Shown: positions 1 through 38,966 of the stretch, piece by piece
Layout: each line of letters begins with the position of its first letter
How positions within the stretch are numbered: position 1 is the stretch's first letter
Assembly: GCA_004321885.1 (NCBI GenBank)
Contig: SCQK01000005.1
Location: 1-38,966 of the forward strand
DNA from: Patescibacteria group bacterium
Lineage (GTDB): Bacteria; Patescibacteriota; Patescibacteriia; Magasanikbacterales; GWA2-37-8
Reading direction: 5' to 3'
Length of the DNA: 38,966 nucleotides
Notes under the pieces: generated by a model
What the model was told of the DNA's origin: nothing
Databases searched by the model: none
What the model saw: only the letters and a program-made list of their open reading frames with translations
Program-made: the position numbers and the translations under genes

Positions 1-94
1 TCGTGCCGTTTTTGATCGCTGTAAGCACTTCGTGCTTGAGCGATAGATCGTGTTGTTTGGCCATATCCCTTTATGATAGGCGAAACGAGAATAT

Positions 95-577
95 GTGTAC
101 AGTATACGGGGTACACACCATACCGATGGTAAGGACTGCCAACTTGGCAAGTGCATCTGCACATGGTACAAGTCGCTCTGCAACGGGAAATGTATCACCA
201 CGATGTGGGATTCAAAGAATTGCGGAGCGTGCGGTAACCAATGTCCGGCTGGACAGATGTGCGAGGTTGGAAAATGTAGCAACACCTGCAATACCGCGTA
301 TTGGCCTGGCGATCTCCAGATTTGCGGCAGCGAATGCATGAATACCACCTGGGACCCGGACAATTGCGGGTCCTGCGGTCGTAAGTGCAATGGCCAAAAC
401 ATAGTGGTTAGAAAATGCACCTTTGATTGCACGGGTGACTGCGAAAACGGCTTCTTGGACTGTGATGACAACCAGTTCGAGAACGGCTGCGAGGTAGACG
501 CCATGAACGACCCCAACAACTGCGGGGACTGCGGCGTGAAATGCCCCAACGCCTGCGTGAACGGCGTCTGCAAGTAA
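95..577 (+). CDS. Cys-rich repeat protein (Stig1-like NCGxCGxxC repeats), 160 aa; GTG start, no signal peptide seen, may be a fragment
   Basis: ORF track 95..577; 27 Cys in 160 aa with repeated DxxNCGxCGxxC modules (DSKNCGACGNQC, DPDNCGSCGRKC, DPNNCGDCGVKC); in-frame stops at 74-79 leave GTG 95 as first start; hairpin+T-run terminator follows. Confidence 0.45.
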   Translation: MYSIRGTHHTDGKDCQLGKCICTWYKSLCNGKCITTMWDSKNCGACGNQCPAGQMCEVGKCSNTCNTAYWPGDLQICGSECMNTTWDPDNCGSCGRKCNGQNIVVRKCTFDCTGDCENGFLDCDDNQFENGCEVDAMNDPNNCGDCGVKCPNACVNGVCK

Positions 578-621
578 AGCGACGCCCACCGCACTATGGG
601 GTTACTCGCCTCACGTGAATT

Positions 622-650
622 CCCCGACACGTAGAAATTTCGGGGTTTTT
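622..650 (+). terminator. Rho-independent terminator (ccccga..tcgggg + TTTTT)
   Basis: stem ccccga/tcgggg at 622-645 followed by T5; lies between convergent genes. Confidence 0.55.
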
Positions 651-756
651 CAAAAGCAGCTTTTTTCAAGGCTGTTTTTGTTTTTTTTGTAAATAAAAAA
701 AAACGACAGCCGATGGTGACTGCCGACCTCCCGCTCATGCCGACGGGCTGGCGTTG

Positions 757-1350
757 TTAGTTCTTTTTCTTTTCTCTCTTTATCGCCTCCTTTGTGCAAT
801 GAGCGGCGAGCGCCGCGTCGTCGAATTTCATTATCTCCTCTTCGGAGATTCCTTCTACTTCATCCATCCTGGCCCAGCTGTCCATGAGCGTCTCAACTAC
901 CAGCAGAGCGATTTCTTGCGCTGCTGGTGTTATTGAGAAGCCTTTGGCGCCGAAGAGATTCGTTTGTGCGAGCTGGGAAGCGGATGCTCTCACCCCGTAG
1001 ACGTGGCAGAATGTCAGGTCGGCGCCGATGAGACTGGCGCCTTCCATGTTTGCATCTTTCAGGTTAGCGCTGGAGAGACGAGCTCCCTGCAGGTTCGCAT
1101 TGTGGAAGTTGGCTTCACAGAGATCGGAAGCGCCTAGGTTGGCATGACGCAGATTCGCGTTCGCGAAGTTCGCGCCGCGAAGGTTGCACCCGGCGAGTAC
1201 GATCTTGGTGAGGTCAGCCCCACTCAAATCTATTCCGTCCAAGTCGAGCGTGGGGGAGTCGTTTTCTTTCAGATACTCGTTGAATACTTCGGCACCCGCA
1301 CGGATGATAATAGCTACTTCATCTATTGTCATTTCGTCCAGTTTTTTCAT
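757..1350 (-). CDS. pentapeptide-repeat protein (~198 aa)
   Basis: ORF 757..1635(-) contains long run of A(D/N)LxxA(N)L pentapeptide repeats (GADLTKIVLAGCNLRGANFANANLRHANLGASDLCEANFHNANLQGARLSSANLKDANMEGASLIGADL); start trimmed to ATG at 1350 (MKKLDEMTIDE) which has GGAGG 9 nt upstream; longer ORF N-terminus would overlap palindromic repeat and start of next gene. Confidence 0.75.
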   Translation of the reverse strand: MKKLDEMTIDEVAIIIRAGAEVFNEYLKENDSPTLDLDGIDLSGADLTKIVLAGCNLRGANFANANLRHANLGASDLCEANFHNANLQGARLSSANLKDANMEGASLIGADLTFCHVYGVRASASQLAQTNLFGAKGFSITPAAQEIALLVVETLMDSWARMDEVEGISEEEIMKFDDAALAAHCTKEAIKREKKKN

Positions 1351-1506
1351 TGTCAATTTCCTCCTCACAAATTTCCATCCGCGGATTGAAACTTGTGAGG
1401 GGTGCTGACATGTTTGCCCTCCTAACTGATTGATGCTACTACAAAACAGGCGGTTTGTCAAGGTGGGCCATGTGCGATATAATGTAAGCCGTAACCCCAC
1501 CCTGTG

Positions 1507-1530
1507 TCCCTCCCCTAATAGGGGAGGGGA
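1507..1530. repeat. family-1 palindromic element (CCCTCCCC-TAATA-GGGGAGGG); supplies GGAGG SD for gene at 1541
   Basis: perfect inverted repeat ccctcccctaataggggaggg directly upstream of ATG 1541. Confidence 0.8.
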
Positions 1531-1540
1531 ATAATAAACT

Positions 1541-2965
1541 ATGCAAATATCTTTTTTTGGGGCGGCGAGGGAGGTGACCGGCTCGTGCAATTTGCTTGAA
1601 GCGGGCAAGCACAAAATTTTGATTGACTGCGGCATGTTTCAGGGCAGTGATTTTAATGAGGGAAAAAATTCCGACCCCCTGCCGTTTAATCCGGCCGAAC
1701 TCTCGGCCGTAATTGTCACGCACGCGCACTTGGACCACACCGGCCGTTTGCCACTTTTAATCAAAGGCGGATTTGATGGATATTTCTACGCCACGCCTGC
1801 CACGGTGGAATTGACCCAGTTGGTTTTGGAAGACGCGCTGGAAGTGATGGTATACAACAACCGCAAGTTCGGCAGTCCGATTTTGTACAGCCAAGAAGAC
1901 GTGGCCGGCGTGATGGGGCGGTTCAAGGCGGTGGAGTACGGGGAGACGATGTGTTTACCCCTCCCTCGCCCTCCCCTTATAAAGGGGAGGGGAAATGTTC
2001 GCCTCCCCCTTAATAAGGGGGAGGAACAGGAGGGGGTCGGAATGACAATGTACGATGCCGGGCATATTTTTGGTTCGGCTTTTGTGGAAATTGAAGCCGA
2101 AGGCAAGAGAGTGGTTTTTTCCGGCGACATCGGCAACGTGGATGTGCCTATTTTGAAAGACACGGAGCCGCTCATGGAAAATATTGACGCGCTGATTTGC
2201 GAATCCACTTATGGCAACCGTTTGCACGAGAGCGCCGCGCAAAGGCAAGACATCATTGAAAAGTTTGTCAAAGAGGCCATCGCGCGCGGCGGCACCTTGA
2301 TGATACCGTCGTTTTCTCTGGAGCGCACGCAGGAACTTTTGTACATCTTAAACGATTTGACGGACAGAAAGCACAAACTGCCACGGGTGCCGATTTTTCT
2401 GGACAGCCCGCTGGCCATTGGCGCGACCAAGGTTTACCGCAAATATCCGCGCTATTATGACGAGGACGCGGTTAAGTTGTTTAACGAAGGCGACGACTTG
2501 TTTGAATTTCCGGGCCTCACCATGTGCGACACGAAAGAAGAATCAAAGCGAATAAACCAGGTGCCTAATCCGAAGATAATTATCGCCGGAGCCGGCATGA
2601 TGAACGGCGGCAGGATTTTGCATCATGCCTTGCGCTATTTGACCGACGAGCAGAGCACTTTGCTGATTATCGGATATCAGGCGCAAAATACTTTAGGCCG
2701 GCAAATTCTGGACGGCAAATCCCCGGTGCGCGTGATGGCGGAGAATATTCCGGTGCGCTGTAGCGTGCAAGCCATCGGCGCGTTGTCGGCGCACGCTGAC
2801 CAGGAAAAATTACTGGACTGGATGGGCGGAGGAAAAATGCTGCCTAAAAAAGTTTACCTTAATCACGGCGAGCCCGAGGCAAGCGATGGTTTGGCCGCGC
2901 GGCTCAAAGAGGATTTTGGAGTGAAAGCGACGGTGGTGAATTTGGGATTGAGTGTGAAGGTTTGA
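1541..2965 (+). CDS. MBL-fold beta-CASP ribonuclease (CPSF73/RNase J-like family), 474 aa, with in-frame palindromic-element insert
   Basis: MQISFFGAAREVTGSC...LIDCGMFQG N-terminus and HAHLDHTGRLP (HxHxDH) motif typical of beta-CASP RNA-metabolising metallo-beta-lactamases; internal segment LPLPRPPLIKGRGNVRLPLNKGEEQEG encoded by two tandem family-1 repeat copies. Confidence 0.85.
   Translation: MQISFFGAAREVTGSCNLLEAGKHKILIDCGMFQGSDFNEGKNSDPLPFNPAELSAVIVTHAHLDHTGRLPLLIKGGFDGYFYATPATVELTQLVLEDALEVMVYNNRKFGSPILYSQEDVAGVMGRFKAVEYGETMCLPLPRPPLIKGRGNVRLPLNKGEEQEGVGMTMYDAGHIFGSAFVEIEAEGKRVVFSGDIGNVDVPILKDTEPLMENIDALICESTYGNRLHESAAQRQDIIEKFVKEAIARGGTLMIPSFSLERTQELLYILNDLTDRKHKLPRVPIFLDSPLAIGATKVYRKYPRYYDEDAVKLFNEGDDLFEFPGLTMCDTKEESKRINQVPNPKIIIAGAGMMNGGRILHHALRYLTDEQSTLLIIGYQAQNTLGRQILDGKSPVRVMAENIPVRCSVQAIGALSAHADQEKLLDWMGGGKMLPKKVYLNHGEPEASDGLAARLKEDFGVKATVVNLGLSVKV
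1957..1994. repeat. family-1 palindromic element, copy inside RNase CDS (in frame)
   Basis: cccctccctcgccctccccttataaaggggagggg; translated PLPRPPLIKGRG. Confidence 0.8.
2001..2025. repeat. family-1 palindromic element, second tandem copy inside RNase CDS
   Basis: cgcctcccccttaataagggggagg; translated RLPLNKGEE. Confidence 0.75.
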
Positions 2966-2990
2966 AATAATTTATAGTTAGTTATCCACA

Positions 2991-3016
2991 GCCCGCCCAA
3001 GGCGGGCTTTTTTGTT
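2991..3016 (+). terminator. Rho-independent terminator
   Basis: gcccgcc-caa-ggcgggc stem followed by TTTTTTGTTGTT. Confidence 0.75.
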
Positions 3017-3051
3017 GTTAAATTAGCGCAAAAAGAAAATGGGTGGGAGTG

Positions 3052-3080
3052 TTGACGAGTGTTTTGAAGTGGTGTAAAAT
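3052..3080 (+). promoter_or_regulatory. sigma70-like promoter for mraZ operon (TTGACG-17-TAAAAT)
   Basis: TTGACG at 3052-3057, 17-nt spacer, TAAAAT at 3075-3080, ~45 nt upstream of mraZ. Confidence 0.55.
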
Positions 3081-3123
3081 GGAATGTAGTGGGGAAATGT
3101 GGAGATGCTGAAATAAATTCAGC

Positions 3124-3567
3124 ATGACAATCAGTATGTTCATAGGTGAATTTTCGCACAACTTGGATGACAAGGGCCGGTTGGCTGTCCCGAAAAAGTT
3201 CAGGAGCGATTTGGCCAAGGGAGCGGTTGTAACGCGCGGACTGGACAACTGTCTTTTTCTTTACACAAAAAAAGAATGGGAGAAGCTGGCGCAGAAATTG
3301 GCGACGCTACCTTTTGCCAGCGCCAACAACCGGGCGTTTTCGCGCCTGATGTTGGCCGGCGCGATGGATGCCGAGGTTGACGGACAGGGCAGAGTGATGT
3401 TGCCGGAATATTTGCGCCGTTTCGCCAATTTGAAAAAGAACGTGGTCATAGCCGGTCTTTATAACCGGCTGGAAATCTGGGATGAAGAGATATGGAACAA
3501 ATACAAAGGAGCGACCGAGGCCGAGAGCGGGGCCATAGCCGAGAAAATGGCAGAATTGGGGGTTTAA
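3124..3567 (+). CDS. mraZ: transcriptional regulator MraZ
   Basis: two MraZ/AbrB-like repeats with DxKGRxxxP motifs (LDDKGRLAVPKKFR; VDGQGRVMLPEYLR); MFIGEF N-terminus (alternative start at 3136); followed by rsmH. Confidence 0.9.
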   Translation: MTISMFIGEFSHNLDDKGRLAVPKKFRSDLAKGAVVTRGLDNCLFLYTKKEWEKLAQKLATLPFASANNRAFSRLMLAGAMDAEVDGQGRVMLPEYLRRFANLKKNVVIAGLYNRLEIWDEEIWNKYKGATEAESGAIAEKMAELGV

Positions 3568-3618
3568 TGAAATTTTCAATGCTCAATGATCAATTTTCAA
3601 TCAATTATCAATTCGCAA

Positions 3619-3673
3619 TTGGAAATTGATAATTGGAAATTCATTGGAAATTGTAAATTGTAAATTGGAAATT
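3619..3673. promoter_or_regulatory. array of TTGGAAATT/GTAAATT direct repeats in mraZ-rsmH intergenic region
   Basis: aattggaaattgataattggaaattcattggaaattgtaaattgtaaattggaaatt; same motif (reverse complement) recurs at 8153-8169. Confidence 0.4.
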
Positions 3674-3675
3674 AT

Positions 3676-4599
3676 ATGTCACGTCACATTCCTGTTTTAC
3701 TGAAAGAAGTTATTGATTCATTACAATTAAAATCCAACGATAATGTAATTGATTGTACCTTGGGCGACGCCGGCCACGCCGAAGCGATTCTAAACGTGAC
3801 CGCGCCGAACGGAAAACTGTTGGGCATAGACACGGACGCCGAAGCGCTCTTGCGGGCCAAGCGATTTTTATACGGATTCGGCGAACGCGCGATTTACAGC
3901 CGCGGCAATTTCGTTGATTTGGGGAAAATAGCGCGTGAAAACAAATTCGGACAAGCGCAAGGCATATTGATGGACCTGGGCTGGTCCAGCCCGCAGTTTG
4001 AAGAACGAGGCAGGGGATTCAGCTTCGCTAACGACGAACCGCTGGACATGCGCTACGCGCCGGAATGGCAAACCGCCGCCGAACTGATAAACGATTCAAG
4101 CGAAAAAGAACTGGCGAAAATTTTCAAACAATACGGCGAAGAAAAGTTAAGCGCGGAAATAGCGGCCGCGCTCGCGGAAGCAAAAAAAACTGCGCCGATT
4201 GAAACCACTAAACAATTAGTGGAAATAATTTTACAAGTTTATAGAAAGAAATTACACAGCGAGAGAGAGGTTCCGTGGGTGGGCGGATTGCACCCGGCCA
4301 CCAAGGTGTTCCAAGCCCTGCGCATAGCGGTGAACAACGAGCTTGAAGCAATCGGACAAGCTTTGCCTCAAGCGGTTGCGCTGCTGGCGCAGGGCCTGCC
4401 TGCCGGTAGGCATGGCGGACGGCTGGCGGTCATCACATTCCACTCGCTGGAAGACCGCGTGGTCAAACAGTATTTCAAATCAATTGAGAATAAACAAATA
4501 AAAATAATCACGCCCAAGCCGCTCGGCGCCTCGGACGCGGAAGCGGAACAAAATCCGCGAGCACGCAGCGCGAAATTGCGGGTGATAGAAAGAATATAA
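3676..4599 (+). CDS. rsmH: 16S rRNA (cytosine1402-N4)-methyltransferase RsmH (MraW)
   Basis: IDCTLGDAGHAEAIL, DLGWSSPQF, PLDMRY, FHSLEDRVVK, NPRARSAKLRVIE motifs; position after mraZ. Confidence 0.92.
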   Translation: MSRHIPVLLKEVIDSLQLKSNDNVIDCTLGDAGHAEAILNVTAPNGKLLGIDTDAEALLRAKRFLYGFGERAIYSRGNFVDLGKIARENKFGQAQGILMDLGWSSPQFEERGRGFSFANDEPLDMRYAPEWQTAAELINDSSEKELAKIFKQYGEEKLSAEIAAALAEAKKTAPIETTKQLVEIILQVYRKKLHSEREVPWVGGLHPATKVFQALRIAVNNELEAIGQALPQAVALLAQGLPAGRHGGRLAVITFHSLEDRVVKQYFKSIENKQIKIITPKPLGASDAEAEQNPRARSAKLRVIERI

Positions 4600-4608
4600 A
4601 TTTCGTTT

Positions 4609-4989
4609 ATGATTTCCAACTGTCATTCCTGCGCAAGCAGGAATCCATCAATATCCAAACGCGCGCGTTTAGTAAGATTTTTTCAAAACATCTCTTTGCC
4701 GGGTTGGCTGACTTCGGTCGCGTTTAGATTAATTTGCCTGGCGATCGCGGCCGGATTCGGTTTCCTGTATGTGGCGAAGACAGCGTCTACGTCCGCGAAC
4801 GGATACAAAATAAATACTCTGGAAAAAGAAACCATCGCGCTGGAAAAAGAAATAGATGAATTGCAGGTGCGGCTGGCCGATTATAGCTCCATGCAAAATA
4901 TTCAAAGCCGGCTGGCCCAGTCCAATATGGCGCCGGTAACTGAATTGAGTTTTTATTCTTCGGTCGGAAAGATTGTGGCCAAGCGATAA
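4609..4989 (+). CDS. FtsL-like cell-division protein (single TM + coiled coil); true start probably downstream of the family-2 element (e.g. TTG near 4700)
   Basis: ORF 4609..4989; TM helix LICLAIAAGFGFLYV followed by coiled coil TLEKETIALEKEIDELQVRLADY; location after rsmH as in dcw clusters; first 13 codons of ORF are the translated hairpin repeat. Confidence 0.45.
   Translation: MISNCHSCASRNPSISKRARLVRFFQNISLPGWLTSVAFRLICLAIAAGFGFLYVAKTASTSANGYKINTLEKETIALEKEIDELQVRLADYSSMQNIQSRLAQSNMAPVTELSFYSSVGKIVAKR
4621..4647. repeat. family-2 hairpin element (TGTCATTCCTGC-gcaagc-GCAGGAATCCA)
   Basis: tgtcattcctgcgcaagcaggaatcca; related copies at 10229, 24045, 34599, 35575, partial at 9794. Confidence 0.7.
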
Positions 4990-5368
4990 TTTTTGTGGTA
5001 CAATACTGGCTGTTATGCCTATTCTTGTATTACAACGGCTGGCCTTGGAAGCGATTCTGGATTTTTTTTATTGGCCTTTTTGGTGGTACAGCAAAGGCGC
5101 GGCGCACGCGGCCAAATGGTGCGCGCATTTGTTTAGAAATATTGAGAACTCTTTGGCGCCCGGGCTGTGGTTGAAAAACATATTCGTGCCCATGTACGGC
5201 CAATACGACTGGCAAGGCCGGCTGGTCAGTTTCTTCATGCGCCTGATACAAATAATTTTCCGCGGCATCGCCGCGTTGGTATTTTTATTGGTTTGTTTCG
5301 GGTTGTTTTTGGTTTGGCTGGTTTTGCCGGTTATTGTTTTGTACGGGTTAGTTTCCGCCATATTGTGA
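4973..5368 (+). CDS. small hypothetical membrane protein
   Basis: ORF 4973..5368, hydrophobic segments (ILAVMPILVLQ; IAALVFLLVCFGLFLVWLVLPVIVLYGLV); no recognisable family. Confidence 0.35.
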   Translation: MWPSDNFCGTILAVMPILVLQRLALEAILDFFYWPFWWYSKGAAHAAKWCAHLFRNIENSLAPGLWLKNIFVPMYGQYDWQGRLVSFFMRLIQIIFRGIAALVFLLVCFGLFLVWLVLPVIVLYGLVSAIL

Positions 5369-5369
5369 T

Positions 5370-8150
5370 ATGCTGTTTGAGAAAAATCCGCCGTTAAATA
5401 TAATGACCTGCCCGACGTGTAAATCCACGGGCCGGGCCGGTTGGAAAAAATGTCCCGAGTGCGGGGGCATGGCTTTGGGTCACGCGGCGCGCAACAAGTG
5501 GCTGTTTTGGGATTATCCGCTGGTTCGGCACCATCTTTTGCTGGAAAAAGGCCGGCGCGTGCTAAACAGAATCCGCGTGCTGACGGCTCTGTGCGCCGGC
5601 GTTGTGGCTTGGCTGGGCGCTGGTTTGGAAATTTACAAGCAATACAAAAAATTGCCGTTTAATTTATTTTCGCCCGCGGAGTGGCTGGACACTCTCGCTG
5701 GTTTGAACGTGCCGGGAAAATTTTTATTCTGGCTGGGCCTGGCCGCTTTTTGTTATGTCTGGTATCGCTCCATTCGGCACGGCGAGTTCATGGGGCAGGT
5801 GGAAAAATTTGATTACAACATGGATTCCAGCTCCCGGGCTGGAATGACAGTCACGCCCGCGAATTGGCGCGAGGCCAGAAAACTGGCGCGTGTCAAAAAG
5901 CGCAACATCGCCAAGGCCTTTACCGAAGAAGCGCTGAAAATTTTGGGCGAGGCGTATTTTTTCGCGGACAGGAACGGACAGCGCGAAGTGGCGCCCGCGC
6001 ATTTGTTCGCCGCCCTGCTTACTTCCAATCGCATCAGCAATGTTTTTTCACGGCTGGGTCTGCCCGCCGAGCAGGTGTTGAAAAAATTAACCCCGATTTT
6101 GCAGGCGCAGTCCAAGAGCCAAGACCATTTCACCATGCCTTTGCCTTCGGCGGATTTTTGTCAGGCGTTGTTCGTGGCGTACGAAGAAGCATACAACGGA
6201 CATCAGGAATACGTGAGCGTGACCGAGCTTTTGGCCGCGGCCGTGAAACAAACTCCGGAAATACAAGAATTGCTTTTTGATTTGAACGTCAACCATCAGA
6301 AGCTGGCCAACGTGATTGAGTGGGCGCGCATCAGGGAAAAACTTTATCGCCAGTATTTGCGTTTGCGCCGCGCCGCCTCGCATCATTCCAAACACGGCAT
6401 GGACAAAGCCATGACCGCCATCGCCACGCCATACCTGAATCAGTTCAGCGAAGACATGACTATGCTCGCGCACTTCGGCCATCTGGACGAGTGCGTGGCG
6501 CGCGAAACCGAAACCCAGGAAATTTTCCGCGTCATAGAAGGCGGACAGGCGAACGTTCTGCTCGTGGGCGATTTTGGCACAGGCAAAAGTTCCATCGTGG
6601 AAGGCATCGCCGGAAGAATGCTGACCGACGACGTGCCGGCGCGCTTGCGCGATAAGCGTTTGGTGCGGCTTAGCGTGCCGTCGCTGTTGGCCGGTACCAC
6701 TCCGGCCGGAGCCGTGGAGCGTTTGCGCAACATCATGAACGAGATGGCTCGCGCGCGCAACATTATTTTATACATCCACAATTTACACGAACTTATCGGC
6801 GTCTCGGCCGGCACGGGCAAGGGCAGTTTGGACGTGGCCGACACCTTGGCCGAGTTTTTGGGTGGGGGCCGGTTTCTCACCATCGCCGACACCACTGACG
6901 AATTTTTCGCCCAGCTGGTCGCCAGCACGGCCATCGCCAATGTTTTCACCAAAGTGGAAATTCCGGAAGTGGACGAAAACCAGGCCATTCAGGTTTTGGA
7001 ATCAAAAGCCGGACAGTTGGAATACAAACACAACGTATTTTTTTCCTACGACGCCCTGGAGCGCGCGGTTCAGCTCTCGGCCAAGTTTTTGCACGACACG
7101 CGCTTGCCGGGCAGCGCCCTGGAAGTGATGACCGAAGCCGCCAGTTTGACGCGCAGTAAAAAAGGCGAAAATACTTTGGTGACGGGCGAAGAAGTGGCCA
7201 AAGTGATTTCCGAGAAAAGCAAAGTGCCGGTGACAACAGTCACCAGCGACGAGTCGGCCAAACTTCTACAACTGGAAGAAGAGATGCACAAGCGCGTCAT
7301 CGGGCAGGATGAGGCCGTGAATTTGGTGGCCAACGCTTTGCGCCGCGCGCGCGCCGAGATACGCAGCGGCAAAAGACCCATCGCCAACTTTTTATTCATG
7401 GGTCCGACCGGCGTGGGCAAAACCGAGCTGGCCAAAACCATCGCCGAGGTGTATTTTGGCGGCGAGGAGCGCATGATACGTTTGGACATGAGCGAATTTC
7501 AGGAAGGCGGCAGTATTTACCGCATGATAGGCACGCCCGGGCAAAAGGGCACCGGCATTCTTACCGAAGCCGTGCGCAGTCATCCGTTTTCGCTTTTGCT
7601 TTTGGATGAAATTGAAAAAGCGGACAAAGACGTGTTAAACTTGTTTTTGCAGGTGATGGACGACGGCCGGCTCACCGACAGCACGGGCCGGGTGGTGGAT
7701 TTTACCAACGTGATTTTAATCGCCACTTCCAACGCCGGCACGTCGTATGTGCAGGAGCAAATGCGCGCCGGGCTGTCCAGCGAGGCCATCAAAGAGCGTT
7801 TGCTTCACGGTGAATTGAATAATTATTTTAGGCCCGAGTTTTTGAACCGCTTTGACGGAATAGTGTTGTTTAAGGCATTAGAACGCGAAGATATAAAAAA
7901 GATTGCCGGATTGATGCTGGCGCGCATCGGCAAGAATTTGGAAGAAAAAGGGATTGAGCTTGAGGTGGGCGACCCGGCATTGGAATTTTTGGCCCACATT
8001 GGTTTTGACCCGGAGTTTGGCGCGCGACCCATGCGTCGCGCTTTGCAGGAAAGGGTGGAGAATAAATTGGCTGAGTTGTTGTTGGGTGGGAAGCTCAAAC
8101 GAAAAGATAAGGTGGTGATAGGGGAAGGGGGAGAGATAACGGTGAAATGA
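5370..8150 (+). CDS. ClpC/ClpA-like double-AAA+ ATPase with N-terminal zinc ribbon and membrane anchor; degenerate D1 Walker B
   Basis: N-term CPTC...CPEC zinc ribbon then TM helices; two Clp-N repeats; D1 Walker A GDFGTGKSSIVEGIAGRM, D1 Walker B position reads ILYIHNLHELIG (IHN instead of IDE); D2 Walker A GPTGVGKTELAKTIA and Walker B/sensor LLLLDEIEKADKDVLNLFLQVMDDGRLTD. Confidence 0.8.
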   Translation: MLFEKNPPLNIMTCPTCKSTGRAGWKKCPECGGMALGHAARNKWLFWDYPLVRHHLLLEKGRRVLNRIRVLTALCAGVVAWLGAGLEIYKQYKKLPFNLFSPAEWLDTLAGLNVPGKFLFWLGLAAFCYVWYRSIRHGEFMGQVEKFDYNMDSSSRAGMTVTPANWREARKLARVKKRNIAKAFTEEALKILGEAYFFADRNGQREVAPAHLFAALLTSNRISNVFSRLGLPAEQVLKKLTPILQAQSKSQDHFTMPLPSADFCQALFVAYEEAYNGHQEYVSVTELLAAAVKQTPEIQELLFDLNVNHQKLANVIEWARIREKLYRQYLRLRRAASHHSKHGMDKAMTAIATPYLNQFSEDMTMLAHFGHLDECVARETETQEIFRVIEGGQANVLLVGDFGTGKSSIVEGIAGRMLTDDVPARLRDKRLVRLSVPSLLAGTTPAGAVERLRNIMNEMARARNIILYIHNLHELIGVSAGTGKGSLDVADTLAEFLGGGRFLTIADTTDEFFAQLVASTAIANVFTKVEIPEVDENQAIQVLESKAGQLEYKHNVFFSYDALERAVQLSAKFLHDTRLPGSALEVMTEAASLTRSKKGENTLVTGEEVAKVISEKSKVPVTTVTSDESAKLLQLEEEMHKRVIGQDEAVNLVANALRRARAEIRSGKRPIANFLFMGPTGVGKTELAKTIAEVYFGGEERMIRLDMSEFQEGGSIYRMIGTPGQKGTGILTEAVRSHPFSLLLLDEIEKADKDVLNLFLQVMDDGRLTDSTGRVVDFTNVILIATSNAGTSYVQEQMRAGLSSEAIKERLLHGELNNYFRPEFLNRFDGIVLFKALEREDIKKIAGLMLARIGKNLEEKGIELEVGDPALEFLAHIGFDPEFGARPMRRALQERVENKLAELLLGGKLKRKDKVVIGEGGEITVK

Positions 8151-8152
8151 CA

Positions 8153-8169
8153 AATTTCCAATTTCCAAT
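8153..8169. promoter_or_regulatory. AATTTCCAATTTCCAAT direct repeats (reverse complement of TTGGAAATT array at 3619)
   Basis: caaatttccaatttccaatg in intergenic region after ClpC-like gene. Confidence 0.35.
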
Positions 8170-8182
8170 GTCAAATTTGACA
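8169..8182. promoter_or_regulatory. perfect 14-nt palindrome TGTCAAATTTGACA upstream of MraY/WecA-like gene (candidate operator)
   Basis: self-complementary tgtcaaatttgaca ~70 nt upstream of ATG 8251. Confidence 0.35.
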
Positions 8183-8250
8183 TTAGTCATCGGACATTGA
8201 TTGGAAATGCTTCCCTTCGGTCAGAAAAAGGGTAATTAAAATTTGATATT

Positions 8251-9285
8251 ATGGCTTATTTTTTTTCTGCCTTTCTACTATCTGTATTGCTTACATTTAT
8301 AGTAAGAAAGCTCGCGATACGTTTGAATGTGATGGATATTCCCGATGGCGGGAGAAAGGCACACTCCGGAAAGGTGCCGCTTCTTGGGGGAGCGGCGATT
8401 TTTTTTGCGTTTTGGGCCGTGATTTTTTATTTGTTTTTTTATCCGACAGCCGGAGTGGAACTTTTACAAGAAAAATTATTGGCGGCATTTTTCGCGAGTT
8501 TGGTAATCATGGTTATTGGTTTTATTGATGACGCGCGGCCGCTTCCAGCCAAAATCCGTTTTTTGATCACGGCTTTGGCCATCGGCGCGGCGGTTTTATT
8601 TACGCCGTGGCTCGGAAAAATCACCAATCCGCTGGGCGGGGTTTTGGAATTGGGTTTGGTGTTTGGCAATGTGCTTGCTTTTTTCTGGCTGCTCGGCATG
8701 ACTTATACCACTAAAATTTTGGACGGTTTGGATGGGTTGGCGACGGGTATAGCGGCTATCGGCGCTTTGATGATATATTTTTTATCCAGTTCGCAAAAGT
8801 ATCATCAACCCAACGTGGCGTTGTTGGCGCTGATTTTAGCCGGGGTCCTGTTCGGGTTTTTGCTTTTCAATTTTCATCCGGCCAAGATTTTTTTGGGCGA
8901 GAGCGGCAGTTTGCTGGTTGGTTTTTTACTCGCAGTGCTCGCCATCATCGCCGGCGGCAAAATCGCCACGGCTTTACTCGTGCTCGCTATTCCCATTTTG
9001 GATTTGGCGCGCGTCGTTTATTTGCGTTTGGCGCGGGGCCAGCCGATTTCGCAAGGCGACCGCGAACATTTGCATTTTCGTTTGCTTGACATGGGCATGA
9101 GCCAGCGCCGCGCCGTGCTTTTGCTTTACGGCGTCGCGCTTGCTTTTGGATTGTCCACTTTGTTTTTACAGTCATATCAAAAGTTAATCGCCTTGCTTTT
9201 TTTGGTTGTAGCCATGGGCGTGGCGGGCGTGTGGTTGCGCCGACGTTCCCCTCCCCTTTATAAGGGGAGGGATAGGGAGGGGTAA
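8251..9285 (+). CDS. polyprenyl-phosphate sugar-phosphate transferase, MraY/WecA (GT4/PNPT) family; C-terminal 13 codons are a family-1 repeat
   Basis: multi-TM; DIPDGGRKAHSGKVPLLGG, IGFIDDARPL, KILDGLDGLATG motifs of MraY/WecA family; tail RRRSPPLYKGRDREG is translated palindromic element. Confidence 0.8.
   Translation: MAYFFSAFLLSVLLTFIVRKLAIRLNVMDIPDGGRKAHSGKVPLLGGAAIFFAFWAVIFYLFFYPTAGVELLQEKLLAAFFASLVIMVIGFIDDARPLPAKIRFLITALAIGAAVLFTPWLGKITNPLGGVLELGLVFGNVLAFFWLLGMTYTTKILDGLDGLATGIAAIGALMIYFLSSSQKYHQPNVALLALILAGVLFGFLLFNFHPAKIFLGESGSLLVGFLLAVLAIIAGGKIATALLVLAIPILDLARVVYLRLARGQPISQGDREHLHFRLLDMGMSQRRAVLLLYGVALAFGLSTLFLQSYQKLIALLFLVVAMGVAGVWLRRRSPPLYKGRDREG
9246..9282. repeat. family-1 palindromic element (inside 3' end of CDS; provides SD for next gene)
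   Basis: ttcccctcccctttataaggggagggatagggagggg. Confidence 0.8.
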
Positions 9286-9288
9286 AGT

Positions 9289-9774
9289 ATGTTTTTCAAA
9301 AAACGCGAAAACAAACAAATAAAAAAATGGGAGTGGATAATGCTTTTGGTTATCCTCGGTTTTTCCATTTTCGGCAAAATATATTATTCGCGTTGGCCCA
9401 CCGCCGTGGTGAAAATCGGGGGGCGGGAAGTGAGCGTGCTGGTGGCGGACAACGAATTGCACCGATTCAAGGGTTGGAGCAAGCGCGACGATATGGGCAA
9501 ATACGGCGGCATGCTGTTTGTATTTCCCGAGCGCGGCCAGCACGCCATGGTGATGCGCGATATGCGTTTTCCTTTGGATATTATTTGGATAGACGGCACG
9601 AAGATTGTGGATATAGCGCCAAATCTTCAACCGGACCCGGCTAATACCGAAGCTGGACTGACCCCATATTTCGCCCGTTTACCTTCTACTTTGGTATTGG
9701 AATTATCCTCGGGTTTCACTCAGAAAAACGGGGTAAAAATAGGGGATACTATTTCTATTTCCTCCCCCTATTAG
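9289..9774 (+). CDS. DUF192 domain protein
   Basis: N-term TM then GWSKRDDMGKYGGMLFVFPE...MRDMRFPLDIIWIDG pattern characteristic of DUF192/COG1430; stop codon TAG is the loop of a family-1 element. Confidence 0.7.
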   Translation: MFFKKRENKQIKKWEWIMLLVILGFSIFGKIYYSRWPTAVVKIGGREVSVLVADNELHRFKGWSKRDDMGKYGGMLFVFPERGQHAMVMRDMRFPLDIIWIDGTKIVDIAPNLQPDPANTEAGLTPYFARLPSTLVLELSSGFTQKNGVKIGDTISISSPY

Positions 9775-9782
9775 GGGGAGGG
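9761..9782. repeat. family-1 palindromic element (cctccccctattagggggaggg)
   Basis: perfect inverted repeat; loop TATTAG supplies stop codon of DUF192 gene. Confidence 0.8.
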
Positions 9783-9793
9783 TTGGGAAACGG

Positions 9794-9842
9794 GCAGGAA
9801 TGACAGGGTAGCGATAGGGGAATGGAGCTTGCTTCATTCCCC
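9794..9842. repeat. composite hairpin region (partial family-2 GCAGGAATGACAG + ggggaatg..cattcccc hairpin)
   Basis: gcaggaatgacagggtagcgataggggaatggagcttgcttcattccccgcag. Confidence 0.5.
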
Positions 9843-9892
9843 GCAGTAAAAAAATCGTCTGTGTCAGCAGGCGGTTTTTTTATTTTTTTAGG

Positions 9893-9921
9893 TGGACAAA
9901 TGTCTGTTTTTATGATACAAT
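9893..9921 (+). promoter_or_regulatory. sigma70-like promoter (TGGACA-17-TACAAT)
   Basis: TGGACA 9893-9898, 17-nt spacer, TACAAT 9916-9921, ~20 nt upstream of ATG 9941. Confidence 0.45.
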
Positions 9922-9940
9922 ACAGCTATAAAAATACATT

Positions 9941-10180
9941 ATGTACAACTGGAGCGTGGACACAAAACAACTGAAAAAAGACAAAAAACAATACGCTATC
10001 TGGCGGCTGGAACAGCTGGTCAATTTTGGTTTGGGTAAAGAAAAATTAAGCAAAATCCAGCTCAAAAAATATTGGCCTCAACTTCATTTGGACCCTAAAA
10101 AGAAAAGGTTTTTGAGTTTTCTTTTATGGCCGAGCAAAAAGTACGATGAAACCGTCTGCAAAGTATGGTGTAGTTATTGA
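9941..10180 (+). CDS. hypothetical small basic protein (79 aa)
   Basis: ORF with upstream promoter-like element; no recognisable motif. Confidence 0.4.
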   Translation: MYNWSVDTKQLKKDKKQYAIWRLEQLVNFGLGKEKLSKIQLKKYWPQLHLDPKKKRFLSFLLWPSKKYDETVCKVWCSY

Positions 10181-10228
10181 CAAAAAAAGAAAAAAGGGCT
10201 ATTATTGGAACACTTAAAATAATGTGCT

Positions 10229-10260
10229 GGATTCCCCCGACTTAGTCGGGGGAATGACAG
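10229..10260. repeat. family-2-related hairpin (attcccccgac-ttag-gtcgggggaat + gacag)
   Basis: ggattcccccgacttagtcgggggaatgacag just upstream of rplU. Confidence 0.6.
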
Positions 10261-10272
10261 ACGGAAAATAGT

Positions 10273-10578
10273 ATGCTCGCAGTAATTGCCACCGGAGGAA
10301 AACAGTATCTGGTGAAAACCGGAGAAAAAATAAAAATAGAGAAATTGCCCTCGGCCGAAGGCGAAAAAGTTGTTTTTGACAAGGTTTTGCTCACCGCCGA
10401 TGACGATGGCGGAAACGTCAAAATCGGCCAGCCATATCTTAGCGGCGCGACCGTGGCCGGCCAGTTGGAAAAGCAGGGCAAGGAAAGAACCTTGCGCGTG
10501 GAAAAATACAAACGCAAAGTGCGTTACCATAAGGTACACGGTCAGAGACAGAGATATAGTTTGGTGAAAATAATGTAA
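10273..10578 (+). CDS. rplU: 50S ribosomal protein L21
   Basis: MLAVIATGGKQYLVKTGEKIKIEKL...KRKVRYHKVHGQRQRYSLVKI matches bL21 consensus. Confidence 0.92.
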   Translation: MLAVIATGGKQYLVKTGEKIKIEKLPSAEGEKVVFDKVLLTADDDGGNVKIGQPYLSGATVAGQLEKQGKERTLRVEKYKRKVRYHKVHGQRQRYSLVKIM

Positions 10579-10593
10579 CTACCCCCTCTTAGT

Positions 10594-10615
10594 CTCCCCC
10601 TTATAAAGGGGGAGA
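10594..10615. repeat. family-1 palindromic element (tctcccccttataaagggggaga)
   Basis: perfect inverted repeat between rplU stop and recR stop. Confidence 0.8.
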
Positions 10616-11248
10616 TTTTGTTGTTCGGTTTTTTATCGCGCTGGAGAGGGTGATGTCGTCGGCGTATTGCAAGTCGCCGCCCATGGGCAGGCCCTTGGCC
10701 AAACGCGAGACCTTGAGCCCGGGCGCCGCGGCTTTTATTTTTTTCTCCAAGTACATCATCGTGATTTCGCCGGCCAAATCCGGATTAAGGGCGAGGATTA
10801 TTTCTGTAAGCCCCTTACCCCCCCCTAACTCTCCCCTTATAAAGGGGAGGGAAACCCTGTTCAGCAATTCTTTTATTTTAATTTTTTTCAAACTGTCTTC
10901 GTCGTCGGCTTGCAAAACGCCGCGCAAAACGTGGTAAACTCCGACGAACGCGCCGGTGCTTTCTATGGCTTGCAGATCTTGCGGTTCGGCCACCACGCAG
11001 ATACGCGAACGGTCGCGTTTGGGGTCGCGGCAAATCGGGCAGGGATTAACGTCGCCGAAATCCCAGCATGTCTCGCAACTTTTGGTGTTGGCCAGCAATT
11101 CGTTCAGCGCGCCGCGCAGTTCGTTCACTTCGCCCTTGCCGGTTTTGAGCCAATGATAAATAAACCGTTCAGCGGTTCTTTGCCCGACTGACGGCAGTTT
11201 TTTCAGAGAGCTTAAAAGACGTTTAATTGAAGGTGATTGCATAGCCAA
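10601..11248 (-). CDS. recR: recombination protein RecR (with in-frame family-1 insert)
   Basis: KLPSVGQRTAERFIYH HhH, C4 zinc finger CETCWDFGDVNPCPIC, Toprim ICVVAEPQD, GVYHVLRGVL; internal LPFIRGELGGGKG segment encoded by palindromic element 10811-10852. Confidence 0.9.
   Translation of the reverse strand: MAMQSPSIKRLLSSLKKLPSVGQRTAERFIYHWLKTGKGEVNELRGALNELLANTKSCETCWDFGDVNPCPICRDPKRDRSRICVVAEPQDLQAIESTGAFVGVYHVLRGVLQADDEDSLKKIKIKELLNRVSLPFIRGELGGGKGLTEIILALNPDLAGEITMMYLEKKIKAAAPGLKVSRLAKGLPMGGDLQYADDITLSSAIKNRTTKSPPL
10811..10852. repeat. family-1 palindromic element inside recR CDS
   Basis: ccccttacccccccctaactctccccttataaaggggaggga. Confidence 0.75.
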
Positions 11249-11263
11249 ACCCCACCCTTTATT

Positions 11264-11303
11264 CCTCCCCTTGATTCCGCGCGCGAAGCGCGCCTAGGGG
11301 AGG
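11264..11303. repeat. family-1 palindromic element, variant with nested GC hairpin in loop
   Basis: cctccccttgattccgcgcgcgaagcgcgcctaggggagg between ybaB and recR. Confidence 0.7.
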
Positions 11304-11304
11304 G

Positions 11305-11607
11305 TTATTGTTTCATTCCCGGGAAATTAAATCCGCCCATTTCCTGCATCTTGCCGGCCATGATGCGCTGGATTTTTTTCAGCGCGTCAGCATGCGCGTC
11401 TTTGATGGCGTTTTGCAGTTTTTCTTTTTTTTCAACCGCCAGCAGTTGGTCTTCTATTACCAGGCCGGTGATGTGCATGTTGCCGTCCATGGTGAGTCCC
11501 ACCCCGCTATTTGAAACAGTAACCGATTCGCCGGCCAGCGCGCCCTGCAGTTTTTTGCCCTGGTCGCGCATGTCCTTGAATTGTTTGAGTTTGGAAAATA
11601 CTGACAT
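11305..11607 (-). CDS. ybaB: nucleoid-associated protein YbaB/EbfC
   Basis: MSVFSKLKQFKDMRDQGKKLQGALAGESVTVSNSGVGLTMDGNMHITGLVIEDQLL matches YbaB family; classic ybaB-recR pairing; ORF track start 11628, ATG 11607 preferred. Confidence 0.85.
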   Translation of the reverse strand: MSVFSKLKQFKDMRDQGKKLQGALAGESVTVSNSGVGLTMDGNMHITGLVIEDQLLAVEKKEKLQNAIKDAHADALKKIQRIMAGKMQEMGGFNFPGMKQ

Positions 11608-11633
11608 AGATGTTTTTATACCCCACACTTTAT

Positions 11634-11666
11634 CCCTCCCCTAAAAGGGGAGGGGCATGGGGAGGG
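11634..11666. repeat. family-1 palindromic element (ccctcccctaaaaggggaggggcatggggaggg)
   Basis: inverted repeat between dnaB stop and ybaB start; left flank ccccacacttta resembles flank of copy at 11252. Confidence 0.8.
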
Positions 11667-11671
11667 TTTAA

Positions 11672-13171
11672 TTAAAGCGGGGGCATTTCGGGTTCCAGCG
11701 GTTCTGGCTGGGGCAGTGGCGCCGCGGGCGGACGCGGGGCAAAGGCCGATTTTGGTTTTAGCGCCTGCCCTAAGTGGGCCCCTCCCGGGGGCGGCTGTTG
11801 TTTGGGGGCGTATTGCCTGTCCATATTTCTAAACGAGGCGCGCTGTTCGTCAAAAATCATTTTCACCATTCCGGTCGGGCCGTTTCGGTGCTTGGCGATA
11901 TGCACTTCGGCCACCCGTCTTTCGTCGGGCGGAATATCTTCCAGGCGGTAGCCGCGGTCTGCGGCCTTGCGATAAATAAACATCACCACGTCCGCATCTT
12001 GCTCGATCGAGCCAGACTCACGCAGATGCGATAGTTTGGGAATGGCCGGTTTGCTTTGCTCCACCACGCGCGACAGCTGGGACAAAGCAAGCACCGGCAC
12101 ATTCAGCTCGCGGGCAATGCCTTTGAGGCCGCGCGTGATTTCGGCCACTTCCTGCACGCGGTTTTCTATGTTGCCGCGCGATTCCATGAGCTGTAAGTAA
12201 TCAATCACGATAAGCCCCAAGCCGTGCTCCAATAAAAGCCGCCGAGACTTGGTGCGTATTTTCATTATATTATTATTTGACGCGTCGTCTATGAAAATCG
12301 GCGCTTCGGACAGCACGCCCATGGCATGGCCGATGCGTGGAAAATCATCGTCTTCCGGGCGCTCGCTCAGGCGGCCGGTGCGCATGCGCCACAAATCAAC
12401 GTTGGCCTCGGAGCAGAGCAAACGGTCCACCAACTGTTCCTTGCTCATTTCCAAAGAAAACAAGCCGACCGGCATTTTACGCCGCGCGCCCACATGGCGC
12501 ACGATGTCCAGGGCTAGCGAGGTTTTGCCCACGCTGGGCCGGGCCGCTAAAACAATCAAATCGGATTTTTGCAAACCGGCCAGCAAATTATCCAGTTCGC
12601 TAAAACCCGTGGGCAGGCCGCGCAGCTGTCCCTTGTTTTTGTGCAGTTCGTCTATGCGGTCAAAGGCCTCGGCCAGCACCCCGCGGATGGGCACAAAAGT
12701 CTGTTGCATGTATTTTTGCGACACGCCGAAAAGCGACCTCTGCGCCTGGTCCAGCAGATTTTCTATCTCCTCGTTTTCATCATAGCCCAGGCGGTTGATT
12801 TCGTCGGCCGTGGACAAAAGCCGCCGGCGCGTGGCTTTGCGGTGGATGATGTTGGCATAGTGCGCCACATGCGAGGCCGTGGGCACGGTGTTGGTGAGCG
12901 AAGCCAGATAGGTGTGGCCGCCTACTTCTTCCAGCAGGTTTTTTTCCGTCAGCCGGTTGCCGAGCGTGAGCAGGTCAATCGGGTCATTTTTGTAGTGCAA
13001 TTCACAGATGGTTTCAAAAATTCTGACATGAGCGGTTTTGTAAAAATCGCCGGGCGACACGATGTCGGCGATTTTGAGCATGGCGTCTTTGTCTATCAAA
13101 ACAGAACCAAGCAAAGACATTTCGGTGTCTATGCTTTGGGGAGGAATTTTGTTGATGGCGTCGGCGTCCAT
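11672..13171 (-). CDS. dnaB: replicative DNA helicase DnaB (with ~50-aa Pro-rich C-terminal extension)
   Basis: N-terminal domain (PPQSIDTEMSLLGSVLID), Walker A ARPSVGKTSLALDI, LIVIDYLQLM, SQLSRVVEQ, ESGSIEQDADVVMFIYR motifs; tail KQQPPPGGAHLG...PEPLEPEMPPL atypical. Confidence 0.93.
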   Translation of the reverse strand: MDADAINKIPPQSIDTEMSLLGSVLIDKDAMLKIADIVSPGDFYKTAHVRIFETICELHYKNDPIDLLTLGNRLTEKNLLEEVGGHTYLASLTNTVPTASHVAHYANIIHRKATRRRLLSTADEINRLGYDENEEIENLLDQAQRSLFGVSQKYMQQTFVPIRGVLAEAFDRIDELHKNKGQLRGLPTGFSELDNLLAGLQKSDLIVLAARPSVGKTSLALDIVRHVGARRKMPVGLFSLEMSKEQLVDRLLCSEANVDLWRMRTGRLSERPEDDDFPRIGHAMGVLSEAPIFIDDASNNNIMKIRTKSRRLLLEHGLGLIVIDYLQLMESRGNIENRVQEVAEITRGLKGIARELNVPVLALSQLSRVVEQSKPAIPKLSHLRESGSIEQDADVVMFIYRKAADRGYRLEDIPPDERRVAEVHIAKHRNGPTGMVKMIFDEQRASFRNMDRQYAPKQQPPPGGAHLGQALKPKSAFAPRPPAAPLPQPEPLEPEMPPL

Positions 13172-13270
13172 ACGGCACTCATCATTCTATCCCAATCATT
13201 CATTGTTTGGCAAGCAGAGGGTGGGGAGAAACTGTGGACTACTAACGCGCGGGCGTGATATACTGTTGGT

Positions 13271-15373
13271 ATGCTTAAAAAAATTCTGTTTTTGGTGGTA
13301 ATTTGCGGCTTGATTTACGCCAATCTGGCCTATTGGCGCGCTGGCTGGCTTGGGCTGTTTTTTTTGTTTATTTATTTGGTCGCGGTTCAGGCCCCGGCTT
13401 TTCACGTATTGCATAAATTTTTTAACTTTCCCAATGCTTGGCGCACCAGGGCGCTGGCTGGTTTTTTCGCGTTCGCGATTTTGGGTTCAATGCTTGGAGT
13501 AATTGTCGTGTTCGCGCGTTTTACCGCCGAGACTATCGCGCTCGCTTTTTTTGCCAATGGCCTGCTTTTGAGCGCGCTCGCCTGGTGGGCGGCGCGGGCG
13601 CGCAAAAATGAAGCCGAGAATTTCGGCGAAGACACGGTTTATCAAAATGCCCTGCCCGAATTTTTAGCCGTGGTTTATTTTTTGCTTTTGGCCGTTGGCG
13701 CGCTTGTTTTGTACTGGTCAAAAACCGGCCGCGAACTGGCCAGCCCGTGGCAAACCATTTCTCCCTACTATATATATATCTTCTTCGCGGCCACCTTTGT
13801 TTTAGGCCTGCTGATTTTTTCCAAACTGCGCGCCAAGACCGTGCTTTTTCTTTTAGTGGCGCATTCGCTTTTATTGCATGCCTATCTGCCGCTCACGCAC
13901 CAGCTGGTTTATGGCGCGGACCAGTGGCGGCATATTGCTTCGGAAACGCGGCTCATCGCCAGCGGGCAAGCGCCCGCTATTTCCGCCGGCCTTTTTTCAT
14001 ACAGTCAACTGTGGGGCATTGAGGCGTCTTTGTCGCGCCTGTTTGACGCGCCGCTCTTCACAATCAACGGCTATCTTTTGCCGCTTGCCTGGTCATTGAT
14101 TTTCCCCTTGCTTTTATTTGAGCTGGCCCAGGCCCTAAGCTACAACAAGCGCAAGTCGCTGTTTTTTGCCTGGCTCGGATTTTTGTTTTTTGCCTGGCAG
14201 GCGGCCGGCTCGTTTACCTTGCCGAACAATTTTGGTTTTTTGGTATGGCTGTTTTTATTTTTGCTGTTGATAAAAAGAATAAATTTTTCCAGACGCGAGC
14301 AGATTATTGTATTGGCTGTCGCCGCGTTCATGTCGTTTTTCGGGTACGCATTGTATTTGATTTTGTTTTTGGTTGCCTGGGCGCTGGTGGAAATTTTCGT
14401 TTGGCGACGATACTCCCACCTCGCCTCCCCCTTAGTAAGGGGAGGGAAACAGGAGAGGGTATGGGTGTTGGTTTTAACATTTATCACAGCAGTCTTCATT
14501 ATTCCCGCCGCGGAAATCGCGGGCGGCTTCGCGCGGTTTGGCGCGCCCGTGGATTGGCTCGCGCAAATCAAACAAATGGCCGGCAATTTCTCGGCGTATT
14601 TTTTGGCCAACGGCCCGCGACCGCACGATATTTTGGGCGGCAATATTTTGTTTAATCAAACGCCGGCCTACGCTTTTGTGGAAAATATTTTTACTGCTTG
14701 GCGCTGGCCCCTCGCGGTTTTCGCGATTTTGTTTTTTGTTTTCGCGATGAGCGGGGCGTTCATCATTTTCCGGCGCCGGACAGCCGCGCATAAATGGGCG
14801 CTCGCTTATTTAAGCGGCTTGTTTTTGTCTTATCTCGCTGTTTTTTATTTTTTTCTCGGGGAAAAAATTCTGACGCGCCGGCTGGACAACGTATTGGCCC
14901 TGCTTTTTATTTTAGCCGCGTTGGCCGCTCTGGCGGCTCTTTTTGACAGATACAAAAAACCGGCGGCTATTGTGGCGCTGGTGTTTATTTTGTCCGCGGC
15001 CATGGCGGCCTCGTATTCGCTCGGGCCCGACACGCGGGCCATGAGCGCGGATGAATACAACGCCATGCGTTATGTTTGGGAAAATGAAAAGAGCGAAAAA
15101 AAACACTGCGTGCTGGCCGACACCATGCCGCTGTTGGCTTTGGAGGCGCTGTCCGGCAAAGAAATAGTCGGCGGCGGATTTCCCATTAACAAATATTTCG
15201 CCCAGCCAGAGAGAGTGGAATTGCTCAAAGAGGCAAAGGAAAATTTGAATGCTATCTCAATAAACAAATCATTGGCGCTTACCGGCGCGGATAAGTGCTG
15301 GATAGTTGGGGAGTTTAATTTGCCTGACGCGAAAAATTTTGGGAAAGTGAATGTAGGGAGGTACGGTAAATAA
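13271..15373 (+). CDS. large polytopic membrane protein (700 aa, >=12 predicted TM helices), function unknown (possibly GT-C-like glycosyltransferase)
   Basis: long ORF with regularly spaced hydrophobic helices; contains in-frame family-1 element (HLASPLVRGGKQE) at 14424. Confidence 0.6.
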   Translation: MLKKILFLVVICGLIYANLAYWRAGWLGLFFLFIYLVAVQAPAFHVLHKFFNFPNAWRTRALAGFFAFAILGSMLGVIVVFARFTAETIALAFFANGLLLSALAWWAARARKNEAENFGEDTVYQNALPEFLAVVYFLLLAVGALVLYWSKTGRELASPWQTISPYYIYIFFAATFVLGLLIFSKLRAKTVLFLLVAHSLLLHAYLPLTHQLVYGADQWRHIASETRLIASGQAPAISAGLFSYSQLWGIEASLSRLFDAPLFTINGYLLPLAWSLIFPLLLFELAQALSYNKRKSLFFAWLGFLFFAWQAAGSFTLPNNFGFLVWLFLFLLLIKRINFSRREQIIVLAVAAFMSFFGYALYLILFLVAWALVEIFVWRRYSHLASPLVRGGKQERVWVLVLTFITAVFIIPAAEIAGGFARFGAPVDWLAQIKQMAGNFSAYFLANGPRPHDILGGNILFNQTPAYAFVENIFTAWRWPLAVFAILFFVFAMSGAFIIFRRRTAAHKWALAYLSGLFLSYLAVFYFFLGEKILTRRLDNVLALLFILAALAALAALFDRYKKPAAIVALVFILSAAMAASYSLGPDTRAMSADEYNAMRYVWENEKSEKKHCVLADTMPLLALEALSGKEIVGGGFPINKYFAQPERVELLKEAKENLNAISINKSLALTGADKCWIVGEFNLPDAKNFGKVNVGRYGK
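14424..14445. repeat. family-1 palindromic element inside membrane-protein CDS
   Basis: cctcccccttagtaaggggagg. Confidence 0.8.
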
Positions 15374-15390
15374 TATTTTCTAACTAACTT

Positions 15391-15792
15391 ATGGATTGCT
15401 TATTTTGTAAAATAGCAAACAAGGAAATTCCAAATTACACGATCTATGAAGACGAGAGCGTGCTGGCTTTTTTGGATATTCACCCCTGCGCCAAGGGACA
15501 CACGGTGGTGATACCAAAAAAACATTTTGCCGACGCGGGCGAAATGGACGACGTTAGTTGGGGCGCGCTGATGGGCGGATTAAAAAAAGCCGCGGCCATT
15601 ATTTACGCGAAAATTAAGCCGGATGGAATGAATATCGGCGCGAATGACCGGCCGGCGGCCGGGCAGGCGGTGGGGCACGCGCATTGGCATATTATTCCGC
15701 GCTGGGAGGGCGATGGCGGCGCCAGTATGCACGGGATTATTCGGAAGGGGAGCGCTGAGGCGGTGGAGGTGACTGCGAAATTATTTAAATAA
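15391..15792 (+). CDS. HIT-family (histidine triad) nucleotide hydrolase
   Basis: CLFCKIANKEIP N-terminus and histidine triad GHAHWHIIPR. Confidence 0.85.
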   Translation: MDCLFCKIANKEIPNYTIYEDESVLAFLDIHPCAKGHTVVIPKKHFADAGEMDDVSWGALMGGLKKAAAIIYAKIKPDGMNIGANDRPAAGQAVGHAHWHIIPRWEGDGGASMHGIIRKGSAEAVEVTAKLFK

Positions 15793-15816
15793 AACCAGAG
15801 CAAATGTCGTTCAATT

Positions 15817-16344
15817 ATGTCCACAATTTCTTCGGAAATAATTCATGAAAATCCGTGGTGGAAATACAAGCACGACAAGTACTCGCTCGCTAACGGCGTG
15901 AAAGGCGATTATTATTTCGGCGAGTCAAACGGTAACGTGATGGTGCTCCCCTTGTTGGATGACGGGCGGTTGACGTTGACCAGGCAATACCGTTATTTGC
16001 GCGATAAGCCGAGTGTGGAATTTCCGGGCGGCGGGGTTCGTGCGGACGAATCGCCGACCGAAGCGGCCAAACGCGAACTGCTGGAAGAAACCGGCTATGT
16101 CGCCGAAGAATTGAATTTAATCGCCGAATTTGAAGGGCTCAACGGACTTTTTAAGGACCACACCAGTTTGTTTCTCGCCACCGGCTTGACCCTGACACCC
16201 AACGTCAAACCCGACGATTCAGAAATAATGGAGGTTTTCTACCGCCGCCCCGACGAGTTTGATGAGATGCTCAAAAATAACGAGATTTGGTGCGGGCAAA
16301 CCCTGGCCGCTTGGGCCATTGCCCGCGACAGGATAATGCAATAA
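15817..16344 (+). CDS. NUDIX hydrolase (ADP-ribose pyrophosphatase-like)
   Basis: Nudix box [23 protein letters not shown]. Confidence 0.85.
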
Positions 16345-16348
16345 TTTT

Positions 16349-17554
16349 ATGACCGAAGGCAGAGGCAGACACGGCCTTTCTTGGTCGGATTTACAAAAAA
16401 AGCCGGAAGAAAAAAAGCCGGATGTGCGACGAGAAGCCGGGAAGCGCGGATTATTCAAGCTCTTGGAAAATTCCAATCTGGCTAAAGCCATTGTTTTTGC
16501 CTTGGGTATTTCGGCTGCTCCGGAAACGGTGGGTTTTGGGAAAAGAGCTGAAAGCGCGGTTGTTCAAAAACAGGAAAAAATATCCGCACCGAAAATTTCT
16601 AAACCGGAGACAGCGGTTGAACAAGAGATTAAACCGGACGAGAGGTCGGTGGAAGAAATATTTTTAAGCGAGCTTCCTTACAGAAAGAATAAGAGAGAGC
16701 GCGATTTTTTAATAAAGAAAACGAACGACCGGTTGCGCGACGAAAGCGGCAATTTCAATAAAACAAGATTTGGCGAGCAGGATAGTATGTTAAGAGCGGC
16801 GCATCGTCAGTATTTGGCAACAGCGGCCGACAGCCCGGAAATTAAGGCAAAAAAGGCCGCGGAAAGACAGCGGACGTTAGAGCTTGTGGAAAAAGCGTGC
16901 GTTAAATACGGGGTACCTCTGCAAGTGGCTTTGGGCGTGGCGGAAATTGAGAGTTATGGCTCGCATTATGGCAAGGGCGGCCAGGTGACAAGGTCGGAAA
17001 AAAACGCCTTTGGTATTTTTCAGGTAAAGGTGGGCGGCCTGCTTGACGCCATCTCGGCGGACAGCGGGGCCATACCCGACGGCTTCTGGAAGTGGAAAGA
17101 AGCGCAAAAGAAAAAAGGAAGGAAAAACAAAGCCGGTAAGAGAGAAAAAATTTGGGATATGCGAAAAGCGGCGCCTCTGATTGAGCGGTTAAAAAACGAC
17201 CGGAATTTTAACATTGACATCGGCGTGCGTTTGCTGGCGAAAAACAGGCGGGTTTACACCGGCGGCCGCAGCTGGGCTTTCGCGCTGGCGATGTATCATC
17301 AGGGGGTTGGCAACGTAGCTAAAGCGTTTGTGGAGAAATTCAAAAGACAAGGCCTGGCGCCGAAAAAATTAAAAAGAGAACTTTATCCGCTGTTTTTGAA
17401 GAAAGCGATTAAGCGCGGCACGGCCCTGGCGACTGATATCAAAGACGGTTATCCATATCGGGTGGGAGTGGGCCAGCAGCTTTTTTCTATTTTACAAAAG
17501 GGCGAAATAGATTCTATTGAAAAATCAAAATTAACTCCTCCGCATAAAAAATAG
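16349..17554 (+). CDS. lytic transglycosylase (SLT-domain) protein
   Basis: VALGVAEIESYGSHYG...NAFGIFQV and ALAMYHQGVGNV resemble SLT family-1 catalytic E-S and AYNxG motifs; N-terminal hydrophobic anchor. Confidence 0.6.
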   Translation: MTEGRGRHGLSWSDLQKKPEEKKPDVRREAGKRGLFKLLENSNLAKAIVFALGISAAPETVGFGKRAESAVVQKQEKISAPKISKPETAVEQEIKPDERSVEEIFLSELPYRKNKRERDFLIKKTNDRLRDESGNFNKTRFGEQDSMLRAAHRQYLATAADSPEIKAKKAAERQRTLELVEKACVKYGVPLQVALGVAEIESYGSHYGKGGQVTRSEKNAFGIFQVKVGGLLDAISADSGAIPDGFWKWKEAQKKKGRKNKAGKREKIWDMRKAAPLIERLKNDRNFNIDIGVRLLAKNRRVYTGGRSWAFALAMYHQGVGNVAKAFVEKFKRQGLAPKKLKRELYPLFLKKAIKRGTALATDIKDGYPYRVGVGQQLFSILQKGEIDSIEKSKLTPPHKK

Positions 17555-17619
17555 TGAAAAAATAAGATAGAACATATACGGTAGAAAGTTTTTCGGGAAT
17601 GTAGTATACTAAGGGCAAT

Positions 17620-19395
17620 ATGAAAACCGATATTGGCGATTTTAGCGCCATGGATGAGCAACCAGAAAATAAAAAAAGCATCATCCCCAAGACGCCGCCC
17701 AACGTCAACTTTTTCGCGATGACGAATTATAGAAACATCAATCGCCGCTTTGGCATAAAATTGGATGACCGGCGCCGGCACATGTATGTGGTGGGCAAGA
17801 CCGGCATGGGCAAAACCACCATGCTGGAAAACATGATATTAAACGACATCTACGCCGGGCACGGGGTGGGCTATGTGGACCCGCACGGCGACACGGCCGA
17901 AAAGCTCATCAATTATATTCCGGCCGGCCGCATCAATGACGTGGTCTATTTCAATCCGGCCGATATCAACTTCCCCATTGGCTTTAATATCTTGGAAACC
18001 ATTTCGCCCGACCACAAACATTTAGTCGCCTCGGGCCTGATGGGCGTGTTCAAAAAAATCTGGCCCGATGTGTGGAGCTCGCGCATGGAATATATTTTGA
18101 ACAACACCATTCTGGCGCTTTTGGATTACCCGGGCACCACCTTGCTTGGCATCAACCGCCTCTTGGCCGACAACACTTACCGCCGCCGCGTGGTGGGCGC
18201 GCTGAAAGACCCGGTGGTCAAAGCCTTTTGGCAAACCGAGTTCGCCAATTACAACGACAAGTACAGACAGGAAGCCGTGGCTCCGATTCAAAACAAAATC
18301 GGCCAGTTTTTGTCGGCTTCAGTGATACGCAATATCGTGGCGCAAGTAAAATCGCGCATTGACATCCGCGAAATAATGGACAGCGGCAAGATATTGATAT
18401 TGAATTTGTCCAAAGGCCGCATCGGCGAAGACAACTCGCGTCTGCTCGGCGGCATGCTTATCACCAAAATTCAGCTCTCGGCCATGGAGCGCGTGGATAT
18501 TCCGCCGGAAAAGCGCAATGATTTCTTTTTGTATGTTGACGAGTTTCAAAATTTTGCCACCGAAAGCTTTGCCAATATCTTGTCCGAGGCGCGCAAGTAC
18601 AATCTGGAGCTGATAATGGCGCACCAGTACATGGAACAGCTTGACGAGAAAGTGCTGGCCGCCGTGGTGGGCAACGTGGGCACCACGGTCTCTTTCCGCA
18701 TCGGCTCCACGGACGCGGAAATTTTGGCCAAAGAATTCGCGCCGGTTTTTACCGAGCAGGATTTGGTGAATCTGGCCAAGTATCAGATTTATTTGAAGCT
18801 GATGATAGACGGGGTGGCTTCACAGCCTTTTTCCGCCATTACTCTGCCGCCCATAAACAAGGCCACCAACAGCGCCGATAAAGTGATTCGCGTGTCGCGC
18901 GAGCGCTATGCCGTGGAGCGGGAAAAAATAGAAGACAAAATCGCGCGCTGGAGCGGCCTGGTGATTACCACCGGCGAAGACGCCGCGGAGATGGAAGCCG
19001 GGGAAGACGAGGAAATGTTTAAGCCAGCGCCGGCGCCGGTCAAACCGGCTCCACAGCCTCCCCCGATAAATCGGGGTCGGACTATGGAGCCAGCGGTAAG
19101 CAAACCGGCTCCACAGTCCGCCTTTGGCGGAACTATGGAGCCAGCGGCCAGCAAACAGCGTCCGCCGGAAAAGAAAGAAAATAAAAAAGTTTTCAATCCA
19201 TCCAAGGGTGAACAGGTGACGATTGTTGACACGACCCAGAAGGGAATATCCCTCAAAAATCTAACACCCAAAGCAAGTCCGACTCCACCCGTCCAACGGC
19301 CCATCACGCCGCCGGCGCCGCCTCAGAAAAAGACCCCGCCGCTTTCCGGCGCCCGCCCCTTGAGTCCGGGGCAAGTTGCCAGGTTTGATGAATAA
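17620..19395 (+). CDS. FtsK/HerA/TraD(VirD4)-superfamily P-loop ATPase with Pro-rich repetitive C-terminal tail
   Basis: Walker A YVVGKTGMGKTTMLENMI, Walker B FLYVDEFQNF, EARKYNLELIMAHQ motif typical of TraD/TraG/HerA (DUF87) ATPases; no N-terminal TM; C-terminal tandem peptide repeats KPAPQ..TMEPA. Confidence 0.65.
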   Translation: MKTDIGDFSAMDEQPENKKSIIPKTPPNVNFFAMTNYRNINRRFGIKLDDRRRHMYVVGKTGMGKTTMLENMILNDIYAGHGVGYVDPHGDTAEKLINYIPAGRINDVVYFNPADINFPIGFNILETISPDHKHLVASGLMGVFKKIWPDVWSSRMEYILNNTILALLDYPGTTLLGINRLLADNTYRRRVVGALKDPVVKAFWQTEFANYNDKYRQEAVAPIQNKIGQFLSASVIRNIVAQVKSRIDIREIMDSGKILILNLSKGRIGEDNSRLLGGMLITKIQLSAMERVDIPPEKRNDFFLYVDEFQNFATESFANILSEARKYNLELIMAHQYMEQLDEKVLAAVVGNVGTTVSFRIGSTDAEILAKEFAPVFTEQDLVNLAKYQIYLKLMIDGVASQPFSAITLPPINKATNSADKVIRVSRERYAVEREKIEDKIARWSGLVITTGEDAAEMEAGEDEEMFKPAPAPVKPAPQPPPINRGRTMEPAVSKPAPQSAFGGTMEPAASKQRPPEKKENKKVFNPSKGEQVTIVDTTQKGISLKNLTPKASPTPPVQRPITPPAPPQKKTPPLSGARPLSPGQVARFDE

Positions 19396-19401
19396 AAAAA
19401 C

Positions 19402-19430
19402 GCTGGCTCCATACTATGTGTGGAGCCAGC
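19402..19430. terminator. bidirectional hairpin terminator between convergent ATPase and rplT genes
   Basis: gctggctcca-tactatgtg-tggagccagc 10-bp stem; A-run upstream gives U-run for minus-strand transcripts. Confidence 0.6.
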
Positions 19431-19439
19431 AGTTGGTAA

Positions 19440-19459
19440 GGGGGAGGGTGAGGGAGGGG
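19440..19459. repeat. half copy (G-rich arm only) of family-1 element
   Basis: gggggagggtgagggagggg without matching C-rich arm. Confidence 0.4.
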
Positions 19460-19462
19460 TAA

Positions 19463-19807
19463 TTATTTCACCGCTTCGGTGATTTTTTCCAGCATGTTCG
19501 GTAACCGGTGCGCTATTTCAGAAAGCACCTTCCGGTTCAGCTCAATATTTTTTTTCTTCAGCGCGCCGATGAATTTACTGTAAGAAATACCGAGCGGGCG
19601 CAGGGCCGCGTTCAGCCGGATATTCCACAAGCCGCGGTTAATTCTCTTTTTGATTTTGCGGTCCGTAAAAGCGTACTGGCCGCTTTTTTTTACGGCTGTC
19701 TTGGCCAGTTTGATTTTGGATTTGCGCCCCCAGCGGAAACCCCTGGTGTGTTTCAGGATTCCGCGTCTGTGTTTGGCATGCAAGATGCCGCCTTTAATTC
19801 TGGTCAT
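19463..19807 (-). CDS. rplT: 50S ribosomal protein L20
   Basis: MTRIKGGILHAKHRRGILKHTRGFRWGRKSKIKLAKTAVKKSGQYAFTDRKIKKRINRGLWNIRLNAA matches bL20. Confidence 0.92.
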   Translation of the reverse strand: MTRIKGGILHAKHRRGILKHTRGFRWGRKSKIKLAKTAVKKSGQYAFTDRKIKKRINRGLWNIRLNAALRPLGISYSKFIGALKKKNIELNRKVLSEIAHRLPNMLEKITEAVK

Positions 19808-19808
19808 A

Positions 19809-20000
19809 TTAATTTGGTAAGTAAATTTCCATCACCTTGTTTAAAGTGGCGCTGGAGACAGTGTCGGATTTTTTGTTGCGTCCGATTTTGCCGCTCTCGC
19901 GGGAATTAAAATGATTTTGGCCCGCGGTCCTTTTTATAATTTTTCCTTTTTTCGTCACCCTAAACCTCTTTGCGATTGCTTTGTGTGTTTTGAGTTTCAT
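19809..20000 (-). CDS. rpmI: 50S ribosomal protein L35
   Basis: MKLKTHKAIAKRFRVTKKGKIIKRTAGQNHF matches bL35; infC-rpmI-rplT order. Confidence 0.88.
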   Translation of the reverse strand: MKLKTHKAIAKRFRVTKKGKIIKRTAGQNHFNSRESGKIGRNKKSDTVSSATLNKVMEIYLPN

Positions 20001-20009
20001 AATCTCGTG

Positions 20010-20588
20010 TCATTTTTTAGCGATAATAGCTGTCACTTTGTTAAATTGCACTTCCACCGGCTGGTCCAGGCGCACGGGCAAGTCGGCATCCACCATTTGC
20101 GTGAATTTTGAGACCACCTCGCGCGCCGCCGGCTTTTGCTGGGTCTCGCGGCCGCGCAAAATGATTTCTATTTTCACCTTGTCGCCGTCGTTTAAGAATT
20201 TAATGGCCTGGATTTTTCTGATGTCCATGTCGTGCGGGCCGATGCGCAATGACAGGCGCACGCCCTTCACCTCGGTTTCGTGCTGATGGGCCTGCTTAAT
20301 GCGCTCTTCTTTTTCCTGCTGATAGCGGAACTGGCCAAAGTCCATGATTTTCGCGACCGGCGGGGTTGATTTTGGATTTATCAAAACCAGGTCAAGCTCT
20401 TCTTCGCGCGCGCGGCGGATGGCCTCGCCGGTTTTGAGCACGCCGACATTGGCGCCGGCCGAATCCAAAACCAAAATTTCGGGCGCGGAAATGCCCTCAT
20501 TGCGGAAAAAAATCTTTTTTGGTTCTGGTTTTCGTTTTTTGTGCGATATGCGCATAGGACCACTAATTTTTTCACTAATCCTCACCAA
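20010..20588 (-). CDS. infC: translation initiation factor IF-3 (start uncertain: TTG 20588, ATG 20555 or atypical codon)
   Basis: IFFRNEGISAPEILVLDSAGANVGV, DLVLINPKSTPPVAKIMDFGQFRY, C-domain VKIEIILRGRE motifs. Confidence 0.88.
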   Translation of the reverse strand: MVRISEKISGPMRISHKKRKPEPKKIFFRNEGISAPEILVLDSAGANVGVLKTGEAIRRAREEELDLVLINPKSTPPVAKIMDFGQFRYQQEKEERIKQAHQHETEVKGVRLSLRIGPHDMDIRKIQAIKFLNDGDKVKIEIILRGRETQQKPAAREVVSKFTQMVDADLPVRLDQPVEVQFNKVTAIIAKK

Positions 20589-20632
20589 TGTGAATTATTT
20601 GTGTCGTTTCGTGTTATAGGATTAGTGGTTCG

Positions 20633-21043
20633 TGGAGGTGGCGAGAGTTGAACTCGCGTCTAGAGAGCCATGATTATACCTTCTACATAATTAGTTCGGC
20701 TTGGTATTTTACCGAAGGGATAAAAGCGAACGAAAATCTCTTCGGCTAGCCGCTGAATTTTGGGTCTGTCGCCAGACCCCATTTTCTCAAAAGCGCGCGG
20801 CCTAACTTTTGAGTAAGCCCGGAAGTGGCACCGCTTTTAGCCGACGGGCGTAGCTAAGGCGATGGTCAAACGCAAATTAAGCGAATGACGGAGCCAAGGC
20901 GCGAACGCCAAACATGTTGGCGAACGCTACCTTAACTTTTGAGAATAAGTTGGCACTTATTGTGTTGCTTTGCTATTTGCGAGGCCAAAGCCGCCTCGTT
21001 ATGCCAATATAACCATCTGCTTCTATCGAAGCCCATCACCCCC
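20633..21043 (-). ncRNA. ssrA: tmRNA (SsrA), ~411 nt, not in ORF track
   Basis: minus-strand 5' end GGGGGUGAUGGGCUUCGAUAG matches tmRNA consensus GGGGxUGAxxGGxUUCGAC; 3' end GACGCGAGUUCAACUCUCGCCACCUCCA nearly identical to E. coli GACGCGGGUUCAACUCCCGCCAGCUCCA (T-arm + acceptor, G3:U70 pair); CCA not encoded; candidate tag ORF ANMFGVRALAPSFA-UAA (approx 20877-20921); immediately downstream of smpB. Confidence 0.85.
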
Positions 21044-21482
21044 GGCTTTTCAAGGTTCGTTGTATTTCTCTCTTCGCGTCGCGGCGCTTGATGACCTCTC
21101 TTTTATCGTATTGCTTGCGCCCGCGCGCCACTCCTATTTCCACCTTGACAAATCGGCCTTTAATATACACCCGCAAAGGCACTATTGTCAAGCCCTTTTC
21201 CATTGATTTGCCGCGCAAATAAGCGATTTCTTTCTTGCGTAAAAGCAAGCGGCGCGTGGCCGCGGGGTCGTATTCAAGCATTTTGCCGGCCGGTTTGTAC
21301 TTGGCGATATGCATGTTTATGATATCGGCATTGTCGCCATGGAAAGTAACATAAGCGCCTTTCAAATTTATCTGCCCGTTTTTGGCCGACTTGGTTTCCT
21401 GGCCCGACAACACTAAACCAGCCTCTAATTTTTCCAGAATTTCATAGTCAAATAGTGCTTTGCGATTTTCGGCGAGTTGCAT
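21036..21482 (-). CDS. smpB: SsrA-binding protein SmpB
   Basis: C-terminal 148 aa of ORF 21036..21941 (MQLAENRKALFDYEILEKLEAGLVLSGQETKS...HDPAATRRLLLRKKEI...GLTIVPLRVYIKGRFVKVEIGVARGRKQYDKRE) match SmpB; ATG at 21480-21482 preceded by TATAAT; upstream 153 aa of ORF are basic low-complexity and overlap a real membrane-protein gene on the other strand. Confidence 0.88.
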   Translation of the reverse strand: MQLAENRKALFDYEILEKLEAGLVLSGQETKSAKNGQINLKGAYVTFHGDNADIINMHIAKYKPAGKMLEYDPAATRRLLLRKKEIAYLRGKSMEKGLTIVPLRVYIKGRFVKVEIGVARGRKQYDKREVIKRRDAKREIQRTLKSRG

Positions 21483-21513
21483 ATCGCGCTCTATTATACT
21501 ATAATATCGGCGT

Positions 21514-22305
21514 ATGTTCAAACGGCTGTCTCTCCACCCCAAACTGGTGGCGGTTGTTGATACGCTCATTACCCTGGCCATGCTGTGGTGGCTGAATGGG
21601 ATGAGCTCAAAAATTGTTTTGGCGCTCTGGTTTGTTTTTCGTCTGGCCATCTGGGCCGGTTTTATAAAACTGATGTATTTTTCCGCCGGCGCCAGCCGCG
21701 CGCGCCATTTTTTGTCTTTATTGATTTTTTGCGCGGGCCTGCTGACATTTATTCTTTTTACCGAGTGGACGCCGGCGCGCCTGCTCTTTGAAGCAATTTT
21801 CGCGCTCTTTCCTTTTTTTGGTTTTTGGCTTTTGCCGGCCTCGGAGGCCGGCCTTCCCACTTTTTTGAAGCCCCATTCGCGCCTGTCGTTTATGATGTGC
21901 ATCATCGGTCTGGCCGGAATTTTCGCTTTGGTCTCCGCCATCTCATCGTTTCAACTGCTCACCAGCGTCAGCGCGTGGGTGTGGATTGTTTTAGCTTCGC
22001 TCGTCGCTACGGCCGTGGCTGGCTGGTGGTGGTTTGAGTACGGCCTGAAAGTGGACGACAAGTTTATTTCCCGTCTCGCCATTTGGTTTGTGATGTTTTT
22101 GGAATTTTTATGGGTGATTCTAATACTGCCGTTCGGATACATGGTAAATGGCCTGCTCACCATTTGGTGCTGGTATATTTTGTGGCTTTTGATGCGCTTT
22201 AACATGACCGAAGAGGGAATCAAGTGGCGCAAGCAGGCGCTGTTTCTGGTTTCAAACGTTGTTTTATTTGTGGGATATTTGCTGTTGGCGGTTAAGTGGA
22301 AATAA
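21514..22305 (+). CDS. hypothetical polytopic membrane protein (263 aa)
   Basis: multiple hydrophobic helices, W-rich; no family recognised. Confidence 0.5.
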   Translation: MFKRLSLHPKLVAVVDTLITLAMLWWLNGMSSKIVLALWFVFRLAIWAGFIKLMYFSAGASRARHFLSLLIFCAGLLTFILFTEWTPARLLFEAIFALFPFFGFWLLPASEAGLPTFLKPHSRLSFMMCIIGLAGIFALVSAISSFQLLTSVSAWVWIVLASLVATAVAGWWWFEYGLKVDDKFISRLAIWFVMFLEFLWVILILPFGYMVNGLLTIWCWYILWLLMRFNMTEEGIKWRKQALFLVSNVVLFVGYLLLAVKWK

Positions 22306-22306
22306 T

Positions 22307-23389
22307 ATGATGAATCTGCCCCCGCCCCATTTGCCCCCGCCCGCGTGCGATGTGGCCAGGCACAAGAAATGGCTGCGCGTGAAAGTAATGCTTCTCGCGG
22401 CGATTTTTGGCTTGTTCGCCGGAGTGACGGGCGCGGCCATCGTGCTGGGCTGGATTTGGCCGGGCTGGGCCGAGGGCGATACTTGGTTTGGCGGCGCCAG
22501 CCGCCCGTCTGGGTCCCGCGGCGCCCTGGAAGAACGGGTGCGCCACGAAATGTCCAGCCGGATTATTTCTGTTTATAAAAAAACCTCGCGGTTCGCCGGA
22601 GTGGATTTTTTGGCCCAAGAGGATTTTTTGGGCTCGGCCATCGCGGTGAGCTCGGACGGCTGGCTGGCGCTGTATTTGCCGCGCTATGACGGCGTCAAAA
22701 CTTTCACGGCGCTTACCGGCGCGGGCAGGATTTTGAAAATTGAAAAATATCTGTACGACCGGCACGCGGAAATTTTGTATTTGAAGGCAAAAAACAGCGA
22801 GCAATTCAAGGTGGTGATTTTTGAGGAACGGGCGGCCCCGGGCGACGACGCGTTTGTGTTTGACGGCGATTGGCGGCGGACGACAATCGGGCGCGCGGCC
22901 TGGAGCAGCCAGTTGCCGCGCCTGGACAGCGCGCCGGCGCGCTTCTTTACTTTAAGCGACAGCGGTATTGTGGCGGGCCGGGTGGCGGCCAACAGTCAGG
23001 GCAGAATTATCGGCCTTACCATGGAAAATAGCCGGCTTTTGCCCAGCGAATACATCACCCGTCTGCTGGCGGCGGTTCTGGGGCGCGGGGTGGTGGAATA
23101 CCCCACTTTGGGCGTTGAGGGTTGGTTTAGCGACGAGCGGCCTTTGCTGGCGGGCGCTAACAGAACGAATGGTTTTTTGGTCGTGCGGCTTTTGGACGGC
23201 GCTTCTGCCCCGGTCAGGGCGAGAGAGGGGATTTTGGCCAAAGGCGATATTATTTTGGAAATAGACGGCCGCGTTGTTGACAGCGGAAATTTGTGGTATA
23301 ATATTGTGGACAAAAGCAGGATAAAGTTGAAAATTTTGCGGCAGGAGAAAGAGATGGAGATGATGGTGAGAGCGGGAAAGACGAAGTGA
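22307..23389 (+). CDS. membrane-anchored HtrA-like protein with C-terminal PDZ domain (catalytic triad not clearly conserved)
   Basis: N-terminal TM (VMLLAAIFGLFAGVTGAAIVLGWIW); AANSQGRIIGL in place of GNSGGPL..IGI; PDZ-like GFLVVRLLDGASAPVRAREGILAKGDIILEIDGRVV; start ATG 22307 one nt after previous stop. Confidence 0.5.
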   Translation: MMNLPPPHLPPPACDVARHKKWLRVKVMLLAAIFGLFAGVTGAAIVLGWIWPGWAEGDTWFGGASRPSGSRGALEERVRHEMSSRIISVYKKTSRFAGVDFLAQEDFLGSAIAVSSDGWLALYLPRYDGVKTFTALTGAGRILKIEKYLYDRHAEILYLKAKNSEQFKVVIFEERAAPGDDAFVFDGDWRRTTIGRAAWSSQLPRLDSAPARFFTLSDSGIVAGRVAANSQGRIIGLTMENSRLLPSEYITRLLAAVLGRGVVEYPTLGVEGWFSDERPLLAGANRTNGFLVVRLLDGASAPVRAREGILAKGDIILEIDGRVVDSGNLWYNIVDKSRIKLKILRQEKEMEMMVRAGKTK

Positions 23390-23421
23390 AGATTCTTTAT
23401 TCTTTATTCTAAAATTTACTT

Positions 23422-24042
23422 ATGTCACACGTTTCACACACATTGCTTAAAAACGCCAGGCTGATTTTTACTTGGGGAATAATTTTCGCGCTGGCGGCCG
23501 GCGGCATCAGCCTGCTTTTCCCCAAGCAATACGCGGCTGAATCCCAGGTGCTCGTAATATCGCGCGACCGCTCCGGGGTGGACCCTTACACCCAGGTGAA
23601 ATCGGCCGAACGCATTGGCGAAAATTTGGCCCAGGTGATGAAGACCACGGATTTTTACAACAAGGTGATGGAGCTCACTGTTTATCCTTTCAACAAAGAC
23701 CGCTGGCTGAAATTATCCGAGCGCGGCCAGCGCAAGCGCTGGAAACAAGATGTGCAGGCCGGAGTGGTCTACGGCACCGGGCTTCTGGACATCACGGTTT
23801 ACAGTTTTAGCAAAGACGACGCGCGCGCCCTGTCCGACGCGGTCACGCAAACCGTGGCTTCGCGCGGCTGGGAGTATTTGGGCGGAGACGTGGCCCTGAA
23901 AGTGGTGAATGACCCGCTGATTTCGCGCTGGCCCGCGCGCCCCGACATCGGGCTTAATATTATAATCGGGTTGGCGGCCGGGGTTTTGCTCTCGGCCCTG
24001 TGGGTGGCGCGCTACAAAAAACACAGCGTGTTTGGAACATAA
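23422..24042 (+). CDS. Wzz/chain-length-determinant-like protein (N- and C-terminal TM helices)
   Basis: GIIFALAAGGISLLFPKQYAAESQVLV N-terminal TM+motif and C-terminal TM NIIIGLAAGVLLSALWVARYKK resemble polysaccharide co-polymerase (Wzz) topology. Confidence 0.5.
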   Translation: MSHVSHTLLKNARLIFTWGIIFALAAGGISLLFPKQYAAESQVLVISRDRSGVDPYTQVKSAERIGENLAQVMKTTDFYNKVMELTVYPFNKDRWLKLSERGQRKRWKQDVQAGVVYGTGLLDITVYSFSKDDARALSDAVTQTVASRGWEYLGGDVALKVVNDPLISRWPARPDIGLNIIIGLAAGVLLSALWVARYKKHSVFGT

Positions 24043-24044
24043 GT

Positions 24045-24083
24045 ATCATTCCCGCGAAGCCGCCAGCTGGCGGCCGGAATCCA
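24045..24083. repeat. family-2-related hairpin element (ATCATTCCCGCGAAGC...GGCCGGAATCCA)
   Basis: atcattcccgcgaagccgccagctggcggccggaatcca with inner palindrome gccgccagctggcggc. Confidence 0.55.
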
Positions 24084-24089
24084 GCGCTC

Positions 24090-24914
24090 ATGTCAAACGA
24101 CCAACAAAAAATCATCGCCCGCGAAGAACAGCGGCTGGAATCGCTGGCGGCGGATATTGCCAAATCCCCCAGGCCGGAATTGCTGGCCAAGACCAATTCT
24201 TTGCGCGCTCTGTGGCAGAGATGCAAAGAGGCCGCCAAACAAAAACAGGCTGACCTCAAAATTTTAGTGGAAAAATACGCCGGGGATTTTCTCTCGTTGA
24301 AGTGGGAGGCGGATAAGGCGCGCATTGCCCCGCCGCCGGCCCGCGCGCTGTCGCCGGCGGAAAAAATTATTTTCTCACTGCTCAAAAGAGAGTGGCTGCC
24401 CTTCAAATCCCTGCTTTGCGAAGGCAAGCAGGAGGCGGCGAAAAAATGGATAGTGAGTGTGATAAATTTTTGTCTGAAAGAAACAAATCAGGAGGCGGGA
24501 AAATGGAGTAAAGAGGCGGAGGCCATTGCCCAAAAAGCGTGCGACACGGTGTTGGCTTTGGCCAACGAGCAAAAACACAGAATTAAAGACGGTTTTTTGA
24601 AAAAAATATTCGGCGGCCGGAGCGACGCGGAAAAAATAGCCGAGCTGATACGGCGCGATTTTATCACCCCGGGCCAACTGGCCGAACTGGTGGCCGGCGA
24701 AGTGAAAGCGATATTAAGCCAGCCCTTGCCCGCGGCGCTCGCCGACGCCAAACCTGTCATTCTGGCTCCCGAGCCGGAATCCATCGCGGGAATCCAGAGC
24801 GCATTGGAGACGAAGGAGATAATTTCGGAAGAGGCGGCATCAGCGGACGACTGGGGCGAGGACGAAGACGACAAAGAGCCCTGGGAGCAGGGCAAAGAGG
24901 GGATAGCGGGCTGA
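24090..24914 (+). CDS. hypothetical alpha-helical protein with acidic C-terminus (275 aa)
   Basis: ORF 24000..24914 trimmed to ATG 24090 after the hairpin element; stop overlaps next start (ATGA). Confidence 0.5.
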   Translation: MSNDQQKIIAREEQRLESLAADIAKSPRPELLAKTNSLRALWQRCKEAAKQKQADLKILVEKYAGDFLSLKWEADKARIAPPPARALSPAEKIIFSLLKREWLPFKSLLCEGKQEAAKKWIVSVINFCLKETNQEAGKWSKEAEAIAQKACDTVLALANEQKHRIKDGFLKKIFGGRSDAEKIAELIRRDFITPGQLAELVAGEVKAILSQPLPAALADAKPVILAPEPESIAGIQSALETKEIISEEAASADDWGEDEDDKEPWEQGKEGIAG

Positions 24915-25381
24915 TGTATTTTATGTCAGAAAGCAAACCACGGCGGCCGGAATACGAGGCCAATGTCATAGAAAAACTGAAAGGGTGGATTCAGCAAGAC
25001 TCTAAAGCGCTGGAGCGGGCGCAGGAAAGTTTAGTAGAATTTGCCTACACGAATAATAAGGCGGAGCGGCTCGCGCGCGAACTGGGCGAGCCCGGCGAAC
25101 CCACGCCCGAAGAAATAGCGGAAGTTTTGCTTAATTTGGCTCGCGCCAAGAAAGCCTTGCAAACTTTGAAAGAGAGCGCCATATCCCATCTGATAGACGC
25201 CGAAAGCATAGAATTGGCGGAAGTGTTGCGGGAAGCCGATGAATTGATTGATAAAATTGACGCTGACAGAAAAATTTTAGCCAAGAGCGGCGGTGATTGG
25301 GAAAAAGTGGCGGGGTTTGCGAAATTTGATATAGCAGCGGCGGTTAAATTGCTGGAAAAAGCGCGAGCCATTAAAATTTAA
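24914..25381 (+). CDS. hypothetical helical protein (155 aa)
   Basis: start overlaps upstream stop (translational coupling). Confidence 0.5.
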   Translation: MYFMSESKPRRPEYEANVIEKLKGWIQQDSKALERAQESLVEFAYTNNKAERLARELGEPGEPTPEEIAEVLLNLARAKKALQTLKESAISHLIDAESIELAEVLREADELIDKIDADRKILAKSGGDWEKVAGFAKFDIAAAVKLLEKARAIKI

Positions 25382-25402
25382 ATAATTTTTATTAAAAATA
25401 AT

Positions 25403-25726
25403 ATGCCAGCACAGCCAAAGTTTGATTTTCTCATAGAATATATCCTCGGTCTTTTGGAAAAAAATAATATCAATCTCACCGCAGAGCAGAAAAAAATTTA
25501 CGTACCGCAAATTTTAGCGCAGGTGGAATTGCGCTTGGGTCTGAAACTTCTGCCGCTGTTAAACGAGAAACAAAAAGATAAGTTTGTTAAATTAATGAAT
25601 CACGACAAAACGACCCCGACCGAGTGGTCTGATTTTTGGCACGAGTCCGTGCCCACTTTTGACGAAGATGTGCAGACTGTTTTAATGGAATTTGCGGAAA
25701 AAGTAAAAACAATATTAGCGCAGTAA
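25403..25726 (+). CDS. hypothetical protein (107 aa)
   Basis: ORF; followed by family-1 element and strong hairpin. Confidence 0.45.
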   Translation: MPAQPKFDFLIEYILGLLEKNNINLTAEQKKIYVPQILAQVELRLGLKLLPLLNEKQKDKFVKLMNHDKTTPTEWSDFWHESVPTFDEDVQTVLMEFAEKVKTILAQ

Positions 25727-25735
25727 CCCTACGGA

Positions 25736-25763
25736 CATCCCTCCCTTTTAGGGGAGGGGCAGG
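25736..25763. repeat. family-1 palindromic element (catccctcccttttaggggaggggcagg)
   Basis: inverted repeat ccctccc-tttta-ggggagggg. Confidence 0.75.
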
Positions 25764-25793
25764 CCACCACACCAAAGATTTTGGTGTGGTGGC
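25762..25793 (+). terminator. 12-bp hairpin (gccaccacacca-aagatttt-tggtgtggtggc)
   Basis: perfect 12-bp stem immediately after family-1 element. Confidence 0.5.
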
Positions 25794-25812
25794 AGAGGGT
25801 GGGGTTTGATGT

Positions 25813-26010
25813 ATGATAAAAAAAAAGGAAAATAATTTAAAAAAATTGTCCGCGCGCTACCAGCGGCTGTCTTCTTTGTATCAAAAATGGCAAAAGGAAT
25901 TGGCAGAAATAGAGCGTGAAGAACGCAAAATAAAGAAAAAAATCTTTGATTTAGCGGACCAAAAAAAGCGCGCTCAAGTTTTGAGTTTTATCAACAAGAC
26001 CGTACAATAA
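25813..26010 (+). CDS. small coiled-coil hypothetical protein (65 aa)
   Basis: K/E-rich heptad-like sequence; in operon context. Confidence 0.35.
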   Translation: MIKKKENNLKKLSARYQRLSSLYQKWQKELAEIEREERKIKKKIFDLADQKKRAQVLSFINKTVQ

Positions 26011-26024
26011 TTTTTCAATTTTTT

Positions 26025-29000
26025 ATGGTTAAGCCTGGTGATAAAAACGAAAAAGCGAAACCCGCCCCCAATAACGGCGAGGCAAATTTTACGGCGGAAA
26101 ATAAAATGATTAGAGCGCGAATTGAGCAGTTGTTTTCTGAATTGAGCGCTCTGGCGCAAGAGGTGCGCAAAAGACCGGGAATGCAGTCTGAACTTAATCA
26201 AATGCTTGAAACTCTTGCTAAACAGGAAACCAAAATCTCCTCATTGGATAAAGATAAGGTTGCTGAATTAGAAGAGGAATTGCAAAAATTGGAAGAGAGA
26301 ACACAGGAGTTAATTGATGAGATGAAAGAAGAAGAAAGGTTATACAGGGAAGAAGAAGCGCCGGACGCGGTGGATTATTCCAAGGAAGACAGCCAGGAGC
26401 GGCGACAGAGGCTGCTTAAATTTGGCAAAGACCTGAAAGAAATTGTTGATTTTTTTGAGCAGGGAGCTAACAATGACGCGGAAAAAATATTTTTGCAAAG
26501 CGCCATAGAATTATTGGAGGAAGGCAAAAAATTGGATATAACCGCCATGAACCATCCACTCGCAAAGCAATTGCCCGACGATTGGTTTGTGGATGTTGAC
26601 GCGTTCGTCAATAAAGCAAAACAACTGTATACAAAGTTTTCAACGTATAAGTTTGAATATGCTAAAAAGATAGTTCCAGGCGAGCCTAAGCCAAAAGAAC
26701 CGGTAAAACAGGAAGCGCCGACAAAGGAGAGCGAGACACCCGCTTCCACGGGGGCGGAAGCCGCGAAAGAAGTTCCGGCGTATTTGAAATTGGCCGCCGA
26801 GGTGGAGCGCATGGGGTTGGAATTAAAAGAGGCGCTTGATTCACCCAAAGCGCCGGCGGTGAAAAAGAACGCCATCAGGCTCGTTTTAGAAATGGCGAAT
26901 AAGCCCGGTAATGTTATTTCCAGGGTAAAGGACAATAATAAATGGGTTAAGGCGGCGCAAAATTGGTTAAGTTTGGCAAGAACGGCGCTGGAAGAACAGG
27001 CGCCGGCGGTACCCGCGCCGGCTGATGCCAAAGCCGCGTCAAATAATGAAAAAAATAAAGCAAAGAGCGACAGCTTGCTTTTCAACAAGTTGGTCCGGCA
27101 TCTACACGAAAAATTCAGTGATTTATTAAAATCAGATAAGGCTTTAATAAAGAGGCTTAAGGGACTGAAAAAACTTTTTGGCTACCCTGAATTTGACGGA
27201 GAGTTTGTTTCGCTCCTCAAAGACCTTGGCGTTAATCCGGATGATGTCAAAAAAATTGTTATAAAAGAATCCGACCGGAAGGATAAACGCGAAGAAAAGG
27301 AAAAAGGAAAGAAAAAAGATTACAAGTTTGAAATCAAAGGCGCGCGCCGGATTTTACGGGATGCCGTAAAACTGATTAATGACCCTGAAAAAGCCAAACC
27401 ATACAGAAAATTAATCGGGCAACTTGGCGAATTTAGTGAAATTTTTAACGCGCTTAGGAAAGATAAATTAACAGACCAAAAAAGGCAAGAATTGCAACAA
27501 AAAAGAAAAGATTTGCTTCATAAAAAACCCGATGGAATTTTCACGCAGGACGCGCAAAACAGCGATTTGCTGGAGAATGCGAAAAGAATAATCGCGTCCG
27601 CGGCCGGCGCCGTCCAACCCAAGCCCGGCAAATCGCCGAGCGCCGTGAAAACAACCGGCGCCGCTTCTACTCCGGCGCCCGCCAAGACACCCGATGCTCG
27701 GACAGTTGCAGCACCGTCTGCCCCGCGCGCGCCCTCACTAGCTCCGCGGGTGGATACGGGCTCGGCGTCGGCCGCGGCTGTGGACACGGCTCCGCCCGCG
27801 CCTCCGCCTCCGACGCCGCCCGACACTGCCCCACGCGAACCAGAACCAGAACCAGAACCAGAACCGCGCCCGGTTAAAAAAATTATTGACATCAAAGAAA
27901 CAGCGCTTTTGGAATTGATGAAACCGCACAAATTGCAGGAGGTTGTCAATCAGTTGATTCAGGGCAACGCGGCTGTCGCCGAAACCCTGTTTAGCAATAT
28001 CTTCGCGCGCGACGATGTTGATTTAGAAAGATTGCGCGAAGTGGTGGGACAGGACGGCTACACATCGGAAGAATTCAAAAATCTGTGGCTGGAACAGCTT
28101 CATAAACGCCCGTTTCGGATGATAAAAGACAATTTGGAACAGATGACGCGGAATTTTATCGCGCAAAACACCGGTAAAATAGAAAAAATTATACAAAAGT
28201 TGCCGGCGGCGAAAGCGATTATTCTGCAGGCATTGCCTTATCTGGCCATCGCCGGCGCCGGATTTTTTGCGGCCTTGACAGGCGGCGGCATTATCGGGCT
28301 TACCGCGGCCGGCGCGGCTTCGGGTCTTTGGCGCGGCATTTCCAAAAAAGTGGAAGGCGTGCGCGGCTGGATTTCCAAAAAAACCAAACAATTCAAGCAA
28401 AAAGGAGACGAAAGAGAGGCCTATAAAGAAAAAGAACAAAGAGAAGGCCTTTTGTTGATGCGGGATTTGATGGCGCAGTTTAATAATAATCAGGAATTGC
28501 TTTCCCAGTTGTCGTCAATGATCAGCCAGGGCTTGCGCGAGAGCAGCGCCCAAGAACGCGCCGAGTCTTTGGGCAAAGACAGAAACACAATTATCGCCAA
28601 CGCGGAACTGGCCATCGGGCAAATAAAAGAAAAATCCGAAGAAGAATACAGGCATGGTATTGGCAGAAAAGGCGAGGCAGACGCGCGCCTTGATAAAGAA
28701 AGCCAGGGCCGGCGCGCCGAGGCGCTTATCATGAAATTATACGAAAGCAACGAGATGGAAGATTTGATCCAGGAAGCCCTGCAAAAAGACCCGAAATTTA
28801 TCAGAGTACTAAAGGGAATAAACGCCTTGAAAAGTCTTGATTTGGATGAACTGGTTGAATCAGCCACGGGCAGGCGCGCTGATGTTGCCAAAAAAGAAAG
28901 CACCCTGAAAAAAGTCGCCTGCATCCTTGCTTCCGGAATTGCCGGCGGCGCCGTGGCCTATGGCCTGTCGGCGCATAATGCCTGGAGGCCGGTGGTAGCT

Positions 29001-31361
29001 GGTTTGGTCGGCGCTTATTTGGGCGCCAGATTTGGGCATCATCGGGAGATTAAGGCCCGCCAGCGTGAGTTCGCGGCCGAGTTTGAAAGAAATGTGGACG
29101 AGGCAGAGCAGGTTATCATAGAATACGAGGCCGTTACCGATTTAGCCGCGTGGCTGGGTGCTGATGGCGAAGAAAAAATTCGTCAATTGCAAAACAGGGC
29201 CAGAAAGTTGCGCACTCCTTTAACCTTGGGCATGCTGGACGATAATAAGCCTTTGAAATATCGGGCGCAAAACGCCTTGCGGCGCGTGGAAGCGATTTGG
29301 CTGACTATTTATTTGAATAATTCGGATATAGGTATAACAAGAAGAACATTTGACCCGGCTGTGGAAGGACCGGAAGGCGCCAGTGAAAGAGATGTGCACA
29401 CAGATAGCGCCGTGGAAAATTTGCTTACAGTCCTAGACAGGGAAGTGGAGATTCTTACCGAGGACCAAAAAGAGGTAAAGGAAACATTAACCAAAAAACC
29501 GGGCTGGTGGAAAACTTTTGCTTGGAGTCTTGCCGGCGCCGGGGGCGCGGGATTGCTGGCTTATGAAATACAGGGTTGGCGGGAGAGCGGCAAAAAATTG
29601 GACGAAGCCGGCTTTATGCCACAAGAGGAACCGCCGGCAAGCGGAGGCAGGGGAGACGCGGCTGGCGCGGCAGACACGGCCAGGGCCGCGAAAGGACAGA
29701 TAAAGCCGTTGCCCGGCGAGATTGAATTTCATCCGCCAACGGCCACTGAAAAGAGTCGGGTGTTTTTGGAAAATATGGGCGCCAAGCCAGGGGCTGGCAA
29801 TAAATTTACCATTGAACTTGGCAAAGGCGAGACGCCGGCAAACAAGTCGGAATTTTTCCGTTTGCTGGCTTTGAACGGAATGAAAGGTAAAGTGCTGGGT
29901 GATGACGGAGTTTTATCGCCTCTGGAACAAGGCAAGGTGTTGAATGTGGGCAGGAATATGCTGGAATTGGCTGGCGGGGCCAAAGCGCGCGGCGGTTTGC
30001 CGCTGGCGGATTTCAAAGAGCATTTCAGTATGAAAGGCAATAAAGTTACCATTACTGATTTTGATAAATTTCAGGAAAAAATAATCGGCAAATTGTCGGC
30101 GCACGCGGATGAAAAATTTACCAAGCAGACCATGGCCGACACGCGCGCCGGAAAAATGACCGCTATAAAATACGGGGCCCGCGCCAACTGGGAAAAAGAT
30201 TTTGCTAAAATTGGTTATGAGGCCAACGCGCCCCGCGAGCATTTTGTTGTGCCCGAAGACGTGAAAGATATAAAAGATGAAGTAGTTGACCCGGACGCTG
30301 GCAAAGCGCCGGCAGACGCGCCCGAAGCTCAGGCCGCCACCAAACCTGAACAGGTTTTTGAAGTGGACAGGAATGTATTTGGAGTGGAAAAACACCTGGA
30401 ACTCACAAACAGCGAGACAAAAATCGTTGACGCTGCCATTCGCAAAATGGATTGGATAGCGAATAAAACCCATCTATCCGGCGATGGGCTGGAGAATTGG
30501 AGCAAGGCCTTTGGAACGATGGATGACGCCATGGACCGCCTGCAAACAAATCTTCACGACCCGGATTCTTTGGCAAAGTTAAAATATATTGGTTCATTAT
30601 CAGCCGCGGAACTAAGCAAAACACCCGACACAAAATTTGCCGCCATAATAGACAATATTAAAGGCGGGTCAAAAGGAGGCGGGGGAGGGGCTGATGAAAT
30701 TGTCCAAAAAGGCGGCAAGGCCAAGGTGGCGGCGGTTGAGGCGGCAGAACCAAAAGCGTCTGAGTGGATCGCGGGCCATAAAGCGGCCGAATACCAAGAA
30801 TTTGTTGATCGTGTTAAAGGCGGTAGGGATTTGTTTGTGAAAAGAATGATAAAAACATCCGGAATTAGTGAAGGTAAACTTGATGAACTCTTGCAAAAAT
30901 TTGCGCGCGGGCATAAGGGAATAAATTTGACTAACGCTGAAACTGAAGAAAAGTTTCGGACTTGGCTGGCCATGGAATTGGAAGAGTCAGGAACCGCGTC
31001 AGCGGCAGTAACGGAAAAATTATCCACAGCCAACCCCGTGGCCATAGGCGAAGCCAAGGGTGGGCAAAAGTTGGTACAATTTTTGGACAACAAAGGCAAA
31101 ACGCGCTCCTTGGAAATAGCTGAAAAATTTGAACCCAAGAAAGGAGAAAAAGGAATTGTTTCGCTCGTCATGGACATTACGGACAAAAACGGCACGTATC
31201 AAGCGCGTCAAGACGGAAAATTTGAAATGAGAATGATAGGACACAAAAAAATGCCGGTGTTTGTTATTAGTAAAATGGAGGGTGAGGGAAGCGCGGCAAA
31301 GGATGTAGAGCATATTTACGCTATAAAAAATAATGGTCGTGAGATAGTATTGCAGAAGTGA
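26025..31361 (+). CDS. giant hypothetical protein (1778 aa): N-terminal coiled coil, Pro-rich linker, three central hydrophobic segments, ~800-aa C-terminal region
   Basis: single uninterrupted ORF with consistent codon usage; hydrophobic segments LPYLAIAGAGFFAALTGGGIIGLTAAGAASGLW, VACILASGIAGGAVAYGLSAHNAWRPVVAGLVGAYLGARFG, WWKTFAWSLAGAGGAGLLAYEI; PEPEPEPEP linker. Confidence 0.7.
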   Translation: MVKPGDKNEKAKPAPNNGEANFTAENKMIRARIEQLFSELSALAQEVRKRPGMQSELNQMLETLAKQETKISSLDKDKVAELEEELQKLEERTQELIDEMKEEERLYREEEAPDAVDYSKEDSQERRQRLLKFGKDLKEIVDFFEQGANNDAEKIFLQSAIELLEEGKKLDITAMNHPLAKQLPDDWFVDVDAFVNKAKQLYTKFSTYKFEYAKKIVPGEPKPKEPVKQEAPTKESETPASTGAEAAKEVPAYLKLAAEVERMGLELKEALDSPKAPAVKKNAIRLVLEMANKPGNVISRVKDNNKWVKAAQNWLSLARTALEEQAPAVPAPADAKAASNNEKNKAKSDSLLFNKLVRHLHEKFSDLLKSDKALIKRLKGLKKLFGYPEFDGEFVSLLKDLGVNPDDVKKIVIKESDRKDKREEKEKGKKKDYKFEIKGARRILRDAVKLINDPEKAKPYRKLIGQLGEFSEIFNALRKDKLTDQKRQELQQKRKDLLHKKPDGIFTQDAQNSDLLENAKRIIASAAGAVQPKPGKSPSAVKTTGAASTPAPAKTPDARTVAAPSAPRAPSLAPRVDTGSASAAAVDTAPPAPPPPTPPDTAPREPEPEPEPEPRPVKKIIDIKETALLELMKPHKLQEVVNQLIQGNAAVAETLFSNIFARDDVDLERLREVVGQDGYTSEEFKNLWLEQLHKRPFRMIKDNLEQMTRNFIAQNTGKIEKIIQKLPAAKAIILQALPYLAIAGAGFFAALTGGGIIGLTAAGAASGLWRGISKKVEGVRGWISKKTKQFKQKGDEREAYKEKEQREGLLLMRDLMAQFNNNQELLSQLSSMISQGLRESSAQERAESLGKDRNTIIANAELAIGQIKEKSEEEYRHGIGRKGEADARLDKESQGRRAEALIMKLYESNEMEDLIQEALQKDPKFIRVLKGINALKSLDLDELVESATGRRADVAKKESTLKKVACILASGIAGGAVAYGLSAHNAWRPVVAGLVGAYLGARFGHHREIKARQREFAAEFERNVDEAEQVIIEYEAVTDLAAWLGADGEEKIRQLQNRARKLRTPLTLGMLDDNKPLKYRAQNALRRVEAIWLTIYLNNSDIGITRRTFDPAVEGPEGASERDVHTDSAVENLLTVLDREVEILTEDQKEVKETLTKKPGWWKTFAWSLAGAGGAGLLAYEIQGWRESGKKLDEAGFMPQEEPPASGGRGDAAGAADTARAAKGQIKPLPGEIEFHPPTATEKSRVFLENMGAKPGAGNKFTIELGKGETPANKSEFFRLLALNGMKGKVLGDDGVLSPLEQGKVLNVGRNMLELAGGAKARGGLPLADFKEHFSMKGNKVTITDFDKFQEKIIGKLSAHADEKFTKQTMADTRAGKMTAIKYGARANWEKDFAKIGYEANAPREHFVVPEDVKDIKDEVVDPDAGKAPADAPEAQAATKPEQVFEVDRNVFGVEKHLELTNSETKIVDAAIRKMDWIANKTHLSGDGLENWSKAFGTMDDAMDRLQTNLHDPDSLAKLKYIGSLSAAELSKTPDTKFAAIIDNIKGGSKGGGGGADEIVQKGGKAKVAAVEAAEPKASEWIAGHKAAEYQEFVDRVKGGRDLFVKRMIKTSGISEGKLDELLQKFARGHKGINLTNAETEEKFRTWLAMELEESGTASAAVTEKLSTANPVAIGEAKGGQKLVQFLDNKGKTRSLEIAEKFEPKKGEKGIVSLVMDITDKNGTYQARQDGKFEMRMIGHKKMPVFVISKMEGEGSAAKDVEHIYAIKNNGREIVLQK

Positions 31362-31411
31362 GTTTATTCAAAAACAGCCCTGAGTTTTTTTGCTGTTTTT
31401 GCGCCCTCCTC

Positions 31412-31439
31412 TTGACAGTCGCATTATTTATGGTATCTT
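31412..31439 (+). promoter_or_regulatory. candidate promoter (TTGACA-16-TATCTT) at low-GC/high-GC boundary
   Basis: cttgacagtcgcattatttatggtatcttt; followed by hairpin cccaaaacagg-tgtttttggg. Confidence 0.35.
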
Positions 31440-31600
31440 TACCTGTTCCCAAAACAGGTGTTTTTGGGTATAAATAATATAGTCTTTGAAAATTAAAGTA
31501 GGTTTGGCGCTTGGCGCCACAACAGGGCAACGATAAGGACGTGCCCTAACAGCGAGCCACGACAAGGACGAGCTCGCAAACGGAGAGAATGGAGAGAGAG

Positions 31601-33487
31601 ATGAGCGATGAGAGAAACGAGGGAAGGAGCCCCCTCTGGAACGGCTCCCGGGACGAGGGCCCGCAGCGACCCCACACACCAACGCTTGATGGTCTGGTAG
31701 CTGTGGTCGACCAGCCGGAGGAGCAGCCCGCACTGCTTCATTGCCCGTGCGGGTGGCAGGTGTACTCGCGGGCTACGGCGAAGATAGCCATGGTCAGCAA
31801 CTCGTGTCCGCTGACCGGAGACGAGCTGGCCCTGACGGTGGAGGATGTTGCGAAGCTCGCGGACGAACTTCGCGATGTCCACGCCTTCCCCATCCGCACC
31901 TTCTTTCAGAAGGTGCAGTTCCCGGTGACGGTCGTCTGCGACTGCGGCGACTCGGAGCTGGAATTGGTGGAGAGCGGGGTGGAGGAGGAGTGTGTGAAGT
32001 GCCGCCGGCACTATGTCATTACCGCGGACGCGGAGATGTACATGGTGATTGACAAGAAATTGGCGCGGCCGGACACGCTCCGCACCGGCCAGCCCGTGGC
32101 GCCCACGGCTTCGGGTGAGGTGGACTCGCGTCCGACCATCGCGCCGGCCGGGCCCGACGAGGAAACGCGGGTCGGAGAGCCTGTCCCGCTGGTGGAGACG
32201 TCGGACGTCCCGGACGACGCCCAGACCAGCGAGCGCGTTTCGCCTCCGCCGGAGGAGTCTGGTCATCAGATGGTCCAGGCGCCGGACGCCGACCCCTCGG
32301 ACTTCGAGGGCAAGAGCCCGACGGCTCCTGGCGTAATACCCGAAGAGGAGCTGGTGGCTCTGGAGCTGATGGCTTCGTTGGCAGCGGCCGCCAGCGGTCC
32401 GGCCCAGGGCCCGGCTTTTGACCAGTCGGGTATGGCCGTGTTGGACGTGAACTGCCCGGAGTGCAGAAGGGTCTTCACGGTCAATCGCGAGCTGGGTGCG
32501 GCGATGTGTCCGCACTGCAGGGCCGTGTTTGAGGTTTTGGTAGCGGGCGGCCGGGTTGAGTTTGTCCGGTGCGTGGTGCCGGGCAACAAACTGCCTCCGC
32601 CCACCCCGCTCGACGCGGGCGGCAGAACCCAGCAGGGCTTTGTCTCGCCCGTGCCGCCGAGGCAGGACCCGCCGACGTTGGATCAGCCCCTCGCCCAGCT
32701 CGATGTTCTTCGGGACAAGAGCCGCGAGAGGTCACAGCCCGGCGAGTCCGAGGCGTCTGCGTTGCCAGCACCCGCGGAGGCGATTCCGCTCTCCGCCATC
32801 GCGGCGCCGACCGGCGTCGGACCGAGCTTCAAGCTGGTGGACGTCTCCCGGGCGCGTTTGCGCGCGAGCGTCAGTCTCGGCCCGAAGGACCGACAGTCAA
32901 CGGGCGAGATTCGCCCAGCGGCGCGTCGCCTGCCTCGCTGGGTCCATGGCGCGTTCGGCGTGCTCGGGCTCGGATTCTGTGTGCTCTTGGGGATAGTGCT
33001 GAATCAGGGCGCTCTCCTCAAGGAGAACACGCGGCGGAGCCAGGCGGCCGAGCAGAAGAGTGCCGCGGCCGAGGAGCAGAGCAAGGCCGCGGCGAAGGAT
33101 AGTGCCGAGGCTGTGCTCAAGAGCGCGCGGGCCGAAGTTGAGGCCAAGACCGCCAGAAAAACGGCGGACAAGGCCAATACCCGATTGGACACGCAGGAGG
33201 CGGCGCGCGAGAAGCTGGACAAGGAGCTCGCCGCCAGCGCACGGTCTGTCGCCGCCTTCCAGAAGGCGACGAATACGGCCATTGGGAACATCAAGGGCCA
33301 GGTCGCTAGACAGAGTGCTGATCTGCGTCAGACAATCGCAAGGGCGCAGGCAACGCTTGACCAAATCAAGCGCGACCTGGCTTCGGCGAACGCGGCGCCC
33401 GCCAAGCGCGTCCCGCCATCGTTCCTACCCGCCAAGGTTCCCAAGATGCGCCCCCCGGATCACCTGATACGGCGTCGCAACGACTAA
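31601..33487 (+). CDS. zinc-ribbon (MJ0042-like) / single-TM / C-terminal coiled-coil protein, GC-rich
   Basis: three CxxC...CxxC pairs (HCPCGW..SCPLTG; CDCGDS..CVKCRRH; NCPECRRVF..CPHCRAVFEV); TM VHGAFGVLGLGFCVLLGIVL; A/K/Q-rich coiled coil; GGAGAGAG SD before ATG 31601. Confidence 0.55.
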   Translation: MSDERNEGRSPLWNGSRDEGPQRPHTPTLDGLVAVVDQPEEQPALLHCPCGWQVYSRATAKIAMVSNSCPLTGDELALTVEDVAKLADELRDVHAFPIRTFFQKVQFPVTVVCDCGDSELELVESGVEEECVKCRRHYVITADAEMYMVIDKKLARPDTLRTGQPVAPTASGEVDSRPTIAPAGPDEETRVGEPVPLVETSDVPDDAQTSERVSPPPEESGHQMVQAPDADPSDFEGKSPTAPGVIPEEELVALELMASLAAAASGPAQGPAFDQSGMAVLDVNCPECRRVFTVNRELGAAMCPHCRAVFEVLVAGGRVEFVRCVVPGNKLPPPTPLDAGGRTQQGFVSPVPPRQDPPTLDQPLAQLDVLRDKSRERSQPGESEASALPAPAEAIPLSAIAAPTGVGPSFKLVDVSRARLRASVSLGPKDRQSTGEIRPAARRLPRWVHGAFGVLGLGFCVLLGIVLNQGALLKENTRRSQAAEQKSAAAEEQSKAAAKDSAEAVLKSARAEVEAKTARKTADKANTRLDTQEAAREKLDKELAASARSVAAFQKATNTAIGNIKGQVARQSADLRQTIARAQATLDQIKRDLASANAAPAKRVPPSFLPAKVPKMRPPDHLIRRRND

Positions 33488-33572
33488 CCGAGCGCTCTTT
33501 CCGCGGCGTGTGTGAGTATGTAAGCAGAGGTGAATGAAAATTCCTTCCGCTTCCCTCCCACTCCACACGCCA

Positions 33573-33620
33573 ATCCCCCTATGATTCCAAATTTTGGAAT
33601 TATAGGGGGATTTTTGTTTT
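33573..33620 (+). terminator. long palindrome + T-run (atccccctatgattccaaa-tt-ttggaattatagggggat TTTTGTTTT)
   Basis: near-perfect 19-bp inverted repeat followed by U-run, downstream of zinc-ribbon gene. Confidence 0.55.
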
Positions 33621-33631
33621 ATTCAAATTTT

Positions 33632-33652
33632 CCTCCCCTATTAGGGGAGGGG
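33632..33652. repeat. family-1 palindromic element in GC-rich segment (cctcccctattaggggagggg)
   Basis: identical core to copy at 1507. Confidence 0.8.
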
Positions 33653-33711
33653 CAAGGGGTGGAGTTTTACCTTTATCTTAGCCAAAATTCGTTCTCTTAT
33701 CGAAAAATCTC

Positions 33712-33740
33712 TTGACAGAAATACCGAACTGTGCTATTCT
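33712..33740 (+). promoter_or_regulatory. sigma70-like promoter (TTGACA-17-TATTCT)
   Basis: cttgacagaaataccgaactgtgctattct upstream of ORF 33787/33892. Confidence 0.45.
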
Positions 33741-33891
33741 TAACAGTTAAAATCAAATTAGTTTCAATGCGCGAGAGAGGCATTGTATGAGGATTTCACT
33801 CATCAAGCCACTCCCGCGTCCACGGGTTTTTTTCTTTACAATCGTCTCTGACATTAGTAATGCCGGAGCACAACAAGAAAGGAGGCCAGGA

Positions 33892-34515
33892 ATGGCCGAT
33901 GAACCGAAAGTCATCGTCGAGGTAGACAAGGAGTGTCTTTTTTGCAAGCGGGACATCCCCCAGCTCCAGGAGGAGCTGGCGGGTGTGAAGAAGTTGCAAG
34001 AGGCGCAGGAGGACGCGGTCGGTGGCAGTTTGCGCCGACTGCGTATGGGTATGACGGCCTTCGCGGTCGCGTTGGCGTTGATTGTCGTCATCAGTCTTGT
34101 TGTGGTTTACATCCGCCTGACCGAGACGACGGGCCAGCGCGCCGCTCCGGTTCCCAGCCGGCTGGTCCAGCGCTTGTCCCAGACAGAACAGCGTCTGGGC
34201 AAGCTGGAGGGGACCATCGGGCTTTTGAAAAGCGCGATGGAGAGGCTTGCGGAGCAGTTCGGAAAGGTGCTCTCCGACATCACCAAGATGCCGAAGGCAT
34301 CACAACCGCCTGCCTCCCAGCCGGTGGTCACTGCGCCGCCGCTCCGGACAACGCCGCTTGTCAAGACGGCCAAGCCGAGTGAAAGAGAGGGCCTGTTGCC
34401 CTGCAAGCAGGAGAAGGAGTCCTGCGTAAAGGGGAATGAAGGTCGCGTCGGCAAGGAGAGGGCCCTGCAGTTTTGCGCCACTTTCTTCAGACAGGGAGGG
34501 CCGAACTGCAAGTGA
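33892..34515 (+). CDS. hypothetical TM + coiled-coil protein, GC-rich (start could be 33787)
   Basis: AGGAGG 6 nt upstream of ATG 33892; TM AFAVALALIVVISLVVVYI; coiled-coil segment. Confidence 0.45.
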   Translation: MADEPKVIVEVDKECLFCKRDIPQLQEELAGVKKLQEAQEDAVGGSLRRLRMGMTAFAVALALIVVISLVVVYIRLTETTGQRAAPVPSRLVQRLSQTEQRLGKLEGTIGLLKSAMERLAEQFGKVLSDITKMPKASQPPASQPVVTAPPLRTTPLVKTAKPSEREGLLPCKQEKESCVKGNEGRVGKERALQFCATFFRQGGPNCK

Positions 34516-34598
34516 GTAGGGTCTCCTCACCGCCACGCCGCATTCCAGCCGCCGAGACCCATCCAACCCAATGTATATGACTGTTATTTCGGTACGCT

Positions 34599-34630
34599 AT
34601 GTCATTCCTGCCATAAGAGCAGGAATTTAT
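34599..34630. repeat. family-2 hairpin element in GC-rich segment
   Basis: tgtcattcctgccataagagcaggaattta; upstream flank cccaatgtatatgactgtt shared with copy at 35575. Confidence 0.7.
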
Positions 34631-34873
34631 CACCGGAATTCACGGTCGTATACAGTGAATTTGGAAGGAACATTACAATAAGCGAAATGAGCGAGTAAAT
34701 AATTTTGCTTGCAAAATTATTTCGAGCGAATGAGCTTTATATCATTGATATATTCTGGTTCGCAAAAAGGACAGGTGTCATTGCGAGCGAAGCAATCCCG
34801 TCTTATTTGCGACCCAGAATTTCAACCCGGTTTCCGCCTGCTGGACGCAGGCAAAAATGAAAGGAGGCACATT

Positions 34874-35470
34874 ATGTGCCGTCTGATCGGAGAGCTCGAC
34901 GGCGAGCTGTTCGCCGTCGAGCTGAACAAGCTCGGCGCTGTCCCCCCCTCCCCCAACCAGCCCCCGGCGGCCCCGCCCCGGCCCGGCGGCGGCGCCCAGC
35001 CGCCCGTTGGCGCGGGCGCGCCCCCCGCGGGCGCGTGCAGGGCCACGCCCTGCCGGTTCTCGTCGTGGCTGATCATTGCCGCGGTGGGGCTGGCAGCGGT
35101 GGCGATCATCATCACGATGATCGCCCTGCGCGACGGCAAGTCGGCGCAGGTCGCGCCCGCGGTCGCCCCGACCAAGTCGGTGCCGGCTACTCCGGCTGCC
35201 GCGGCCGCGACGCCCGCCAAGCCGGCACTCCCCCCCAATCAGATTGGCGCCCTGCCGGTCTACGGGGGCGGCGTGCACCTCCCCAGCATCACGCTGGAGG
35301 TCGCTCGCCCGCCGGTTGCGCCCGCGCCGGTCCTACCGCCCTTGGCCCCGCCGCCCGCGCCGAGCGCGGCGTTCCCGTCCTGTGACCAGGACGCGGAGTG
35401 CCTCGCGCTTGTCGCCGCCCACGGCGCCGGCGCCCGCCCCCGCTGCCCGCAGTTCTTCAACTGCCGGTAG
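34874..35470 (+). CDS. Pro/Ala-rich single-TM hypothetical protein
   Basis: AAAGGAGG SD 6 nt upstream of ATG 34874; TM WLIIAAVGLAAVAIIITMIAL; PA-rich low complexity. Confidence 0.45.
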   Translation: MCRLIGELDGELFAVELNKLGAVPPSPNQPPAAPPRPGGGAQPPVGAGAPPAGACRATPCRFSSWLIIAAVGLAAVAIIITMIALRDGKSAQVAPAVAPTKSVPATPAAAAATPAKPALPPNQIGALPVYGGGVHLPSITLEVARPPVAPAPVLPPLAPPPAPSAAFPSCDQDAECLALVAAHGAGARPRCPQFFNCR

Positions 35471-35574
35471 CGTGCGTCACCCCGCCGGGCCTTGTGGCTC
35501 GGCCCCTCCTTTCAACCCAGGGTCGGACATTCGCCTCGCGACTGTCCGACCCTTCCATCCCAATGTTTACGATT

Positions 35575-35603
35575 GTCATTCCTGCCCACGAGCAGGAATC
35601 CAC
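35575..35603. repeat. family-2 hairpin element (tgtcattcctgcccacgagcaggaatcca)
   Basis: same arms as 4621 copy. Confidence 0.7.
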
Positions 35604-35671
35604 AATGGCAAACATTGATAGTGGAGTACATTACAACACTCACGGTGTGAAGTTATCTGCCCCTCCTCACT

Positions 35672-35696
35672 CCTCCCCCTTTATAAGGGGGGGAGG
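35672..35696. repeat. family-1 palindromic element (cctccccctttataagggggggagg)
   Basis: inverted repeat in GC-rich segment. Confidence 0.8.
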
Positions 35697-35941
35697 CGGG
35701 GAGGGGGTATAGCTCCACCCCGTGAGAATTATCACGGTTTGATATAGCAACCAGGCCGATTTCTTCAAACGCAAAATCCCCACCCATGTGGGACCGCGAA
35801 CCGCTGTATATACCCCTTTGGACCAAAAGTCCGAAAACGGGAAACAGCGCAAGCGGATAAGAAGAAAACGGCTTAGCAAGTTCATGAAGTATAGGCCGGC
35901 CCTGCACGCGCGAGCGGAGGGTCAAAAAAAGGAGAAGAACG

Positions 35942-36793
35942 ATGTTGAAGATGGTTGCGGCGATGATCGCCGCGCTGTACATCCTCGCGGTGAGTGCCAC
36001 CTCGGCGCTCGCCCAGAACACCCCCCCCGCGGCGGTCGCTCCGGCCGCGAAGTCATCGGCGATGCAAATCGCCGACCTCACCCTGAAGTTCGAGAAGGCC
36101 GAGAGCGACATCGCGTCGCTGAAGGCCAAGCTCGCGGCGCCGGCCCCGACCGCGCCAGACGGCAAGGCATTGTGCCAGTTCTGGGCACCGTGCAAGAACG
36201 CCGTCGCCGACGAGGCGGGGAAGATCCAAACGGTGATCAAGACCATCAAGGTCAAGATTGCCGACCCATCTCTCCTCGCCAAGCTCCGCCTGGCGGAGCT
36301 CGAGCTCGCGAAGCTCACCGAGCGGCTCGGCGCCCAGGCCGGGCTGGCCCAGCACAACGCGGAGGCCGCGAAGGGCCAGCTCGCGCTGGCTGGTCAGGTT
36401 CTGGCCATGGGTCAGCACCCGGAGCTCGCGAAGTACGCGCGGTGTCGGGGCGGCTTCAAGCTCAGGACCACGGTCTACACGCCGACGAGTTCAACCCTTT
36501 CGCTCGACTGTGAGCGAGAGGTTGACCTCGCGCGGGTGGAGAAGGTGGAGGGCCCGCTCGCCGCTGCCCAGGCGGCCGCGGCCGCTCGCCAGCCCCTCGC
36601 GCCCCCACCCGCGCCGGAGAAAAAGTCCGGCCGGTGCGGAACCGGTTGTATCATCGCGGCCATCACGATCCCGGCTGCGATCGTCGGTGCCGTGGTCGTC
36701 GGTGCTCTGCTCGCCACCCGTGAGGACCACAACACGGTGGTGACACCGACGAAGACGACCTCCGCGCTGAGCATCCGGTTCAAGGGGCTGTAG
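35942..36793 (+). CDS. secreted coiled-coil protein with signal peptide and C-terminal TM anchor
   Basis: AAGGAG SD before start; signal peptide MLKMVAAMIAALYILAVSATSALAQ; C-terminal TM CIIAAITIPAAIVGAVVVGALLA. Confidence 0.5.
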   Translation: MLKMVAAMIAALYILAVSATSALAQNTPPAAVAPAAKSSAMQIADLTLKFEKAESDIASLKAKLAAPAPTAPDGKALCQFWAPCKNAVADEAGKIQTVIKTIKVKIADPSLLAKLRLAELELAKLTERLGAQAGLAQHNAEAAKGQLALAGQVLAMGQHPELAKYARCRGGFKLRTTVYTPTSSTLSLDCEREVDLARVEKVEGPLAAAQAAAAARQPLAPPPAPEKKSGRCGTGCIIAAITIPAAIVGAVVVGALLATREDHNTVVTPTKTTSALSIRFKGL

Positions 36794-36980
36794 GCTGTAG
36801 ATAGTACACACGCGTCTCTGAGACATTGCGCGTGCACTCCCAATGATCTGTACAACCGATCCCAATCGGGCGTACAGTTACGGGAGGGTCTCGCCATTGC
36901 GCACGCGCAATGGCTCCCAATTATTTTCCTATGCTACGCATGGGGAAATTGAGGGAATAGATCATTACAACAACAAACTG

Positions 36981-37000
36981 CCTCCGCCGATAAGGGGAGG
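36981..37000. repeat. degenerate family-1 element (cctccgccgataaggggagg)
   Basis: partial inverted repeat upstream of lipoprotein gene. Confidence 0.4.
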
Positions 37001-37032
37001 CGCAACAGTTGTTAGAAAGAGAGGAGGTCGCC

Positions 37033-37890
37033 ATGACCAAGGCGACGACGAAGAGAAGTGGAACGGCCACGGCGTTCGTGGCAACCCTCGCGATGGGGAT
37101 CATCATCGCCCTTGGTGGTTGCGCCACCAAGGAGAACGTGACCGTGGAGTACCCGGGGTCCACCACGACGGTGACCCCGCCCACGGCGACGCCCGAGCCC
37201 GGTCGGCTCGGAGGTCCGTGCCTGAACGGCGCCTGCCTGGACAAGGAGGCGGTCTGCGACTCCGGATTCTGCCGGTTCCGCACCGGCCCCGGGTCGTCCA
37301 ATACCTGTGGCAACGGCGCTTGCCAGGCGGACCTCGGCGAGACGTACACCACCTGCCCCCAGGACTGCGGCAAGGCCCCTGGCTGTCCCAGCGGTCAGTG
37401 CGACCCTGGCGAGTCCAGCGCGACGTGCCCCCAGGACTGCCCGGCTAACACGGCCAGCTGGTCAGTTCAGCTGGAGATTCGCTCCAGTGCCGCTGGCTTG
37501 ACCCATTGCCACACGTACACGGCGGGGGCGGTGCCGGCACTGTACGACAGCCACCAGGGACAGACGCCGCTCAAGTTCTCGCTGTCCTTCAGCGAGGCGT
37601 GCGTCAAGAAGTTGCCCGGGTCCTGGGTCGGCAACTCCAACGGCCTGTACGCCGTGGAGATCAAGTGCGCACAGTCGCCGGAGGGGCCCAAGACGTGGTA
37701 CGATGAGCCGGGCATGCCGACCATGGCCGGGACCATCTCGGTCTCGATCAACAACGGCTCATTCCTCGCTGTTGTGCCGTCGGGCGGCGACTTCAACACC
37801 GCACCGGTAATGGAGGTGCCGGGCTCGCACCCGGTGGCGAACAGGGCGGGCAACGCCGTCGTCAGCGCGACGCTGATGAAGTGCCCGTAA
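37033..37890 (+). CDS. Cys-rich lipoprotein (lipobox LGGC), with CxNGxC..GE..TCPQDC repeats
   Basis: GAGGAGG SD then ATG 37033; MTKATTKRSGTATAFVATLAMGIIIALGGC signal/lipobox; repeats CGNGACQADLGETYTTCPQDCG and CPSGQCDPGESSATCPQDCP resembling myxococcal-type Cys-rich repeats. Confidence 0.6.
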   Translation: MTKATTKRSGTATAFVATLAMGIIIALGGCATKENVTVEYPGSTTTVTPPTATPEPGRLGGPCLNGACLDKEAVCDSGFCRFRTGPGSSNTCGNGACQADLGETYTTCPQDCGKAPGCPSGQCDPGESSATCPQDCPANTASWSVQLEIRSSAAGLTHCHTYTAGAVPALYDSHQGQTPLKFSLSFSEACVKKLPGSWVGNSNGLYAVEIKCAQSPEGPKTWYDEPGMPTMAGTISVSINNGSFLAVVPSGGDFNTAPVMEVPGSHPVANRAGNAVVSATLMKCP

Positions 37891-38148
37891 GGAGAACACA
37901 ACCGCGCTATACGCGGGACCGCAGCGATGCGGAACCACAATCACCAGCGCGTAAAGGATAGAATTGGCCGAGCGGAGATTAACCACATTTTTCGCTCGGC
38001 CGCTGTACTTACCGCATAATATTTTTGTGCGGTGGGTATGGGGGAAAAATTCATATGACGCATTTAACCATCTCTCTCCCGCCAATTTATTTGGCGGAGT
38101 GACTAAATGCTTCAGTTGAATGCCTTGTACTGAAAAGTAAAAGGCAGG

Positions 38149-38175
38149 AACCACCCCAACAGGTGGTTTTCTTTG
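38149..38175 (+). terminator. hairpin + U-run (aaccacc-ccaaca-ggtggtt TTCTTT)
   Basis: 7-bp stem followed by T-rich tract ~75 nt upstream of second lipoprotein gene; may be terminator/attenuator. Confidence 0.35.
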
Positions 38176-38249
38176 AAAAATGAAACAAACGCCTCAACCG
38201 CATGGGCGGAGAGGTGCAACCGATTGTAGAAAAAGAGAGGAGGTCGCCA

Positions 38250-38966
38250 GTGAACAAAACGGCGACGAAGAAGAGAAATGGAACGGCCGCGGTGTTCGCG
38301 GCAACCCTTGTGGTTGTAGGGTTCATCACGACCATCAACCTGTCCGGGTGTGGTAACACGACGACTGTCGTGGCCGCCAACTCAGACAGTGCGCAAAGCA
38401 ACGGCACCGAGGGTGCCACGTGCACCTACGACGGCAAGAAACCGTGCGCCACAGGATTCCTCTGCGACGCATGGAAGAAGTGCGTCCGCATCCCGATCGG
38501 CACTACCCCCACCTACGACGCCGGCATCCCGCCGACCCCGAAGCACGACACGGGCGCGCCCAAGTTCGATTCCGGCGTGAATACGGACACCGGGAAACCC
38601 GTCGGCAGCGAGGGCACTCCTTGCTACTTCGGGAGCTGTCTGACCGGCCTGACCTGCCTGTCCAACGTCTGCGTGAAGATGCAGACGAGCGACAGCGGAG
38701 TGAAGCCGGATAGTGGCAAGAACCCCGGCACCGAGGGGGCGGTGTGCATCAAGCCAGGCGATCTCTGCTTCCCCGGGCTGAACTGTCTGTCCAACGTCTG
38801 TGTGAAGATGCAGACGACGGACAGCGGCCCCAAGCCCGAGGCCGGCAAGATCCCCGGCACCGAGGGTGGCCTGTGCGTTCAGCCAGGCAACCTCTGTCTC
38901 ACGGGGCTGTCATGCCTCTCGGGATTCTGCGTCAAGCTCCCGCCCACCACCGACAGCGGGGTGAAG
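38250..38966 (+). CDS. Cys-rich lipoprotein paralog (lipobox LSGC) with ~38-aa tandem repeats; partial, continues beyond window
   Basis: own translation from GTG 38250 (open to window end, hence absent from closed-ORF track): VNKTATKKRNGTAAVFAATLVVVGFITTINLSGC...; 5' UTR agaaaaagagaggaggtcgcca nearly identical to that of gene at 37033; repeated modules DSGxKPxSGKxPGTEGxxCxxPGxLCxxGLxCLSxxCVK(M/L). Confidence 0.55.
   Translation, partial: MNKTATKKRNGTAAVFAATLVVVGFITTINLSGCGNTTTVVAANSDSAQSNGTEGATCTYDGKKPCATGFLCDAWKKCVRIPIGTTPTYDAGIPPTPKHDTGAPKFDSGVNTDTGKPVGSEGTPCYFGSCLTGLTCLSNVCVKMQTSDSGVKPDSGKNPGTEGAVCIKPGDLCFPGLNCLSNVCVKMQTTDSGPKPEAGKIPGTEGGLCVQPGNLCLTGLSCLSGFCVKLPPTTDSGVK

Follow-up and report, generated by a model that had tools for sequence, protein, structure and literature searches.

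A dense family of palindromic repeats, some in frame within genes, in a Patescibacteria contig and its probable place in the intrastrand triplex-motif class

What kind of element recurs at gene junctions, at the 3' ends of genes and, in frame, inside conserved genes along one short contig? The question is raised by the 38,966-bp window analyzed here, which is the entire contig of an NCBI MAG. The initial annotation had counted at least 14 copies of a palindrome, and we found 14 in these 39 kb, comprising 12 perfect palindromes with stems of 7 to 10 bp and 2 degenerate copies (Table 1). A strict pattern, CC[CT]CCCC-N2-10-GGGG[AG]GG, matched the window 9 times, compared to a mean of 0.005 and a maximum of 1 in 200 dinucleotide shuffles. 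The copies are near-identical across unrelated contexts. For example, the units at 1956-1991(-), inside a coding sequence, and 9249-9284(+), at a gene end, differ at only 2 of 36 bases, both in the spacer, which points to recent copying. A true multi-copy palindromic family is thereby confirmed. Its distribution is also as first described: the small non-coding fraction holds 8 of the 14 copies, mostly directly 3' of stop codons, and five are in frame in genes, namely two in a beta-CASP RNase and one each in RecR, a 700-aa membrane protein and, at the C-terminal tail, the MraY/WecA-like GT4 protein. The gene calls for these four and for DUF192 were upheld.

Table 1. Genes and palindromic elements in the window (TM, triplex-motif unit)
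Position	Strand	Perfect palindrome start	Feature	Context and sequence
1541-2965			beta-CASP RNase gene	
8251-9285			GT4 gene (WecA/MraY family)	
9289-9774			DUF192 gene	
10601-11248	-		recR	
13271-15373			700-aa membrane protein gene	
1493..1528	-	1508	TM	divergent spacer, pentapeptide gene / RNase gene; flanked by promoter-like site (-10 at 1478-1483) and RNase ATG at 1541; minus strand CCCTCCCCTA-t-TAGGGGAGGG-acaca-GGGTGGGGTT
1956..2038	+	1969, 2002	composite element	within RNase CDS, about aa 139-166, peptide PLPRPPLIKGRGNVRLPLNKGEEQEG; hairpins 1969-1991 and 2002-2024 within outer arms ACCCCTCCCT and AGGAGGGGGT
9249..9284	+	9249	perfect 10-nt TM	CCCTCCCCTT-tat-AAGGGGAGGG-ata-GGGAGGGGTA
9761..9781	.	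9761	plain hairpin copy	DUF192 3' end; CCTCCCCCT-att-AGGGGGAGG; no third arm
10580..10615	-	10593	perfect 10-nt TM	minus strand TCTCCCCCTT-tat-AAGGGGGAGA-cta-AGAGGGGGTA
10817..10849	-	10831	copy in recR CDS	aa about 134-144, LPFIRGELGGG; degenerate third arm GGGGGGGGT
11250..11303	-		degenerate copy, second hairpin nested in loop	between ybaB and recR; minus strand CCCTCCCCT-(GC-rich nested hairpin)-AGGGGAGG-aataa-AGGGTGGGGT
11620..11668	.	11634	two-sided copy	dnaB/ybaB spacer; third arm each side; TM on both strands
14412..14461	.	14424	two-sided copy	membrane protein CDS, aa about 381-397, SHLASPLVRGGKQERV
19438..19462	+		half copy (degenerate)	purine arm and mirror arm AAGGGGGAGG-gtg-AGGGAGGGGTAA; no pyrimidine arm; between converging TrwB-like and rplT genes
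25739..25805	+	25739	hairpin copy	CCCTCCC-tttt-AGGGGAGGG; downstream of orf107; unrelated 14-bp hairpin 25763-25793, then third arm GGGTGGGGT at 25797-25805
33632..33662	+	33632	hairpin copy	weak third arm AAGGGGTGG; downstream of 632-aa ORF, high-GC contig part
35659..35707	.	35672	two-sided copy	high-GC contig part; TM on both strands; predicted fold -39 kcal/mol

The palindrome is only part of the element. The element is longer than first described, as a flanking third arm had been missed: the full unit of ~36 nt runs from a pyrimidine arm through a loop to a purine arm and, after a spacer of 2 to 5 nt, a second purine arm that is a mirror repeat, as in CCCTCCCCTT, AAGGGGAGGG and GGGAGGGGTA of the copy at 9249. 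Likewise, the loops given as TTATAA, CTAATAG or CTATTAG shrink to 3 nt of A/T once the stems are fully extended. Many copies in the window have a third arm at each side, or outer arms around two hairpins. In the composite element in the RNase gene, each hairpin together with an outer arm makes a triplex-motif unit, at 1956-1991(-) and 2002-2038(+), and the whole is predicted to fold into a Y-shaped three-way junction (-54.5 kcal/mol). As first proposed, the arms form hairpins, and very stable ones, with predicted folding energies of -16 to -54 kcal/mol across copies.

A purine-motif triple helix requires mirror symmetry, which is present in the third arm. This arm matched as a mirror repeat in 5 cases in the window and as a direct repeat in none (n = 10, at most one mismatch). 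A scan with our own re-implementation of the ITxF rules, distinct from the published tool, returned 9 strand instances at 7 loci, 3 being perfect across 10 triads; 100 shuffles yielded no triplex-motif instances. The third arm is absent or poor in five copies (9761, 10831, 14424, 25739 and 33632), so not every member of the family has the triplex architecture. We assign the copies in the window to the class of intrastrand triplex motifs rich in G/C that is represented by E. coli BoxC/PIT/TMECO, with a probability of roughly 70%.

Similar units in other genomes point the same way. A scan that queried the hairpin alone retrieved at least 120 loci; the matches listed include cyanobacteria, Alpha-, Beta-, Gamma- and Deltaproteobacteria, Bacteroidota, Chloroflexota, Spirochaetota and Saccharibacteria, with near-identical units in Nostoc, Sphingomonas, Xanthomonadales, Geobacter, Bacteroidota and Saccharibacteria. 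Among the matches listed, GGG[ATG]GGGG occurs in the un-searched flank of 104 of 148 hairpins, compared to 0.55% of random 16-nt windows, and the third arm at these loci (at least 120) was a mirror repeat in 132 cases versus a direct repeat in 39 (n = 10, at most one mismatch). A Nostoc unit and the 9249 copy match at all but 2 of 37 positions, and an E. coli hrpB-mrcB BoxC pair is 79.5% identical over 44 nt and shares the loops TAT and ATA. In CPR relatives the three blocks of the unit co-vary, reading CTCCCTCTT/AAGAGGGAG/GAGGGAGTT in the lepA unit of L123, CCCTCCT/AGGAGGG/GGGAGGT in L122 and CCCTCTCCT/AGGAGAGGG/GGGAGAGAT in L121. Near-identity across phyla could reflect shared functional constraint instead of selfish spread, and selection for structure is compatible as well with conserved stems, variable loops and three-way covariation among lineages.

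One such structure would be a G-quadruplex, since GGGGAGGG-nnn-GGGAGGGG provides four G-tracts, and a switch between hairpin and quadruplex might be what is selected. For the 9249 copy and the Nostoc unit, ViennaRNA with its G4 model does prefer a three-layer quadruplex (-24.7 kcal/mol) over the hairpin (-19.6). Yet the L121, L122 and L123 units keep the three-block mirror architecture without four G3 tracts, and in two-sided copies both G arms pair with C arms, making this explanation highly unlikely.

We then turn to the intragenic copies, whose peptides had been suspected to be lineage specific. In the RNase, residues 140-167 are matched by just 4 in T. thermophilus TTHA0252. Of 120 close homologues, the majority have a length of 450 to 451 aa and no such segment; the closest homologue is only 70% identical. 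The AF2 model shows the insert as a coil flanked by strands 136-139 and 166-172, and pLDDT falls below 50 over residues 148-162. RecR has about 10 extra residues relative both to solved RecR structures and to a syntenic relative, GT4 is extended by about 10 aa at its C terminus, and the membrane-protein insert, absent in more than 70 homologues, occupies a variable loop between transmembrane helices. Because these segments are absent from orthologues, the in-frame copies are shown to be insertions specific to the lineage, placed in disordered loops or at termini. The opposite reading, in which the peptides come down from ancestral proteins or the palindromes arose as assembly artefacts, has nothing in its favor and is contradicted by those orthologues and by related elements in independent assemblies, complete genomes included; the copies also lie in many differing, otherwise intact contexts, and we give this reading practically no chance. 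In many lineages dispersed over the tree, the RNase loop holds differing element-type inserts (in L124, the insert belongs to an unrelated second palindrome family), and varied inserts likewise occupy the membrane-protein loop across lineages. These two loops suggest that the insert positions reflect a filter imposed by selection and not targeting.

At gene ends the element supplies three stop codons. That of DUF192, a TAG already attributed to the element, lies at 9772-9774, straddling the loop and 3' arm of its copy. The recR stop (TAA, 10601-10603) sits in the loop of the 10580..10615 unit, which begins 2 nt past the rplU stop and gives RecR the tail ...KSPPL. The GT4 stop (TAA, 9283-9285) is the terminal TA of the 9249..9284 unit plus base 9285; this unit encodes the last 12 GT4 codons (SPPLYKGRDREG), and the DUF192 ATG starts 3 nt beyond the stop. 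The idea that only one frame avoids the loop stops did not hold, as in each orientation two of the three frames are usually open (41 of 72 in all).

Such positions invite the view, which is the three-signal model of the initial annotation, that the copies are functional RNA signals, acting as terminators or mRNA-stabilizing 3' stem-loops, with the GGGGAGG arm serving as the ribosome-binding site of the next gene. The many non-coding copies just past stop codons and the stable predicted hairpins fit this view, as do the GGAGG in the outer arm of the 9249 copy, 8 nt ahead of the DUF192 ATG, and the hairpin at 10591-10617, which is followed by TTTTGTTGTT and is terminator-like. That copy is the sole case of a T-run, on the plus strand, among 12 copies; the terminator reading thus fits 1 of 12, and ordinary terminators exist elsewhere in the window (e.g., 2990-3008). 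The Shine-Dalgarno role first given to the arm is unsupported, since an SD core 3 to 12 nt upstream is present in just 4 of 25 genes, and in just 1 of 22 within the low-GC part; the GGAGG ahead of the RNase gene lies about 12 nt from its ATG. Moreover, some copies are within coding sequences, asymmetric copies in other genomes are oriented near randomly to neighboring genes (27 versus 18), E. coli relatives have neither promoter nor terminator activity (PMC4666352), and the third arm is left unexplained. A functional RNA signal therefore seems unlikely.

The most likely explanation is that the element is non-autonomous repeat DNA that has proliferated in a gene-dense Patescibacteria genome. 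As the genome is gene dense, many landing sites of a presumably mobile repeat would be genes or gene ends. Purifying selection would have retained only copies that preserve the frame, avoid the loop stops and lie where the protein tolerates them, in surface loops or at C-termini. Of the arms, the C-rich one would code for Pro/Ser/Leu and the G-rich one for Gly/Arg/Glu/Lys, hence flexible peptides that probably do no harm. Where a copy ends a gene, its A/T loop or terminal TAA may substitute for the original stop codon, and the SD-like GGAGG would be a by-product of the purine arm.

Movement in trans by a transposase would make the element a MITE-like or RPE-like transposon derivative, mobilized by, e.g., an IS630-type enzyme with TA target duplication or a REP-associated tyrosine transposase. 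The 'TA' next to most outer arms is suggestive, as are in-frame intragenic behavior like that of RPEs (PMC10969869) and of stop-donating GTAG/CGTC REPs (PMC3733652) and the inverted doublets of Sphingomonas, which resemble REPINs. But TA is what the mirror rule predicts as third-strand partners of AA/TT pairs, and Proteobacteria have AT-GGGG in its place. No target duplication is visible at the copies, no transposase was found in the window or near copies in other genomes, and no gene family is enriched beside the latter. The GTAG/CGTC tag is absent, the RAYT-linked REP of N. punctiforme has a different sequence, and units of 21 to 36 nt are far below MITEs (70 to 300 bp) and RPEs (about 150 bp). 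We consider such an origin improbable.

Comparison with known systems places the family more precisely. RPEs, known from Rickettsia, are palindromic repeats of about 150 bp that lie in frame in conserved genes and whose peptides, conserved within each family, are compatible with protein function (PMC10969869). The resemblance to RPEs noted initially is thus a parallel in behavior, in-frame palindromic insertion into conserved genes, and not one of membership: units here span 21 to 83 nt, their third arm is of triplex type, and many phyla hold near-identical relatives of them. The Nostoc loci found here, palindromes of 21 to 23 nt, have the size of the small dispersed repeats (SDR) of Elhai et al. 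(2008), reportedly hairpin-forming mobile repeats of 21 to 27 nt that insert into other repeats and into genes of filamentous cyanobacteria. GTAG/CGTC REPs and REPINs share palindromes of 20 to 40 nt mostly downstream of genes, inverted doublets, some intragenic copies (including in replication and repair genes) and ends that often supply stop codons (PMC3733652; PMC3116915). Unlike them, our family has no GTAG or CGTC tag, its conserved flank is the mirror purine arm, and no RAYT was seen.

BoxC/PIT/TMECO elements are intrastrand triplex motif repeats of E. coli, with G/C-rich ones in cyanobacteria (Holder et al. 2015, PMC4666352, and Hoyne & Maher 2000 as cited there), PIT standing for potential intrastrand triplex. 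They share with the window family a C-rich stem, a loop of 3 to 6, a G-rich stem, a loop of ~3 and a mirror G-rich stem; stems more conserved than loops; both strand orientations; inverted ('palindromic') pairs; the lack of a linked transposase; and a similar sequence (CCCTCNCCC versus CCCTCCCC). Given this match in the mirror-repeat third arm, the claim of an undescribed element is unsupported; for CPR/Patescibacteria genomes, no description of a triplex-motif element was found in the literature searched. Single strands of E. coli TMECO form a triplex in vitro, while in vivo footprinting detected no stable triplex, and the elements mark unstable loci (PMC4666352). E. coli K-12 has 23 copies in 4.6 Mb, always intergenic (PMC4666352), in contrast to the 14 copies in 39 kb seen here, with five in frame in genes, three donating stops and many two-sided or with two hairpins. 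Novel here are the host, a CPR bacterium, the very high density of copies and their presence inside genes.

The palindromes of this contig form the core of a longer unit. Aligned on their centres, the half-elements show another G-rich block 2 to 5 nt past the purine arm (e.g., AAGGGGAGGG-ata-GGGAGGGGTA), on one side of the palindrome or on both; the initial annotation had taken the palindrome alone for the element and missed this flanking third arm. The outer block is a mirror repeat: mirror matches stand against direct matches at 5 to 0 in the window and at 132 to 39 among the 120 loci listed from other genomes (n = 10, at most one mismatch). Our scan, which re-implements the published ITxF rules, looks for a pyrimidine stem and its complementary purine stem with a loop between them, then a second loop and a third strand, antiparallel to the purine stem, forming G*G-C, A*A-T or T*A-T triads with at most one mismatch. 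The class itself is delimited by a pyrimidine stem of 6 to 15 nt, short loops, a complementary purine stem, and a second purine stem, all on one strand. At 7 loci the scan identified 9 instances, counted by strand, whose stems measure 8 to 10 nt and of which 3 are perfect over 10 triads, and 100 shuffles contained 0; 5 further copies have no good third arm. The hairpins are stable. In the insert within the beta-CASP RNase gene, two of them lie within outer arms, and the predicted fold is a Y-shaped junction (−54.5 kcal/mol). One unit of this insert (1956-1991) and the unit at the end of the GT4 gene (9249-9284) differ at 2 of 36 bases, although they sit in unrelated contexts. A G-quadruplex would be energetically plausible for the G4-rich variants, but four G-tracts are missing from the relatives in the candidate phyla radiation (CPR), and we rejected the quadruplex as a conserved feature.

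The mirror rule also bears on a possible origin as MITEs, which would have IS-matched terminal inverted repeats and a target-site duplication. A TA does follow the outer arm, but the rule predicts precisely these bases where the third strand faces the AA/TT pairs of the stem top; we rejected a TA duplication in favor of this explanation and saw no convincing target duplication otherwise. MITEs span 70 to 300 bp, the element falls below that range, and the window contains no transposase.

The family is dense. Nine matches to the strict pattern CC[CT]CCCC-N2-10-GGGG[AG]GG occur in the window, against a mean of 0.005 in 200 dinucleotide-preserving shuffles, and a general hairpin scan of the window recovered 12 perfect family palindromes (7- to 10-bp stems, A/T loops). 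Together with 2 degenerate copies, these make up the 14 originally counted. There is about one copy per 3 kb of contig; counted with our re-implemented search rules, this exceeds severalfold the published density of Microcystis, the richest genome.

Units of this architecture are already in the literature. Holder et al. (2015) described G/C-rich class II intrastrand triplex motifs, whose prototype, TMECO (5'-CCCTCNCCC-N3-6-GGGNGAGGG-N3-GGGNGAGGG), is the E. coli BoxC repeat or PIT element (PMC4666352). They counted 3,610 TMECO copies in 262 proteobacterial genomes and found G/C-rich motifs to be very numerous in Microcystis, Anabaena, and Nostoc (PMC4666352). TMECO stems are more conserved than its loops, orientation bias and transposon association are absent, inverted pairs occur occasionally, and local genome variability is raised (PMC4666352). 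Its single strand forms a stable triplex in vitro, the sole motif for which this has been demonstrated, with no footprint in vivo, and earlier work cited there found neither promoter nor terminator activity (PMC4666352). When the 9249 copy was compared with complete E. coli genomes by BLAST, it matched the hrpB-mrcB intergenic BoxC pair CCCCTCGCCCC-tat-GGGGAGAGGG-ata-GGGTGAGGGG-taa at 79.5% identity over 44 nt (E-value of 3 with this very short query); the loops are identical and the stems differ at N positions. By its architecture, the window family belongs to the BoxC/PIT/triplex-motif class and is not a new kind of element. Its novel aspects are the Patescibacteria host, the density of 14 copies in 39 kb, the occurrence of two-sided and double forms, and the fact that conserved genes have been colonized in frame repeatedly. 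Rfam matched no family in the window or in 12 element-bearing loci of other phyla, and literature searches on CPR/Patescibacteria palindromic elements, on MITEs, and on the arm sequences returned nothing relevant.

A regulatory role, in which the hairpin terminates transcription and an arm serves as a Shine-Dalgarno (SD) sequence, fits one copy as a terminator and one gene as an SD. A single copy (see the table) combines a G+C-rich hairpin with a following U-run; the others have no T-run and do not qualify as intrinsic terminators. The SD position is suitable for one gene alone, DUF192. The SD role first proposed for the RNase gene fails on distance, its GGAGG core lying about 12 nt from the start versus the 5 to 10 nt expected, and the organism is essentially SD-free. 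Of the 25 genes, no more than 4 have an SD core 3 to 12 nt upstream, and within the low-GC part the figure is 1 of 22; with leaders rich in A/T, translation initiation appears to proceed largely without SD sequences. A relationship to REP/REPIN-RAYT systems finds no support in the window: the aligned half-elements contain no GTAG or CGTC tag, the window ORFs include no Y1 transposase, and the REP that flanks the RAYT gene in N. punctiforme differs from the element in sequence.

Five in-frame intragenic copies were confirmed (the RNase double copy, RecR, the membrane protein, and the GT4 tail), and alignment with orthologues bears out the proposal that the inserted peptides are lineage specific, as all four proteins' segments are missing from relatives. 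Ancestral protein sequence is excluded because the orthologues do not have these segments; an assembly artefact is also excluded. RNase residues 140 to 167, encoded by the double copy, match just four residues of the T. thermophilus enzyme in the alignment, and most of 120 close homologues are 450 to 451 aa long and have no element segment. The AlphaFold2 model (mean pLDDT of 87) renders the insert as disordered coil, with pLDDT of <50 at residues 148 to 162, in the turn between strands 136-139 and 166-172. RecR has about 10 additional residues relative both to solved RecR structures and to its syntenic relative, and its C terminus is a four-residue tail derived from an element. GT4 ends in an element-derived tail of 10 to 12 residues, and the membrane-protein copy, which is missing in >70 homologues, occupies a variable loop between transmembrane helices. 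Elements also donate stop codons, to DUF192, as had been claimed, and to RecR and GT4. The idea that only one frame avoids the loop stops proved too strict: in each orientation, two of the three frames are usually open (41 of 72 overall), and the copies use both open frames, giving different peptides.

On other Patescibacteria contigs, the units have different stems, and the three blocks change together (see the table). The LepA encoded by the relative L123 has a 24-aa insert relative to Aquifex LepA, part of which is formed by an element unit. The RNase turn (window residues 139 to 168) holds element-type peptides in many lineages (e.g., SSPSQRRGEGE and TNLPLPEGELEG, with double units in homologues P0005, P0060, and P0061), scattered among insert-free relatives on a neighbor-joining tree. 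About a third of the 120 RNase homologues have a loop of at least 9 aa, and the tree requires at least 22 state changes. The same surface loop of the membrane protein is enlarged by different repeat-type peptides in homologues P0134 and P0139, and in contig L124 an unrelated palindrome, GTCATTCC...GGAATCC, fills the RNase turn. This recurrent occupancy fits better with a filter for permissive sites than with target specificity.

The window also carries this second, unrelated palindrome family, GTCATTCC(T/C)GC-loop-GC(A/G)GGAATCC, with half sites GGAATGACA. Four copies lie around recR/ybaB/dnaB in L123, and the family explains in-frame inserts in the same RNase loop elsewhere, as in L124, with peptides such as LDSRLRGND.

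The window, 38,966 bp, spans a complete contig of a metagenome-assembled genome listed at NCBI as 'Patescibacteria group bacterium', whose closest relatives are Magasanikbacteria-like. It contains a conserved CPR gene block comprising the beta-CASP RNase (TTHA0252 type), mraZ, mraW, a ClpB-like ATPase, GT4 (WecA/MraY family), DUF192, rplU, recR, ybaB, dnaB, and the 700-aa membrane protein, and it also encodes tmRNA and smpB; the gene order recurs in L123. G+C content rises from about 50% to 62 to 66% in the last part of the contig, where ORFs have no Pfam match. A chimeric contig is made less likely by the presence of both palindrome families on either side of this rise. The tmRNA adjoins the SmpB ORF and has an unusually long predicted tag (ANLFSKVKVAFANMFGVRALAPSFA); this ORF is 301 aa long, with the SmpB domain restricted to residues 157 to 298. 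Directly upstream of mraW and the GT4 gene are A/T-rich palindromes and AATTG-type short repeats (CAATTATCAATT...AATTGATAATTG and AATGTCAA-at-TTGACATT), which may be operator-like sites.

Positions of element copies and other features in the window and in comparison loci
Feature	Locus	Position	Strand	Remark
RNase double copy	window	1956-2038		in frame
GT4 tail copy	window	9249-9284		in frame
recR copy	window	10817-10849		in frame
Membrane-protein copy	window	14412-14461		in frame
Copy with U-run	window	10591-10617		
Copy with viral-type layout	window	25739-25805		
Second palindrome family	window	4622-4646, 34601-34628, 35575-35601		
Related to second family	window	10231-10258, about 24045-24090		
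Second-family half sites	window	2039, 5841, 9797		
A/T-rich palindrome	window	3602-3635		upstream of mraW
A/T-rich palindrome	window	8150-8185		upstream of GT4 gene
tmRNA/SmpB region	window	20630-21043, 21036-21941	(-)	
High-G+C region	window	32000-38966		
Three-block unit	L123			CTCCCTCTT/AAGAGGGAG/GAGGGAGTT
Three-block units	L122			CCCTCCT/AGGAGGG/GGGAGGT and CCCCCCT/AGGGGGG/GGGGGGT
Three-block unit	L121			CCCTCTCCT/AGGAGAGGG/GGGAGAGAT
Perfect 9-triad unit	L123	6028-6060	(-)	in frame in lepA, LepA G domain; stem sequence differs
In-frame copy	L174	about 5915-6365		UvrA-family gene, Prolixibacteraceae MAG
In-frame copy	L242	about 3200-3400		linker upstream of catalytic domain, cyanobacterial pseudouridine synthase
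In-frame copy	L182	311-375		Saccharibacteria ORF

Relatives of the unit extend well beyond Patescibacteria. A scan for the hairpin only (18 specified bases), with one genome per species, gave at least 120 loci, a measure of breadth and not of abundance or true taxonomic distribution; those listed come from cyanobacteria, four classes of Proteobacteria, Bacteroidota, Chloroflexota, Spirochaetota, Clostridia, and Saccharibacteria. The flank had no part in the search pattern, and GGG[ATG]GGGG lies within 16 nt of the hairpin in 104 of the 148 cases listed versus 0.55% of random windows. A Nostoc unit, CCCTCCCCTTTATAAGGGGAGGG-tta-GGGTGGGGTAA, matches the 9249 copy except at two positions and is paired with a second hairpin, like the RNase insert. 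In Sphingomonas, copies are arranged as inverted doublets. The hairpin is also present on viral contigs, where, among the matches listed, another hairpin often precedes the G block. In many IMG/VR contigs (L018, L027, L041, L070, L088, L100, L109, and others among the matches listed), CCTCCCCT-loop-AGGGGAGG stands immediately before an unrelated second hairpin, after which comes GGAGGGG; one window copy has the same layout, an arrangement suggestive of a modular element form on phage-like DNA. All-against-all BLAST of the ORFs from the 120 element-bearing loci listed found no family enriched near copies that might represent a linked enzyme, those recovered being generic (ABC, response regulators, kinases, SDR, CarB), and orientation relative to neighboring genes in other genomes has no convincing bias (27 versus 18).

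Although BoxC/PIT/TM repeats were recognized 30 years ago, we know of no agreement on their function or mode of spread. The unit is probably a non-autonomous DNA repeat that proliferated in a genome dense with genes, with selection retaining solely those copies that were in frame, stop-free, and in tolerant loops or termini; its arms, read as Pro/Ser/Leu and Gly/Arg/Glu/Lys, would be suited to surface loops. Should the triplex be the structure that matters, the element would act at the DNA level, because purine-motif triplexes do not form in RNA (PMC4666352). We give odds of roughly one in five to the broader proposition that triplex-motif units are an actively spreading, cross-phylum class of ~36-nt elements, copied without an element-linked transposase (e.g., via a hairpin/triplex single-stranded DNA intermediate), and that in gene-dense CPR genomes they are a major unrecognized source of extra loops and tails in conserved proteins, with repeated hits on the same few permissive sites (loops of RNase, LepA, RecR, and UvrA-like proteins). 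The nearest RNase homologue, at 70% identity, provides no empty site at the nucleotide level. Many of the odd 8- to 27-aa Pro/Gly-rich segments and C-terminal tails in Patescibacteria proteins are repeat derived, to be discounted in alignments, phylogenies, and structure prediction. Furthermore, the different element variants in the same protein loops and the covariation of blocks between CPR lineages constitute a natural experiment that could reveal whether selection acts on the triplex-capable architecture and how copying of the units proceeds.

In sum, what the initial annotation observed (the family, its copy number, the in-frame copies, and the status of the inserts) stands, whereas its interpretation gives way on the SD role, the single frame, the extent of the element, and its novelty. 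Its comparison with Rickettsia palindromic elements (RPEs) survives in part. In-frame insertion is common to both, but RPEs measure about 100 to 150 bp and encode a family-specific conserved peptide, whereas the window units measure 21 to 83 nt and use two open frames to encode different peptides. The BoxC prototype differs in its location: E. coli K-12 copies are intergenic without exception (PMC4666352), whereas here essential genes have been entered in frame, those for the RNase and RecR in the window and that for LepA in a relative.

Follow-up and report, generated by a model that had tools for sequence, protein, structure and literature searches.

The dispersed hairpins of this window, which is the entire 38,966-nt contig of a Patescibacteria MAG, are, as judged from their sequence, real copies of the single-stranded DNA (ssDNA) target-site repeat of Ssn nucleases, a repeat already described in many phyla. 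Chenal et al. (Nat Commun 2025, PMC11893778) reported that this repeat, the Neisseria Transformation Sequence/Ssn-related motif (NTS/SRM), is bound and cut by Ssn GIY-YIG nucleases, such as the ssDNA nuclease SsnA, only as single-stranded DNA. In Neisseria and Wolbachia, the small single-domain nuclease Ssn/SsnA binds one strand in the form of an ssDNA hairpin and makes its cut immediately upstream. We consider it likely that the window hairpins are NTS/SRM-type repeats whose spread was aided by an Ssn-type enzyme that is, or once was, encoded elsewhere in the genome. Such a reading would explain a conspicuous CPR repeat by an experimentally characterised mechanism, in which Ssn GIY-YIG nucleases act at an ssDNA hairpin, and would extend the Ssn/SRM system to the Patescibacteria, in which hairpin-flanked ssn genes exist.

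In the proposed mechanism, an Ssn-type enzyme, present now or in the past elsewhere in the genome, would help the copies to spread in this Patescibacteria lineage, and the hairpins would matter at times when the DNA is single-stranded, as in replication, repair or the uptake of DNA. The window copies may be cut by a putative Ssn of this genome, a prediction that is most tentative for the variants with loops of 6 to 7 nt. The demonstrated activity of Ssn is cleavage, and its demonstrated biological effect is one on transformation, in Neisseria only. Should the Ssn/SRM system influence how incoming ssDNA is processed, as is the case in Neisseria, it could, speculatively, matter in CPR bacteria as well.

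The hairpin family in the window

A dispersed hairpin family had been proposed in an initial annotation of this DNA, and comparison with shuffled sequences bore the proposal out. The pattern GTCATTC-N10-22-GAATCC gave five matches in the 38,966-nt contig, compared to a mean of 0.025 and a maximum of 1 in 200 dinucleotide shuffles, and the exact consensus of the annotation, with up to three mismatches allowed, gave three matches compared to none in 100 shuffles. Six clean copies are present in the contig, to which the counts of window copies refer, at 4621 (+), 5821 (-), 10228 (-), 24755 (+), 34600 (+) and 35574 (+). They are accompanied by a variant with a long insert (24045) and two half-copies (9794 and 24785). 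The sites named in the annotation were located correctly (4621; 10229, inverted; 24045, imperfect; 34599/34600; 35575/35574; half-copy 9794), but the clean copies at 5821-5849 (-) and 24755-24783 (+) and the 3' half-copy at 24785-24797 had been missed.

The repeat unit measures 27 to 33 nt and consists of a palindrome of at least 8 bp (ATTCCnGC/GCnGGAAT), a short loop and oriented, non-palindromic flanks, namely TGTC (yGTC) on the 5' side and CCA or CCAG on the 3' side. The originally proposed arms of 11 to 12 nt are not fully complementary; their paired part is 8 bp, ATTCCTGC/GCAGGAAT, with TGTC and CCA outside the pairing. Each of the six clean copies has a hairpin-forming palindrome of the ATTCCCGCG..GCGGGAAT type, with 8 to 11 consecutive pairs and a loop of 3 to 7 nt; four (5821, 24755, 34600 and 35574) have loops of 6 to 7 nt. 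Differences between copies in mid-stem are compensated on the opposite arm (CCTGC/GCAGG, CCAGC/GCTGG, CTGGC/GCCGG and CCCCCGAC/GTCGGGGG), CCTGC being dominant in the window copies, and the spacing of the half-sites varies from 20 to 25 nt. The covariation set A2 had been pre-selected for perfect pairing and is therefore 100% paired by construction, so that only its diversity of pair types is informative. When the unit is folded as ssDNA, the stem-loop is the minimum-energy structure in all six clean copies (-6.1 to -13.3 kcal/mol), and the z-score against shuffles is strong in four of them; it is weak in the other two, 5821 (z -2.0) and 24755 (z -1.5).

The literal NTS, SRM and dRS3 patterns were mostly unmatched and were replaced by a covariance model, R1, built from 47 non-window copies, some of which directly flank GIY-YIG genes. 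R1 recovered all six clean window copies in the right orientation, with E values from 8e-12 to 4e-4. The canonical copy at 4621..4647 (+), TGTCATTCCTGC-GCAA-GCAGGAATCCA, scored 45.1 bits (E 8e-12) and has a DNA fold of -7.8 kcal/mol (z -4.8). The copy at 5821..5849 (-), TGTCATTCCAGC-CCGGGA-GCTGGAATCCA, scored 26.3 bits (E 7e-6), and that at 10228..10259 (-), TGTCATTCCCCCGAC-TAA-GTCGGGGGAATCCA, which has an 11-bp stem and a DNA fold of -13.3 kcal/mol, scored 30.7 bits (E 3e-7). The rplU start codon (10273) lies 14 nt downstream of the end of the 10228 copy. The 5' half-copy at 9794..9806 (-), which reads CTGTCATTCCTGC on the minus strand and lies in the expanded DUF192-rplU spacer, adjoins an inverted remnant, GGGGAATG..CATTCCCC, at 9817-9842. 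The copy at 24755..24783 (+), TGTCATTCTGGC-TCCCGA-GCCGGAATCCA, scored 24.2 bits (E 4e-5). Two nucleotides past it begins the 3' half-copy at 24785..24797 (+), CGCGGGAATCCAG, which is translated as AGIQ and is identical to the 3' half of the Neisseria NTS consensus.

The remaining two clean copies are those at 34600..34629 (+), TGTCATTCCTGC-CATAAGA-GCAGGAAT-TTA (20.8 bits, E 4e-4), and, in the GC-rich part of the contig, at 35574..35602 (+), TGTCATTCCTGC-CCACGA-GCAGGAATCCA (33.1 bits, E 5e-8). The 34600 copy is enclosed by an older degenerate copy, with its 5' half, TGTTATTTCGG, at 34582-34592 and its 3' half, CCGGAATTCAC, at 34633-34643. The common 5' flank that had been noted ahead of 34599 and 35575 was confirmed and belongs to a longer unit of about 90 to 125 nt, common to 34556-34679 and 35548-35637, which contains both copies; the genes that follow the 34.6-kb and 35.6-kb copies showed no paralogy. 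More degenerate is the variant at 24045..24084 (+), ATCATTCCCGCGAA-[GCCGCCAGCTGGCGGC]-CGGAATCCAG, which lies between a Wzz-like ORF (stop 24042) and an ATG at 24090. It scored only 13.9 bits (E 0.07), has ATC rather than GTC as its 5' flank and an extra palindrome of about 14 to 16 nt inside its loop, and folds no better than shuffles. A weak degenerate candidate at 32010..32045 (+), ATGTCATTACCGCGGACGCGGAGATG, inside ORF 31589-33487 (17.4 bits, E 0.005), has two non-standard pairs and may be a chance match.

Relation to the NTS/SRM motif and to ssn genes

The window copies belong to the same motif family as the NTS, CGTCATTCCCGCGMAVGCGGGAATCYRG (PMC11893778). The 4621 copy, TGTCATTCCTGCGCAAGCAGGAATCCAT, equals it at 24 of 28 positions, and two of the four differences make up one compensating base pair. 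In Neisseria, the GTC before the palindrome matters for cleavage and the C after it for binding (PMC11893778). GTC stands directly 5' of the palindrome in all six clean copies and the 3' C in five, the 34600 copy having T at this binding-critical position. The likeness comprises the core palindrome ATTCCnGC/GCnGGAAT, the flanks yGTC upstream and C-C/T-A/G-G downstream, a GMAV-type loop in the 4621 copy and dispersal in many copies.

Compared to the published motif, the window copies also differ in several respects. Their dominant stem is CCTGC rather than CCCGC, and loops of 6 to 7 nt occur in four of six. With at most one mismatch allowed, the NTS pattern matched none of the window copies, the best being 4621 with four mismatches. 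The SRM expression HGTCWYN(0-2)YYVSBRHN(0-5)WNVSBRGN(0-2)RNCYNB matched one window copy only, at 10227-10259, compared to 0.135 matches expected in shuffles; the CCTGC stem fails it because T is disallowed at the third stem position. These copies come from a MAG of the Patescibacteria (CPR), a group absent from the main text of the Ssn paper, whose genome set is described as RefSeq representative genomes (PMC11893778). Furthermore, three window copies lie in-frame inside genes, a feature not discussed in that paper, and the contig itself is without an ssn gene: no GIY-YIG/Ssn (cd10448-type) ORF was found among ORFs of at least 45 aa over the 38,966 nt (hmmsearch, E<=10). The window copies with 6- to 7-nt loops may be decayed or may be poor Ssn substrates.

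The exact window motif was found in more than 120 stretches from many phyla, and the 27-nt copy at 4621 equals copies in dozens of phyla, loop letters aside. Foreign loops are almost always GNRA-like and oriented (52 GAAA versus 1 TTTC); a 4-nt loop is present in 133 of the 137 foreign copies that share this stem, and a loop of 6 to 7 nt in none. The motif is linked to ssn genes in other genomes, CPR genomes included. A single-domain GIY-YIG ORF was found in 7 of 120 loci (each of at most 8 kb), with a hairpin directly abutting it in five. Genes of this kind encoding 94 to 100 aa are flanked by the motif, also in CPR genomes, which is the published NTS-ssn-NTS arrangement, and in Patescibacteria Ssn-like proteins of 94 to 103 aa are flanked by the same hairpins. 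For example, hairpins lie 60 nt upstream and 50 nt downstream of the Ssn-like gene in a Pacebacteria locus (L128), and 11 hairpins occur within about 1.1 kb in a Moranbacteria locus (L131). Viral contigs are represented by only 20 stretches carrying the motif, and nothing suggests a phage origin of the hairpins.

Insertion history and copies inside genes

The hairpins are present in this lineage specifically. No hairpins were found in the 52.8 kb searched from syntenic relatives (DnaB 77-81% identical), so the copies are lineage-specific insertions. The DUF192-rplU spacer (9775-10272) is 498 nt here compared to 47 nt in two relatives (L126 and L127). The initial annotation had considered a MITE-like repeat. 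Dispersal and spread, seen in the absence of the copies from the orthologous sites of relatives, agree with that suggestion, but a classical MITE is not supported: the unit is only 27 to 33 nt, with no terminal inverted repeats beyond the hairpin and no target-site duplication. The search for such duplications, which the annotation had recommended, yielded none of significance, the best flanking 9-mer direct repeats matching at 4 to 7 of 9 positions with p of at least 0.07 for every copy; that of the ftsL copy (7/9, ATTTCCAAC/ATATCCAAA, p about 0.07) is suggestive. The annotation had also held that copies in both the moderate-GC and the GC-rich part tie the two to one genome. The occurrence of the motif in many phyla makes this argument weaker than it was put, but loops of 6 to 7 nt, common to copies in both compartments and absent among the 137 foreign same-stem copies, give it modest support.

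The copies had been described as lying without exception upstream of start codons or between genes, which does not hold for three that are in-frame inside ORFs: 4621 (ftsL-like N-terminus), 5821 (ClpB-like linker) and 24755 (hypothetical protein). The 4621 copy makes up codons 5-13 of the ftsL-like ORF 4609-4989 and is read as CHSCASRNP. Relatives have M-SIKRQ where the window has M-[ISNCHSCASRNP]-SISKR, and are without the 12-aa insert; no alternative start codon was found in the ORF ahead of the conserved region. For this reason the copy looks, from the sequence comparison, like an in-frame insertion just past the ftsL start codon, and the N-terminus, previously called spurious, is probably genuine. 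The 5821 copy, inside the ClpB-like gene 5370-8150, is translated as MDSSSRAGMTV and falls in a variable linker in the alignment with three ClpB sequences (L123, L124 and L126). The 24755 copy is read as PVILAPEPES in the C-terminal part of the hypothetical ORF 24090-24914. Since five of six reading frames are open through the unit, copies can persist in-frame in genes as short peptide inserts.

These observations raise a broader possibility, which we regard as rather doubtful: that SRM hairpins give rise to in-frame peptide inserts across many phyla, much as Rickettsia palindromic elements (RPEs) do, that this CPR genome is actively accumulating them, even in core genes (ftsL and the ClpB-like chaperone), and that new copies land preferentially in or next to existing hairpins. 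Such preferential landing is suggested by the nested copy at 34582-34643 and by the recurrence, in other phyla, of 5' half-copies that precede whole copies by about 21 nt. If true, landing of hairpins in hairpins would be a first handle on the copying of Ssn-associated repeats. The hairpin peptides CHSCxxRNP, VIPAxAGIQ, WIPAxAGMT and DSxxRxND recur in genuine genes as well as in spurious ORFs, and therefore gene callers and curators should recognise them. The strings were confirmed in translations of foreign loci; a literature search on strings such as VIPAKAGIQ returned no papers.

Alternative explanations and other repeat systems

The nested copy and the recurrent 5' half-copies also suggest that the hairpins are themselves insertion targets, as would be expected if they were attachment or target sites of another recombinase or transposase, like dRS3 or REP, with Ssn irrelevant here. 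In keeping with this, dRS3, the core of the NTS, has been identified as a phage recombinase target (PMC11893778). However, a Pfam scan of the 30 large ORFs returned no transposase or recombinase domain, and none of the copies adjoins a mobile element. The window has no match to the strict dRS3 pattern ATTCCC-N8-GGGAAT, and the GIY-YIG gene is the only one repeatedly adjoining hairpins in the fetched loci. We consider this explanation, which is compatible with the Ssn reading, quite unlikely. That the resemblance to NTS/SRM is convergent or due to chance, the hairpin being a lineage-private palindrome such as a protein operator, can hardly be credited. It is true that the published patterns, taken literally, miss most window copies, which also have loops of unusual length, but outside its loop the 4621 copy is identical to copies in dozens of phyla. 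The oriented flanks are conserved, and only about 0.03 copies are expected by chance. Moreover, the spacing of 20 to 25 nt together with the compensating stems fits a folded hairpin, not a duplex operator.

The initial annotation had further suggested small regulatory RNA hairpins. A role as RNA, be it as intrinsic terminators, as attenuators or as stem-loops in the 5'-UTR that regulate adjacent genes, would suit the several copies near gene starts, among them the 10228 copy, which precedes the rplU ATG by 14 nt and follows a promoter-like site (10177-10205), and the dominant GNRA-like loops of the foreign copies. It is nonetheless highly improbable: all genes are on the plus strand, whereas the copies lie in either orientation, three lie within coding sequence, and the hairpins are absent at the same gene junctions of syntenic relatives. 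No T-run follows the stem in any of the six copies, and none of them is among the terminator-like sites listed by the scan, so that a terminator was rejected. An Rfam gathering scan of the window matched a tmRNA only, with the hairpins in no family, and in Neisseria SsnA acts on ssDNA with no interaction with the RNA form (PMC11893778).

As NTS/SRM-type repeats, the window hairpins can also be compared with other known systems. They share the ATTCC..GGAAT palindrome with Neisseria dRS3, but belong to another host phylum and have neither the ATTCCC-N8-GGGAAT pattern nor an associated phage or recombinase that could be seen. The clustering of whole and half copies in the expanded spacer 9775-10272 resembles the intergenic mosaic arrays of Neisseria. 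REP/REPIN elements, too, are short extragenic palindromes whose ssDNA hairpins are recognised through a domesticated, single-copy gene of nuclease type that is itself flanked by the repeats. They often occur as inverted pairs, as does the present motif, for example in L067 at 204-270 and L003 at 467/529, and likewise show no target-site duplications. Compared to REP/RAYT, however, the enzyme is a GIY-YIG nuclease, not an HUH/Y1 (IS200/IS605-like) transposase, its demonstrated activity is cleavage rather than mobilisation, and the conserved flank is GTC instead of the REP tetranucleotide. REP sequences serve RAYT or IS110-type enzymes, and a Pfam scan found no Y1/HUH RAYT domain in the 30 largest ORFs of the contig. 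RPEs insert in-frame into protein-coding genes, adding peptide segments while the gene is kept (review PMC10969869), and the window hairpins likewise insert in-frame in genes. RPEs are about 100 to 150 bp, compared to the window unit of 27 to 33 nt, the longer unit of about 90 to 125 nt being restricted to 34.6/35.6 kb. In three Rickettsia loci (L018, L026 and L079), the exact window motif lies at the centre of longer repeated units.

Hairpin copies and their structure

A looser hairpin scan (ATTC-stem-loop-stem-GAAT) found clean copies at 4621-4647 (+), 5821-5849 (-), 10228-10259 (-), 24755-24783 (+), 34600-34629 (+) and 35574-35602 (+). Those at 5821, 24755 and 35574 are also the three window matches to the initially proposed consensus with up to three mismatches, which had no match in shuffled sequences. 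A degenerate variant with an additional internal palindrome (24045-24084), a 5′ half-copy (9794-9806, -), a 3′ half-copy (24785-24797, +) and a weak candidate for a degenerate copy (32010-32045) are also present. The pattern GTCATTC-N10-22-GAATCC occurs five times in the window versus a mean of 0.025 and a maximum of 1 in 200 dinucleotide shuffles. The initial annotation had the positions of its copies right and overlooked two good ones, and its arms of 11-12 nt exaggerate the complementary portion, as pairing covers 8-11 bp (ATTCCnGC/GCnGGAAT). The flanks are oriented and mutually unpaired (5′ TGTC, 3′ CCA), and the middle of the stem varies among the window copies with compensating changes. 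Folded as single-stranded DNA, the stem-loop is the best structure for every clean copy (-6.1 to -13.3 kcal/mol), with a weak z-score for the 5821 and 24755 copies. No target-site duplications were found at the copies.

Loops of 6-7 nt occur in four of the six window copies compared to none of the 137 foreign copies sampled that share this stem. They are found in the ~50% GC as well as the ~65% GC part of the contig and therefore lend modest support to the earlier proposal that the hairpin ties the two parts to one genome. A longer unit is common to the 34600 and 35574 copies (34556-34679 and 35548-35637). The former is enclosed by an older degenerate hairpin, TGTTATTTCGG ... CCGGAATTCAC, consistent with a new copy having landed in the loop of a pre-existing one.

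Relation to the NTS/SRM repeats

The exact motif TGTCATTCCTGC-N3-9-GCAGGAATCCA was present in at least 120 stretches when one genome was scanned per species; those listed include Flavobacteriia, Nitrospirota, Chloroflexota, Omnitrophota, Planctomycetota, Rickettsia, Desulfobacterota, Patescibacteria and others. Among the matches listed, the foreign flanks are mutually unrelated, only the ~27-nt hairpin is conserved, and the loop is almost always an oriented tetraloop (GAAA 52, GAAG 31, GGAA 15 versus TTTC 1). A full-text literature search on the half-sites retrieved Chenal et al. 2025 (PMC11893778), who described the Neisseria Transformation Sequence (NTS), CGTCATTCCCGCGMAVGCGGGAATCYRG, which includes the older dRS3 repeat, and the degenerate Ssn-related motif (SRM) present in several phyla. 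The cognate SsnA is a ~100-aa single-domain GIY-YIG protein (cd10448) that binds and cuts the NTS element only in single-stranded DNA and on one strand only; binding depends critically on the C immediately 3′ of the palindrome and cleavage on the three bases 5′ of it. The motif typically flanks ssn genes, and in N. meningitidis the SsnA/NTS pair reduces transformation by DNA containing NTS (PMC11893778).

The 4621 copy is identical to NTS at 24 of 28 positions, two of the differences forming one compensating pair. GTC is kept in all six clean copies and the 3′ C in five. Furthermore, R1, a covariance model of the hairpin built from 47 copies with none from the window, finds all six in the correct orientation (E 8e-12 to 4e-4). 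Among window copies the published SRM expression matches only the 10227 copy, mainly because it disallows T at the third stem position; the strict dRS3 pattern matches none. The window hairpins are, with high probability, members of the SRM/NTS family, and a likeness arising by chance or convergence is very unlikely. The family, its enzyme and its wide phyletic spread have been published (PMC11893778). What is new here is modest: the presence and local expansion of the hairpin in a Patescibacteria genome, the unusual loop variants, and core genes that clearly carry in-frame copies.

An Ssn-like profile identified single-domain GIY-YIG ORFs, confirmed by Pfam, in 7 of the 120 foreign loci listed (up to 8 kb each). 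The ORF directly adjoins hairpins in five of these; in L030, hairpins at 843 and 1185 bracket the gene (873-1175). Pacebacteria and Moranbacteria, both Patescibacteria, have Ssn-like proteins of 94-103 aa whose genes are flanked by the same hairpins as the window's, ~60 nt upstream and ~50 nt downstream in Pacebacteria (L128) and 11 within ~1.1 kb in Moranbacteria (L131). The same profile found no ssn gene on the 38,966-nt contig. As single-stranded DNA, the hairpins would be substrates of an Ssn-type nuclease, which may be encoded elsewhere in this genome or may formerly have been, and which would also act on the long-loop variants; the hairpins themselves would have spread as selfish, REP-like repeats.

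Half-copies (5′) recur ~21-23 nt upstream of whole copies in unrelated phyla. Half-copies also line up beside whole copies in L131 (4700-5630, with runs of GCGGGAATGACA around the ssn gene) and near hairpins in L034, L049, L062, L087 and L120, and these arrangements may reflect the way in which the elements are copied. In Flavobacteriaceae and Omnitrophus the hairpin lies inside arrays of tandem repeats with periodicities of ~300 nt and 186 nt (L014 6556-7830, L023 1-400, L052 4684-5082), the L014 array adjoining a GIY-YIG gene.

Insertions between and within genes

Syntenic relatives fetched via DnaB homologs (L123-L127) have the same gene order as the window, and R1 finds no hairpin in them at E <= 0.01 (52.8 kb). 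The window copies are insertions, some of them within genes. At the rsmH-ftsL junction, the window has ATG ATT TCC AAC [hairpin] TCA ATA TCC AAA CGC, translated M-[ISNCHSCASRNP]-SISKR, where relatives have ...TAA-at-ATG TCA ATC AAG CGC (M S I K R). The 4621 copy had been regarded as a spurious N-terminus of the ftsL-like ORF; it is most likely translated, because no alternative start codon lies between it and the conserved region. The 5821 copy is translated as MDSSSRAGMTV in a variable linker of the ClpB-like protein, whose 926-aa ORF is genuine; the corresponding proteins of relatives are 889-913 aa long and share its N-terminal extension with zinc ribbon and membrane part. The 24755 copy and its adjoining half-copy are translated as PVILAPEPESIAGIQ in a hypothetical ORF (24090-24914). 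With in-frame copies in these three ORFs, the view that all copies lie upstream of start codons or between genes does not hold. Between DUF192 and rplU, the spacer is 498 nt versus 47 nt in relatives. It accommodates the 10228 copy together with a half-copy, an inverted remnant and a lysine-rich 77-aa ORF (9941-10174, +; MYNWSVDTKQLKKDKKQYAIWRLEQLVNFGLGKEK...), which is missing from the syntenic relatives and matches no Pfam family.

In-frame copies are found in other genomes as well. Among 137 foreign copies, nine are located deep inside long ORFs, and the hairpin peptide is bracketed by Pfam domains in the four cases tested (cysteinyl-tRNA synthetase, Lgt of Kuenenbacteria, a GT1 glycosyltransferase and an NAD-dependent epimerase). 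Read directly from sequence, the unit can be translated without a stop in five of six frames. The main text of the Ssn paper (PMC11893778) does not discuss intragenic copies, and the Rickettsia palindromic elements offer the nearest parallel (PMC10969869). In Rickettsia (L018, L026, L079) the exact hairpin is central in longer conserved repeat units with flanks common to the copies, so some palindromic element families may be built around an SRM core.

The hairpins had also been proposed as small regulatory RNAs. This reading, or one as terminators, is disfavoured by the mixed orientation of the copies, the intragenic insertions, the absence of a T-tract after any copy, the lack of hairpins in relatives and published evidence that RNA is not bound. 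A role as attachment sites of another recombinase is less likely than the SRM/NTS explanation and compatible with it.

Gene content and other repeats of the contig

The window spans a whole contig of a Patescibacteria MAG and encodes a pentapeptide-repeat protein, beta-CASP, mraZ, rsmH, the ftsL-like gene, a small membrane protein, the ClpB-like ATPase, a GT4 glycosyltransferase, DUF192, rplU, recR, ybaB, dnaB, HIT, NUDIX, SLT, a type IV coupling protein, tmRNA, smpB and a Wzz-like protein; many ORFs have no Pfam match. Its DnaB shows a best identity of at most 81%, to proteins of Candidatus Magasanikbacteria and similar MAGs. The ~180-aa N-terminal extension of the ClpB-like ATPase (5370-8150) combines hydrophobic segments with a zinc-ribbon-like motif, CxxC...CxxC, and is conserved in the relatives L123, L124 and L126. 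The tmRNA (20632-21043, -) has an unusually long predicted tag, ANLFSKVKVAFANMFGVRALAPSFA, and the adjoining smpB ORF (21036-21941, -) encodes 301 aa with the SmpB domain limited to residues 157-298.

The ~65% GC block at 31500-38966 has a third-codon-position GC of 0.80-0.87 versus ~0.5 in the rest of the contig, distinct codon usage and + strand ORFs only, which encode Ala/Pro-rich proteins with predicted membrane segments and gave no Pfam matches; it may have been acquired horizontally as an island or result from a chimeric assembly. Its last, truncated ORF contains tandem coding repeats of ~123-129 nt (38385-38901) for Cys-rich modules, GTEGxxC..CxxGLxCLSNVCVK, and has an N-terminus similar to that of ORF 37009-37890. 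Downstream of ORF 31589-33487, the best candidate for a terminator is a perfect hairpin of 19 bp with a T-run after it (33572-33612), AATCCCCCTATGATTCCAAATTTTGGAATTATAGGGGGATT-TTTGTTTT; this hairpin has ATTCC..GGAAT at its centre, without the GTC and CCA flanks.

A second, commoner family of ~40 nt, CCCTCCCC-TTATAA-GGGGAGGG with an ACCCCnCCCT arm upstream, presumably the 'first' family of the initial annotation, occurs in both orientations and both GC compartments (1492-1531, 1955-2036, 9235-9286, 9760-9782, 10579-10618, 10815-10855, 11618-11670, 14410-14458, 25738-25761, 33627-33666 and 35657-35706). Similar CCCCC..GGGGG hairpins adjoin SRM copies in the foreign loci L009, L077 and L094. The AT-rich sequence ATTGGAAATTG forms direct repeats between mraZ and rsmH (3604-3673), with an inverted copy after the ClpB-like gene (8146-8198).

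What the first reader, a model, noticed from the sequence alone, without database searches (positions are those of the whole stretch)
5370..8150. Membrane-anchored ClpC/ClpA-like ATPase with N-terminal zinc ribbon and degenerate D1 Walker B, embedded in the dcw cluster
This protein has canonical Clp-N repeats and a canonical D2 domain (GPTGVGKT; LLLLDEIEKA...DDGRLTD). It also begins with CPTC..CPEC, followed by two or three TM helices. Its D1 Walker B reads IHN instead of IDE, which predicts a hydrolysis-deficient D1 ring. It lies between the ftsL-like gene and the MraY/WecA-like gene, where FtsI and Mur enzymes normally sit. A membrane-tethered unfoldase at a division or cell-wall locus is unusual.
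Basis: partly seen in the sequence, partly recalled or inferred. Interest (0 to 1): 0.6.

Follow-up and report, generated by a model that had tools for sequence, protein, structure and literature searches.

The report
Membrane-anchored Clp-like ATPase with small partner
This gene encodes a membrane-anchored relative of the Clp/Hsp100 protein-remodelling ATPases with one dead ATPase ring, no protease-docking loop and no substrate-gripping tyrosines; it is always paired with a small membrane protein inside the cell-division/cell-wall operon of hundreds of ultra-small (Patescibacteria) bacterial species, and its function has apparently never been studied.

Summary
ORF 5370..8150 (+, 926 aa) is a two-ring Clp/Hsp100 ATPase. 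It has an N-terminal C4 zinc knuckle (CPTC/CPEC), two TM helices, a Clp_N domain, a degenerate D1 (Walker B IHN, not IDE) and a catalytically intact D2.

Tools added four points.
- D1 has also lost its pore-loop Tyr and both Arg fingers.
- D2 has lost its pore-loop Tyr (GYVG becomes GQKG, four residues shorter).
- There is no M-domain and no hydrophobic-Gly-hydrophobic ClpP-docking tripeptide.
- A conserved 117-aa membrane helical-hairpin gene (5015..5368) lies immediately upstream in every locus examined (window, 3 + 80 + 7 loci), usually 1-4 nt away or overlapping.

The architecture recurs in over 100 clusters (50% identity), down to 27% identity. Every taxon-informative name is Patescibacteria. 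The partner occurs in 559 species-representative genome stretches.

In Magasanikbacteria the order is mraZ-rsmH-ftsL-like-partner-Clp, then a WecA-like GT4 with DUF192, or FtsW.

Best reading: a ClpP-independent membrane AAA+ machine with D1 as scaffold and D2 as sole motor. It acts with its partner on envelope or division components, probably not by classical threading. The biological role is inferred.

Verdict: a new, uncharacterised variant of a known kind.

The parts
5370..8150 (+). TM-anchored Clp/Hsp100-like AAA+ ORF (926 aa plus stop)
   Evidence: ORF list. Pfam and NCBIfam. PDB sequence search. AlphaFold2 pLDDT 82, with Foldseek top hits ClpC and ClpB.
5409..5462 (+). N-terminal C4 zinc knuckle: CPTC (residues 14-17) and CPEC (28-31). 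The family consensus is CxxCxGxG-x(5-7)-CxxCxGxG, which is DnaJ-CR-like.
   Evidence: The Cys are invariant. Pfam hits to DnaJ_CXXCXGXG (E 0.014) and Anti-TRAP (E 0.018) are weak and sub-threshold. The motif is visible in distant relatives.
5559..5639 (+). TM helix 1 (about residues 64-90)
   Evidence: Hydropathy. AlphaFold2 helix 53-90. Positively charged flank 'EKGRRVLNRIR' on the N-side.
5709..5780 (+). TM helix 2 (about residues 114-137), followed by YRSIR and a linker of about 45 residues
   Evidence: Hydropathy segment 114-130. AlphaFold2 helix 114-139. The motif FW.S...D.YL.YR is conserved across the family.
5916..6380 (+). Clp_N-type N-domain (residues 183-337)
   Evidence: HMMER alignment to ClpC residues 5-140. 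Pfam Clp_N at 198-240. Eight helices in the AlphaFold2 model.
6387..6440 (+). Family-specific conserved linker motif SKHGMDKAMTAIATPYLN (residues 340-357), predicted disordered
   Evidence: Invariant G343, M344, D345, A347, M348, T349, A350. Conserved across distant representatives. Absent from ClpA and ClpB. pLDDT below 50 at residues 342-350.
6441..7244 (+). D1 pseudo-ATPase module. Walker A is GDFGTGKSS (400-408). Pore loop KYR is replaced by T-PA (443-446). Walker B IDE is replaced by I469-H470-N471 (nt 6774-6782). Arg fingers RR are replaced by N524-V525. No M-domain.
7245..8147 (+). D2 active ATPase module. Walker A is GPTGVGKT (678-685), Walker B is D746-E747, sensor-1 is N788, the Arg finger is R827 and sensor-2 is R886. 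The pore loop GTPGQKGTG (721-729, nt 7530-7556) lacks Tyr. The position equivalent to the ClpP loop reads RAGLS (799-803).
5015..5368 (+). Partner gene: a 117-aa membrane helical hairpin with the conserved loop GLWLKNIFVPMYGQYDWQGR. Its stop lies 1 nt before the Clp ATG.
   Evidence: No Pfam or NCBIfam hit. 296 homologs of about 117 aa. AlphaFold2 pLDDT 94, helices 2-47 and 66-116. Found upstream of the Clp gene in all loci checked. Median spacer 3 nt.
3124..3567 (+). mraZ (first gene of the predicted operon)
   Evidence: Pfam MraZ 6.2e-41. Promoter-like site at 3052-3080 and terminator-like hairpin at 2990-3008 upstream.
3676..4599 (+). rsmH/mraW
   Evidence: Pfam Methyltransf_5 5.6e-96.
4609..4989 (+). 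ftsL-like gene (weak assignment)
   Evidence: Pfam FtsL_2 at 20.9 bits and NCBIfam FtsL_Actino at 25.6 bits, both below cut-off. Conserved position.
8251..9285 (+). GT4 polyprenyl-phosphate sugar-1-phosphate transferase, WecA/TagO-like rather than MraY
   Evidence: Pfam Glycos_transf_4 5.3e-33. NCBIfam WecA 123 bits against MraY 59.5 bits. Downstream neighbour in 61 of 80 loci, median spacer 15 nt.
9289..9774 (+). DUF192 gene, last gene of the predicted operon. A terminator-like hairpin follows at 9845-9884.

Best explanation
The ORF encodes a member of a large, uncharacterised, Patescibacteria-wide family of membrane-anchored Clp/Hsp100-type AAA+ proteins, called 'TM-Clp' here.

Shown:
- A cytoplasmic C4 (DnaJ-like CxxCxGxG-type) zinc knuckle and a two-helix membrane hairpin tether a Clp_N-D1-D2 body to the inner face of the membrane.
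- D1 keeps its fold and, in this protein, its P-loop Lys. It has lost the Walker B acidic pair, both Arg fingers and the pore-loop Tyr.
- D2 keeps every catalytic residue.
- There is no M-domain and no ClpP-docking tripeptide.
- The gene is translationally coupled to an invariably adjacent 117-aa membrane helical-hairpin gene.
- It sits in an apparent operon mraZ-rsmH-ftsL-like-partner-TM-Clp-GT4(WecA-like)-DUF192.

Inferred:
- The protein assembles into a hexamer whose D1 ring is a nucleotide-binding, non-hydrolysing scaffold and whose D2 ring is the only motor.
- The D1/N-domain face points towards the membrane.
- The partner's positively charged cytoplasmic hairpin, with its conserved tip, docks on the ring.
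- The machine works without a peptidase. In this clade the D2 pore loop is short, has no aromatic residue and varies across the family. The machine therefore most likely uses ATP-driven conformational change to remodel, assemble or release membrane-associated envelope or division components, rather than threading polypeptides hand over hand.
- The identity of the client is not known.
For: Architecture and motifs:
- Family-wide statistics over 107 representatives (50%-identity clusters) are. D2 Walker A K and T are kept in 107 of 107. D2 Walker B D and E are kept in 106. Sensor-1 N is kept in 106. The Arg finger and sensor-2 R are kept in 105.
- In contrast, the D1 Walker B Glu is kept in 2 of 107 and the D1 pore Tyr in 0. 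The D1 Arg fingers are kept in 13-16.
- The D2 pore Tyr or Phe is kept in 9.

No ClpP motif: 1 of 107 representatives has a hydrophobic-Gly-hydrophobic tripeptide in the loop. Close homologs read [ANQSK]-G-[LVITAM].

The N-terminal module is real. It is conserved from residue 1 in 120 close homologs and in about 100 distant clusters.

Partner gene:
- It is present immediately upstream in the window, in 3 homolog contigs, in 80 of 80 GTDB loci and in 7 of 7 distant loci (33-38% identity or lower), including one where it was not called.
- The median spacer is 3 nt and the genes often overlap.
- The AlphaFold2 hairpin has pLDDT 94.

Operon: no terminator-like hairpin lies outside coding sequence between 3009 and 9844, and strong ones lie at 2990 and 9845.

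Distribution: 559 species-representative genome stretches encode the partner. The taxon-informative source names are Patescibacteria, Parcubacteria or Magasanikbacteria.
Against: - No experiment or complex model supports hexamer formation, partner docking or the absence of translocation.
- Nine of 107 representative clusters keep a GY/GF D2 pore loop, so the ancestral protein may have threaded substrates. Non-aromatic pore loops do not strictly exclude translocation.
- The conserved order with GT4, L21 and recR may partly reflect inherited synteny rather than function. In two distant loci (L007, L091) neither dcw genes nor GT4 flank the pair.
- The presence or absence of clpP in this genome could not be checked.
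- D1 nucleotide binding is uncertain across the family. The Walker A Lys is R, M, V, T or A in 16 of 107, and the following Thr is often R or K.
Confidence: 0.55

Rival explanations
1. It is a membrane-tethered, ClpP-independent dislocase or unfoldase. The D2 ring still threads polypeptides, for example pulling membrane proteins or the small partner out of the bilayer through the membrane-facing pore, as FtsH, Msp1 or Cdc48 do. Clients are released into the cytoplasm.
For: - The topology puts the N-domain/D1 face next to the membrane.
- D2 catalytic residues are invariant.
- Nine of 107 representative clusters retain GAPPGY or GAPPGF D2 pore loops, so threading may be ancestral.
- A DnaJ-type zinc knuckle and a Clp_N domain are typical substrate or adaptor receptors (function from general knowledge).
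Against: - In this protein and in all 120 close homologs the D2 loop is G-x-P-G-[EQ]-K-G-[TS]-G, with no aromatic residue and four residues shorter than in ClpA and ClpB. The D1 loop is TPAG.
- Across the family the D2 loop varies in both length and sequence, which is unexpected for a substrate-gripping element.
Confidence: 0.27
2. It is an ordinary ClpC/ClpA-type activator of the ClpP peptidase that happens to be anchored to the membrane. In that case it would be a membrane-localised Clp protease acting on division or cell-wall proteins.
For: - Source annotations call it 'ATP-dependent Clp protease ATP-binding subunit ClpC/ClpA'.
- The best PDB matches are ClpC.
- ClpA aligns over its full length in one stretch.
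- Query 'AGL' can be aligned with ClpA 'IGL'.
Against: - The tripeptide is not conserved and is not hydrophobic at position 1: [ANQSK]-G-x in close homologs, and only 1 of 107 representatives has a hydrophobic-Gly-hydrophobic tripeptide.
- NCBIfam scores are far below the cut-offs: ClpA 510 against 993, ClpB 559 against 1232.
- The pore tyrosines needed to feed ClpP are absent.
- No clpP lies in the 39-kb window or in the flanks inspected.
Confidence: 0.05
3. It is an artefact. Either the start is mis-called, so that the zinc knuckle and TM region are not translated, or the gene is a decaying ClpC pseudogene whose degenerate motifs reflect loss of function.
For: Several catalytic and pore motifs are degenerate. 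There is no strong Shine-Dalgarno sequence before the ATG.
Against: - The ORF is intact at 926 aa.
- The N-terminal 180 residues are conserved, with invariant Cys, in over 200 proteins down to 27% identity.
- D2 motifs are invariant.
- The degenerate D1 motifs are themselves conserved (IHN, TTPAGAVE, NVFTK), which indicates purifying selection.
- The stop/start arrangement with the upstream gene is conserved.
Confidence: 0.02

Closest known systems
ClpC (B. subtilis, S. aureus; class-I Clp/Hsp100)
   Same: Best sequence match (3j3t, E 3.3e-130; D2 alone 301 bits) and best structural match. Both have a Clp_N domain, two AAA+ modules and a ClpB_D2-small C-terminal domain.
   Different: ClpC is soluble. 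It has a short M-domain, active D1 and D2, KYR and GYVG pore loops and a VGF ClpP loop. It uses MecA and McsB adaptors. None of these features is present here.
ClpA (E. coli)
   Same: N-D1-D2 architecture without an M-domain, aligning in a single stretch. The proposed division of labour matches what is described for ClpA: D1 mainly for assembly, D2 as the main motor (general knowledge).
   Different: ClpA hydrolyses ATP in D1, has both pore tyrosines and the IGL ClpP loop, binds ClpS and is cytosolic. The NCBIfam ClpA score is 510 against a cut-off of 993.
ClpB/Hsp104 disaggregases
   Same: No ClpP-docking motif. Highest NCBIfam score (559 bits, in two stretches). D2 is about 50% similar.
   Different: ClpB needs its long M-domain for DnaK coupling and needs both pore tyrosines. 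Here the M-domain is deleted and the tyrosines are lost. The cut-off of 1232 is not reached.
ClpE and ClpX (N-terminal zinc-binding Clp ATPases)
   Same: An N-terminal C4 zinc module precedes the AAA+ body.
   Different: The zinc motif here is of the CxxCxGxG (DnaJ-CR/Anti-TRAP-like) type and is followed by two TM helices. ClpE and ClpX are soluble ClpP partners with IGF-type loops (general knowledge). ClpX NCBIfam scores are only 31-49 bits.
FtsH (membrane-anchored AAA+ protease)
   Same: Two N-terminal TM helices place a hexameric AAA+ ring at the cytoplasmic face of the membrane. FtsH works with small or accessory membrane partners (HflK/C, YccA) (general knowledge).
   Different: FtsH has one AAA module of the classical clade, an aromatic pore loop and a fused M41 peptidase. 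None of these is found here.
Two-ring AAA+ proteins with one non-hydrolysing ring (NSF D2, Pex1/Pex6 D1, p97 D1-type)
   Same: One ring is degenerate and presumably structural, and the other is the motor (inference from motifs).
   Different: These belong to a different AAA+ clade. Their active ring keeps aromatic pore loops, and they are not integral membrane proteins (general knowledge).

Membership tests
Clp/Hsp100 class I (two-AAA+ Clp ATPases) | Clp_N N-domain | tested here: met
   Pfam Clp_N at 23.8 bits against a cut-off of 20.7 (one repeat). Residues 183-320 align to ClpC N-domain residues 5-140. Eight-helix fold in the AlphaFold2 model.
Clp/Hsp100 class I (two-AAA+ Clp ATPases) | Two tandem AAA+ modules (D1 with AAA_lid_9; D2 as AAA_2 plus ClpB_D2-small) | tested here: met
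   Pfam AAA_lid_9, AAA_2 and ClpB_D2-small are all above cut-off. Foldseek TM-score 0.75-0.82 to ClpC and ClpB D1-D2 chains.
Clp/Hsp100 class I (two-AAA+ Clp ATPases) | Catalytically competent D1 (Walker B D-E, Arg fingers) | tested here: not met
   IHN replaces IDE and NV replaces RR. The Walker B Glu is kept in 2 of 107 representatives.
Clp/Hsp100 class I (two-AAA+ Clp ATPases) | Aromatic pore-1 loops (KYR in D1, GYVG in D2) | tested here: not met
   TPAG in D1 and GQKG in D2. Kept in 0 of 107 (D1) and 9 of 107 (D2) across the family.
ClpA / ClpC / ClpE / ClpX (ClpP-activating unfoldases) | Hydrophobic-Gly-hydrophobic (IGF/IGL/VGF) ClpP-docking loop | tested here: not met
   The query reads R-A-G-L-S. 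Close homologs read [ANQSK]-G-[LVITAM]. Only 1 of 107 representatives has [ILVMF]-G-[FLIMV] anywhere in the loop.
ClpA (NCBIfam TIGR02639 equivalog) | Score at or above the curated cut-off | tested here: not met
   510.2 bits against 993.15.
ClpB (NCBIfam TIGR03346 equivalog) | Score at or above the curated cut-off, and a coiled-coil M-domain inserted in D1 | tested here: not met
   559 bits against 1232.1, split into two stretches. The M-domain region of ClpB (about residues 410-530) is a gap in the query and all homologs.
ClpV/TssH, ClpG, ClpK | Score at or above the curated cut-off | tested here: not met
   437 against 885, 447 against 1900 and 438 against 1900. No T6SS genes lie in the neighbourhood.
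DnaJ cysteine-rich (CxxCxGxG) zinc-finger domain | Match to PF00684 above the gathering score; four CxxCxGxG repeats forming two zinc centres | tested here: not met
   16.1 bits against 32.7 (E 0.014). Only two CxxC(xGxG) motifs are present, enough for one zinc centre. This is a resemblance, not membership.
Proposed 'TM-Clp plus small partner' module (defined here) | Zinc knuckle and TM hairpin N-terminal to Clp_N-D1(degenerate)-D2(active), with the partner gene immediately upstream | tested here: met
   All features are present in the window and recur in homologs.
Physical complex or hexamer with the partner | Direct interaction, stoichiometry, orientation of the ring to the membrane | not testable with these tools
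   Only single-chain structure prediction was available.

The most novel reading that the evidence does not exclude
TM-Clp and its helical-hairpin partner form a previously unrecognised two-component membrane-remodelling or divisome machine specific to Patescibacteria. It occupies the dcw position where ftsI, murE and murF normally lie. It would use a non-threading, single-active-ring Hsp100 to drive assembly or disassembly of the partner, or of septal envelope-synthesis complexes (WecA-like GT4, FtsW). Functionally this would be closer to an ESCRT-III/Vps4-type or SNARE/NSF-type recycling system than to a Clp protease.
Probability: 0.12. Interest if true: 0.9.

Novelty: new variant of a known kind. 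Interest (0 to 1): 0.62.

Why it matters
Clp/Hsp100 ATPases are textbook soluble threading machines. I know of no integral-membrane class-I member, none with a fully degenerate D1, and none lacking both pore tyrosines, and four full-text searches found none.

This family combines all three features. It is under clear purifying selection. It is found in hundreds of Patescibacteria species, always with the same small membrane partner, and usually inside the division/cell-wall operon. Databases currently label it 'ClpC/ClpA protease subunit', which the motif tests contradict.

If the predicted properties hold, the family would extend the mechanistic range of Hsp100 proteins to a non-proteolytic, probably non-threading machine with a single active ring. 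It would also identify a lineage-specific component of envelope biogenesis or division in ultra-small bacteria, whose cell biology is almost unknown. Finally, it gives a concrete two-gene target for biochemistry and cryo-EM.

Tried and rejected
1. A profile search of the 5.8-billion-protein collection with a 25-sequence alignment of the N-terminal module (A2) returned one fragment only. The word-index pre-filter fails on this hydrophobic, divergent region, so the search said nothing about distribution. The exhaustive representative search answered the question instead.
2. Pfam and NCBIfam scans of the small partner, including four distant orthologs at E up to 5, gave nothing meaningful.
3. Foldseek of the partner model against the PDB gave no hit with E below 1. 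The top hits were generic helical hairpins, including PspA/Vipp1 at E 3.6-4.5, and I do not treat them as evidence.
4. Four literature searches and one paper check found no description of a membrane-anchored Clp in Patescibacteria.
5. A scan of viral contigs for the partner found none, so the module is not phage-borne.
6. I first dismissed the ClpP loop on length alone. I withdrew that argument when E. coli ClpA aligned without an insertion and replaced it with a residue-level test across the family.
7. MraY identity of the downstream GT4 was considered and rejected in favour of WecA/TagO-like.
8. A mis-called start and a pseudogene were both rejected on conservation.
9. Whether the genome has clpP, clpX or clpB could not be tested, because only the 39-kb window and flanks of up to 10 kb of relatives are accessible.


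Full report

The window has an uninterrupted ORF at 5370..8150 (+), 926 aa. Pfam assigns AAA_2 (2.4e-50), ClpB_D2-small (6.8e-26), AAA_lid_9, AAA and one Clp_N repeat. NCBIfam ranks ClpB (559 bits), ClpA (510), ClpG, ClpK and ClpV, all at roughly half their curated cut-offs. The best solved relative is B. subtilis ClpC (E 3.3e-130).

An AlphaFold2 model built on 57 homologs has pLDDT 82 and pTM 0.73. It superposes on ClpC and ClpB D1-D2 chains with target-normalised TM-scores of 0.75-0.82. The identical protein is in NCBI as 'ATP-dependent Clp protease ATP-binding subunit [Patescibacteria group bacterium]'. The feature is real and far beyond chance.

**2. Anatomy**

*N-terminal module.*
- Residues 14-17 (CPTC) and 28-31 (CPEC) form a C4 knuckle. 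In more distant relatives the motif reads CxxCxGxG-x(5-7)-CxxCxGxG. That is the DnaJ-CR/Anti-TRAP type, although Pfam hits are sub-threshold (E 0.014-0.018).
- A short beta-hairpin (36-47) follows.
- Next come two hydrophobic helices: hydropathy gives 64-80 and 114-130, and AlphaFold2 gives helices 53-90 and 114-139. Basic residues flank them on the N-side of TM1 (EKGRRVLNRIR) and the C-side of TM2 (YRSIRH).
- With two TM helices, both the zinc knuckle and the ATPase body are cytoplasmic. Only a variable loop of about 23 residues is outside. This topology is an inference from the positive-inside rule.
- A linker of about 45 residues leads to a Clp_N domain (183-337) that aligns with the ClpC N-domain.
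- A family-specific segment, SKHGMDKAMTAIATPYLN (340-357), lies between the N-domain and D1. It is invariant in close homologs and conserved in distant ones. It is missing from ClpA and ClpB and predicted disordered. It remains unexplained.

*D1.* Alignments with ClpC (HMMER) and with E. coli ClpA and ClpB fetched from NC_000913 agree on every position.

| Element | Canonical Clp | This protein |
|---|---|---|
| Walker A | GxxGxGKT | GDFGTGKSS (Lys kept) |
| Pore loop | AGAKYRGEFE | AGTT-PAGAVE (no Tyr) |
| Walker B | IDE | I469-H470-N471 |
| Sensor-1 | Thr | Thr kept |
| Arg fingers | LERRFQ | IANVFT |

The coiled-coil M-domain of ClpB and ClpC is absent, as in ClpA.

*D2.*
- The catalytic residues are all present: Walker A GPTGVGKT, Walker B D746-E747, sensor-1 N788, Arg finger R827 and sensor-2 R886.
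- The pore-1 loop is GTP----GQKGTG where ClpA and ClpB have GAPPGYVGY. It is four residues shorter and has no aromatic residue.
- At the position of the ClpA IGL loop the query reads RAGLS.

**3. The family**

*Close homologs.* At least 120 full-length homologs (58-67% identity, 95-100% coverage) exist. Those with taxon-informative names are Candidatus Magasanikbacteria or Patescibacteria. Their alignment conserves the N-terminus from residue 1, the four Cys, both TM segments, IHN and TTPAGAVE.

*Distant relatives.* An exhaustive HMMER search of 1.84 billion cluster representatives with residues 1-630 gave 1031 proteins at E below 1e-30. Among the best 150, about 100 are roughly 900 aa long and align from query residues 3-15 at 27-55% identity. 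The family is therefore broad.

Motif statistics over 107 full-length representatives:

| Residue | Conserved in |
|---|---|
| D2 Walker A Lys and Thr | 107 of 107 |
| D2 Walker B D-E and sensor-1 N | 106 |
| D2 Arg finger and sensor-2 R | 105 |
| D1 Walker B Glu | 2 |
| D1 pore Tyr | 0 |
| D1 Arg fingers | 13-16 |
| D1 Walker A Lys | 91 (12 have Arg) |
| D2 pore-loop Tyr or Phe | 9 |

- Elsewhere the D2 pore loop varies in length and sequence.
- Only 1 of 107 has any [ILVMF]-G-[FLIMV] tripeptide in the ClpP-loop region.
- Seventy-three of 108 have two CxxC motifs, and all have at least one strongly hydrophobic N-terminal segment, mostly two.
- Where the source names are taxon-informative they read Patescibacteria or Parcubacteria.
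- A few records are labelled 'uncultured Gammaproteobacteria' or 'Udaeobacter'. They share the same sequence and synteny, so these look like mislabelled MAGs. That is an inference.

**4. Context**

*Gene order in the window*:
- beta-CASP RNase (1541..2965), followed by a terminator-like hairpin at 2990-3008
- mraZ (3124..3567)
- rsmH (3676..4599)
- ftsL-like (4609..4989; weak hits)
- a 117-aa ORF (5015..5368)
- TM-Clp (5370..8150)
- GT4 (8251..9285)
- DUF192 (9289..9774), followed by a strong terminator-like hairpin at 9845-9884
- L21, then recR, ybaB and dnaB on the other strand

The terminator positions come and suggest one operon. This is a consensus scan, not proof. The GT4 scores higher with WecA (123 bits) than with MraY (59.5 bits), both below cut-off.

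*The 117-aa ORF is the key addition.*
- It has no family assignment.
- It has 296 homologs of about 117 aa, all labelled 'hypothetical'.
- It is predicted with pLDDT 94 as two long helices (2-47 and 66-116). These are joined by the highly conserved loop GLWLKNIFVPMYGQYDWQGR.
- Its two ends are hydrophobic and its middle is net positive, which suggests a membrane hairpin with a cytoplasmic stalk and tip (inference).

*The partner always accompanies TM-Clp.*
- It lies directly upstream of the TM-Clp gene in three homolog contigs.
- The same holds in all 80 loci recovered from GTDB species representatives.
- It also holds in all seven loci of distant family members. One of these had the partner uncalled.
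- The partner's stop and the Clp start are separated by a median of 3 nt and often overlap. This suggests translational coupling.
- The two peptide patterns used found 559 species-representative genome stretches encoding the partner, and none in viral contigs.

*Flanking genes in the 80 Magasanikbacteria-level loci.* Most carry mraZ-rsmH-ftsL-like upstream. Downstream, 61 carry GT4 (mostly with DUF192 and L21) and about 13 carry FtsW. Among distant members, GT4 follows in four of seven. Two (L007, L091) have neither dcw genes nor GT4. The invariant unit is therefore the two-gene pair, and the dcw/GT4 association is frequent but not universal.

**5. How it most likely works**

*Shown:*
- architecture
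- degenerate D1
- intact D2 catalytic site
- no M-domain
- no ClpP tripeptide
- no pore tyrosines in this clade
- an obligate neighbouring membrane partner
- membership of the envelope/division operon

*Inferred:*
- The protein forms the usual Hsp100 hexamer.
- D1 binds but does not hydrolyse nucleotide and serves as an assembly scaffold. ClpA-D1 and NSF-D2 show this division of labour (general knowledge).
- D2 is the only motor.
- The N-terminal tether places the N-domain/D1 face towards the membrane, where the zinc knuckle, the N-domain, the GMDKAMTA linker and the partner's cytoplasmic tip are available for client or partner binding.
- No peptidase is engaged.

The D2 pore loop has no aromatic residue and evolves freely while the catalytic site is frozen. 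I therefore favour ATP-driven remodelling, assembly or release of membrane-associated envelope or division components over processive threading (confidence about 0.55 for this overall picture).

The main rival is a membrane-protein dislocase that still threads (about 0.27). The FtsH-like geometry and the GY/GF pore loops retained in 9 of 107 representative clusters support it. A conventional ClpP partner (about 0.05) and an artefact or pseudogene (about 0.02) are contradicted by tested features.

**6. Comparison with known systems**

By sequence and fold the protein belongs to the class-I Clp/Hsp100 lineage and is closest to ClpC.

It fails the defining tests of the named subfamilies:
- ClpA, ClpC and ClpE: the ClpP loop and the pore tyrosines
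- ClpB: the M-domain and the score cut-off
- ClpV, ClpG and ClpK: the score cut-offs

It also resembles proteins outside that lineage:
- ClpE and ClpX, in having an N-terminal zinc module
- FtsH, in its membrane topology
- NSF and Pex1/6, in having one dead ring

It is a member of none of these.

Four full-text searches and one paper check found no description of such a protein. The library is incomplete, so prior description cannot be excluded.

**7. Verdict**

The interpretation 'membrane-tethered ClpC/ClpA-like unfoldase' is only partly supported. This is a new, widespread, uncharacterised variant of a known kind, currently mis-annotated as a Clp protease subunit. Interest is 0.62. An AAA+ specialist would find the motif combination and the obligate partner surprising, and the predictions are directly testable. 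The biological role, however, rests on inference.

**8. Limits**

There is no multimer modelling and no whole-genome access, so clpP, ftsI and mraY status is unknown. There is no experimental data. Promoter and terminator calls are consensus matches only. The N-terminal profile search of the large collection failed for technical reasons.

Noticed in passing
window 1492-1531, 1955-2026, 9235-9286, 9750-9782, 10579-10618, 10815-10855, 11618-11665, 14410-14449, 19441-19462, 25738-25761, 33620-33666, 35657-35705: A palindromic element of about 40 nt (core CCCTCCCCTTATAAAGGGGAGGG with a TTACCCC(T/C)CCCT flank) occurs at least 12 times. Several copies lie in frame inside genes. The beta-CASP gene has a 21-23 aa insert and recR a 9-10 aa insert, both absent from orthologs. 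The GT4 gene has a C-terminal extension. This resembles the Rickettsia palindromic elements that insert into ORFs (own knowledge).
   Followed up: partly
window 3570-3670 and 8146-8200: AT-rich repeats of TTGGAAATT/CAATTG lie in the mraZ-rsmH spacer. Inverted copies (AATTTCCAATTTCCAAT) lie in the spacer between the Clp gene and GT4. They may be operator or internal promoter elements of the operon.
   Followed up: no
window 32000-38966: G+C rises from about 0.50 to 0.65-0.69. ORFs there (31589..33487, 33787..34515, 34709..35470, 35942..36793, 36843..37448, 37009..37890) have no Pfam hit. There are 129-nt tandem repeats at 38644-38901 and Cys-rich 'TCPQDC' repeats at 37330-37440. The region may be foreign or hypervariable surface-protein DNA.
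   Followed up: no
window 26025-31361 (+): A 1778-aa ORF has no Pfam or NCBIfam match.
   Followed up: no
window 95-577 (+) and 757-1635 (-): A Cys-rich Stig1-like ORF (9.4e-13) lies next to a pentapeptide-repeat protein (2.6e-35).
   Followed up: no
window 17620-19395 (+): A VirD4/TraG/TrwB-like type IV coupling ATPase. The same gene follows the conserved block in a relative (L003).
   Followed up: no
window 21036-21941 (-): The ORF containing SmpB is 300 aa, but the SmpB domain covers only residues 156-297. This is either an N-terminal extension or an over-extended ORF.
   Followed up: no
window 13271-15373 (+): A 700-aa polytopic membrane protein with no family hit. It is syntenic in relatives, at 703-714 aa in L001 and L003.
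   Followed up: no
L001 3504-9596: In one relative a 2030-aa FG-GAP/PG_binding_1 protein is inserted between the ftsL-like gene and the partner-Clp pair. This explains loci where mraZ lies beyond the 8-kb flank.
   Followed up: partly
loci L011, L015, L016, L018, L020-L022 and others: Many GTDB records carrying this Patescibacteria-type locus are titled 'uncultured Gammaproteobacteria bacterium' or 'Candidatus Udaeobacter sp.'. These are probably mislabelled MAGs.
   Followed up: no

Follow-up and report, generated by a model that had tools for sequence, protein, structure and literature searches.

Eight abutting genes on the plus strand (21514-31361) of a 38,966-nt stretch from a Patescibacteria group bacterium (SCQK01000005.1; "the window" denotes this whole stretch) lead up to and include a gene for a giant protein of 1778 aa. 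The gene structure, the membership of the giant in a family, its conserved core and the conserved gene order are observed directly, and the minimal unit that moves together consists of a DUF5663 protein, a protein of ~65 aa and the giant. In our preferred reading, to which we give somewhat less than an even chance, the products would form a lineage-specific, envelope-spanning scaffold in which the giant acts with two cytoplasmic partners, and which is vertically inherited in one Patescibacteria clade.

A first-pass annotation had described an operon at 23422-31361. The abutting gene run on one strand is borne out, with gaps of 0-86 nt between the open reading frames, but its start was set too late: the unit begins two genes earlier, at 21514, and the genes at 21514-22305 and 22307-23389 abut the rest of the run and are conserved with it. 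The junction at 24912-24916 reads TGATG, which is a one-base overlap and not the ATGA reported at 24914. None of the six products encoded at 23422-31361 matches any enzymatic family, in agreement with the claimed absence of enzymatic motifs, and the three mid-size proteins are acidic as stated (pI 5.2-5.5); among the four all-helical hypothetical proteins that had been counted in, those at 24090-24914 and 24914-25381 fall outside the conserved set, because their counterparts are absent from related loci. When all eight products were compared with the PADLOC models no significant match was obtained; the sole hit, that of the 107-aa protein, is non-significant (E 0.0022).

The giant protein and its family

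The giant open reading frame (26025-31361) is real and not a chance one, because its core matches other giants (E to 5e-95) and because uninterrupted giant reading frames, of up to 3100 aa, occupy the same position in independent assemblies, some others being cut by contig ends. A full HMMER scan yielded 32 representatives, all of them giant proteins or fragments thereof, and the family thus comprises about 30 relatives with sizes of about 1100-3100 aa. The core is present in about 24 of the 32 (E down to 5e-95); seven share only the C1 domain described below, and four of these seven still match a core profile. Judged by these comparisons, the giant belongs to a small, previously undescribed family of one Patescibacteria group. 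Sequence, profile and structure searches found no known fold or family for it, and the earlier suggestion of a candidate novel system is upheld in that no known system matches the gene set.

The protein begins with a region (aa 1-530; 26025-27614), read as a coiled coil at first pass, that is charged, poor in glycine and proline and without signal peptide, and that is predicted from the topology analysis below to be cytoplasmic; no relatives of this region were detected, and it has no similarity to any family member. It is followed by a linker recognised by sequence and composition as Pro/Ala-rich (aa 531-615; 27615-27869), at whose end, at aa 605-613, a PEPEPEPEP run accounts for the PEPEPEP linker noted at first pass. 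The conserved core of the family (aa 616-1190; 27870-29594) is an all-helical soluble domain of ~560 aa interrupted by five glycine-zipper membrane helices, and the giant conforms to the core motifs of the family alignment, IIDIxE, FGYT..EF..W, SQxLRxxS, GALAGGYLG and LRxPLxLGLL...RAxNVLRRIE. In the AF2 model the soluble parts of the core form a confident single helical domain, and the glycine-rich helices have pLDDT values below 50. The three glycine-rich, TM-like segments claimed initially do exist as clusters, but they resolve into two hairpins, both identified by hydrophobicity (hairpin 1, aa 729-768, 28209-28328; hairpin 2, aa 963-1003, 28911-29033), and one single helix, the fifth, found by sequence analysis (aa 1161-1183; 29505-29573). 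Hairpin 2 contains the most conserved stretch of the family (consensus GALAGGYLG; AGLVGAYLG here) and has an invariant arginine at its turn; this arginine and five glycines, four of which lie in membrane helices, are among the 11 invariant columns of the family. The membrane helices are, by this measure of conservation, the most constrained part of the giant family.

About 595 aa remain past the last helix, instead of the ~800 first proposed. They include an alpha/beta domain, C1 (aa about 1240-1430; 29742-30314), which is predicted to be exported and also occurs in another set of giants that is more divergent, and a C-terminal region without relatives (aa 1431-1778; 30315-31361), for which a low-confidence model gives helices and then a beta-rich segment at the very end. 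From one relative to another the N- and C-terminal regions are entirely replaced, and two relatives have PP2C or WipA-like phosphatase domains N-terminal of the core. Among the members of the giant family no domain of an exported kind, whether for adhesion, for peptidoglycan binding or otherwise, was recognised, which counts against the envelope-spanning reading.

The topology is predicted from the distribution of charge. Averaged over 19 family members, the count of lysines plus arginines is 3.1-4.6 in the segments that flank each hairpin and in the one ahead of helix 5. It drops to 0-1.1 inside the hairpins, in the loop as in the partner helix, and stands at 1.6 beyond helix 5. Hairpin 1, for example, has a loop of 1-4 residues that is almost devoid of lysine and arginine, and flanks that average 3.1 and 4.6. 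Because the family average falls from 4.1 upstream of helix 5 to 1.6 downstream of it, the C-terminus is placed outside; the N-terminus and the core are thus predicted to be cytoplasmic and the C-terminus to be exported, and the phosphatase domains at the N-terminal side of two relatives fit this cytoplasmic placement. The hydrophobicity of the glycine-rich helices is no more than moderate (Kyte-Doolittle 1.4-1.8), and their pLDDT is low, as given above; both points count against the envelope-spanning reading, in which stable insertion into the producer's own membrane is a prediction.

Partner proteins and upstream membrane proteins

The DUF5663 protein (107 aa; 25403-25726) is acidic and has neither a signal peptide nor a TM helix. 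PF18908 is the precomputed Pfam annotation of this protein and of all 14 homologues found, and in our own Pfam scan it scored 18.9 bits against DUF5663 (cut-off 23.7 bits, E 0.0024), which by profile score makes it a borderline but consistent member. Its identity is 65-71% to close relatives and 31-51% to distant ones, and across 13 sequences 14 residues are invariant; it is conserved far above the giant, of which it is the most conserved partner. In every locus that reaches far enough upstream its gene lies directly 5' of the giant, or with only the ~65-aa gene between, except in L018/L019, where the slot holds a 125-aa gene without detectable DUF5663 similarity.

The ~65-aa protein (25813-26010) is basic (pI 10.2) and predicted to be helical, and its matches in Pfam, NCBIfam and PHROG are only of a generic coiled-coil type. 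In L004 and L018 a homologue of 62-64 aa, 37-39% identical to it, separates the giant from the small gene upstream. L010, L012, L013 and the P0007 contig have genes of 60-68 aa in this slot, which BLAST does not match to it directly but which are linked via one another. Four close relatives (L001, L002, L005 and L007) lack the gene, which counts against one joint assembly.

The Wzz-like protein (206 aa; 23422-24042) was correctly identified at first pass: the Pfam model of the Wzz N-terminal domain (PF02706) matches it with 29.9 bits (cut-off 25.5, E 6.9e-7), and the double TM claimed for it corresponds to hydrophobic helices at aa 11-35 and 174-199. A loop of ~135 aa between the two helices is predicted to be exported, and the Pro-rich stretch PLISRWPARP directly precedes TM2; the NCBIfam model polys_exp_MPA1 matches weakly over aa 3-194 (23 bits, against a family cut-off of 296). 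Orthologues with 45-59% identity are found directly upstream of DUF5663 in L001, L002, L020 and L022, L005-L010, L012 and L013 have a gene of 196-203 aa with Wzz annotation at this position, and in the P0007 contig the position is taken by a 199-aa gene without recorded Wzz match. Alone in the set, this gene resembles the PCP/Wzz proteins of the short PCP-2b type (CpsC/CapA-like) in its two TM helices, exported domain and Pro-rich stretch; it differs from them in lacking an adjacent tyrosine kinase, flippase or polymerase, and in having the DUF5663-giant trio, and not glycan genes, as conserved neighbours. No Wzy polymerase, Wzx flippase or BY-kinase adjoins the unit in the window, whose contig ends short of the position that Wzy_C has downstream in L013 and L018.

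Two further reading frames follow the Wzz-like gene and encode acidic proteins of 274 aa (24090-24914; 304 aa if the GTG at 24000 is the start) and 155 aa (24914-25381). The former has a pI of 5.5 and no family match in Pfam, NCBIfam, PHROG or PADLOC scans, and neither has a counterpart in any related locus or among the giant relatives. That the unit of the window contains these two additional genes counts against the joint-assembly reading.

The first gene of the conserved unit (21514-22305) was recognised by its position and by a hydrophobicity scan, which gives its 263-aa polytopic product about 7-8 hydrophobic helices; Pfam and NCBIfam scans of this protein returned no match. Orthologues in the same position show 50-52% identity in L001, L002 and L020 and 32% in L022, and genes of 254-263 aa fill the slot in L007, L008, L013 and the P0007 contig. 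The second gene (22307-23389), recognised by its position and by weak profile matches, encodes an HtrA-like/PDZ protein of 360 aa, in which an invariant PHLP motif at the N-terminus is followed by a single TM helix and an exported domain with a putative PDZ-like end. NCBIfam degP_htrA_DO matches it at aa 261-374 (E 3.4e-7, far below the family cut-off), PDZ_6, PDZ_2 and PDZ match weakly (E 0.012-0.07, below their cut-offs), and the PDZ regions of HhoA and ZO-1 match it locally. It is like HtrA/DegP in that it combines an N-terminal anchor with an exported domain, locally similar to the protease domain's end, and a putative PDZ-like domain at the C-terminus; it is unlike them in that its scores are far below the family cut-offs and in that the His/Asp/Ser triad is not conserved in the alignment of 8 orthologues. 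A Pfam trypsin domain was not found in it either, and the protein is probably catalytically dead.

Gene order and genomic setting

The order of a membrane protein of ~255-263 aa, a PDZ-like protein of ~350 aa, a Wzz-like protein of ~200 aa, DUF5663, where present a 60-68-aa protein, and the giant recurs in 8 distinct related loci (L001/L020, L002, L005, L007, L012, L013/L014, L022 and the P0007 contig), several of which are represented by more than one assembly, and it holds at giant-core identities down to about 26-30%. Co-occurrence in related genomes, which the first-pass annotation had put forward as a check, is thus found, and with the neighbourhood so conserved the homologues are not scattered. 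A different setting is seen in L004, in which the trio of DUF5663, the ~65-aa protein and the giant comes directly after mraZ-rsmH-ftsL; the same cluster is followed by DUF5663 and the giant in L017 and by a 125-aa gene, a 62-aa gene and the giant in L018/L019. In the window the locus adjoins rplT-infC-smpB-ssrA. A mobile or defence element was considered and rejected, given these neighbours and the absence of PHROG, PADLOC, BFVD and IMG/VR matches.

A GC3-rich island of exported-protein genes, recognised by composition and signal peptides, lies immediately downstream of the giant on the plus strand (31589-38966, the contig end). Its GC is 0.56-0.69 vs about 0.43-0.56 upstream, and its plus-strand genes have a GC3 of 0.72-0.87, with signal peptides and lipoboxes. 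GC3-rich islands of exported adhesin-like genes come after the giant in six loci (similar islands hold this position in L001/L020, L002, L003, L013/L014 and L022), and their association with the giant is positional. In L001 and L002 the island is bordered by genes for membrane proteins of ~470 aa, and the window also encodes MraY and other envelope proteins.

Interpretation of the gene set

The physical association of the products and their function, like the topology, are here deduced from sequence. The giant would span the membrane, with its N-terminal region and helical core in the cytoplasm, two glycine-zipper hairpins and the fifth helix as anchors, and its fast-evolving C-terminal region of ~600 aa, C1 included, outside the cell. 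DUF5663 and the ~65-aa protein would be its dedicated cytoplasmic partners, either as subunits or as factors in its assembly. The trio would, in this genome, be co-expressed with the polytopic, the dead HtrA/PDZ-like and the Wzz/PCP-like proteins, the bulk of which would face outwards, the last being of a kind that forms oligomeric rings. The trio and the three membrane proteins may then make up a single envelope-spanning assembly that links the cytoplasm to the surface, as an envelope or division-site scaffold or as the base of a cell-contacting surface structure. What is kept of the apparatus proposed at first pass is a conserved, non-metabolic, envelope-associated set with a genuine giant membrane protein; its qualification as "attachment or cytoskeletal" is still conjecture, and one independent clue, the alternative location of the trio within the division/cell-wall cluster of relatives, points as much to envelope/division scaffolding as to attachment.

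The functional unit could also be the giant with perhaps DUF5663 only, the other envelope genes being adjacent through slow rearrangement in one clade, which we regard as unlikely. In related loci the rplT-infC-smpB order is as syntenic as the upstream membrane genes, so the order of these three genes could reflect shared ancestry and not function, and the content of the unit varies: the window has two additional genes, and some relatives lack the ~65-aa gene. This is opposed by the tight one-strand packing, with its short gaps (0-86 nt) and overlapping stop and start codons, by the persistence of the order at 26-30% core identity and by the joint relocation of the trio to another context. Quite improbable, in our view, is an accessory role in a Wzy-dependent surface glycan, in which the Wzz-like protein would serve a nearby Wzy-type enzyme as co-polymerase and the machinery would be organised or regulated by the giant and its partners. 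The Wzz match above threshold, the PCP topology and the Pro-rich stretch before TM2 speak for such a role, as do the Wzy_C genes that follow the giant at a distance of a few kb in L013/L014 and L018, the ~470-aa membrane proteins beside the island in L001 and L002, and MraY and the other envelope genes of the window; yet the trio occurs in the mraZ-rsmH-ftsL context without any Wzz gene, in the window the unit has no glycosyltransferase, flippase or tyrosine kinase next to it, and variable islands stand between the Wzy_C genes and the unit.

Chlamydial Inc proteins and some type III/IV substrates insert in host membranes via hydrophobic hairpins, and the giant might, improbably, be a delivered effector or translocator of this sort, with its N-terminal region in the host cytoplasm and DUF5663 and the ~65-aa protein as secretion chaperones. 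Its helices come in pairs of moderate hydrophobicity, joined by very short loops and with both flanks on one side of the membrane, as in Inc and bilobed-hairpin effectors; small acidic and basic helical proteins lie directly 5' of the large, substrate-like giant and move with it, and its N- and C-terminal regions are hypervariable. Moreover, relatives have PP2C and WipA-like phosphatase domains in the N-terminal region, the latter domain having first been described in a Legionella effector, and a VirD4/TrwB-like ATPase and an SLT-domain protein are encoded 4-9 kb upstream in the window. The VirD4-like gene, however, is cut off from the locus by opposite-strand housekeeping genes, and the relatives have no secretion system linked to the locus, the genes upstream of rplT varying among loci; the charge distribution suits ordinary insertion into the producer's own membrane, the conserved part of the giant is a soluble core, which is unusual for an effector, and the protein is far larger than the known ones. 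A phage tape-measure protein or other mobile-element remnant is close to refuted. Tape-measure proteins are long and helical and have glycine-rich hydrophobic segments, all of which is true of the giant; small proteins precede it, and the 65-aa protein has a PHROG tape-measure match, which is non-significant (E 0.0087). The giant itself has no sequence or profile match to such proteins, PHROG included, and no BFVD structural match at E below 0.2, its relatives are absent from IMG/VR contigs, and the locus has no phage genes nearby and, in many genomes, occupies one constant place in the chromosome, next to housekeeping genes.

The envelope-spanning scaffold may be taken one step further, in a version that is decidedly a long shot. 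The giant would oligomerise via its invariant glycine-zipper helices into a large pore or conduit, which a ring of the Wzz-like protein would hold and DUF5663 and the ~65-aa protein would assemble, and which would serve docking and the exchange of material or effector domains (e.g. the fused phosphatases) with a partner cell, the island supplying variable adhesins. If true, this would be a previously unknown envelope-spanning apparatus of ultra-small bacteria.

EzrA and MapZ are membrane-anchored division/envelope scaffolds, the latter with an exported C-terminal part. The scaffold reading places the giant beside them: a long helical part, predicted to be cytoplasmic, is tethered to the membrane, the C-terminal part is predicted to be exported as in MapZ, the trio is linked to a division/cell-wall cluster, and some giant relatives have Ser/Thr-phosphatase domains. 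In contrast to these proteins, to which no sequence or fold similarity was detected, the giant is several times larger and has five membrane helices where they have one. Another likeness is with the giant proteins of the episymbiotic CPR bacterium Vampirococcus lugosii, which likewise exceed 1300 aa, have a predicted membrane location, are specific to their lineage and evolve fast, and which belong to organisms thought to be attached to other cells (PMC8080830). Those proteins carry WD40, PKD and other interaction domains (PMC8080830), whereas the present family has no recognisable interaction domains and is defined by its conserved helical core, predicted to be cytoplasmic, its glycine-zipper helices and its dedicated small partner genes.

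Gene layout and putative partner proteins

The giant gene, whose product is annotated at NCBI as hypothetical protein EPN28_01250, lies in a window that comprises one complete contig (38,966 bp) from a metagenome-assembled Patescibacteria genome. An ORF scan bore out the + strand layout that the first-pass annotation had proposed for 23422-31361. The genes encode, in order, a Wzz/PCP-like protein of 206 aa (23422-24042), a protein of 304 or 274 aa starting at 24000 or 24090 and ending at 24914 (p274), one of 155 aa (24914-25381; p155), a DUF5663 protein of 107 aa (25403-25726), a small protein of 65 aa (25813-26010) and the giant itself, of 1778 aa (26025-31361). The junction at 24914, previously described as ATGA, reads in fact TGATG at 24912-24916, with a one-base overlap. 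On its upstream side the set is abutted by the genes of a polytopic membrane protein of 263 aa (21514-22305) and of an HtrA/PDZ-like protein of 360 aa (22307-23389); farther upstream, on the opposite strand, are smpB, the tmRNA gene, infC and rplT.

The tmRNA gene (20630-21043, - strand, 130 bits) is located directly downstream of smpB, whose ORF (21036-21941, - strand, 301 aa) is over-extended; the SmpB domain makes up the final ~145 residues, and the orthologues have lengths of 148-165 aa. Encoded at 16349-19395 (+ strand), 2-5 kb upstream of the unit, are a 401-aa protein with an SLT domain and a 591-aa VirD4/TrwB-like coupling ATPase; this pair is not kept beside the locus in relatives. 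A 700-aa polytopic membrane protein with ~14 hydrophobic helices and no Pfam or NCBIfam match is encoded at 13271-15373 (+ strand), upstream of HIT and NUDIX genes.

Judged by its sequence, the 206-aa product is a bona fide Wzz/PCP-like protein: the earlier call was upheld by a Pfam score of 29.9 bits, above the cut-off of 25.5, and by two TM helices. The 360-aa protein has an anchor at the N-terminus and a weak HtrA/PDZ similarity in its C-terminal part, and appears to be a pseudo-protease because no catalytic triad is common to the orthologues in an alignment of eight sequences; a PHLP motif, N-terminal and ahead of the TM helix, is invariant in this protein and its orthologues. The 107-aa DUF5663 member belongs to a family that is much more conserved than the giant, with 14 residues invariant across 13 sequences. 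Conservation of this degree is in keeping with a putative role of DUF5663 as a protein that binds the giant's conserved core, which is predicted to be cytoplasmic. The DUF5663 profile gave nothing significant against PDB sequences, and p274, p155, the 65-aa protein and the giant have no match in Pfam, NCBIfam, PHROGs, PADLOC or PDB sequences. The p274 and p155 genes have no counterpart in related loci or in giant relatives; the idea that they are pieces of a giant N-terminus was rejected, since a similarity search found no resemblance.

Plan, family and predicted topology of the giant protein

The giant begins with a charged region (aa 1-530) in which sequence and hydrophobicity indicate no signal peptide, followed by a Pro/Ala-rich linker (aa 531-615) ending in PEPEPEPEP. 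Two Gly-rich hydrophobic hairpins (aa 729-768 and 963-1003) and a single Gly-rich helix (aa 1161-1183) come next, and the final ~595 aa form the C-terminal region; internal repeats are absent from the protein.

An exhaustive HMMER scan of 1.84 billion representatives with aa 600-1778 as the query returned 32 proteins of ~1100-3100 aa, save a few short ones of 64-913 aa that are probably fragments. When matches were dissected by region, ~24 relatives matched the core (aa 616-1190) alone and 7 matched a C-terminal segment, C1 (aa ~1240-1430), alone; none of the relatives found matched aa 1-615 or 1441-1778, and even the closest, with 37% core identity, had no similarity outside the core. Four of the seven C1-only proteins match the core profile upstream of their own C1, which indicates that the core-then-C1 order is old. 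A chance ORF was rejected as a reading of the giant. Core and C-terminal profiles gave nothing significant against PDB sequences, and the best PDB match, CagI/Cag19 (E 0.006, over a helical stretch), was judged to be due to chance.

In an alignment of 19 sequences the core carries the motifs IIDIxE, FGYT..EF..W, SQxLRxxS, GALAGGYLG and LRxPLxLGLL...RAxNVLRRIE. Eleven of its columns are invariant, five of them Gly (four within hydrophobic helices) and one an Arg at the turn of hairpin 2. AlphaFold2, run on the same alignment, gave an all-helical model (pTM 0.62), with pLDDT of 80-93 in the soluble helices and below 50 in the Gly-rich ones.

According to the positive-inside rule, basic residues flank membrane helices on their cytoplasmic side. 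In 19 family members the mean number of K+R is 3.1-4.6 in the 15 residues that flank each hairpin on its outer side or precede helix 5; the mean is 0-1.1 inside the hairpins, in loop and partner helix, and 1.6 beyond helix 5. From this distribution we infer a topology in which the N-terminal region and the entire soluble core would be cytoplasmic and the C-terminal region outside. The predicted cytoplasmic position of the N-terminal side agrees with the presence, N-terminal to the core, of a PP2C domain in the relative P0017 (aa 263-520) and of a WipA-like phosphatase domain in the relative P0020 (aa 788-1002).

Recurrent gene contexts and a possible scaffold

Related loci were collected from species-representative genomes and a metagenome scan, with a six-sequence subset of the core alignment as the query, and from contigs encoding DUF5663 homologues or giant relatives. 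In the first context a minus-strand rplT-infC-smpB block is followed by genes for a membrane protein of ~255-263 aa, a PDZ-like protein of ~350 aa, a Wzz-like protein of ~200 aa, a DUF5663 protein of ~105-113 aa, in some cases a protein of 60-68 aa, and the giant. It occurs at loci L001/L020, L002, L005, L007, L012 (the WipA-bearing relative), L013/L014 (the PP2C-bearing relative) and L022 and on the contig of the 3100-aa relative P0007; the order in L008 and L010 agrees with this, but both are cut by contig ends. In the second context DUF5663, the ~65-aa protein and the giant lie directly 3' of mraZ-rsmH-ftsL, in the division/cell-wall cluster (L004, 4955-13405); DUF5663 and the giant take the position after mraZ-rsmH-ftsL in L017 (5695-13040), and in L018/L019 (L018, 172-13103) this position is taken by a 125-aa gene, a 62-aa gene and the giant, which stand behind another giant ORF; L018 thus carries a tandem pair of giant ORFs. 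Taken together, the two contexts indicate that the travelling unit is the trio of DUF5663, ~65-aa protein and giant, and the three membrane-protein genes are, as far as gene order tells, a second, context-specific layer.

In the window itself ftsL (4609-4989) is followed by a 131-aa membrane protein, a 926-aa ClpB-like AAA+ protein (5370-8150) and then mraY. The MAGs of L001, L002 and L004 bear the public title 'uncultured Gammaproteobacteria bacterium', yet carry a Patescibacteria-type locus and ribosomal-gene neighbours; the label is probably wrong.

We tentatively favour, at somewhat less than an even chance, an envelope-spanning scaffold. The giant would be anchored by five glycine-zipper helices, the N-terminal region and the helical core lying in the cytoplasm and the C-terminal region, which evolves fast, lying outside; two cytoplasmic partners would assemble with it, and in the window genome three outward-facing membrane proteins may work with it, among them the Wzz-like protein, whose family is known to form rings. 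Such a scaffold could either help to organise the envelope or division, or mediate contact with other cells. The former is suggested by the mraZ-rsmH-ftsL link, vertical inheritance and the fused Ser/Thr-phosphatase domains; the latter by the hypervariable ends, the adjoining island of exported adhesin-like genes and the giant surface proteins that are a general picture in episymbiotic CPR bacteria (PMC8080830).

The genes may also be merely syntenic and form no functional unit, which we consider unlikely; the adjoining housekeeping genes are equally syntenic, so that gene order by itself argues only weakly for the unit's outer layer. Rather less probable is a giant delivered as an effector or translocator, with its small neighbours as chaperones, and a role as an accessory of glycan assembly seems slightly less probable still. 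A phage remnant is highly improbable, because the giant has no PHROG match, BFVD match or IMG/VR relative and the locus holds a fixed position among housekeeping genes. A known defence system was rejected by comparison with PADLOC.

No described family, fold or system corresponds to the giant core, to C1 or to the arrangement of the trio, which are therefore new as family and locus; the Wzz-like and HtrA/PDZ-like proteins, which do have known relatives, are peripheral components. The literature searched contained no mention of DUF5663 or of the present gene set, and nothing specific on Wzz-linked clusters in Parcubacteria or on giant genes in the Patescibacteria dcw cluster. Patescibacteria represent a large share of bacterial diversity; to our knowledge, their envelope assembly and their contacts with other cells are for the most part poorly understood, and the large membrane proteins they encode are mostly orphans without annotation. 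As a defined and testable object, the locus combines a conserved-core family, dedicated small partners and a predictable topology with two recurrent contexts, of which one lies within the division/cell-wall cluster. Should it prove to be an envelope-spanning scaffold or conduit, it would represent a novel type of cell-surface machine in bacteria and would mark the lifestyle of one clade; should the products not interact, a new family of Pfam type would remain, together with a context that links DUF5663 to a function.

The GC-rich island downstream of the giant gene

The gap that separates the giant gene from the island contains a promoter-like site without a match among Rfam families (31412-31460, + strand), made up of TTGACA, a 16 nt spacer and TATCTT with TG upstream; a hairpin and T-run lie directly 3' of it.

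From ~32 kb through the contig end the GC content of the window climbs to 0.56-0.69. GC-rich stretches (0.56-0.74) lie directly 3' of the giant gene at six distinct loci: the window (31589-38966), L001/L020 (L001, 9600-12300), L002 (13400-15900), L003 (5700-9782), L013/L014 (L013, 16200-22400) and L022 (12600-16749). An assembly chimera behind the GC jump was rejected, because similar islands have normal-GC flanks on both sides in L001, L002 and L013. Island genes are on the giant's strand, with a GC3 of 0.72-0.98 against about 0.45-0.7 in the remaining genes of the genome; minus-strand 'genes' in the L013 island are spurious frames, the real ones being on the + strand with a GC3 of 0.85-0.98. 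Their products are exported, with signal peptides or lipoboxes, and repeats of the thrombospondin type-3 (E 4.8e-64) or Cys-rich Dicty_CTDC kind occur in some of them. Only L001 and L002 share homologous gene content. With its codon usage foreign to the genome, the recurring island may mark a hot spot at which foreign genes for surface proteins are repeatedly acquired, possibly with partner organisms as the source.

Follow-up and report, generated by a model that had tools for sequence, protein, structure and literature searches.

A GC-rich island of six predicted envelope-protein genes, probably acquired horizontally, at the end of a Patescibacteria contig

The last 7.5 kb of a Patescibacteria (CPR) contig of 38,966 nucleotides, analysed here in its entirety as the window, comprise six plus-strand genes (ISL1 to ISL6) with membrane-anchored or secreted products, and we conclude with moderate confidence that they form a horizontally acquired (xenologous) genomic island in the chromosome. 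Horizontal acquisition is the most likely explanation because the composition, codon choice and ribosome-binding sites of these genes differ sharply from those of their neighbours. The island departs from its host in three ways together, i.e. in mutational signature, amino-acid usage and translation initiation, and would cleanly illustrate gene import by a streamlined genome. Compositional islands with many orphan genes are a well-known kind of feature; new here are the restriction of the GC excess to open reading frames (ORFs), the two-fold codon specificity, the dinucleotide distance, the contrast in Shine-Dalgarno (SD) usage and a 5' cassette shared by two lipoprotein genes.

Results

Base composition and boundary of the island

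A single GC change point was located by maximum likelihood at position 31505, with a GC fraction of 0.503 to its left and 0.626 to its right (LLR 185); the best change point inside positions 1-31400 reaches an LLR of 15. Windows of 7.5 kb have a GC of 0.491-0.526 in the host part and 0.624 in the island. The per-gene GC3 of the six island ORFs (0.77-0.92) does not overlap that of the 20 upstream host ORFs (0.51-0.71; exact Mann-Whitney p = 8.7e-6, 6 versus 20 ORFs), where the host reference for all composition tests is 31 kb of the same, single 39-kb contig. This confirms the upshift in GC and GC3 after the giant-protein gene described in the initial annotation. ORFs of at least 80 amino acids are likewise present in each of the six frames of the island, as had been stated. 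The six genes listed beforehand are the longest ORFs of the frame with the highest GC3, and the NCBI gene calls EPN28_01255 to EPN28_01280 match them, while the remaining island ORFs are shadow ORFs as expected for GC-rich DNA.

The GC excess is confined to the ORFs. The notion of a GC-rich island thus holds for six ORF modules and not for a uniform block, as the spacers have 44-55% GC (33-44% in their cores) and lie 20-30 GC points below the island ORFs. Simple block transfer from a high-GC donor fails to predict such host-like, AT-rich spacers. In the left boundary spacer (31362..31600, plus strand) an AT-rich hairpin with a T-run 3' of the giant-protein gene (~31370-31400) is followed by a near-consensus promoter, TTGACA-N16-TGgTATCTT, at 31412-31439, and the change point falls inside the ISL1 5' UTR of ~155 nt.

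Sigma-70-type promoters, a terminator and resident hairpin repeats are found in the host-like spacers of the island. An intrinsic-terminator-like hairpin with a 19-bp stem and a T-run lies 3' of ISL1 (33572..33612, plus strand), and a promoter-like site, TTGACA-N17-TGcTATTCT, is located ~145 nt upstream of ISL2 (33712..33740, plus strand). A family-1 palindromic repeat, CCTCCCCTATTAGGGGAGGGG plus a third arm, occupies 33627..33666 (hairpin 33632-33650), and a family-2 hairpin repeat, ATTCCTGC..GCAGGAAT, is found at 34604..34626. The spacer segment 35578..35705 combines a family-2 hairpin (35578-35599) with a complete, four-armed family-1 element (35657-35705, hairpin 35672-35693). The reported presence of native repeats in the island is therefore correct, with two family-1 and two family-2 hairpins, and such hairpin repeats also occur between and inside housekeeping genes. 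The view that resident repeats colonised the island later is weakened because the family-1 element type is found with identical sequence in many phyla.

Codon, amino-acid and dinucleotide signature

Two-fold codon GC3 is bimodal without intermediates, at 0.81-0.97 in the island versus 0.26-0.63 in the host. Four-fold GC3 is similar in both (host 0.65-0.87, island 0.77-0.91), so that the codon difference resides almost wholly in two-fold codons; AAA/AAG usage, for example, is 0.72/0.28 in the host versus 0.09/0.91 in the island. FYMINK residues decrease from 0.23-0.33 in the host to 0.12-0.21 in the island, and amino-acid usage is displaced in the GARP/FYMINK direction. While host genes have a GC of 0.516, island amino acids with host codon use would yield 0.598 and the observed value is 0.674; about half of the island GC excess is synonymous.

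The GC-normalised dinucleotide distance (delta*, x1000) between island genes and host genes is 266, whereas host subsets of equal size average 49 and reach 100 at most. For individual genes the distance to the host genes is 229-316 in the island and 50-184 in the host. The island spacers are closer to host spacers (113) than to the island genes (184).

Translation initiation

All six island genes are preceded by an SD site, confirming a strong SD for each gene, whereas most host genes have none and several look leaderless. The mean SD duplex energy is -10.8 kcal/mol in the island versus -3.4 in the host (p = 0.0014), and the difference persists when alternative starts are allowed. Taken together, four independent measures (GC/GC3, two-fold codons, dinucleotide signature and SD usage) support the foreign composition.

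Membrane and secreted proteins ISL1 to ISL4

Each of the six products carries a lipobox, a signal peptide or one transmembrane (TM) helix, which makes the description as a cell-envelope module a fair one. ISL1 (31601..33487, plus strand, 628 aa) has a TM helix at residues 448-466. Its N-terminal ~447 residues are predicted to be cytoplasmic and harbour zinc-ribbon-like Cys-pair motifs, namely a canonical CxxC-x14-CxxC (285-306), a CxC-x15-CxxC (113-134) and an incomplete CxC...C (48-69). Past the TM helix a single long α-helix is predicted (model pLDDT 84-96), in which no heptad pattern was detected; it ends near residue 598, and the remaining tail is basic and rich in Pro. The TM helix noted earlier thus stands, but the three CxxC..CxxC ribbons reduce to one canonical and two atypical motifs, and the coiled coil is not borne out. 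The proposed relationship to MJ0042 fails as well, since ISL1 scores 10.1 bits against TIGR02098 (cut-off 20.9, E = 0.49) despite its canonical motif; the best weak matches are zinc ribbons (HypA, IBR, S27 and a five-ribbon caspase-like protein). ISL1 resembles MJ0042/FmdB-type zinc ribbons on bitopic proteins such as zinc-binding anti-sigma factors in that CPEC-x14-CPHC is followed by β-strands and lies cytoplasmic to a single TM helix. In contrast to this type, every ISL1 model score is sub-threshold and the other two Cys clusters are atypical, and ISL1 differs from the anti-sigma factors in having neither the HxxxCxxC motif nor a sigma factor gene nearby.

In ISL2 (33892..34515, plus strand, 207 aa; SD AAAGGAGG; start at 33787 in the NCBI annotation) an N-terminal CxxC precedes the TM helix (56-74), and heptad periodicity in the extracytoplasmic helix at 80-135 supports the coiled coil described earlier; a linker rich in Pro and a C-terminal part with four Cys complete the protein. 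ISL3 (34874..35470, plus strand, 198 aa; GC 0.77, GC3 0.92) is a Pro/Ala-rich single-pass protein with a TM helix at 67-85 and also four C-terminal Cys. ISL4 (35942..36793, plus strand, 283 aa) is predicted to be secreted through a Sec-type signal peptide (1-24); its helical region is rich in Ala, Leu and Lys, and it further contains three Cys pairs and, towards the C-terminus, a TM anchor (236-254).

Lipoproteins ISL5 and ISL6 and their common leader

ISL5 (37033..37890, plus strand, 285 aa) and ISL6 (38250..38966, plus strand, at least 239 aa, truncated by the contig end) are predicted lipoproteins by a motif check for a positively charged n-region, a hydrophobic h-region and [LVI][ASTVIG][GAS]C in the first ~35 residues: ISL5 starts with KATTKR.., followed by an h-region and the lipobox LGGC (Cys30), and ISL6 with KTATKKR.. 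and LSGC (Cys34). The initial annotation had assigned CGNGxC..TCPQDC repeats to both. This applies to ISL5 only, which contains two CGNGxC/CPSGQC..GE..CPQDC units (92-136) and more Cys pairs, followed by a C-terminal domain of ~145 aa that resembles no known protein; its AF2 model is uninformative (pLDDT 40). The ISL6 units are different, with at least four four-Cys units of ~43 aa (GTEGxxC..C..GLxCLSxxCVK), the final ones encoded by a 129-nt tandem repeat (38636-38909).

The two genes share a sharply bounded 5' leader cassette with an SD, the start codon and ~20 codons (37002..37092 in ISL5 and its counterpart 38216..38312 in ISL6, both plus strand), which is 87% identical over ~91-97 nt, while the flanks are unrelated (48-52% identity). 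The two lipoproteins, called paralogous in the initial annotation, resemble each other in the ribosome-binding site and signal peptide only.

Homology and mobility genes

The searched island proteins, ISL1 among them, have no homologue in 5.8 billion protein clusters / 1.84 billion representatives, and no donor was found. A close relative of the host region was not found either. As homologues are lacking for the native giant protein too, orphan status cannot separate foreign from native genes; several further host ORFs also lack homologues or Pfam hits. ISL4 has no relatives in viral or metagenome contigs.

Residues 92-136 of ISL5 align at 40-58% identity, with a coverage of just 17-27%, to CGxGxC-x(3-5)-E-x(3-4)-CPxDC repeats (P0002-P0006) that occur in Patescibacteria, in a deltaproteobacterial MAG and in unnamed metagenome proteins. 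The repeats had been likened to myxobacterial cysteine-rich repeats, from which we depart: ISL5 gave no NCBIfam hit at E ≤ 1, leaving TIGR02232 (Myxococcus cysteine-rich repeat) unmatched, the single NCBIfam hit of ISL6 is an unrelated lipoprotein model (E = 0.035), and the one Pfam match at E ≤ 0.1 is RET_CRD, below its threshold, which leaves DUF4215 unmatched too. ISL5 thus resembles four-Cys repeat proteins of the TIGR02232/DUF4215 kind in this stretch, but no model is hit, such repeats are not restricted to Myxococcota and the ISL6 unit differs. The closest CGNGxC..CPxDC proteins include Patescibacteria ones, whose genes have ordinary host composition.

No integrase, transposase, relaxase or phage gene was recognised among the six products by Pfam, NCBIfam or PHROGs; PHROGs gave nothing significant but a zinc-ribbon match and PADLOC no hit. 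Across the whole window there is neither an integrase or transposase gene nor a tRNA target or a pair of flanking direct repeats; the right boundary of the island is past the contig end. The sole RNA gene of the window is a tmRNA (20632-21043), 10 kb from the island. An integron-type cassette array was rejected for want of an integrase and a common boundary motif, the recurring spacer elements being the genome-wide family-1 and family-2 hairpins alone.

Discussion

Genomic islands are common in Patescibacteria (PMC12455944), and the segment described here resembles the compositional islands of that study (IslandViewer-type) in its deviant GC, codon usage and oligonucleotide signature, its streamlined genome setting and its proteins without annotation. 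It differs in showing neither a mobility gene nor a tRNA target or flanking repeats, in the restriction of the deviation to ORFs between host-like spacers, and in that the island genes use SD sites while neighbouring genes do not.

If acquired horizontally, the six genes would have evolved for long in a GC-rich, SD-dependent lineage; they now reside downstream of the native giant-protein gene, each with its own short, GC-rich 5' UTR and SD. The resident hairpin repeats lie in the host-like spacers, along with promoters of the sigma-70/extended -10 type and one or more intrinsic terminators. From these host-type signals we infer that the first two genes at least, and probably others, each have their own leadered mRNA. 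Expression of SD-led foreign genes would then be shown to be possible beside mostly SD-less or leaderless native genes. The products are predicted to be routed to the envelope. Two of them are bitopic, with a zinc-ribbon-like Cys-pair head in the cytoplasm and a helical stalk outside it; a third bitopic protein is Pro/Ala-rich, one product is secreted and C-anchored, and the last two are Cys-rich lipoproteins. The six products may be exposed at the surface and contribute to cell-surface architecture or attachment; adhesion, as initially suggested, is speculative. Both the ORF-only foreign composition and the shared lipoprotein leader should be useful for thinking about gene domestication.

Alternatively, the six genes could be native, a lineage-specific special class such as abundant surface proteins in which C/G-ending codons and strong SD sites are kept by selection or by local mutational or recombinational bias. 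We consider this unlikely. The host-like spacers, promoters and repeats, the nearly equal four-fold codon preferences, the orphan status of the giant envelope protein and several host ORFs, and the native CGNGxC..CPxDC proteins of ordinary composition in other Patescibacteria are consistent with it. However, the bimodal two-fold GC3 places the plausibly well expressed IF3, ClpB, SmpB and DnaB at 0.40-0.49, and both the displaced amino-acid usage and the dinucleotide signature, which is very distant even when GC-normalised, argue against a native class. Slow-growing CPR bacteria are not generally expected to be under translational selection strong enough for a value of 0.96. Other genes of the island type may be frequent elsewhere in the genome.

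The modular arrangement, with each GC-rich module between AT-rich spacers carrying palindromic repeats, raises the question of whether the island is mobile-element cargo with its own composition (a degraded prophage, an integrated plasmid/ICE or a cassette array), whose genes may have been captured singly between hairpin repeats. Novel genes are reportedly over-represented in islands (Hsiao et al. 2005), the leader cassette common to ISL5 and ISL6 suggests recombination, and genes for a VirD4-like coupling protein and for an SLT lytic transglycosylase lie 12-15 kb upstream. We nevertheless regard such an origin as distinctly unlikely, given that mobility and phage hallmarks are missing from the six products, the four island proteins tested have no relatives in IMG/VR contigs, the modules share no boundary motif beyond generic repeats, and these repeats also occur between and inside housekeeping genes.

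In CPR bacteria, which live attached to other cells, hardly any surface proteins have been characterised. A more far-fetched reading, to which we give little credence, is that the island serves an episymbiotic CPR bacterium as a surface-variation locus, in which foreign envelope genes would be captured singly behind host-type promoters and lipoprotein genes would swap mature domains behind the ~91-97 nt leader, with more members past the contig end. Were it true, a variable Cys-rich surface could help the cell to attach to host cells, or to evade these or phages. The vlp/vsp/vsa lipoprotein families of Mycoplasma combine a conserved 5' UTR/RBS/signal-peptide cassette with divergent, repeat-built mature regions; ISL5 and ISL6 are similar in being adjacent, with a common cassette and unrelated mature parts, and ISL6 in its tandem-repeat build. 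In contrast to these families, only two members are visible, the organism belongs to the CPR, and neither a homopolymer tract nor an invertible promoter was found: upstream of the lipoprotein genes there is no SSR and no homopolymer beyond A7, no recombinase gene was detected, and the inverted-repeat pair 35021-35044/35898-35921 flanks no promoter of these genes.

Finally, a chimera of a CPR contig with DNA of a high-GC organism, arising in assembly or binning, is very improbable. In its favour, the change in composition is abrupt, the island lies at the contig end and the Logan assembly breaks at 33633-33661 and 35025-35054; against it, the junction is non-repetitive and crossed unbroken, and host-type spacers and family-2 hairpins recur along the island. 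A mis-join at the junction is unlikely because an independent Logan assembly, built from the same reads as the NCBI assembly, crosses it at 100% identity, in line with the earlier opinion that the segment is not chimeric. The 5825-nt Logan contig L002 (SRR8426592) corresponds to window positions 27837-33661; it starts within the giant gene, crosses the junction and covers ISL1 completely before ending in the family-1 repeat copy at 33627..33666. Contigs L120 and L001 tile the remaining island, and the Logan pieces, overlapping by 29-30 nt, tile the NCBI contig exactly.

GC-rich composition is confined to the island genes

The stretch between about 31.4 kb and the contig end at position 38966 is a real, well-delimited compositional island. 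A single-change-point fit places the switch at position 31505, with a GC content of 0.503 to the left and 0.626 to the right and a log-likelihood gain of 185, compared to a gain of only 15 for the best change point within the host part (1-31.4 kb). The GC content of the island is 0.624, that of 7.5-kb host windows 0.491-0.526. The six island ORFs, all on the forward strand (ISL1, 31601-33487; ISL2, 33892-34515; ISL3, 34874-35470; ISL4, 35942-36793; ISL5, 37033-37890; ISL6, 38250-38966), have GC contents of 0.61-0.77 and GC3 values of 0.77-0.92 and do not overlap with the 20 upstream ORFs (0.47-0.57 and 0.51-0.71 per gene, exact p = 8.7e-6). This confirms the jump in GC and GC3 that the initial annotation had placed after the giant gene (26025-31361), which encodes a native 1778-aa protein. 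ORFs are indeed present in all six frames of the island; the six listed are the longest ones of the highest-GC3 frame and are the same genes as in the NCBI annotation, and the others, Arg-rich or antisense, are shadow ORFs of the kind usual in GC-rich DNA.

Beyond what had been described initially, the GC excess is restricted to the ORFs. The GC-rich modules reach at most ~100 nt past their own ORF on either side, and the six island spacers have 44-55% GC with cores of 33-44%, similar to host spacers (31-52%). About half of the excess stems from amino-acid content and half from synonymous choice (0.516 to 0.598 to 0.674), the island proteins being enriched in Ala, Pro, Thr and Cys and depleted in every FYMINK residue. 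The codon difference between host and island is specific to two-fold codons: four-fold sites are alike (GC3 0.65-0.87 in the host, 0.77-0.91 in the island) with nearly the same codon ranking, and two-fold sites are bimodal (0.26-0.63 versus 0.81-0.97). For example, AAA accounts for a fraction of 0.72 in the host and 0.09 in the island, GAA for 0.66 and 0.09, TTT for 0.70 and 0.16 and TAT for 0.56 and 0.06.

The host further shows an unusual neighbour bias of like with like (AA/TT 1.60, GC 1.41, CG 1.26, AG/CT 0.72, AC/GT 0.69), which the island lacks. After normalising for base composition, the dinucleotide distance (x1000) of the island genes to the host genes is 266, with single island genes at 229-316, compared to 49 on average and 100 at most for equal-size subsets of host genes and to 50-184 for single host genes. 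The island spacers, at a distance of 113 to host spacers and 184 to island genes, are nearer the former. Within the host (genes 757-31361) codon usage is split between GC-rich four-fold and AT-rich two-fold sites, and this split, together with the like-with-like dinucleotides, gives the host a mutational signature that is unusual at ~50% GC.

Initiation signals differ between island and host

As initially proposed, each of the six island genes has its own Shine-Dalgarno (SD) sequence, located 5-9 nt ahead of the start codon (GGAGAGAG, AAAGGAGG twice, AAAGGAGA and GAGAGGAGG twice), with a mean duplex energy of -10.8 kcal/mol. The mean of 20 host genes is -3.4 kcal/mol (p = 0.0014), and this contrast persists when alternative starts anywhere within the first 60 codons are allowed. 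Strong host values are found only for one operon-internal gene and before three starts preceded by GGGGAGGGG, an arm of the family-1 hairpin repeat. These starts are 1541, 9289 and recR (regions 1492-1540, 9246-9288 and ~11249-11280), and the repeat may here double as terminator and ribosome-binding site.

Several host genes (13271, 17620, dnaB and the giant gene) instead carry a -10 box 6-16 nt ahead of the ATG. The boxes TATACT, TAGAAT and TACAAT, without SD, lie at 13235-13271, 17582-17620, 13171-13213 (reverse strand) and 25981-26025; from this sequence arrangement we infer that these genes are leaderless or nearly so. This suggests that the genome of this CPR bacterium mainly uses leaderless or very short-leader mRNAs. 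The island spacers hold two near-consensus promoters with extended -10 elements, TTGACA-N16-TGgTATCTT at 31412-31439 and TTGACA-N17-TGcTATTCT at 33712-33740, as well as a terminator with a 19-bp stem at 33572-33612. The predicted 5' UTRs of ISL1 and ISL2 are ~150 nt long. With Rfam at E <= 1, neither the long 5' UTRs nor the repeats, family-1 included, matched a known RNA.

Origin of the island

The joint shift in synonymous use, amino-acid use, GC-normalised signature and initiation signals makes transfer the best explanation. We therefore favour, with moderate confidence, a long evolution of the six genes in a different, GC-rich and SD-dependent genome before their transfer. Genomic islands are rich in novel genes. 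In Patescibacteria they are frequent and, with other horizontal gene transfer, amount to up to 13% of genome length (PMC12455944). A simple block transfer fits poorly, as host-like, promoter-bearing spacers lie beside synonymous sites without amelioration. The contrast between spacers and ORFs may reflect gene-by-gene capture, spacer replacement or a donor with AT-rich spacers. Host-like spacers would also be expected of a special class of native genes, a reading that the joint shift renders unlikely. Features of interest are the foreign composition of the ORFs only, the presence of SD-led genes beside leaderless ones and the leader cassette common to the two lipoproteins described below.

Database searches yielded neither a donor nor a function for the island. 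None of the six island proteins reaches the threshold of any model in Pfam, NCBIfam, PHROGs or PADLOC. The assignment of ISL1 as MJ0042-like thus fails (TIGR02098, 10.1 bits versus a cut-off of 20.9), and the myxobacterial Cys-repeat family suggested for ISL5 and ISL6 is not matched at all by its model. Homologues of ISL1 and ISL5 are absent from a set of 5.8 billion clusters; in the big databases ISL5, ISL1 and the giant protein find only themselves, apart from short Cys-repeat matches. When residues 1-445 of ISL1 were compared with 1.84 billion representatives by full HMMER, only a generic zinc-ribbon match emerged, and PDB sequence searches gave nothing. The short matches of ISL5 (17-27% coverage) are to CGxGxC..CPxDC repeat proteins, two of them from other Patescibacteria, and in one of these genomes the repeat-protein gene has the composition of its housekeeping neighbours. 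The repeat is therefore no marker of myxobacterial origin.

The island could also be the cargo of an unrecognised mobile element, which we regard as rather improbable. In scans that find close relatives only, viral contigs yielded no relatives of ISL1, ISL4, ISL5 or ISL6, and metagenome contigs none of ISL4 or ISL6. Since the native giant protein is equally an orphan, the absence of homologues cannot tell foreign from native here, and as no relative of it was found in the big-database search, a synteny comparison is not possible.

The junction is contiguous in a second assembly

The window corresponds to an entire NCBI contig (locus tags EPN28_..., proteins TAN33847-TAN33852) from a metagenome-assembled 'Patescibacteria group bacterium', and the Logan assembly of run SRR8426592, an accession for which we found no literature, contains the same sequences. 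Logan contig L002 (5825 nt) matches 27837-33661 at 100% identity; it starts within the giant gene, crosses the junction and includes the whole first GC-rich gene. The rest of the island is tiled by L120 (33633-35054) and L001 (35025-38876) with overlaps of 29-30 nt, and the junction sequence is unique within the window. A mis-join is thus unlikely, in line with the initial annotation. Both assemblies were built from the same reads and are hence blind to read-level chimeras; we consider a chimeric origin of the island very improbable.

The 3' part of ISL3 and the next spacer lie between the arms of a 24-nt inverted repeat pair (35021-35044 and 35898-35921, 88% complementary). The Logan graph breaks at 35025-35054, exactly at the left arm, with no break at the right arm. 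This could be due to strain variation, low coverage of ~80% GC DNA or a k-mer that another organism shares. An inversion switch at this pair was considered and dropped, as L001 passes the right arm unbroken.

Island proteins

Membrane anchoring or secretion is predicted for each of the six products, which makes an envelope role likely; a role in adhesion or surface variation is conjecture. ISL1 (628 aa) has a Pro- and acidic-rich N-terminal region of ~447 low-confidence residues, one TM helix (448-466) and then a single helix to ~598 (pLDDT 84-96 in AF2), these two helices being the only confident part of the model. Of its three proposed CxxC..CxxC ribbons one is canonical (CxxC-x14-CxxC, 285-306), one is CxC-x15-CxxC (113-134) and one is incomplete (48-69). 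The single TM helix proposed for ISL1 is borne out, whereas the coiled coil is not established, as a crude single-register test detected no heptad signal in the long helix. In ISL2 (207 aa), a CxxC near the N-terminus and a TM helix are joined by a helix of clear heptad periodicity (none of 1000 shuffles scores as high) and four C-terminal Cys, in agreement with its description as a TM and coiled-coil protein. The bitopic protein ISL3 (198 aa) is rich in Pro and Ala and likewise has four C-terminal Cys; paralogy with ISL2, considered from these similar tails, was dropped (BLASTP E = 1.8). For ISL4 (283 aa), a signal peptide and a C-terminal TM anchor uphold the secretion and anchoring proposed initially.

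Both ISL5 (285 aa, LGGC) and ISL6 (at least 239 aa, running off the contig end, LSGC) have lipoprotein signal peptides as predicted, and CGNGxC..GE..CPQDC units occur in ISL5 only. The units of ISL6 are ~43 aa long and read GTEGxxC..C..GLxCLSxxCVK, the last ones forming a 129-nt tandem repeat. The AF2 model of ISL5 is uninformative (pLDDT 40). The proposed paralogy of ISL5 and ISL6 holds for a sharply bounded 5' cassette (37002-37092 and 38216-38312, 79/91 = 87% identity) comprising SD, start codon and ~20 codons, but not for the mature parts, which are unalignable; the flanks are 48-52% identical. As substitutions within the cassette are mostly non-synonymous, its sharp edge suggests recombination or gene conversion and not purifying selection. 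A leader cassette joined to repeat-built mature parts presumably resembles the variable lipoprotein families of mycoplasma, although only two members are visible here and no switch element was found.

Repeat families

As noted initially, both resident hairpin repeat families occur in island spacers, with two copies each. Family-1 copies lie at 1955-1994, 9246-9286, 10815-10855, 19441-19462, 33627-33666 and 35657-35705, the last two, in island spacers, with their hairpins at 33632-33650 and 35672-35693. Family-2 copies lie at 4625-4644, 10231-10255, 24048-24080, 34604-34626 and 35578-35599, the last two in island spacers. Family-1 is a four-arm palindromic element (TACCCCTCCC, xx, CCCTCCCC, TTATAA, GGGGAGGG, xx, AGGGAGGGGTAA). 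The full element (CCCTCCCC, loop, GGGGAGGG, two bases, AGGGAGGGGTAA) is identical at over 116 loci in GTDB genomes, what recurs being the exact right half and the same preceding hairpin arm. These loci are mostly from Nostocales, several per genome, with others in Marinomonas, Thiohalophilus, Bacteroidales, Anaerolineae, Eisenbacteria, Gracilibacteria and Saccharibacteria. Given this identity across many phyla, the 'resident' repeats are weaker evidence than the initial annotation assumed, and a repeat type common to several phyla is worth its own study.

Two family-1 copies lie within coding ORFs, at 1955-2026 in ORF 1541-2965 and at 10815-10854 in recR (10601-11248). At both, the Pfam alignments (beta-CASP/metallo-beta-lactamase protein and RecR Toprim domain) exceed the profile length, which suggests in-frame insertions; we take these to be akin to the Rickettsia palindromic elements. 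Family-2 has the form of an ATTCC(T/C)GC...GC(A/G)GGAAT hairpin, usually with GTC just before, presumably similar in form to the Neisseria dRS3 repeats (ATTCCC-N8-GGGAAT).

Host part of the contig

The first 31.4 kb encode housekeeping functions (beta-CASP RNase, RsmH, ClpB, MraY-like transferase, RecR, DnaB, NUDIX, IF3, SmpB with adjacent tmRNA) together with an SLT transglycosylase, a VirD4-like ATPase and the 1778-aa giant protein without homologues. Upstream of the island (13271-19395 and 26025-31361), a 700-aa orphan, the SLT lytic transglycosylase, the VirD4/TraG-like coupling ATPase and the giant gene, whose product has several hydrophobic segments, are interleaved with housekeeping genes and may belong to a type-IV-secretion-like or DNA-uptake machinery. 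At the opposite contig end, the Cys-rich ORF 95-577 (forward strand) matches the plant Stig1 domain (PF04885, E = 9e-13), has no obvious signal peptide and shows the highest two-fold GC3 among host genes (0.63); a relation to ISL6 was dropped (BLASTP E = 0.069). The tmRNA gene (20632-21043, reverse strand) lies directly 3' of smpB (21036-21941, reverse strand), overlapping its end by 8 nt, and encodes a long and unusual tag peptide according to ARAGORN (ANLFSKVKVAFANMFGVRALAPSFA). SmpB itself carries an N-terminal extension of ~155 aa ahead of its Pfam domain (residues 157-298 of 301).

Follow-up and report, generated by a model that had tools for sequence, protein, structure and literature searches.

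Among the described systems, those closest in layout to the locus analysed here are the Mycoplasma Vsp/Vlp genes and the Borrelia upstream-homology-box genes, which like this locus consist of adjacent genes with a common 5' region and signal peptide and with differing mature parts (PMC10504702). At the level of sequence, one of the two proteins of the locus resembles the GTEG-module lipoproteins and MYXO-CTERM proteins of Myxococcota, with which it has in common the G-x-E-G motif and the four-cysteine spacing, flanks of the PDxGK type and the position of the module soon after the lipobox cysteine. Other small disulfide-rich modules have been described as DUF7107 (PF23416), Dickkopf_N (PF04706) and EB (PF01683), and these we reached through relatives of the protein, not from the protein itself. 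The surface proteins of CPR bacteria (Patescibacteria), as candidates for a role in attachment to a host, are to our knowledge almost entirely uncharacterised, and searches of the literature for Patescibacteria lipoproteins and for the sequencing run SRR8426592 returned nothing relevant.

The window, i.e. the whole stretch of DNA that was analysed (38,966 nt, contig SCQK01000005.1), is a Patescibacteria (CPR) contig that ends in two adjacent genes on the same (+) strand, here called gene 1 and gene 2. The reading that we favour, and to which we give a probability of roughly 70%, is that these two neighbouring CPR genes code for lipid-anchored, disulfide-rich surface proteins which have a 5' cassette of about 125 nt in common but unrelated mature parts, the mature part of gene 2 being a chain of modules.

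The gene pair and its common 5' region

Gene 1 (EPN28_01275; 37033-37890, + strand) codes for a predicted lipoprotein of 285 aa with a signal peptide at aa 1-29 and the lipobox LGGC, the cysteine of which is Cys30 (37120-37122). Gene 2 (EPN28_01280, partial; 38250-38966, + strand) is open from a GTG at 38250 over 239 codons until it runs off the contig, and its product begins with a predicted signal peptide at aa 1-33 and the lipobox-like motif LSGC with Cys34 at 38349-38351. The first-pass annotation had given the same two reading frames; the annotated start of gene 2, an ATG at 38202, is less likely. Both coding frames are supported by their GC3, which is 0.88 in gene 1 and 0.84 in gene 2. 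The only other contig with gene 1 is one of 3852 bp in the Logan assembly of SRR8426592, which is independent of the present one, identical to it over 35025-38876 and stops at 38876, 90 nt earlier. A collapse in the assembly, which had been raised as something that could explain away the repeats, is therefore unlikely inside the window. A Cys-rich ORF at the other end of the contig (95-577) was considered as the missing end of gene 2 and rejected, as there are in-frame stops before the ORF and it is Stig1-like. A phage origin of the locus was also unsupported, with no meaningful PHROG matches and no viral contig relatives.

That both genes carry a lipobox had been claimed from a first reading, and lipobox-like motifs were found in both. 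The LGGC of gene 1 passes the PS51257-like and the G+LPP regular expressions, and the LSGC of gene 2 agrees with the core lipobox and fails these two expressions only at position -4 (Asn). The signal peptides have a positively charged n-region (K3, K7 and R8 in gene 1; K3, K7, K8 and R9 in gene 2) and a hydrophobic h-region with hydropathy peaks of 2.5-2.7 at residues about 12-27 in both genes. Neither lgt nor lspA was among the genes of the window. Both are plausible lipoprotein genes, and we infer lipidation and surface exposure for their products, which are probably secreted, lipid-anchored, disulfide-rich proteins of the cell surface.

Three elements make up the shared region of about 125 nt, namely a leader hairpin, a Shine-Dalgarno block and 19-20 codons at the start of the signal peptide. 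The upstream sequence that the first-pass annotation reported as shared is present exactly, since the 18-nt block AAAGAGAGGAGGTCGCCA (Shine-Dalgarno sequence and spacer) occurs at 37016-37033 (+) before gene 1 and again, identically, at 38232-38249 (+) before gene 2, which is two matches against 0.01 expected. A stretch of 48 nt beginning at 37041 and 38261 is 90% identical. By segment, the identity between the two genes is 60% in the hairpin, 76% in the Shine-Dalgarno region and 82% in codons 1-20, and beyond the shared codons it drops to the background of 51-54% (gapped global alignment), the boundaries of the cassette being sharp. The leader segment of gene 1 (36965-37002, +), with the hairpin GCCTCCGCCGATAAGGGGAGGC at 36978-37001, is homologous to the hairpin segment in the leader of gene 2 (CGCCTC...GAGGTG; 38181-38218, +), and the gene 1 hairpin looks like a decayed copy of the palindrome CCTCCCC...GGGGAGG that is found across the contig.

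Because homology is absent past these ~125 nt, gene 1 and gene 2 are not whole-gene duplicates, and to call them tandemly duplicated genes, as was done at first, is an overstatement: the mature parts do not align and the BLASTP match between the products is the signal peptide only (E = 2e-4). That both genes have this cassette could be due to a 5' end that was partially duplicated or underwent gene conversion. As part of our best explanation, this cassette would be a unit for expression and export, made up of the leader hairpin, a strong Shine-Dalgarno sequence and the part of a lipoprotein signal peptide that holds its n- and h-regions. No further genes with the cassette were found, as a profile of both N-termini matched nothing and the window has no third occurrence of the DNA motifs. 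The leader 21-mer had no match in the genome and metagenome contig collections, neither of which includes this MAG.

Each of the two genes has its own long hairpin-rich spacer in front of it. The spacer between them (37891-38249, +; 359 nt) contains six consecutive hairpins, with an MFE of -121 kcal/mol over 37891-38180 (z = -8.4). The last of these is terminator-like (AACCACC-CCAACA-GGTGGTT then TTTCTTT; 38149-38175, +) and is located 259 nt past the stop of gene 1 and 75 nt before the start of gene 2. The first-pass annotation had pointed out this hairpin with its U-run, which indeed exists (38149-38168, then UUUUCUUU; dG about -11 to -12 kcal/mol), and had proposed that it could be a regulatory attenuator in the leader of gene 2. 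The stem of 7-8 bp, with UUUUCUUU behind it and 75 nt ahead of the gene, would be consistent with attenuation, as would the finding that no sigma-70-like promoter was detected between the hairpin and the start of gene 2. However, we consider an attenuator improbable. The hairpin is only one of the six that fill the spacer, its own stability is unremarkable (z = -1.4), and the leader of gene 1, homologous as it is further downstream, has no counterpart of it at the corresponding position. No Rfam family was matched in 33000-38966, and neither antiterminator pairing nor a leader peptide was identified on a non-systematic look. Hairpin-rich spacers are also general on this contig, with z of -3 to -9 in most intergenic regions (mononucleotide shuffles, the last two control regions being left out). 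Given the six hairpins in this spacer and the hairpin-rich spacers across the contig, 38149-38175 looks like an intrinsic terminator of gene 1 or a generic spacer structure, and a terminator is a simpler reading of it than an attenuator.

Cysteine modules in the mature parts

In the mature part of gene 1, three small Cys modules precede a C-terminal domain of about 150 aa (37441-37887, +). Module A (37210-37272, +), GGPC-x4-C-x6-C-x4-C, is of the same general type as the module of gene 2. The other two (37306-37440, +; aa 92-112 and 118-136) are four-Cys modules of the form 'C(G/P)xGxC...GE...TCPQDC' that stem from an internal duplication of 72 nt (24 aa) that the first-pass annotation had missed (37330-37368 vs 37402-37440, 77% identity). 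Only this CPQDC-module part of gene 1 has homologues elsewhere. For the C-terminal domain no homologue was detected, all matches covering only residues about 42-166, and BLASTP against the lipoproteins of another Patescibacteria MAG (L021, see below) was also negative. The single-sequence AF2 model of gene 1 had a pLDDT of 40 and was not interpretable.

In gene 2, a four-Cys module of about 30 aa is repeated as a chain, in at least four copies, with DSG-KP-xGK linkers between them and a period of 43 aa. At the protein level all four modules align to G[TS]EG-x2-C-x4-7-C-x2-G-x2-C-x4-C. Module 1 (GTEGATC...C...C...C; 38403-38483, +) is divergent and starts 18 aa past Cys34, and it is followed by module 2 (GSEGTPC...CLSNVC; 38604-38672, +), module 3 (GTEGAVC...CLSNVC; 38727-38801, +) and module 4 (GTEGGLC...CLSGFC; 38856-38930, +). 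The earlier description of repeated Cys-containing modules that run off the end of the contig thus stands, but the size of about 38 aa and the near-identity of the copies do not. Instead of a period of ~114 nt (~38 aa), the period is 129 nt (43 aa), with TRF reporting 2.1 copies at 38636-38909 with 78% matches, and instead of at least three near-identical copies, there are two occurrences of each quoted motif, at a distance of 129 nt. The best-conserved copies at the DNA level (38644-38901, +; 38644-38772 and 38773-38901, 129 nt each) are 78% identical and have 7 synonymous and 12 non-synonymous codon differences; as they differ at 28/129 positions they are not near-identical. The two older modules have only 63-70% identity over a 40-nt core. 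The chain has probably grown by in-frame tandem duplication of the 129-nt unit. A target of a diversity-generating retroelement was considered here and rejected, because the 28 mismatches are without adenine bias and no reverse transcriptase was found among the Pfam-scanned ORFs.

Gene 2 matches no model of Pfam or NCBIfam (in Pfam none at E<=0.1, including DUF7107, Dickkopf_N and EB). Run against 1.84 billion proteins, a profile of its module nevertheless retrieved 103 at E<1e-3, in which the invariant G, E, four Cys and GL are kept and the module consensus is pGTEGGPCYxNGTCNxGLxCxSNxCV; the Myxococcota proteins are retrieved at E 1e-16 to 1e-3. In genomes, the module was matched at 39 loci, most of which belong to Polyangia or other Myxococcota, and one Patescibacteria MAG is also among them. 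One copy of the module is present in 67 of 98 relatives and 3-5 copies in 14. The first module is located within residue 90 in 85/98, after a lipobox-like motif in 41/98 and beside a C-terminal anchor in 7/98, and in some relatives the module is beside a MYXO-CTERM anchor.

The AlphaFold model of the module is a beta-hairpin (pLDDT 82.6 overall and at least 90 for 23 residues), and the module of gene 2 is thus predicted to be a small disulfide-stapled beta-hairpin. In Foldseek the best E-value for this model was a non-significant 0.9, with the N-terminal region of Dkk4 at the top, followed by knottin and disulfide-directed-hairpin toxins. A transitive link to DUF7107, Dickkopf_N and EB goes through the profile relatives, of which P0010 matches DUF7107 at 8e-11 and P0036 matches Dickkopf_N at 7e-10. 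However, Dickkopf_N has ten Cys and the module of gene 2 four, and all structural E-values are 0.9 or higher. As the module usually adjoins a membrane anchor in its relatives, it may function, judging by position and architecture only, as a rigid stalk or binding knob, stabilised by oxidation, with which the protein would extend outwards from the cell. A role in adhesion, for example to a host cell, would be plausible.

Possible variation of the array and origin of the contig end

A repeat array behind a shared 5' region could also be understood as a contingency locus, that is, a phase- or size-variable lipoprotein family in which the 5' cassette is a site of recombination or expression and the array length changes by slippage or recombination. 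In the signal-peptide codons there are 5 non-synonymous differences against 1 synonymous, and the conservation of the nucleotides, being unexplained by conservation of the protein, hints at gene conversion, which would suit such a locus. Additionally, both assemblies stop inside the array. However, the Logan contig also breaks at 35025, in non-repetitive GC-rich DNA, and therefore the breaks may simply reflect coverage. The copies of the repeat, with 78% identity and exact runs of at most ~16 nt, are a poor substrate for slippage. The locus has two members only, both on the same strand, gene 1 is without a long array, and the collections searched, which lack this MAG, gave no other genes with the leader. 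On reading the sequence we came across neither a recombinase nor an invertible element, an inverted vis-like site or a homopolymer tract, and a recombinase was not matched among the Pfam-scanned ORFs (at least 150 aa, and the named genes). The antigenic or adhesin variation suggested at the first reading thus found no positive evidence here. Taken together, these points make a contingency locus improbable. It is slightly less probable still that a host-dependent CPR bacterium would use a small lipoprotein family, with an exchangeable 5' cassette and a length-variable array of hairpin modules, as a Mycoplasma-Vsp-like contingency system for variation of its surface or host attachment; we know of no such Vsp-like system in Patescibacteria.

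The last 7.4 kb of the contig might be foreign, either by recent transfer from a high-GC donor resembling Myxococcota or as an assembly chimera, which we find doubtful, although less so than a contingency locus. The GC3 of genes 31589 and 35942, gene 1 and gene 2 is 0.80-0.88, in contrast to 0.51-0.71 in the rest of the contig (genes 33892 and 34874 being left out of this comparison), the relatives of the module in gene 2 come overwhelmingly from Myxococcota, and strong AGGAGG sites precede 5 of the 6 genes from 31589 on, whereas most other genes of the contig are without them. On the other hand, the intergenic GC of the stretch (0.44-0.55) is like that of the rest of the contig, and both contig parts have hairpin-packed spacers and the palindrome CCCCTANTAGGGGAGGGG (9 matches vs 0.08 expected). 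Multi-module lipoproteins also occur, with ordinary GC, in another Patescibacteria MAG, and the CPQDC modules of gene 1 have relatives in Patescibacteria (P0004). On these grounds a chimera is unlikely, and an older transfer of the coding parts is possible.

Comparison with known systems

In the reading that we prefer, two CPR genes with a common cassette and unrelated mature parts, the locus provides a concrete pair of probable lipoproteins in Patescibacteria, and the cassette illustrates on a small scale how signals for expression and export are reused as a module. The analysis also defines a widespread four-Cys module (103 representative proteins, mostly from Myxococcota) that is typically beside a membrane anchor, and a Pfam-style family for it would be a useful gain for annotation. 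Current thinking is not changed by the locus unless variation of the array is demonstrated.

The likeness to the Mycoplasma Vsp/Vlp and Borrelia lipoproteins extends to the mature part of one of the genes, which here consists of in-frame tandem repeats. In contrast to those systems, there are two genes here and not a large family, the repeats have diverged (78%), neither switching machinery nor signs of variation were found and there is no sequence homology. The near-identical repeats that form most of the mature protein in Vsp-like loci are absent, and gene 1 has only the 24-aa duplication. The relatives in Myxococcota mostly have one copy of the module, behind which come NHL, Kelch, LamG or other domains, whereas in gene 2, on a Patescibacteria contig, at least four copies stand in tandem. 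Another difference is in the loop that separates Cys1 from Cys2, which is IKPGDL/VQPGNL in gene 2 and YPNGT in the relatives.

The other Patescibacteria MAG (JBDRLV010000041.1; L021 740-1615 and 2668-4722) differs from this locus in that its module has an extra Cys (CPCY...) and its linkers are poly-Asp, in that its genes are without a common leader or signal peptide, and in that no relation of its C-terminal domains to gene 1 was detectable. Nevertheless, it has, like the locus described here, a pair of adjacent lipoprotein genes, with the lipoboxes ALSC and LLAC, in the products of which 2 and at least 6 copies of a related module precede a C-terminal domain.

Two probable lipoprotein genes and their repeated modules

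The contig, which is complete at 38,966 bp and originates from the MAG of an uncultured 'Patescibacteria group bacterium', ends in two adjacent predicted lipoprotein genes, recorded at NCBI as EPN28_01275 (gene 1) and EPN28_01280 (gene 2, partial). Gene 2 strings together tandem copies of a widespread module, unrecognised in this gene by Pfam and NCBIfam, and judging from sequence the two genes are probably a surface lipoprotein pair with small disulfide-rich modules and a common 5' expression and export cassette. Gene 1 (37033-37890, + strand) codes for 285 aa and gene 2 (+ strand), running from GTG 38250 to the contig end where it is still open, has 239 codons; GC3 values of 0.88 and 0.84, respectively, support the two reading frames. 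In the public annotation, gene 2 begins at ATG 38202 (255 aa). We prefer GTG 38250 as the likely start, because the 18-nt AAAGAGAGGAGGTCGCCA block 5' of it is identical to the block before the gene 1 ATG, and because the homologous counterpart, in gene 1, of the 48 nt preceding this GTG is non-coding leader.

The first-pass annotation described the genes as tandemly duplicated, which holds for a 5' part of about 125 nt, to which their homology is limited, and fails for the remainder, as BLASTP aligns the signal peptides alone. Identity between the genes is 60% in the leader hairpin segment, 76% in the Shine-Dalgarno region (including an 18-nt exact run) and 82% in codons 1-20, and the flanks are at 43-54%, the level for unrelated sequence in gapped alignment. 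The signal-peptide codons, read from the sequence, have five non-synonymous differences and one synonymous, which suggests conservation at the DNA and not the protein level; on these few differences, a recent partial duplication or gene conversion would fit. Each of the two N-termini combines a basic n-region with a hydrophobic core and a lipobox-like motif, which is LGGC (Cys30) in gene 1 and LSGC (Cys34) in gene 2. Gene 1 satisfies two published-style lipoprotein regular expressions and gene 2 misses both, at position -4 only.

The mature part of gene 1 consists of a Thr/Pro linker, one G-x-x-C-x4-C-x6-C-x4-C module, two 'CGNGxC...GE...TCPQDC' modules and a C-terminal domain of about 150 aa, for which sequence searches detected no relatives and a single-sequence structure model was not interpretable. 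The two TCPQDC modules result from an internal in-frame duplication of 72 nt (24 aa), seen as 77% identity between 37330-37368 and 37402-37440, and are the sole part of gene 1 with homologues, namely Patescibacteria and Deltaproteobacteria proteins (P0003-P0007) carrying many tandem copies.

In gene 2, four modules of the form G[TS]EG-x2-C-x4-7-C-x2-G-x2-C-x4-C are joined by DSG/KP/GK linkers. Repeated Cys modules reaching past the contig end had been recognised correctly; the details, at least three near-identical units of ~114 nt (~38 aa), are inaccurate throughout. According to Tandem Repeats Finder the period is 129 nt, present in 2.1 copies that are 78% identical, and both motifs quoted earlier are found exactly twice, 129 nt apart. 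A comparison of the two copies shows mismatches, without adenine bias, at 28 of 129 positions, amounting to 7 synonymous and 12 non-synonymous codon differences, and the two upstream modules are much more diverged. That the repeats might be an assembly artefact had also been considered, but from 35025 to 38876 the window agrees at every base with an independent Logan assembly of run SRR8426592. This agreement, with an assembly that stops inside the array, speaks against an artefact of one assembler in the window.

Structured spacers, palindromes and the high-GC contig end

The hairpin and U-run noted between the genes were found as a stem-loop at 38149-38168 followed by UUUUCUUU, and are most simply read as an intrinsic terminator of gene 1. 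The proposed role as an attenuator in the gene 2 leader is conceivable but unlikely, and the hairpin is not special: it is one of six consecutive hairpins in the 359-nt spacer (MFE -121 kcal/mol, z = -8.4), the spacer 5' of gene 1 is likewise strongly structured (z = -6.1), and compared with shuffled sequences most intergenic regions of the contig reach z values from -3 to -9. Moreover, Rfam gave no match for the hairpin region, and the gene 1 leader, though homologous, lacks an equivalent hairpin. Hairpin-packed spacers of 200-800 nt (e.g. 9775-10600, 33488-33891, 35471-35941 and 37891-38249) are unusual in a reduced CPR genome. At 34556-34630 and 35548-35605, 3' of two consecutive genes, a repeated spacer segment (33 nt, 82% identity) is each time followed by a CATTCCTGCC...GCAGGAAT hairpin. 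Sigma-70-like promoters, with identical CTCTTGACAG at 31407-31416 and 33707-33716 and TATCTT or TATTCT 16-17 nt further on, lie 5' of the genes at 31589 and 33892; none was detected 5' of gene 1 or gene 2.

Past 31.6 kb, the four genes computed in frame have GC3 values of 0.80-0.88, compared to 0.51-0.71 elsewhere (values for the genes at 33892 and 34874, obtained out of frame, are left out), and strong AGGAGG sites precede five of the six terminal genes and are lacking in most others. Codon usage shifts sharply between 1-31361 and 31589-38966, and the products of all six terminal genes seem to be secreted or located in the membrane, with Ala/Pro-rich or coiled-coil sequences in some. The GC3 and AGGAGG patterns would suit a foreign end, and coding sequences acquired earlier from a high-GC lineage are possible. 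An assembly chimera is unlikely, however, as intergenic GC is equal in both contig parts and both contain the palindrome CCCTCCCCT-AWT-AGGGGAGGG, of which genes 1 and 2 seem to have decayed copies in their leader hairpins. In full, CCCTCCCCT(T)-AWT-(A)AGGGGAGGG is a dispersed hairpin with a 7-10 bp stem (9 pattern matches against 0.08 expected), located at 1508-1528, 1969-1991, 2002-2024, 9249-9271, 9761-9781, 10593-10615, 10831-10849, 11634-11654, 14424-14445, 25739-25758, 33632-33650 and 35672-35696. Several copies lie within ORFs (beta-CASP, RecR and a 700-aa ORF) and recall palindromes inserted in frame; others are found 12-17 nt 5' of start codons with a Shine-Dalgarno-like 3' arm.

The other contig genes are ordinary bacterial ones (beta-CASP RNase, MraW, ClpB-like ATPase, MraY-type GT4, RecR, DnaB, IF3), together with SmpB beside tmRNA, an SLT domain protein, a VirD4-like coupling protein and a 1778-aa ORF without Pfam match. 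The tmRNA gene overlaps the smpB end and the last three are close by; this group (20632-21043 and 21036-21941 on the - strand, 16349-19395 and 26025-31361 on the + strand) may be a conjugation or DNA-transfer-like module.

The module family and comparison with other surface loci

Gene 2 had no match in Pfam or NCBIfam, and a word-indexed search of 5.8 billion proteins returned only itself. When its four modules served as the profile in an exhaustive search, 103 proteins were retrieved (E<1e-3, 1.84 billion representatives) with a very clear consensus, pGTEGGPCYxNGTCNxGLxCxSNxCV. Among 98 relatives, 67 have one module copy, 17 two and 14 three to five; the first module falls inside the first 90 residues in 85, follows a lipobox-like motif in 41 and adjoins a C-terminal hydrophobic/basic anchor in seven. 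The usual order is lipoprotein signal peptide, module, PD-rich linker and NHL, Kelch, LamG or other beta-propeller domains, and in other relatives the module immediately precedes a MYXO-CTERM sorting signal. Named relatives are Deltaproteobacteria and MYXO-CTERM proteins, and the 39 loci confirmed in species-representative genomes belong mostly to Polyangia, Myxococcales and other Myxococcota, one being from another Patescibacteria MAG.

A few relatives reach Pfam DUF7107, Dickkopf_N, EB or Stig1, AlphaFold predicts a confident small beta-hairpin from a 70-sequence module alignment (pLDDT 82.6), and Foldseek with this model gave no significant match, the best non-significant ones being to Dkk4 (N-terminal region) and to knottin or DDH toxins with two or three disulfides. 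On these grounds the module can be described as a putative Dickkopf-N/DDH-like disulfide-stapled hairpin, with gene 2 placed in no Pfam family. At the contig end opposite gene 2, a small ORF (95-577, +) matching Pfam Stig1 (E = 9e-13) encodes a second disulfide-rich protein; it has repeated NCGxCGxxC motifs, lies behind in-frame stops and lacks an obvious signal peptide. The chief practical worth of the analysis is that the module family is defined and the locus flagged for read-level analysis.

The antigenic variation suggested by the first-pass annotation seems improbable. There are two genes only, in the same orientation, with repeats 22% diverged; a plain reading of the sequence brought up neither a recombinase nor an invertible segment or a homopolymer tract, phage and DGR signals are absent, and no further family members were found in collections that exclude the source MAG. 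In favour of a variable surface lipoprotein system, the gene arrangement resembles the Borrelia upstream-homology-box family. The other Patescibacteria locus (L021, JBDRLV010000041.1) has neighbouring lipoprotein genes at 740-1615 and 2668-4722 with two and at least six copies of a related module, a five-Cys variant (C.CY.N.TC..GL.C....CV) of the four-Cys module of gene 2. Their modules are separated by poly-Asp linkers and each protein has a unique C-terminal domain, and this pair indicates that multi-module lipoproteins of the gene 2 type are not unique to the present genome.
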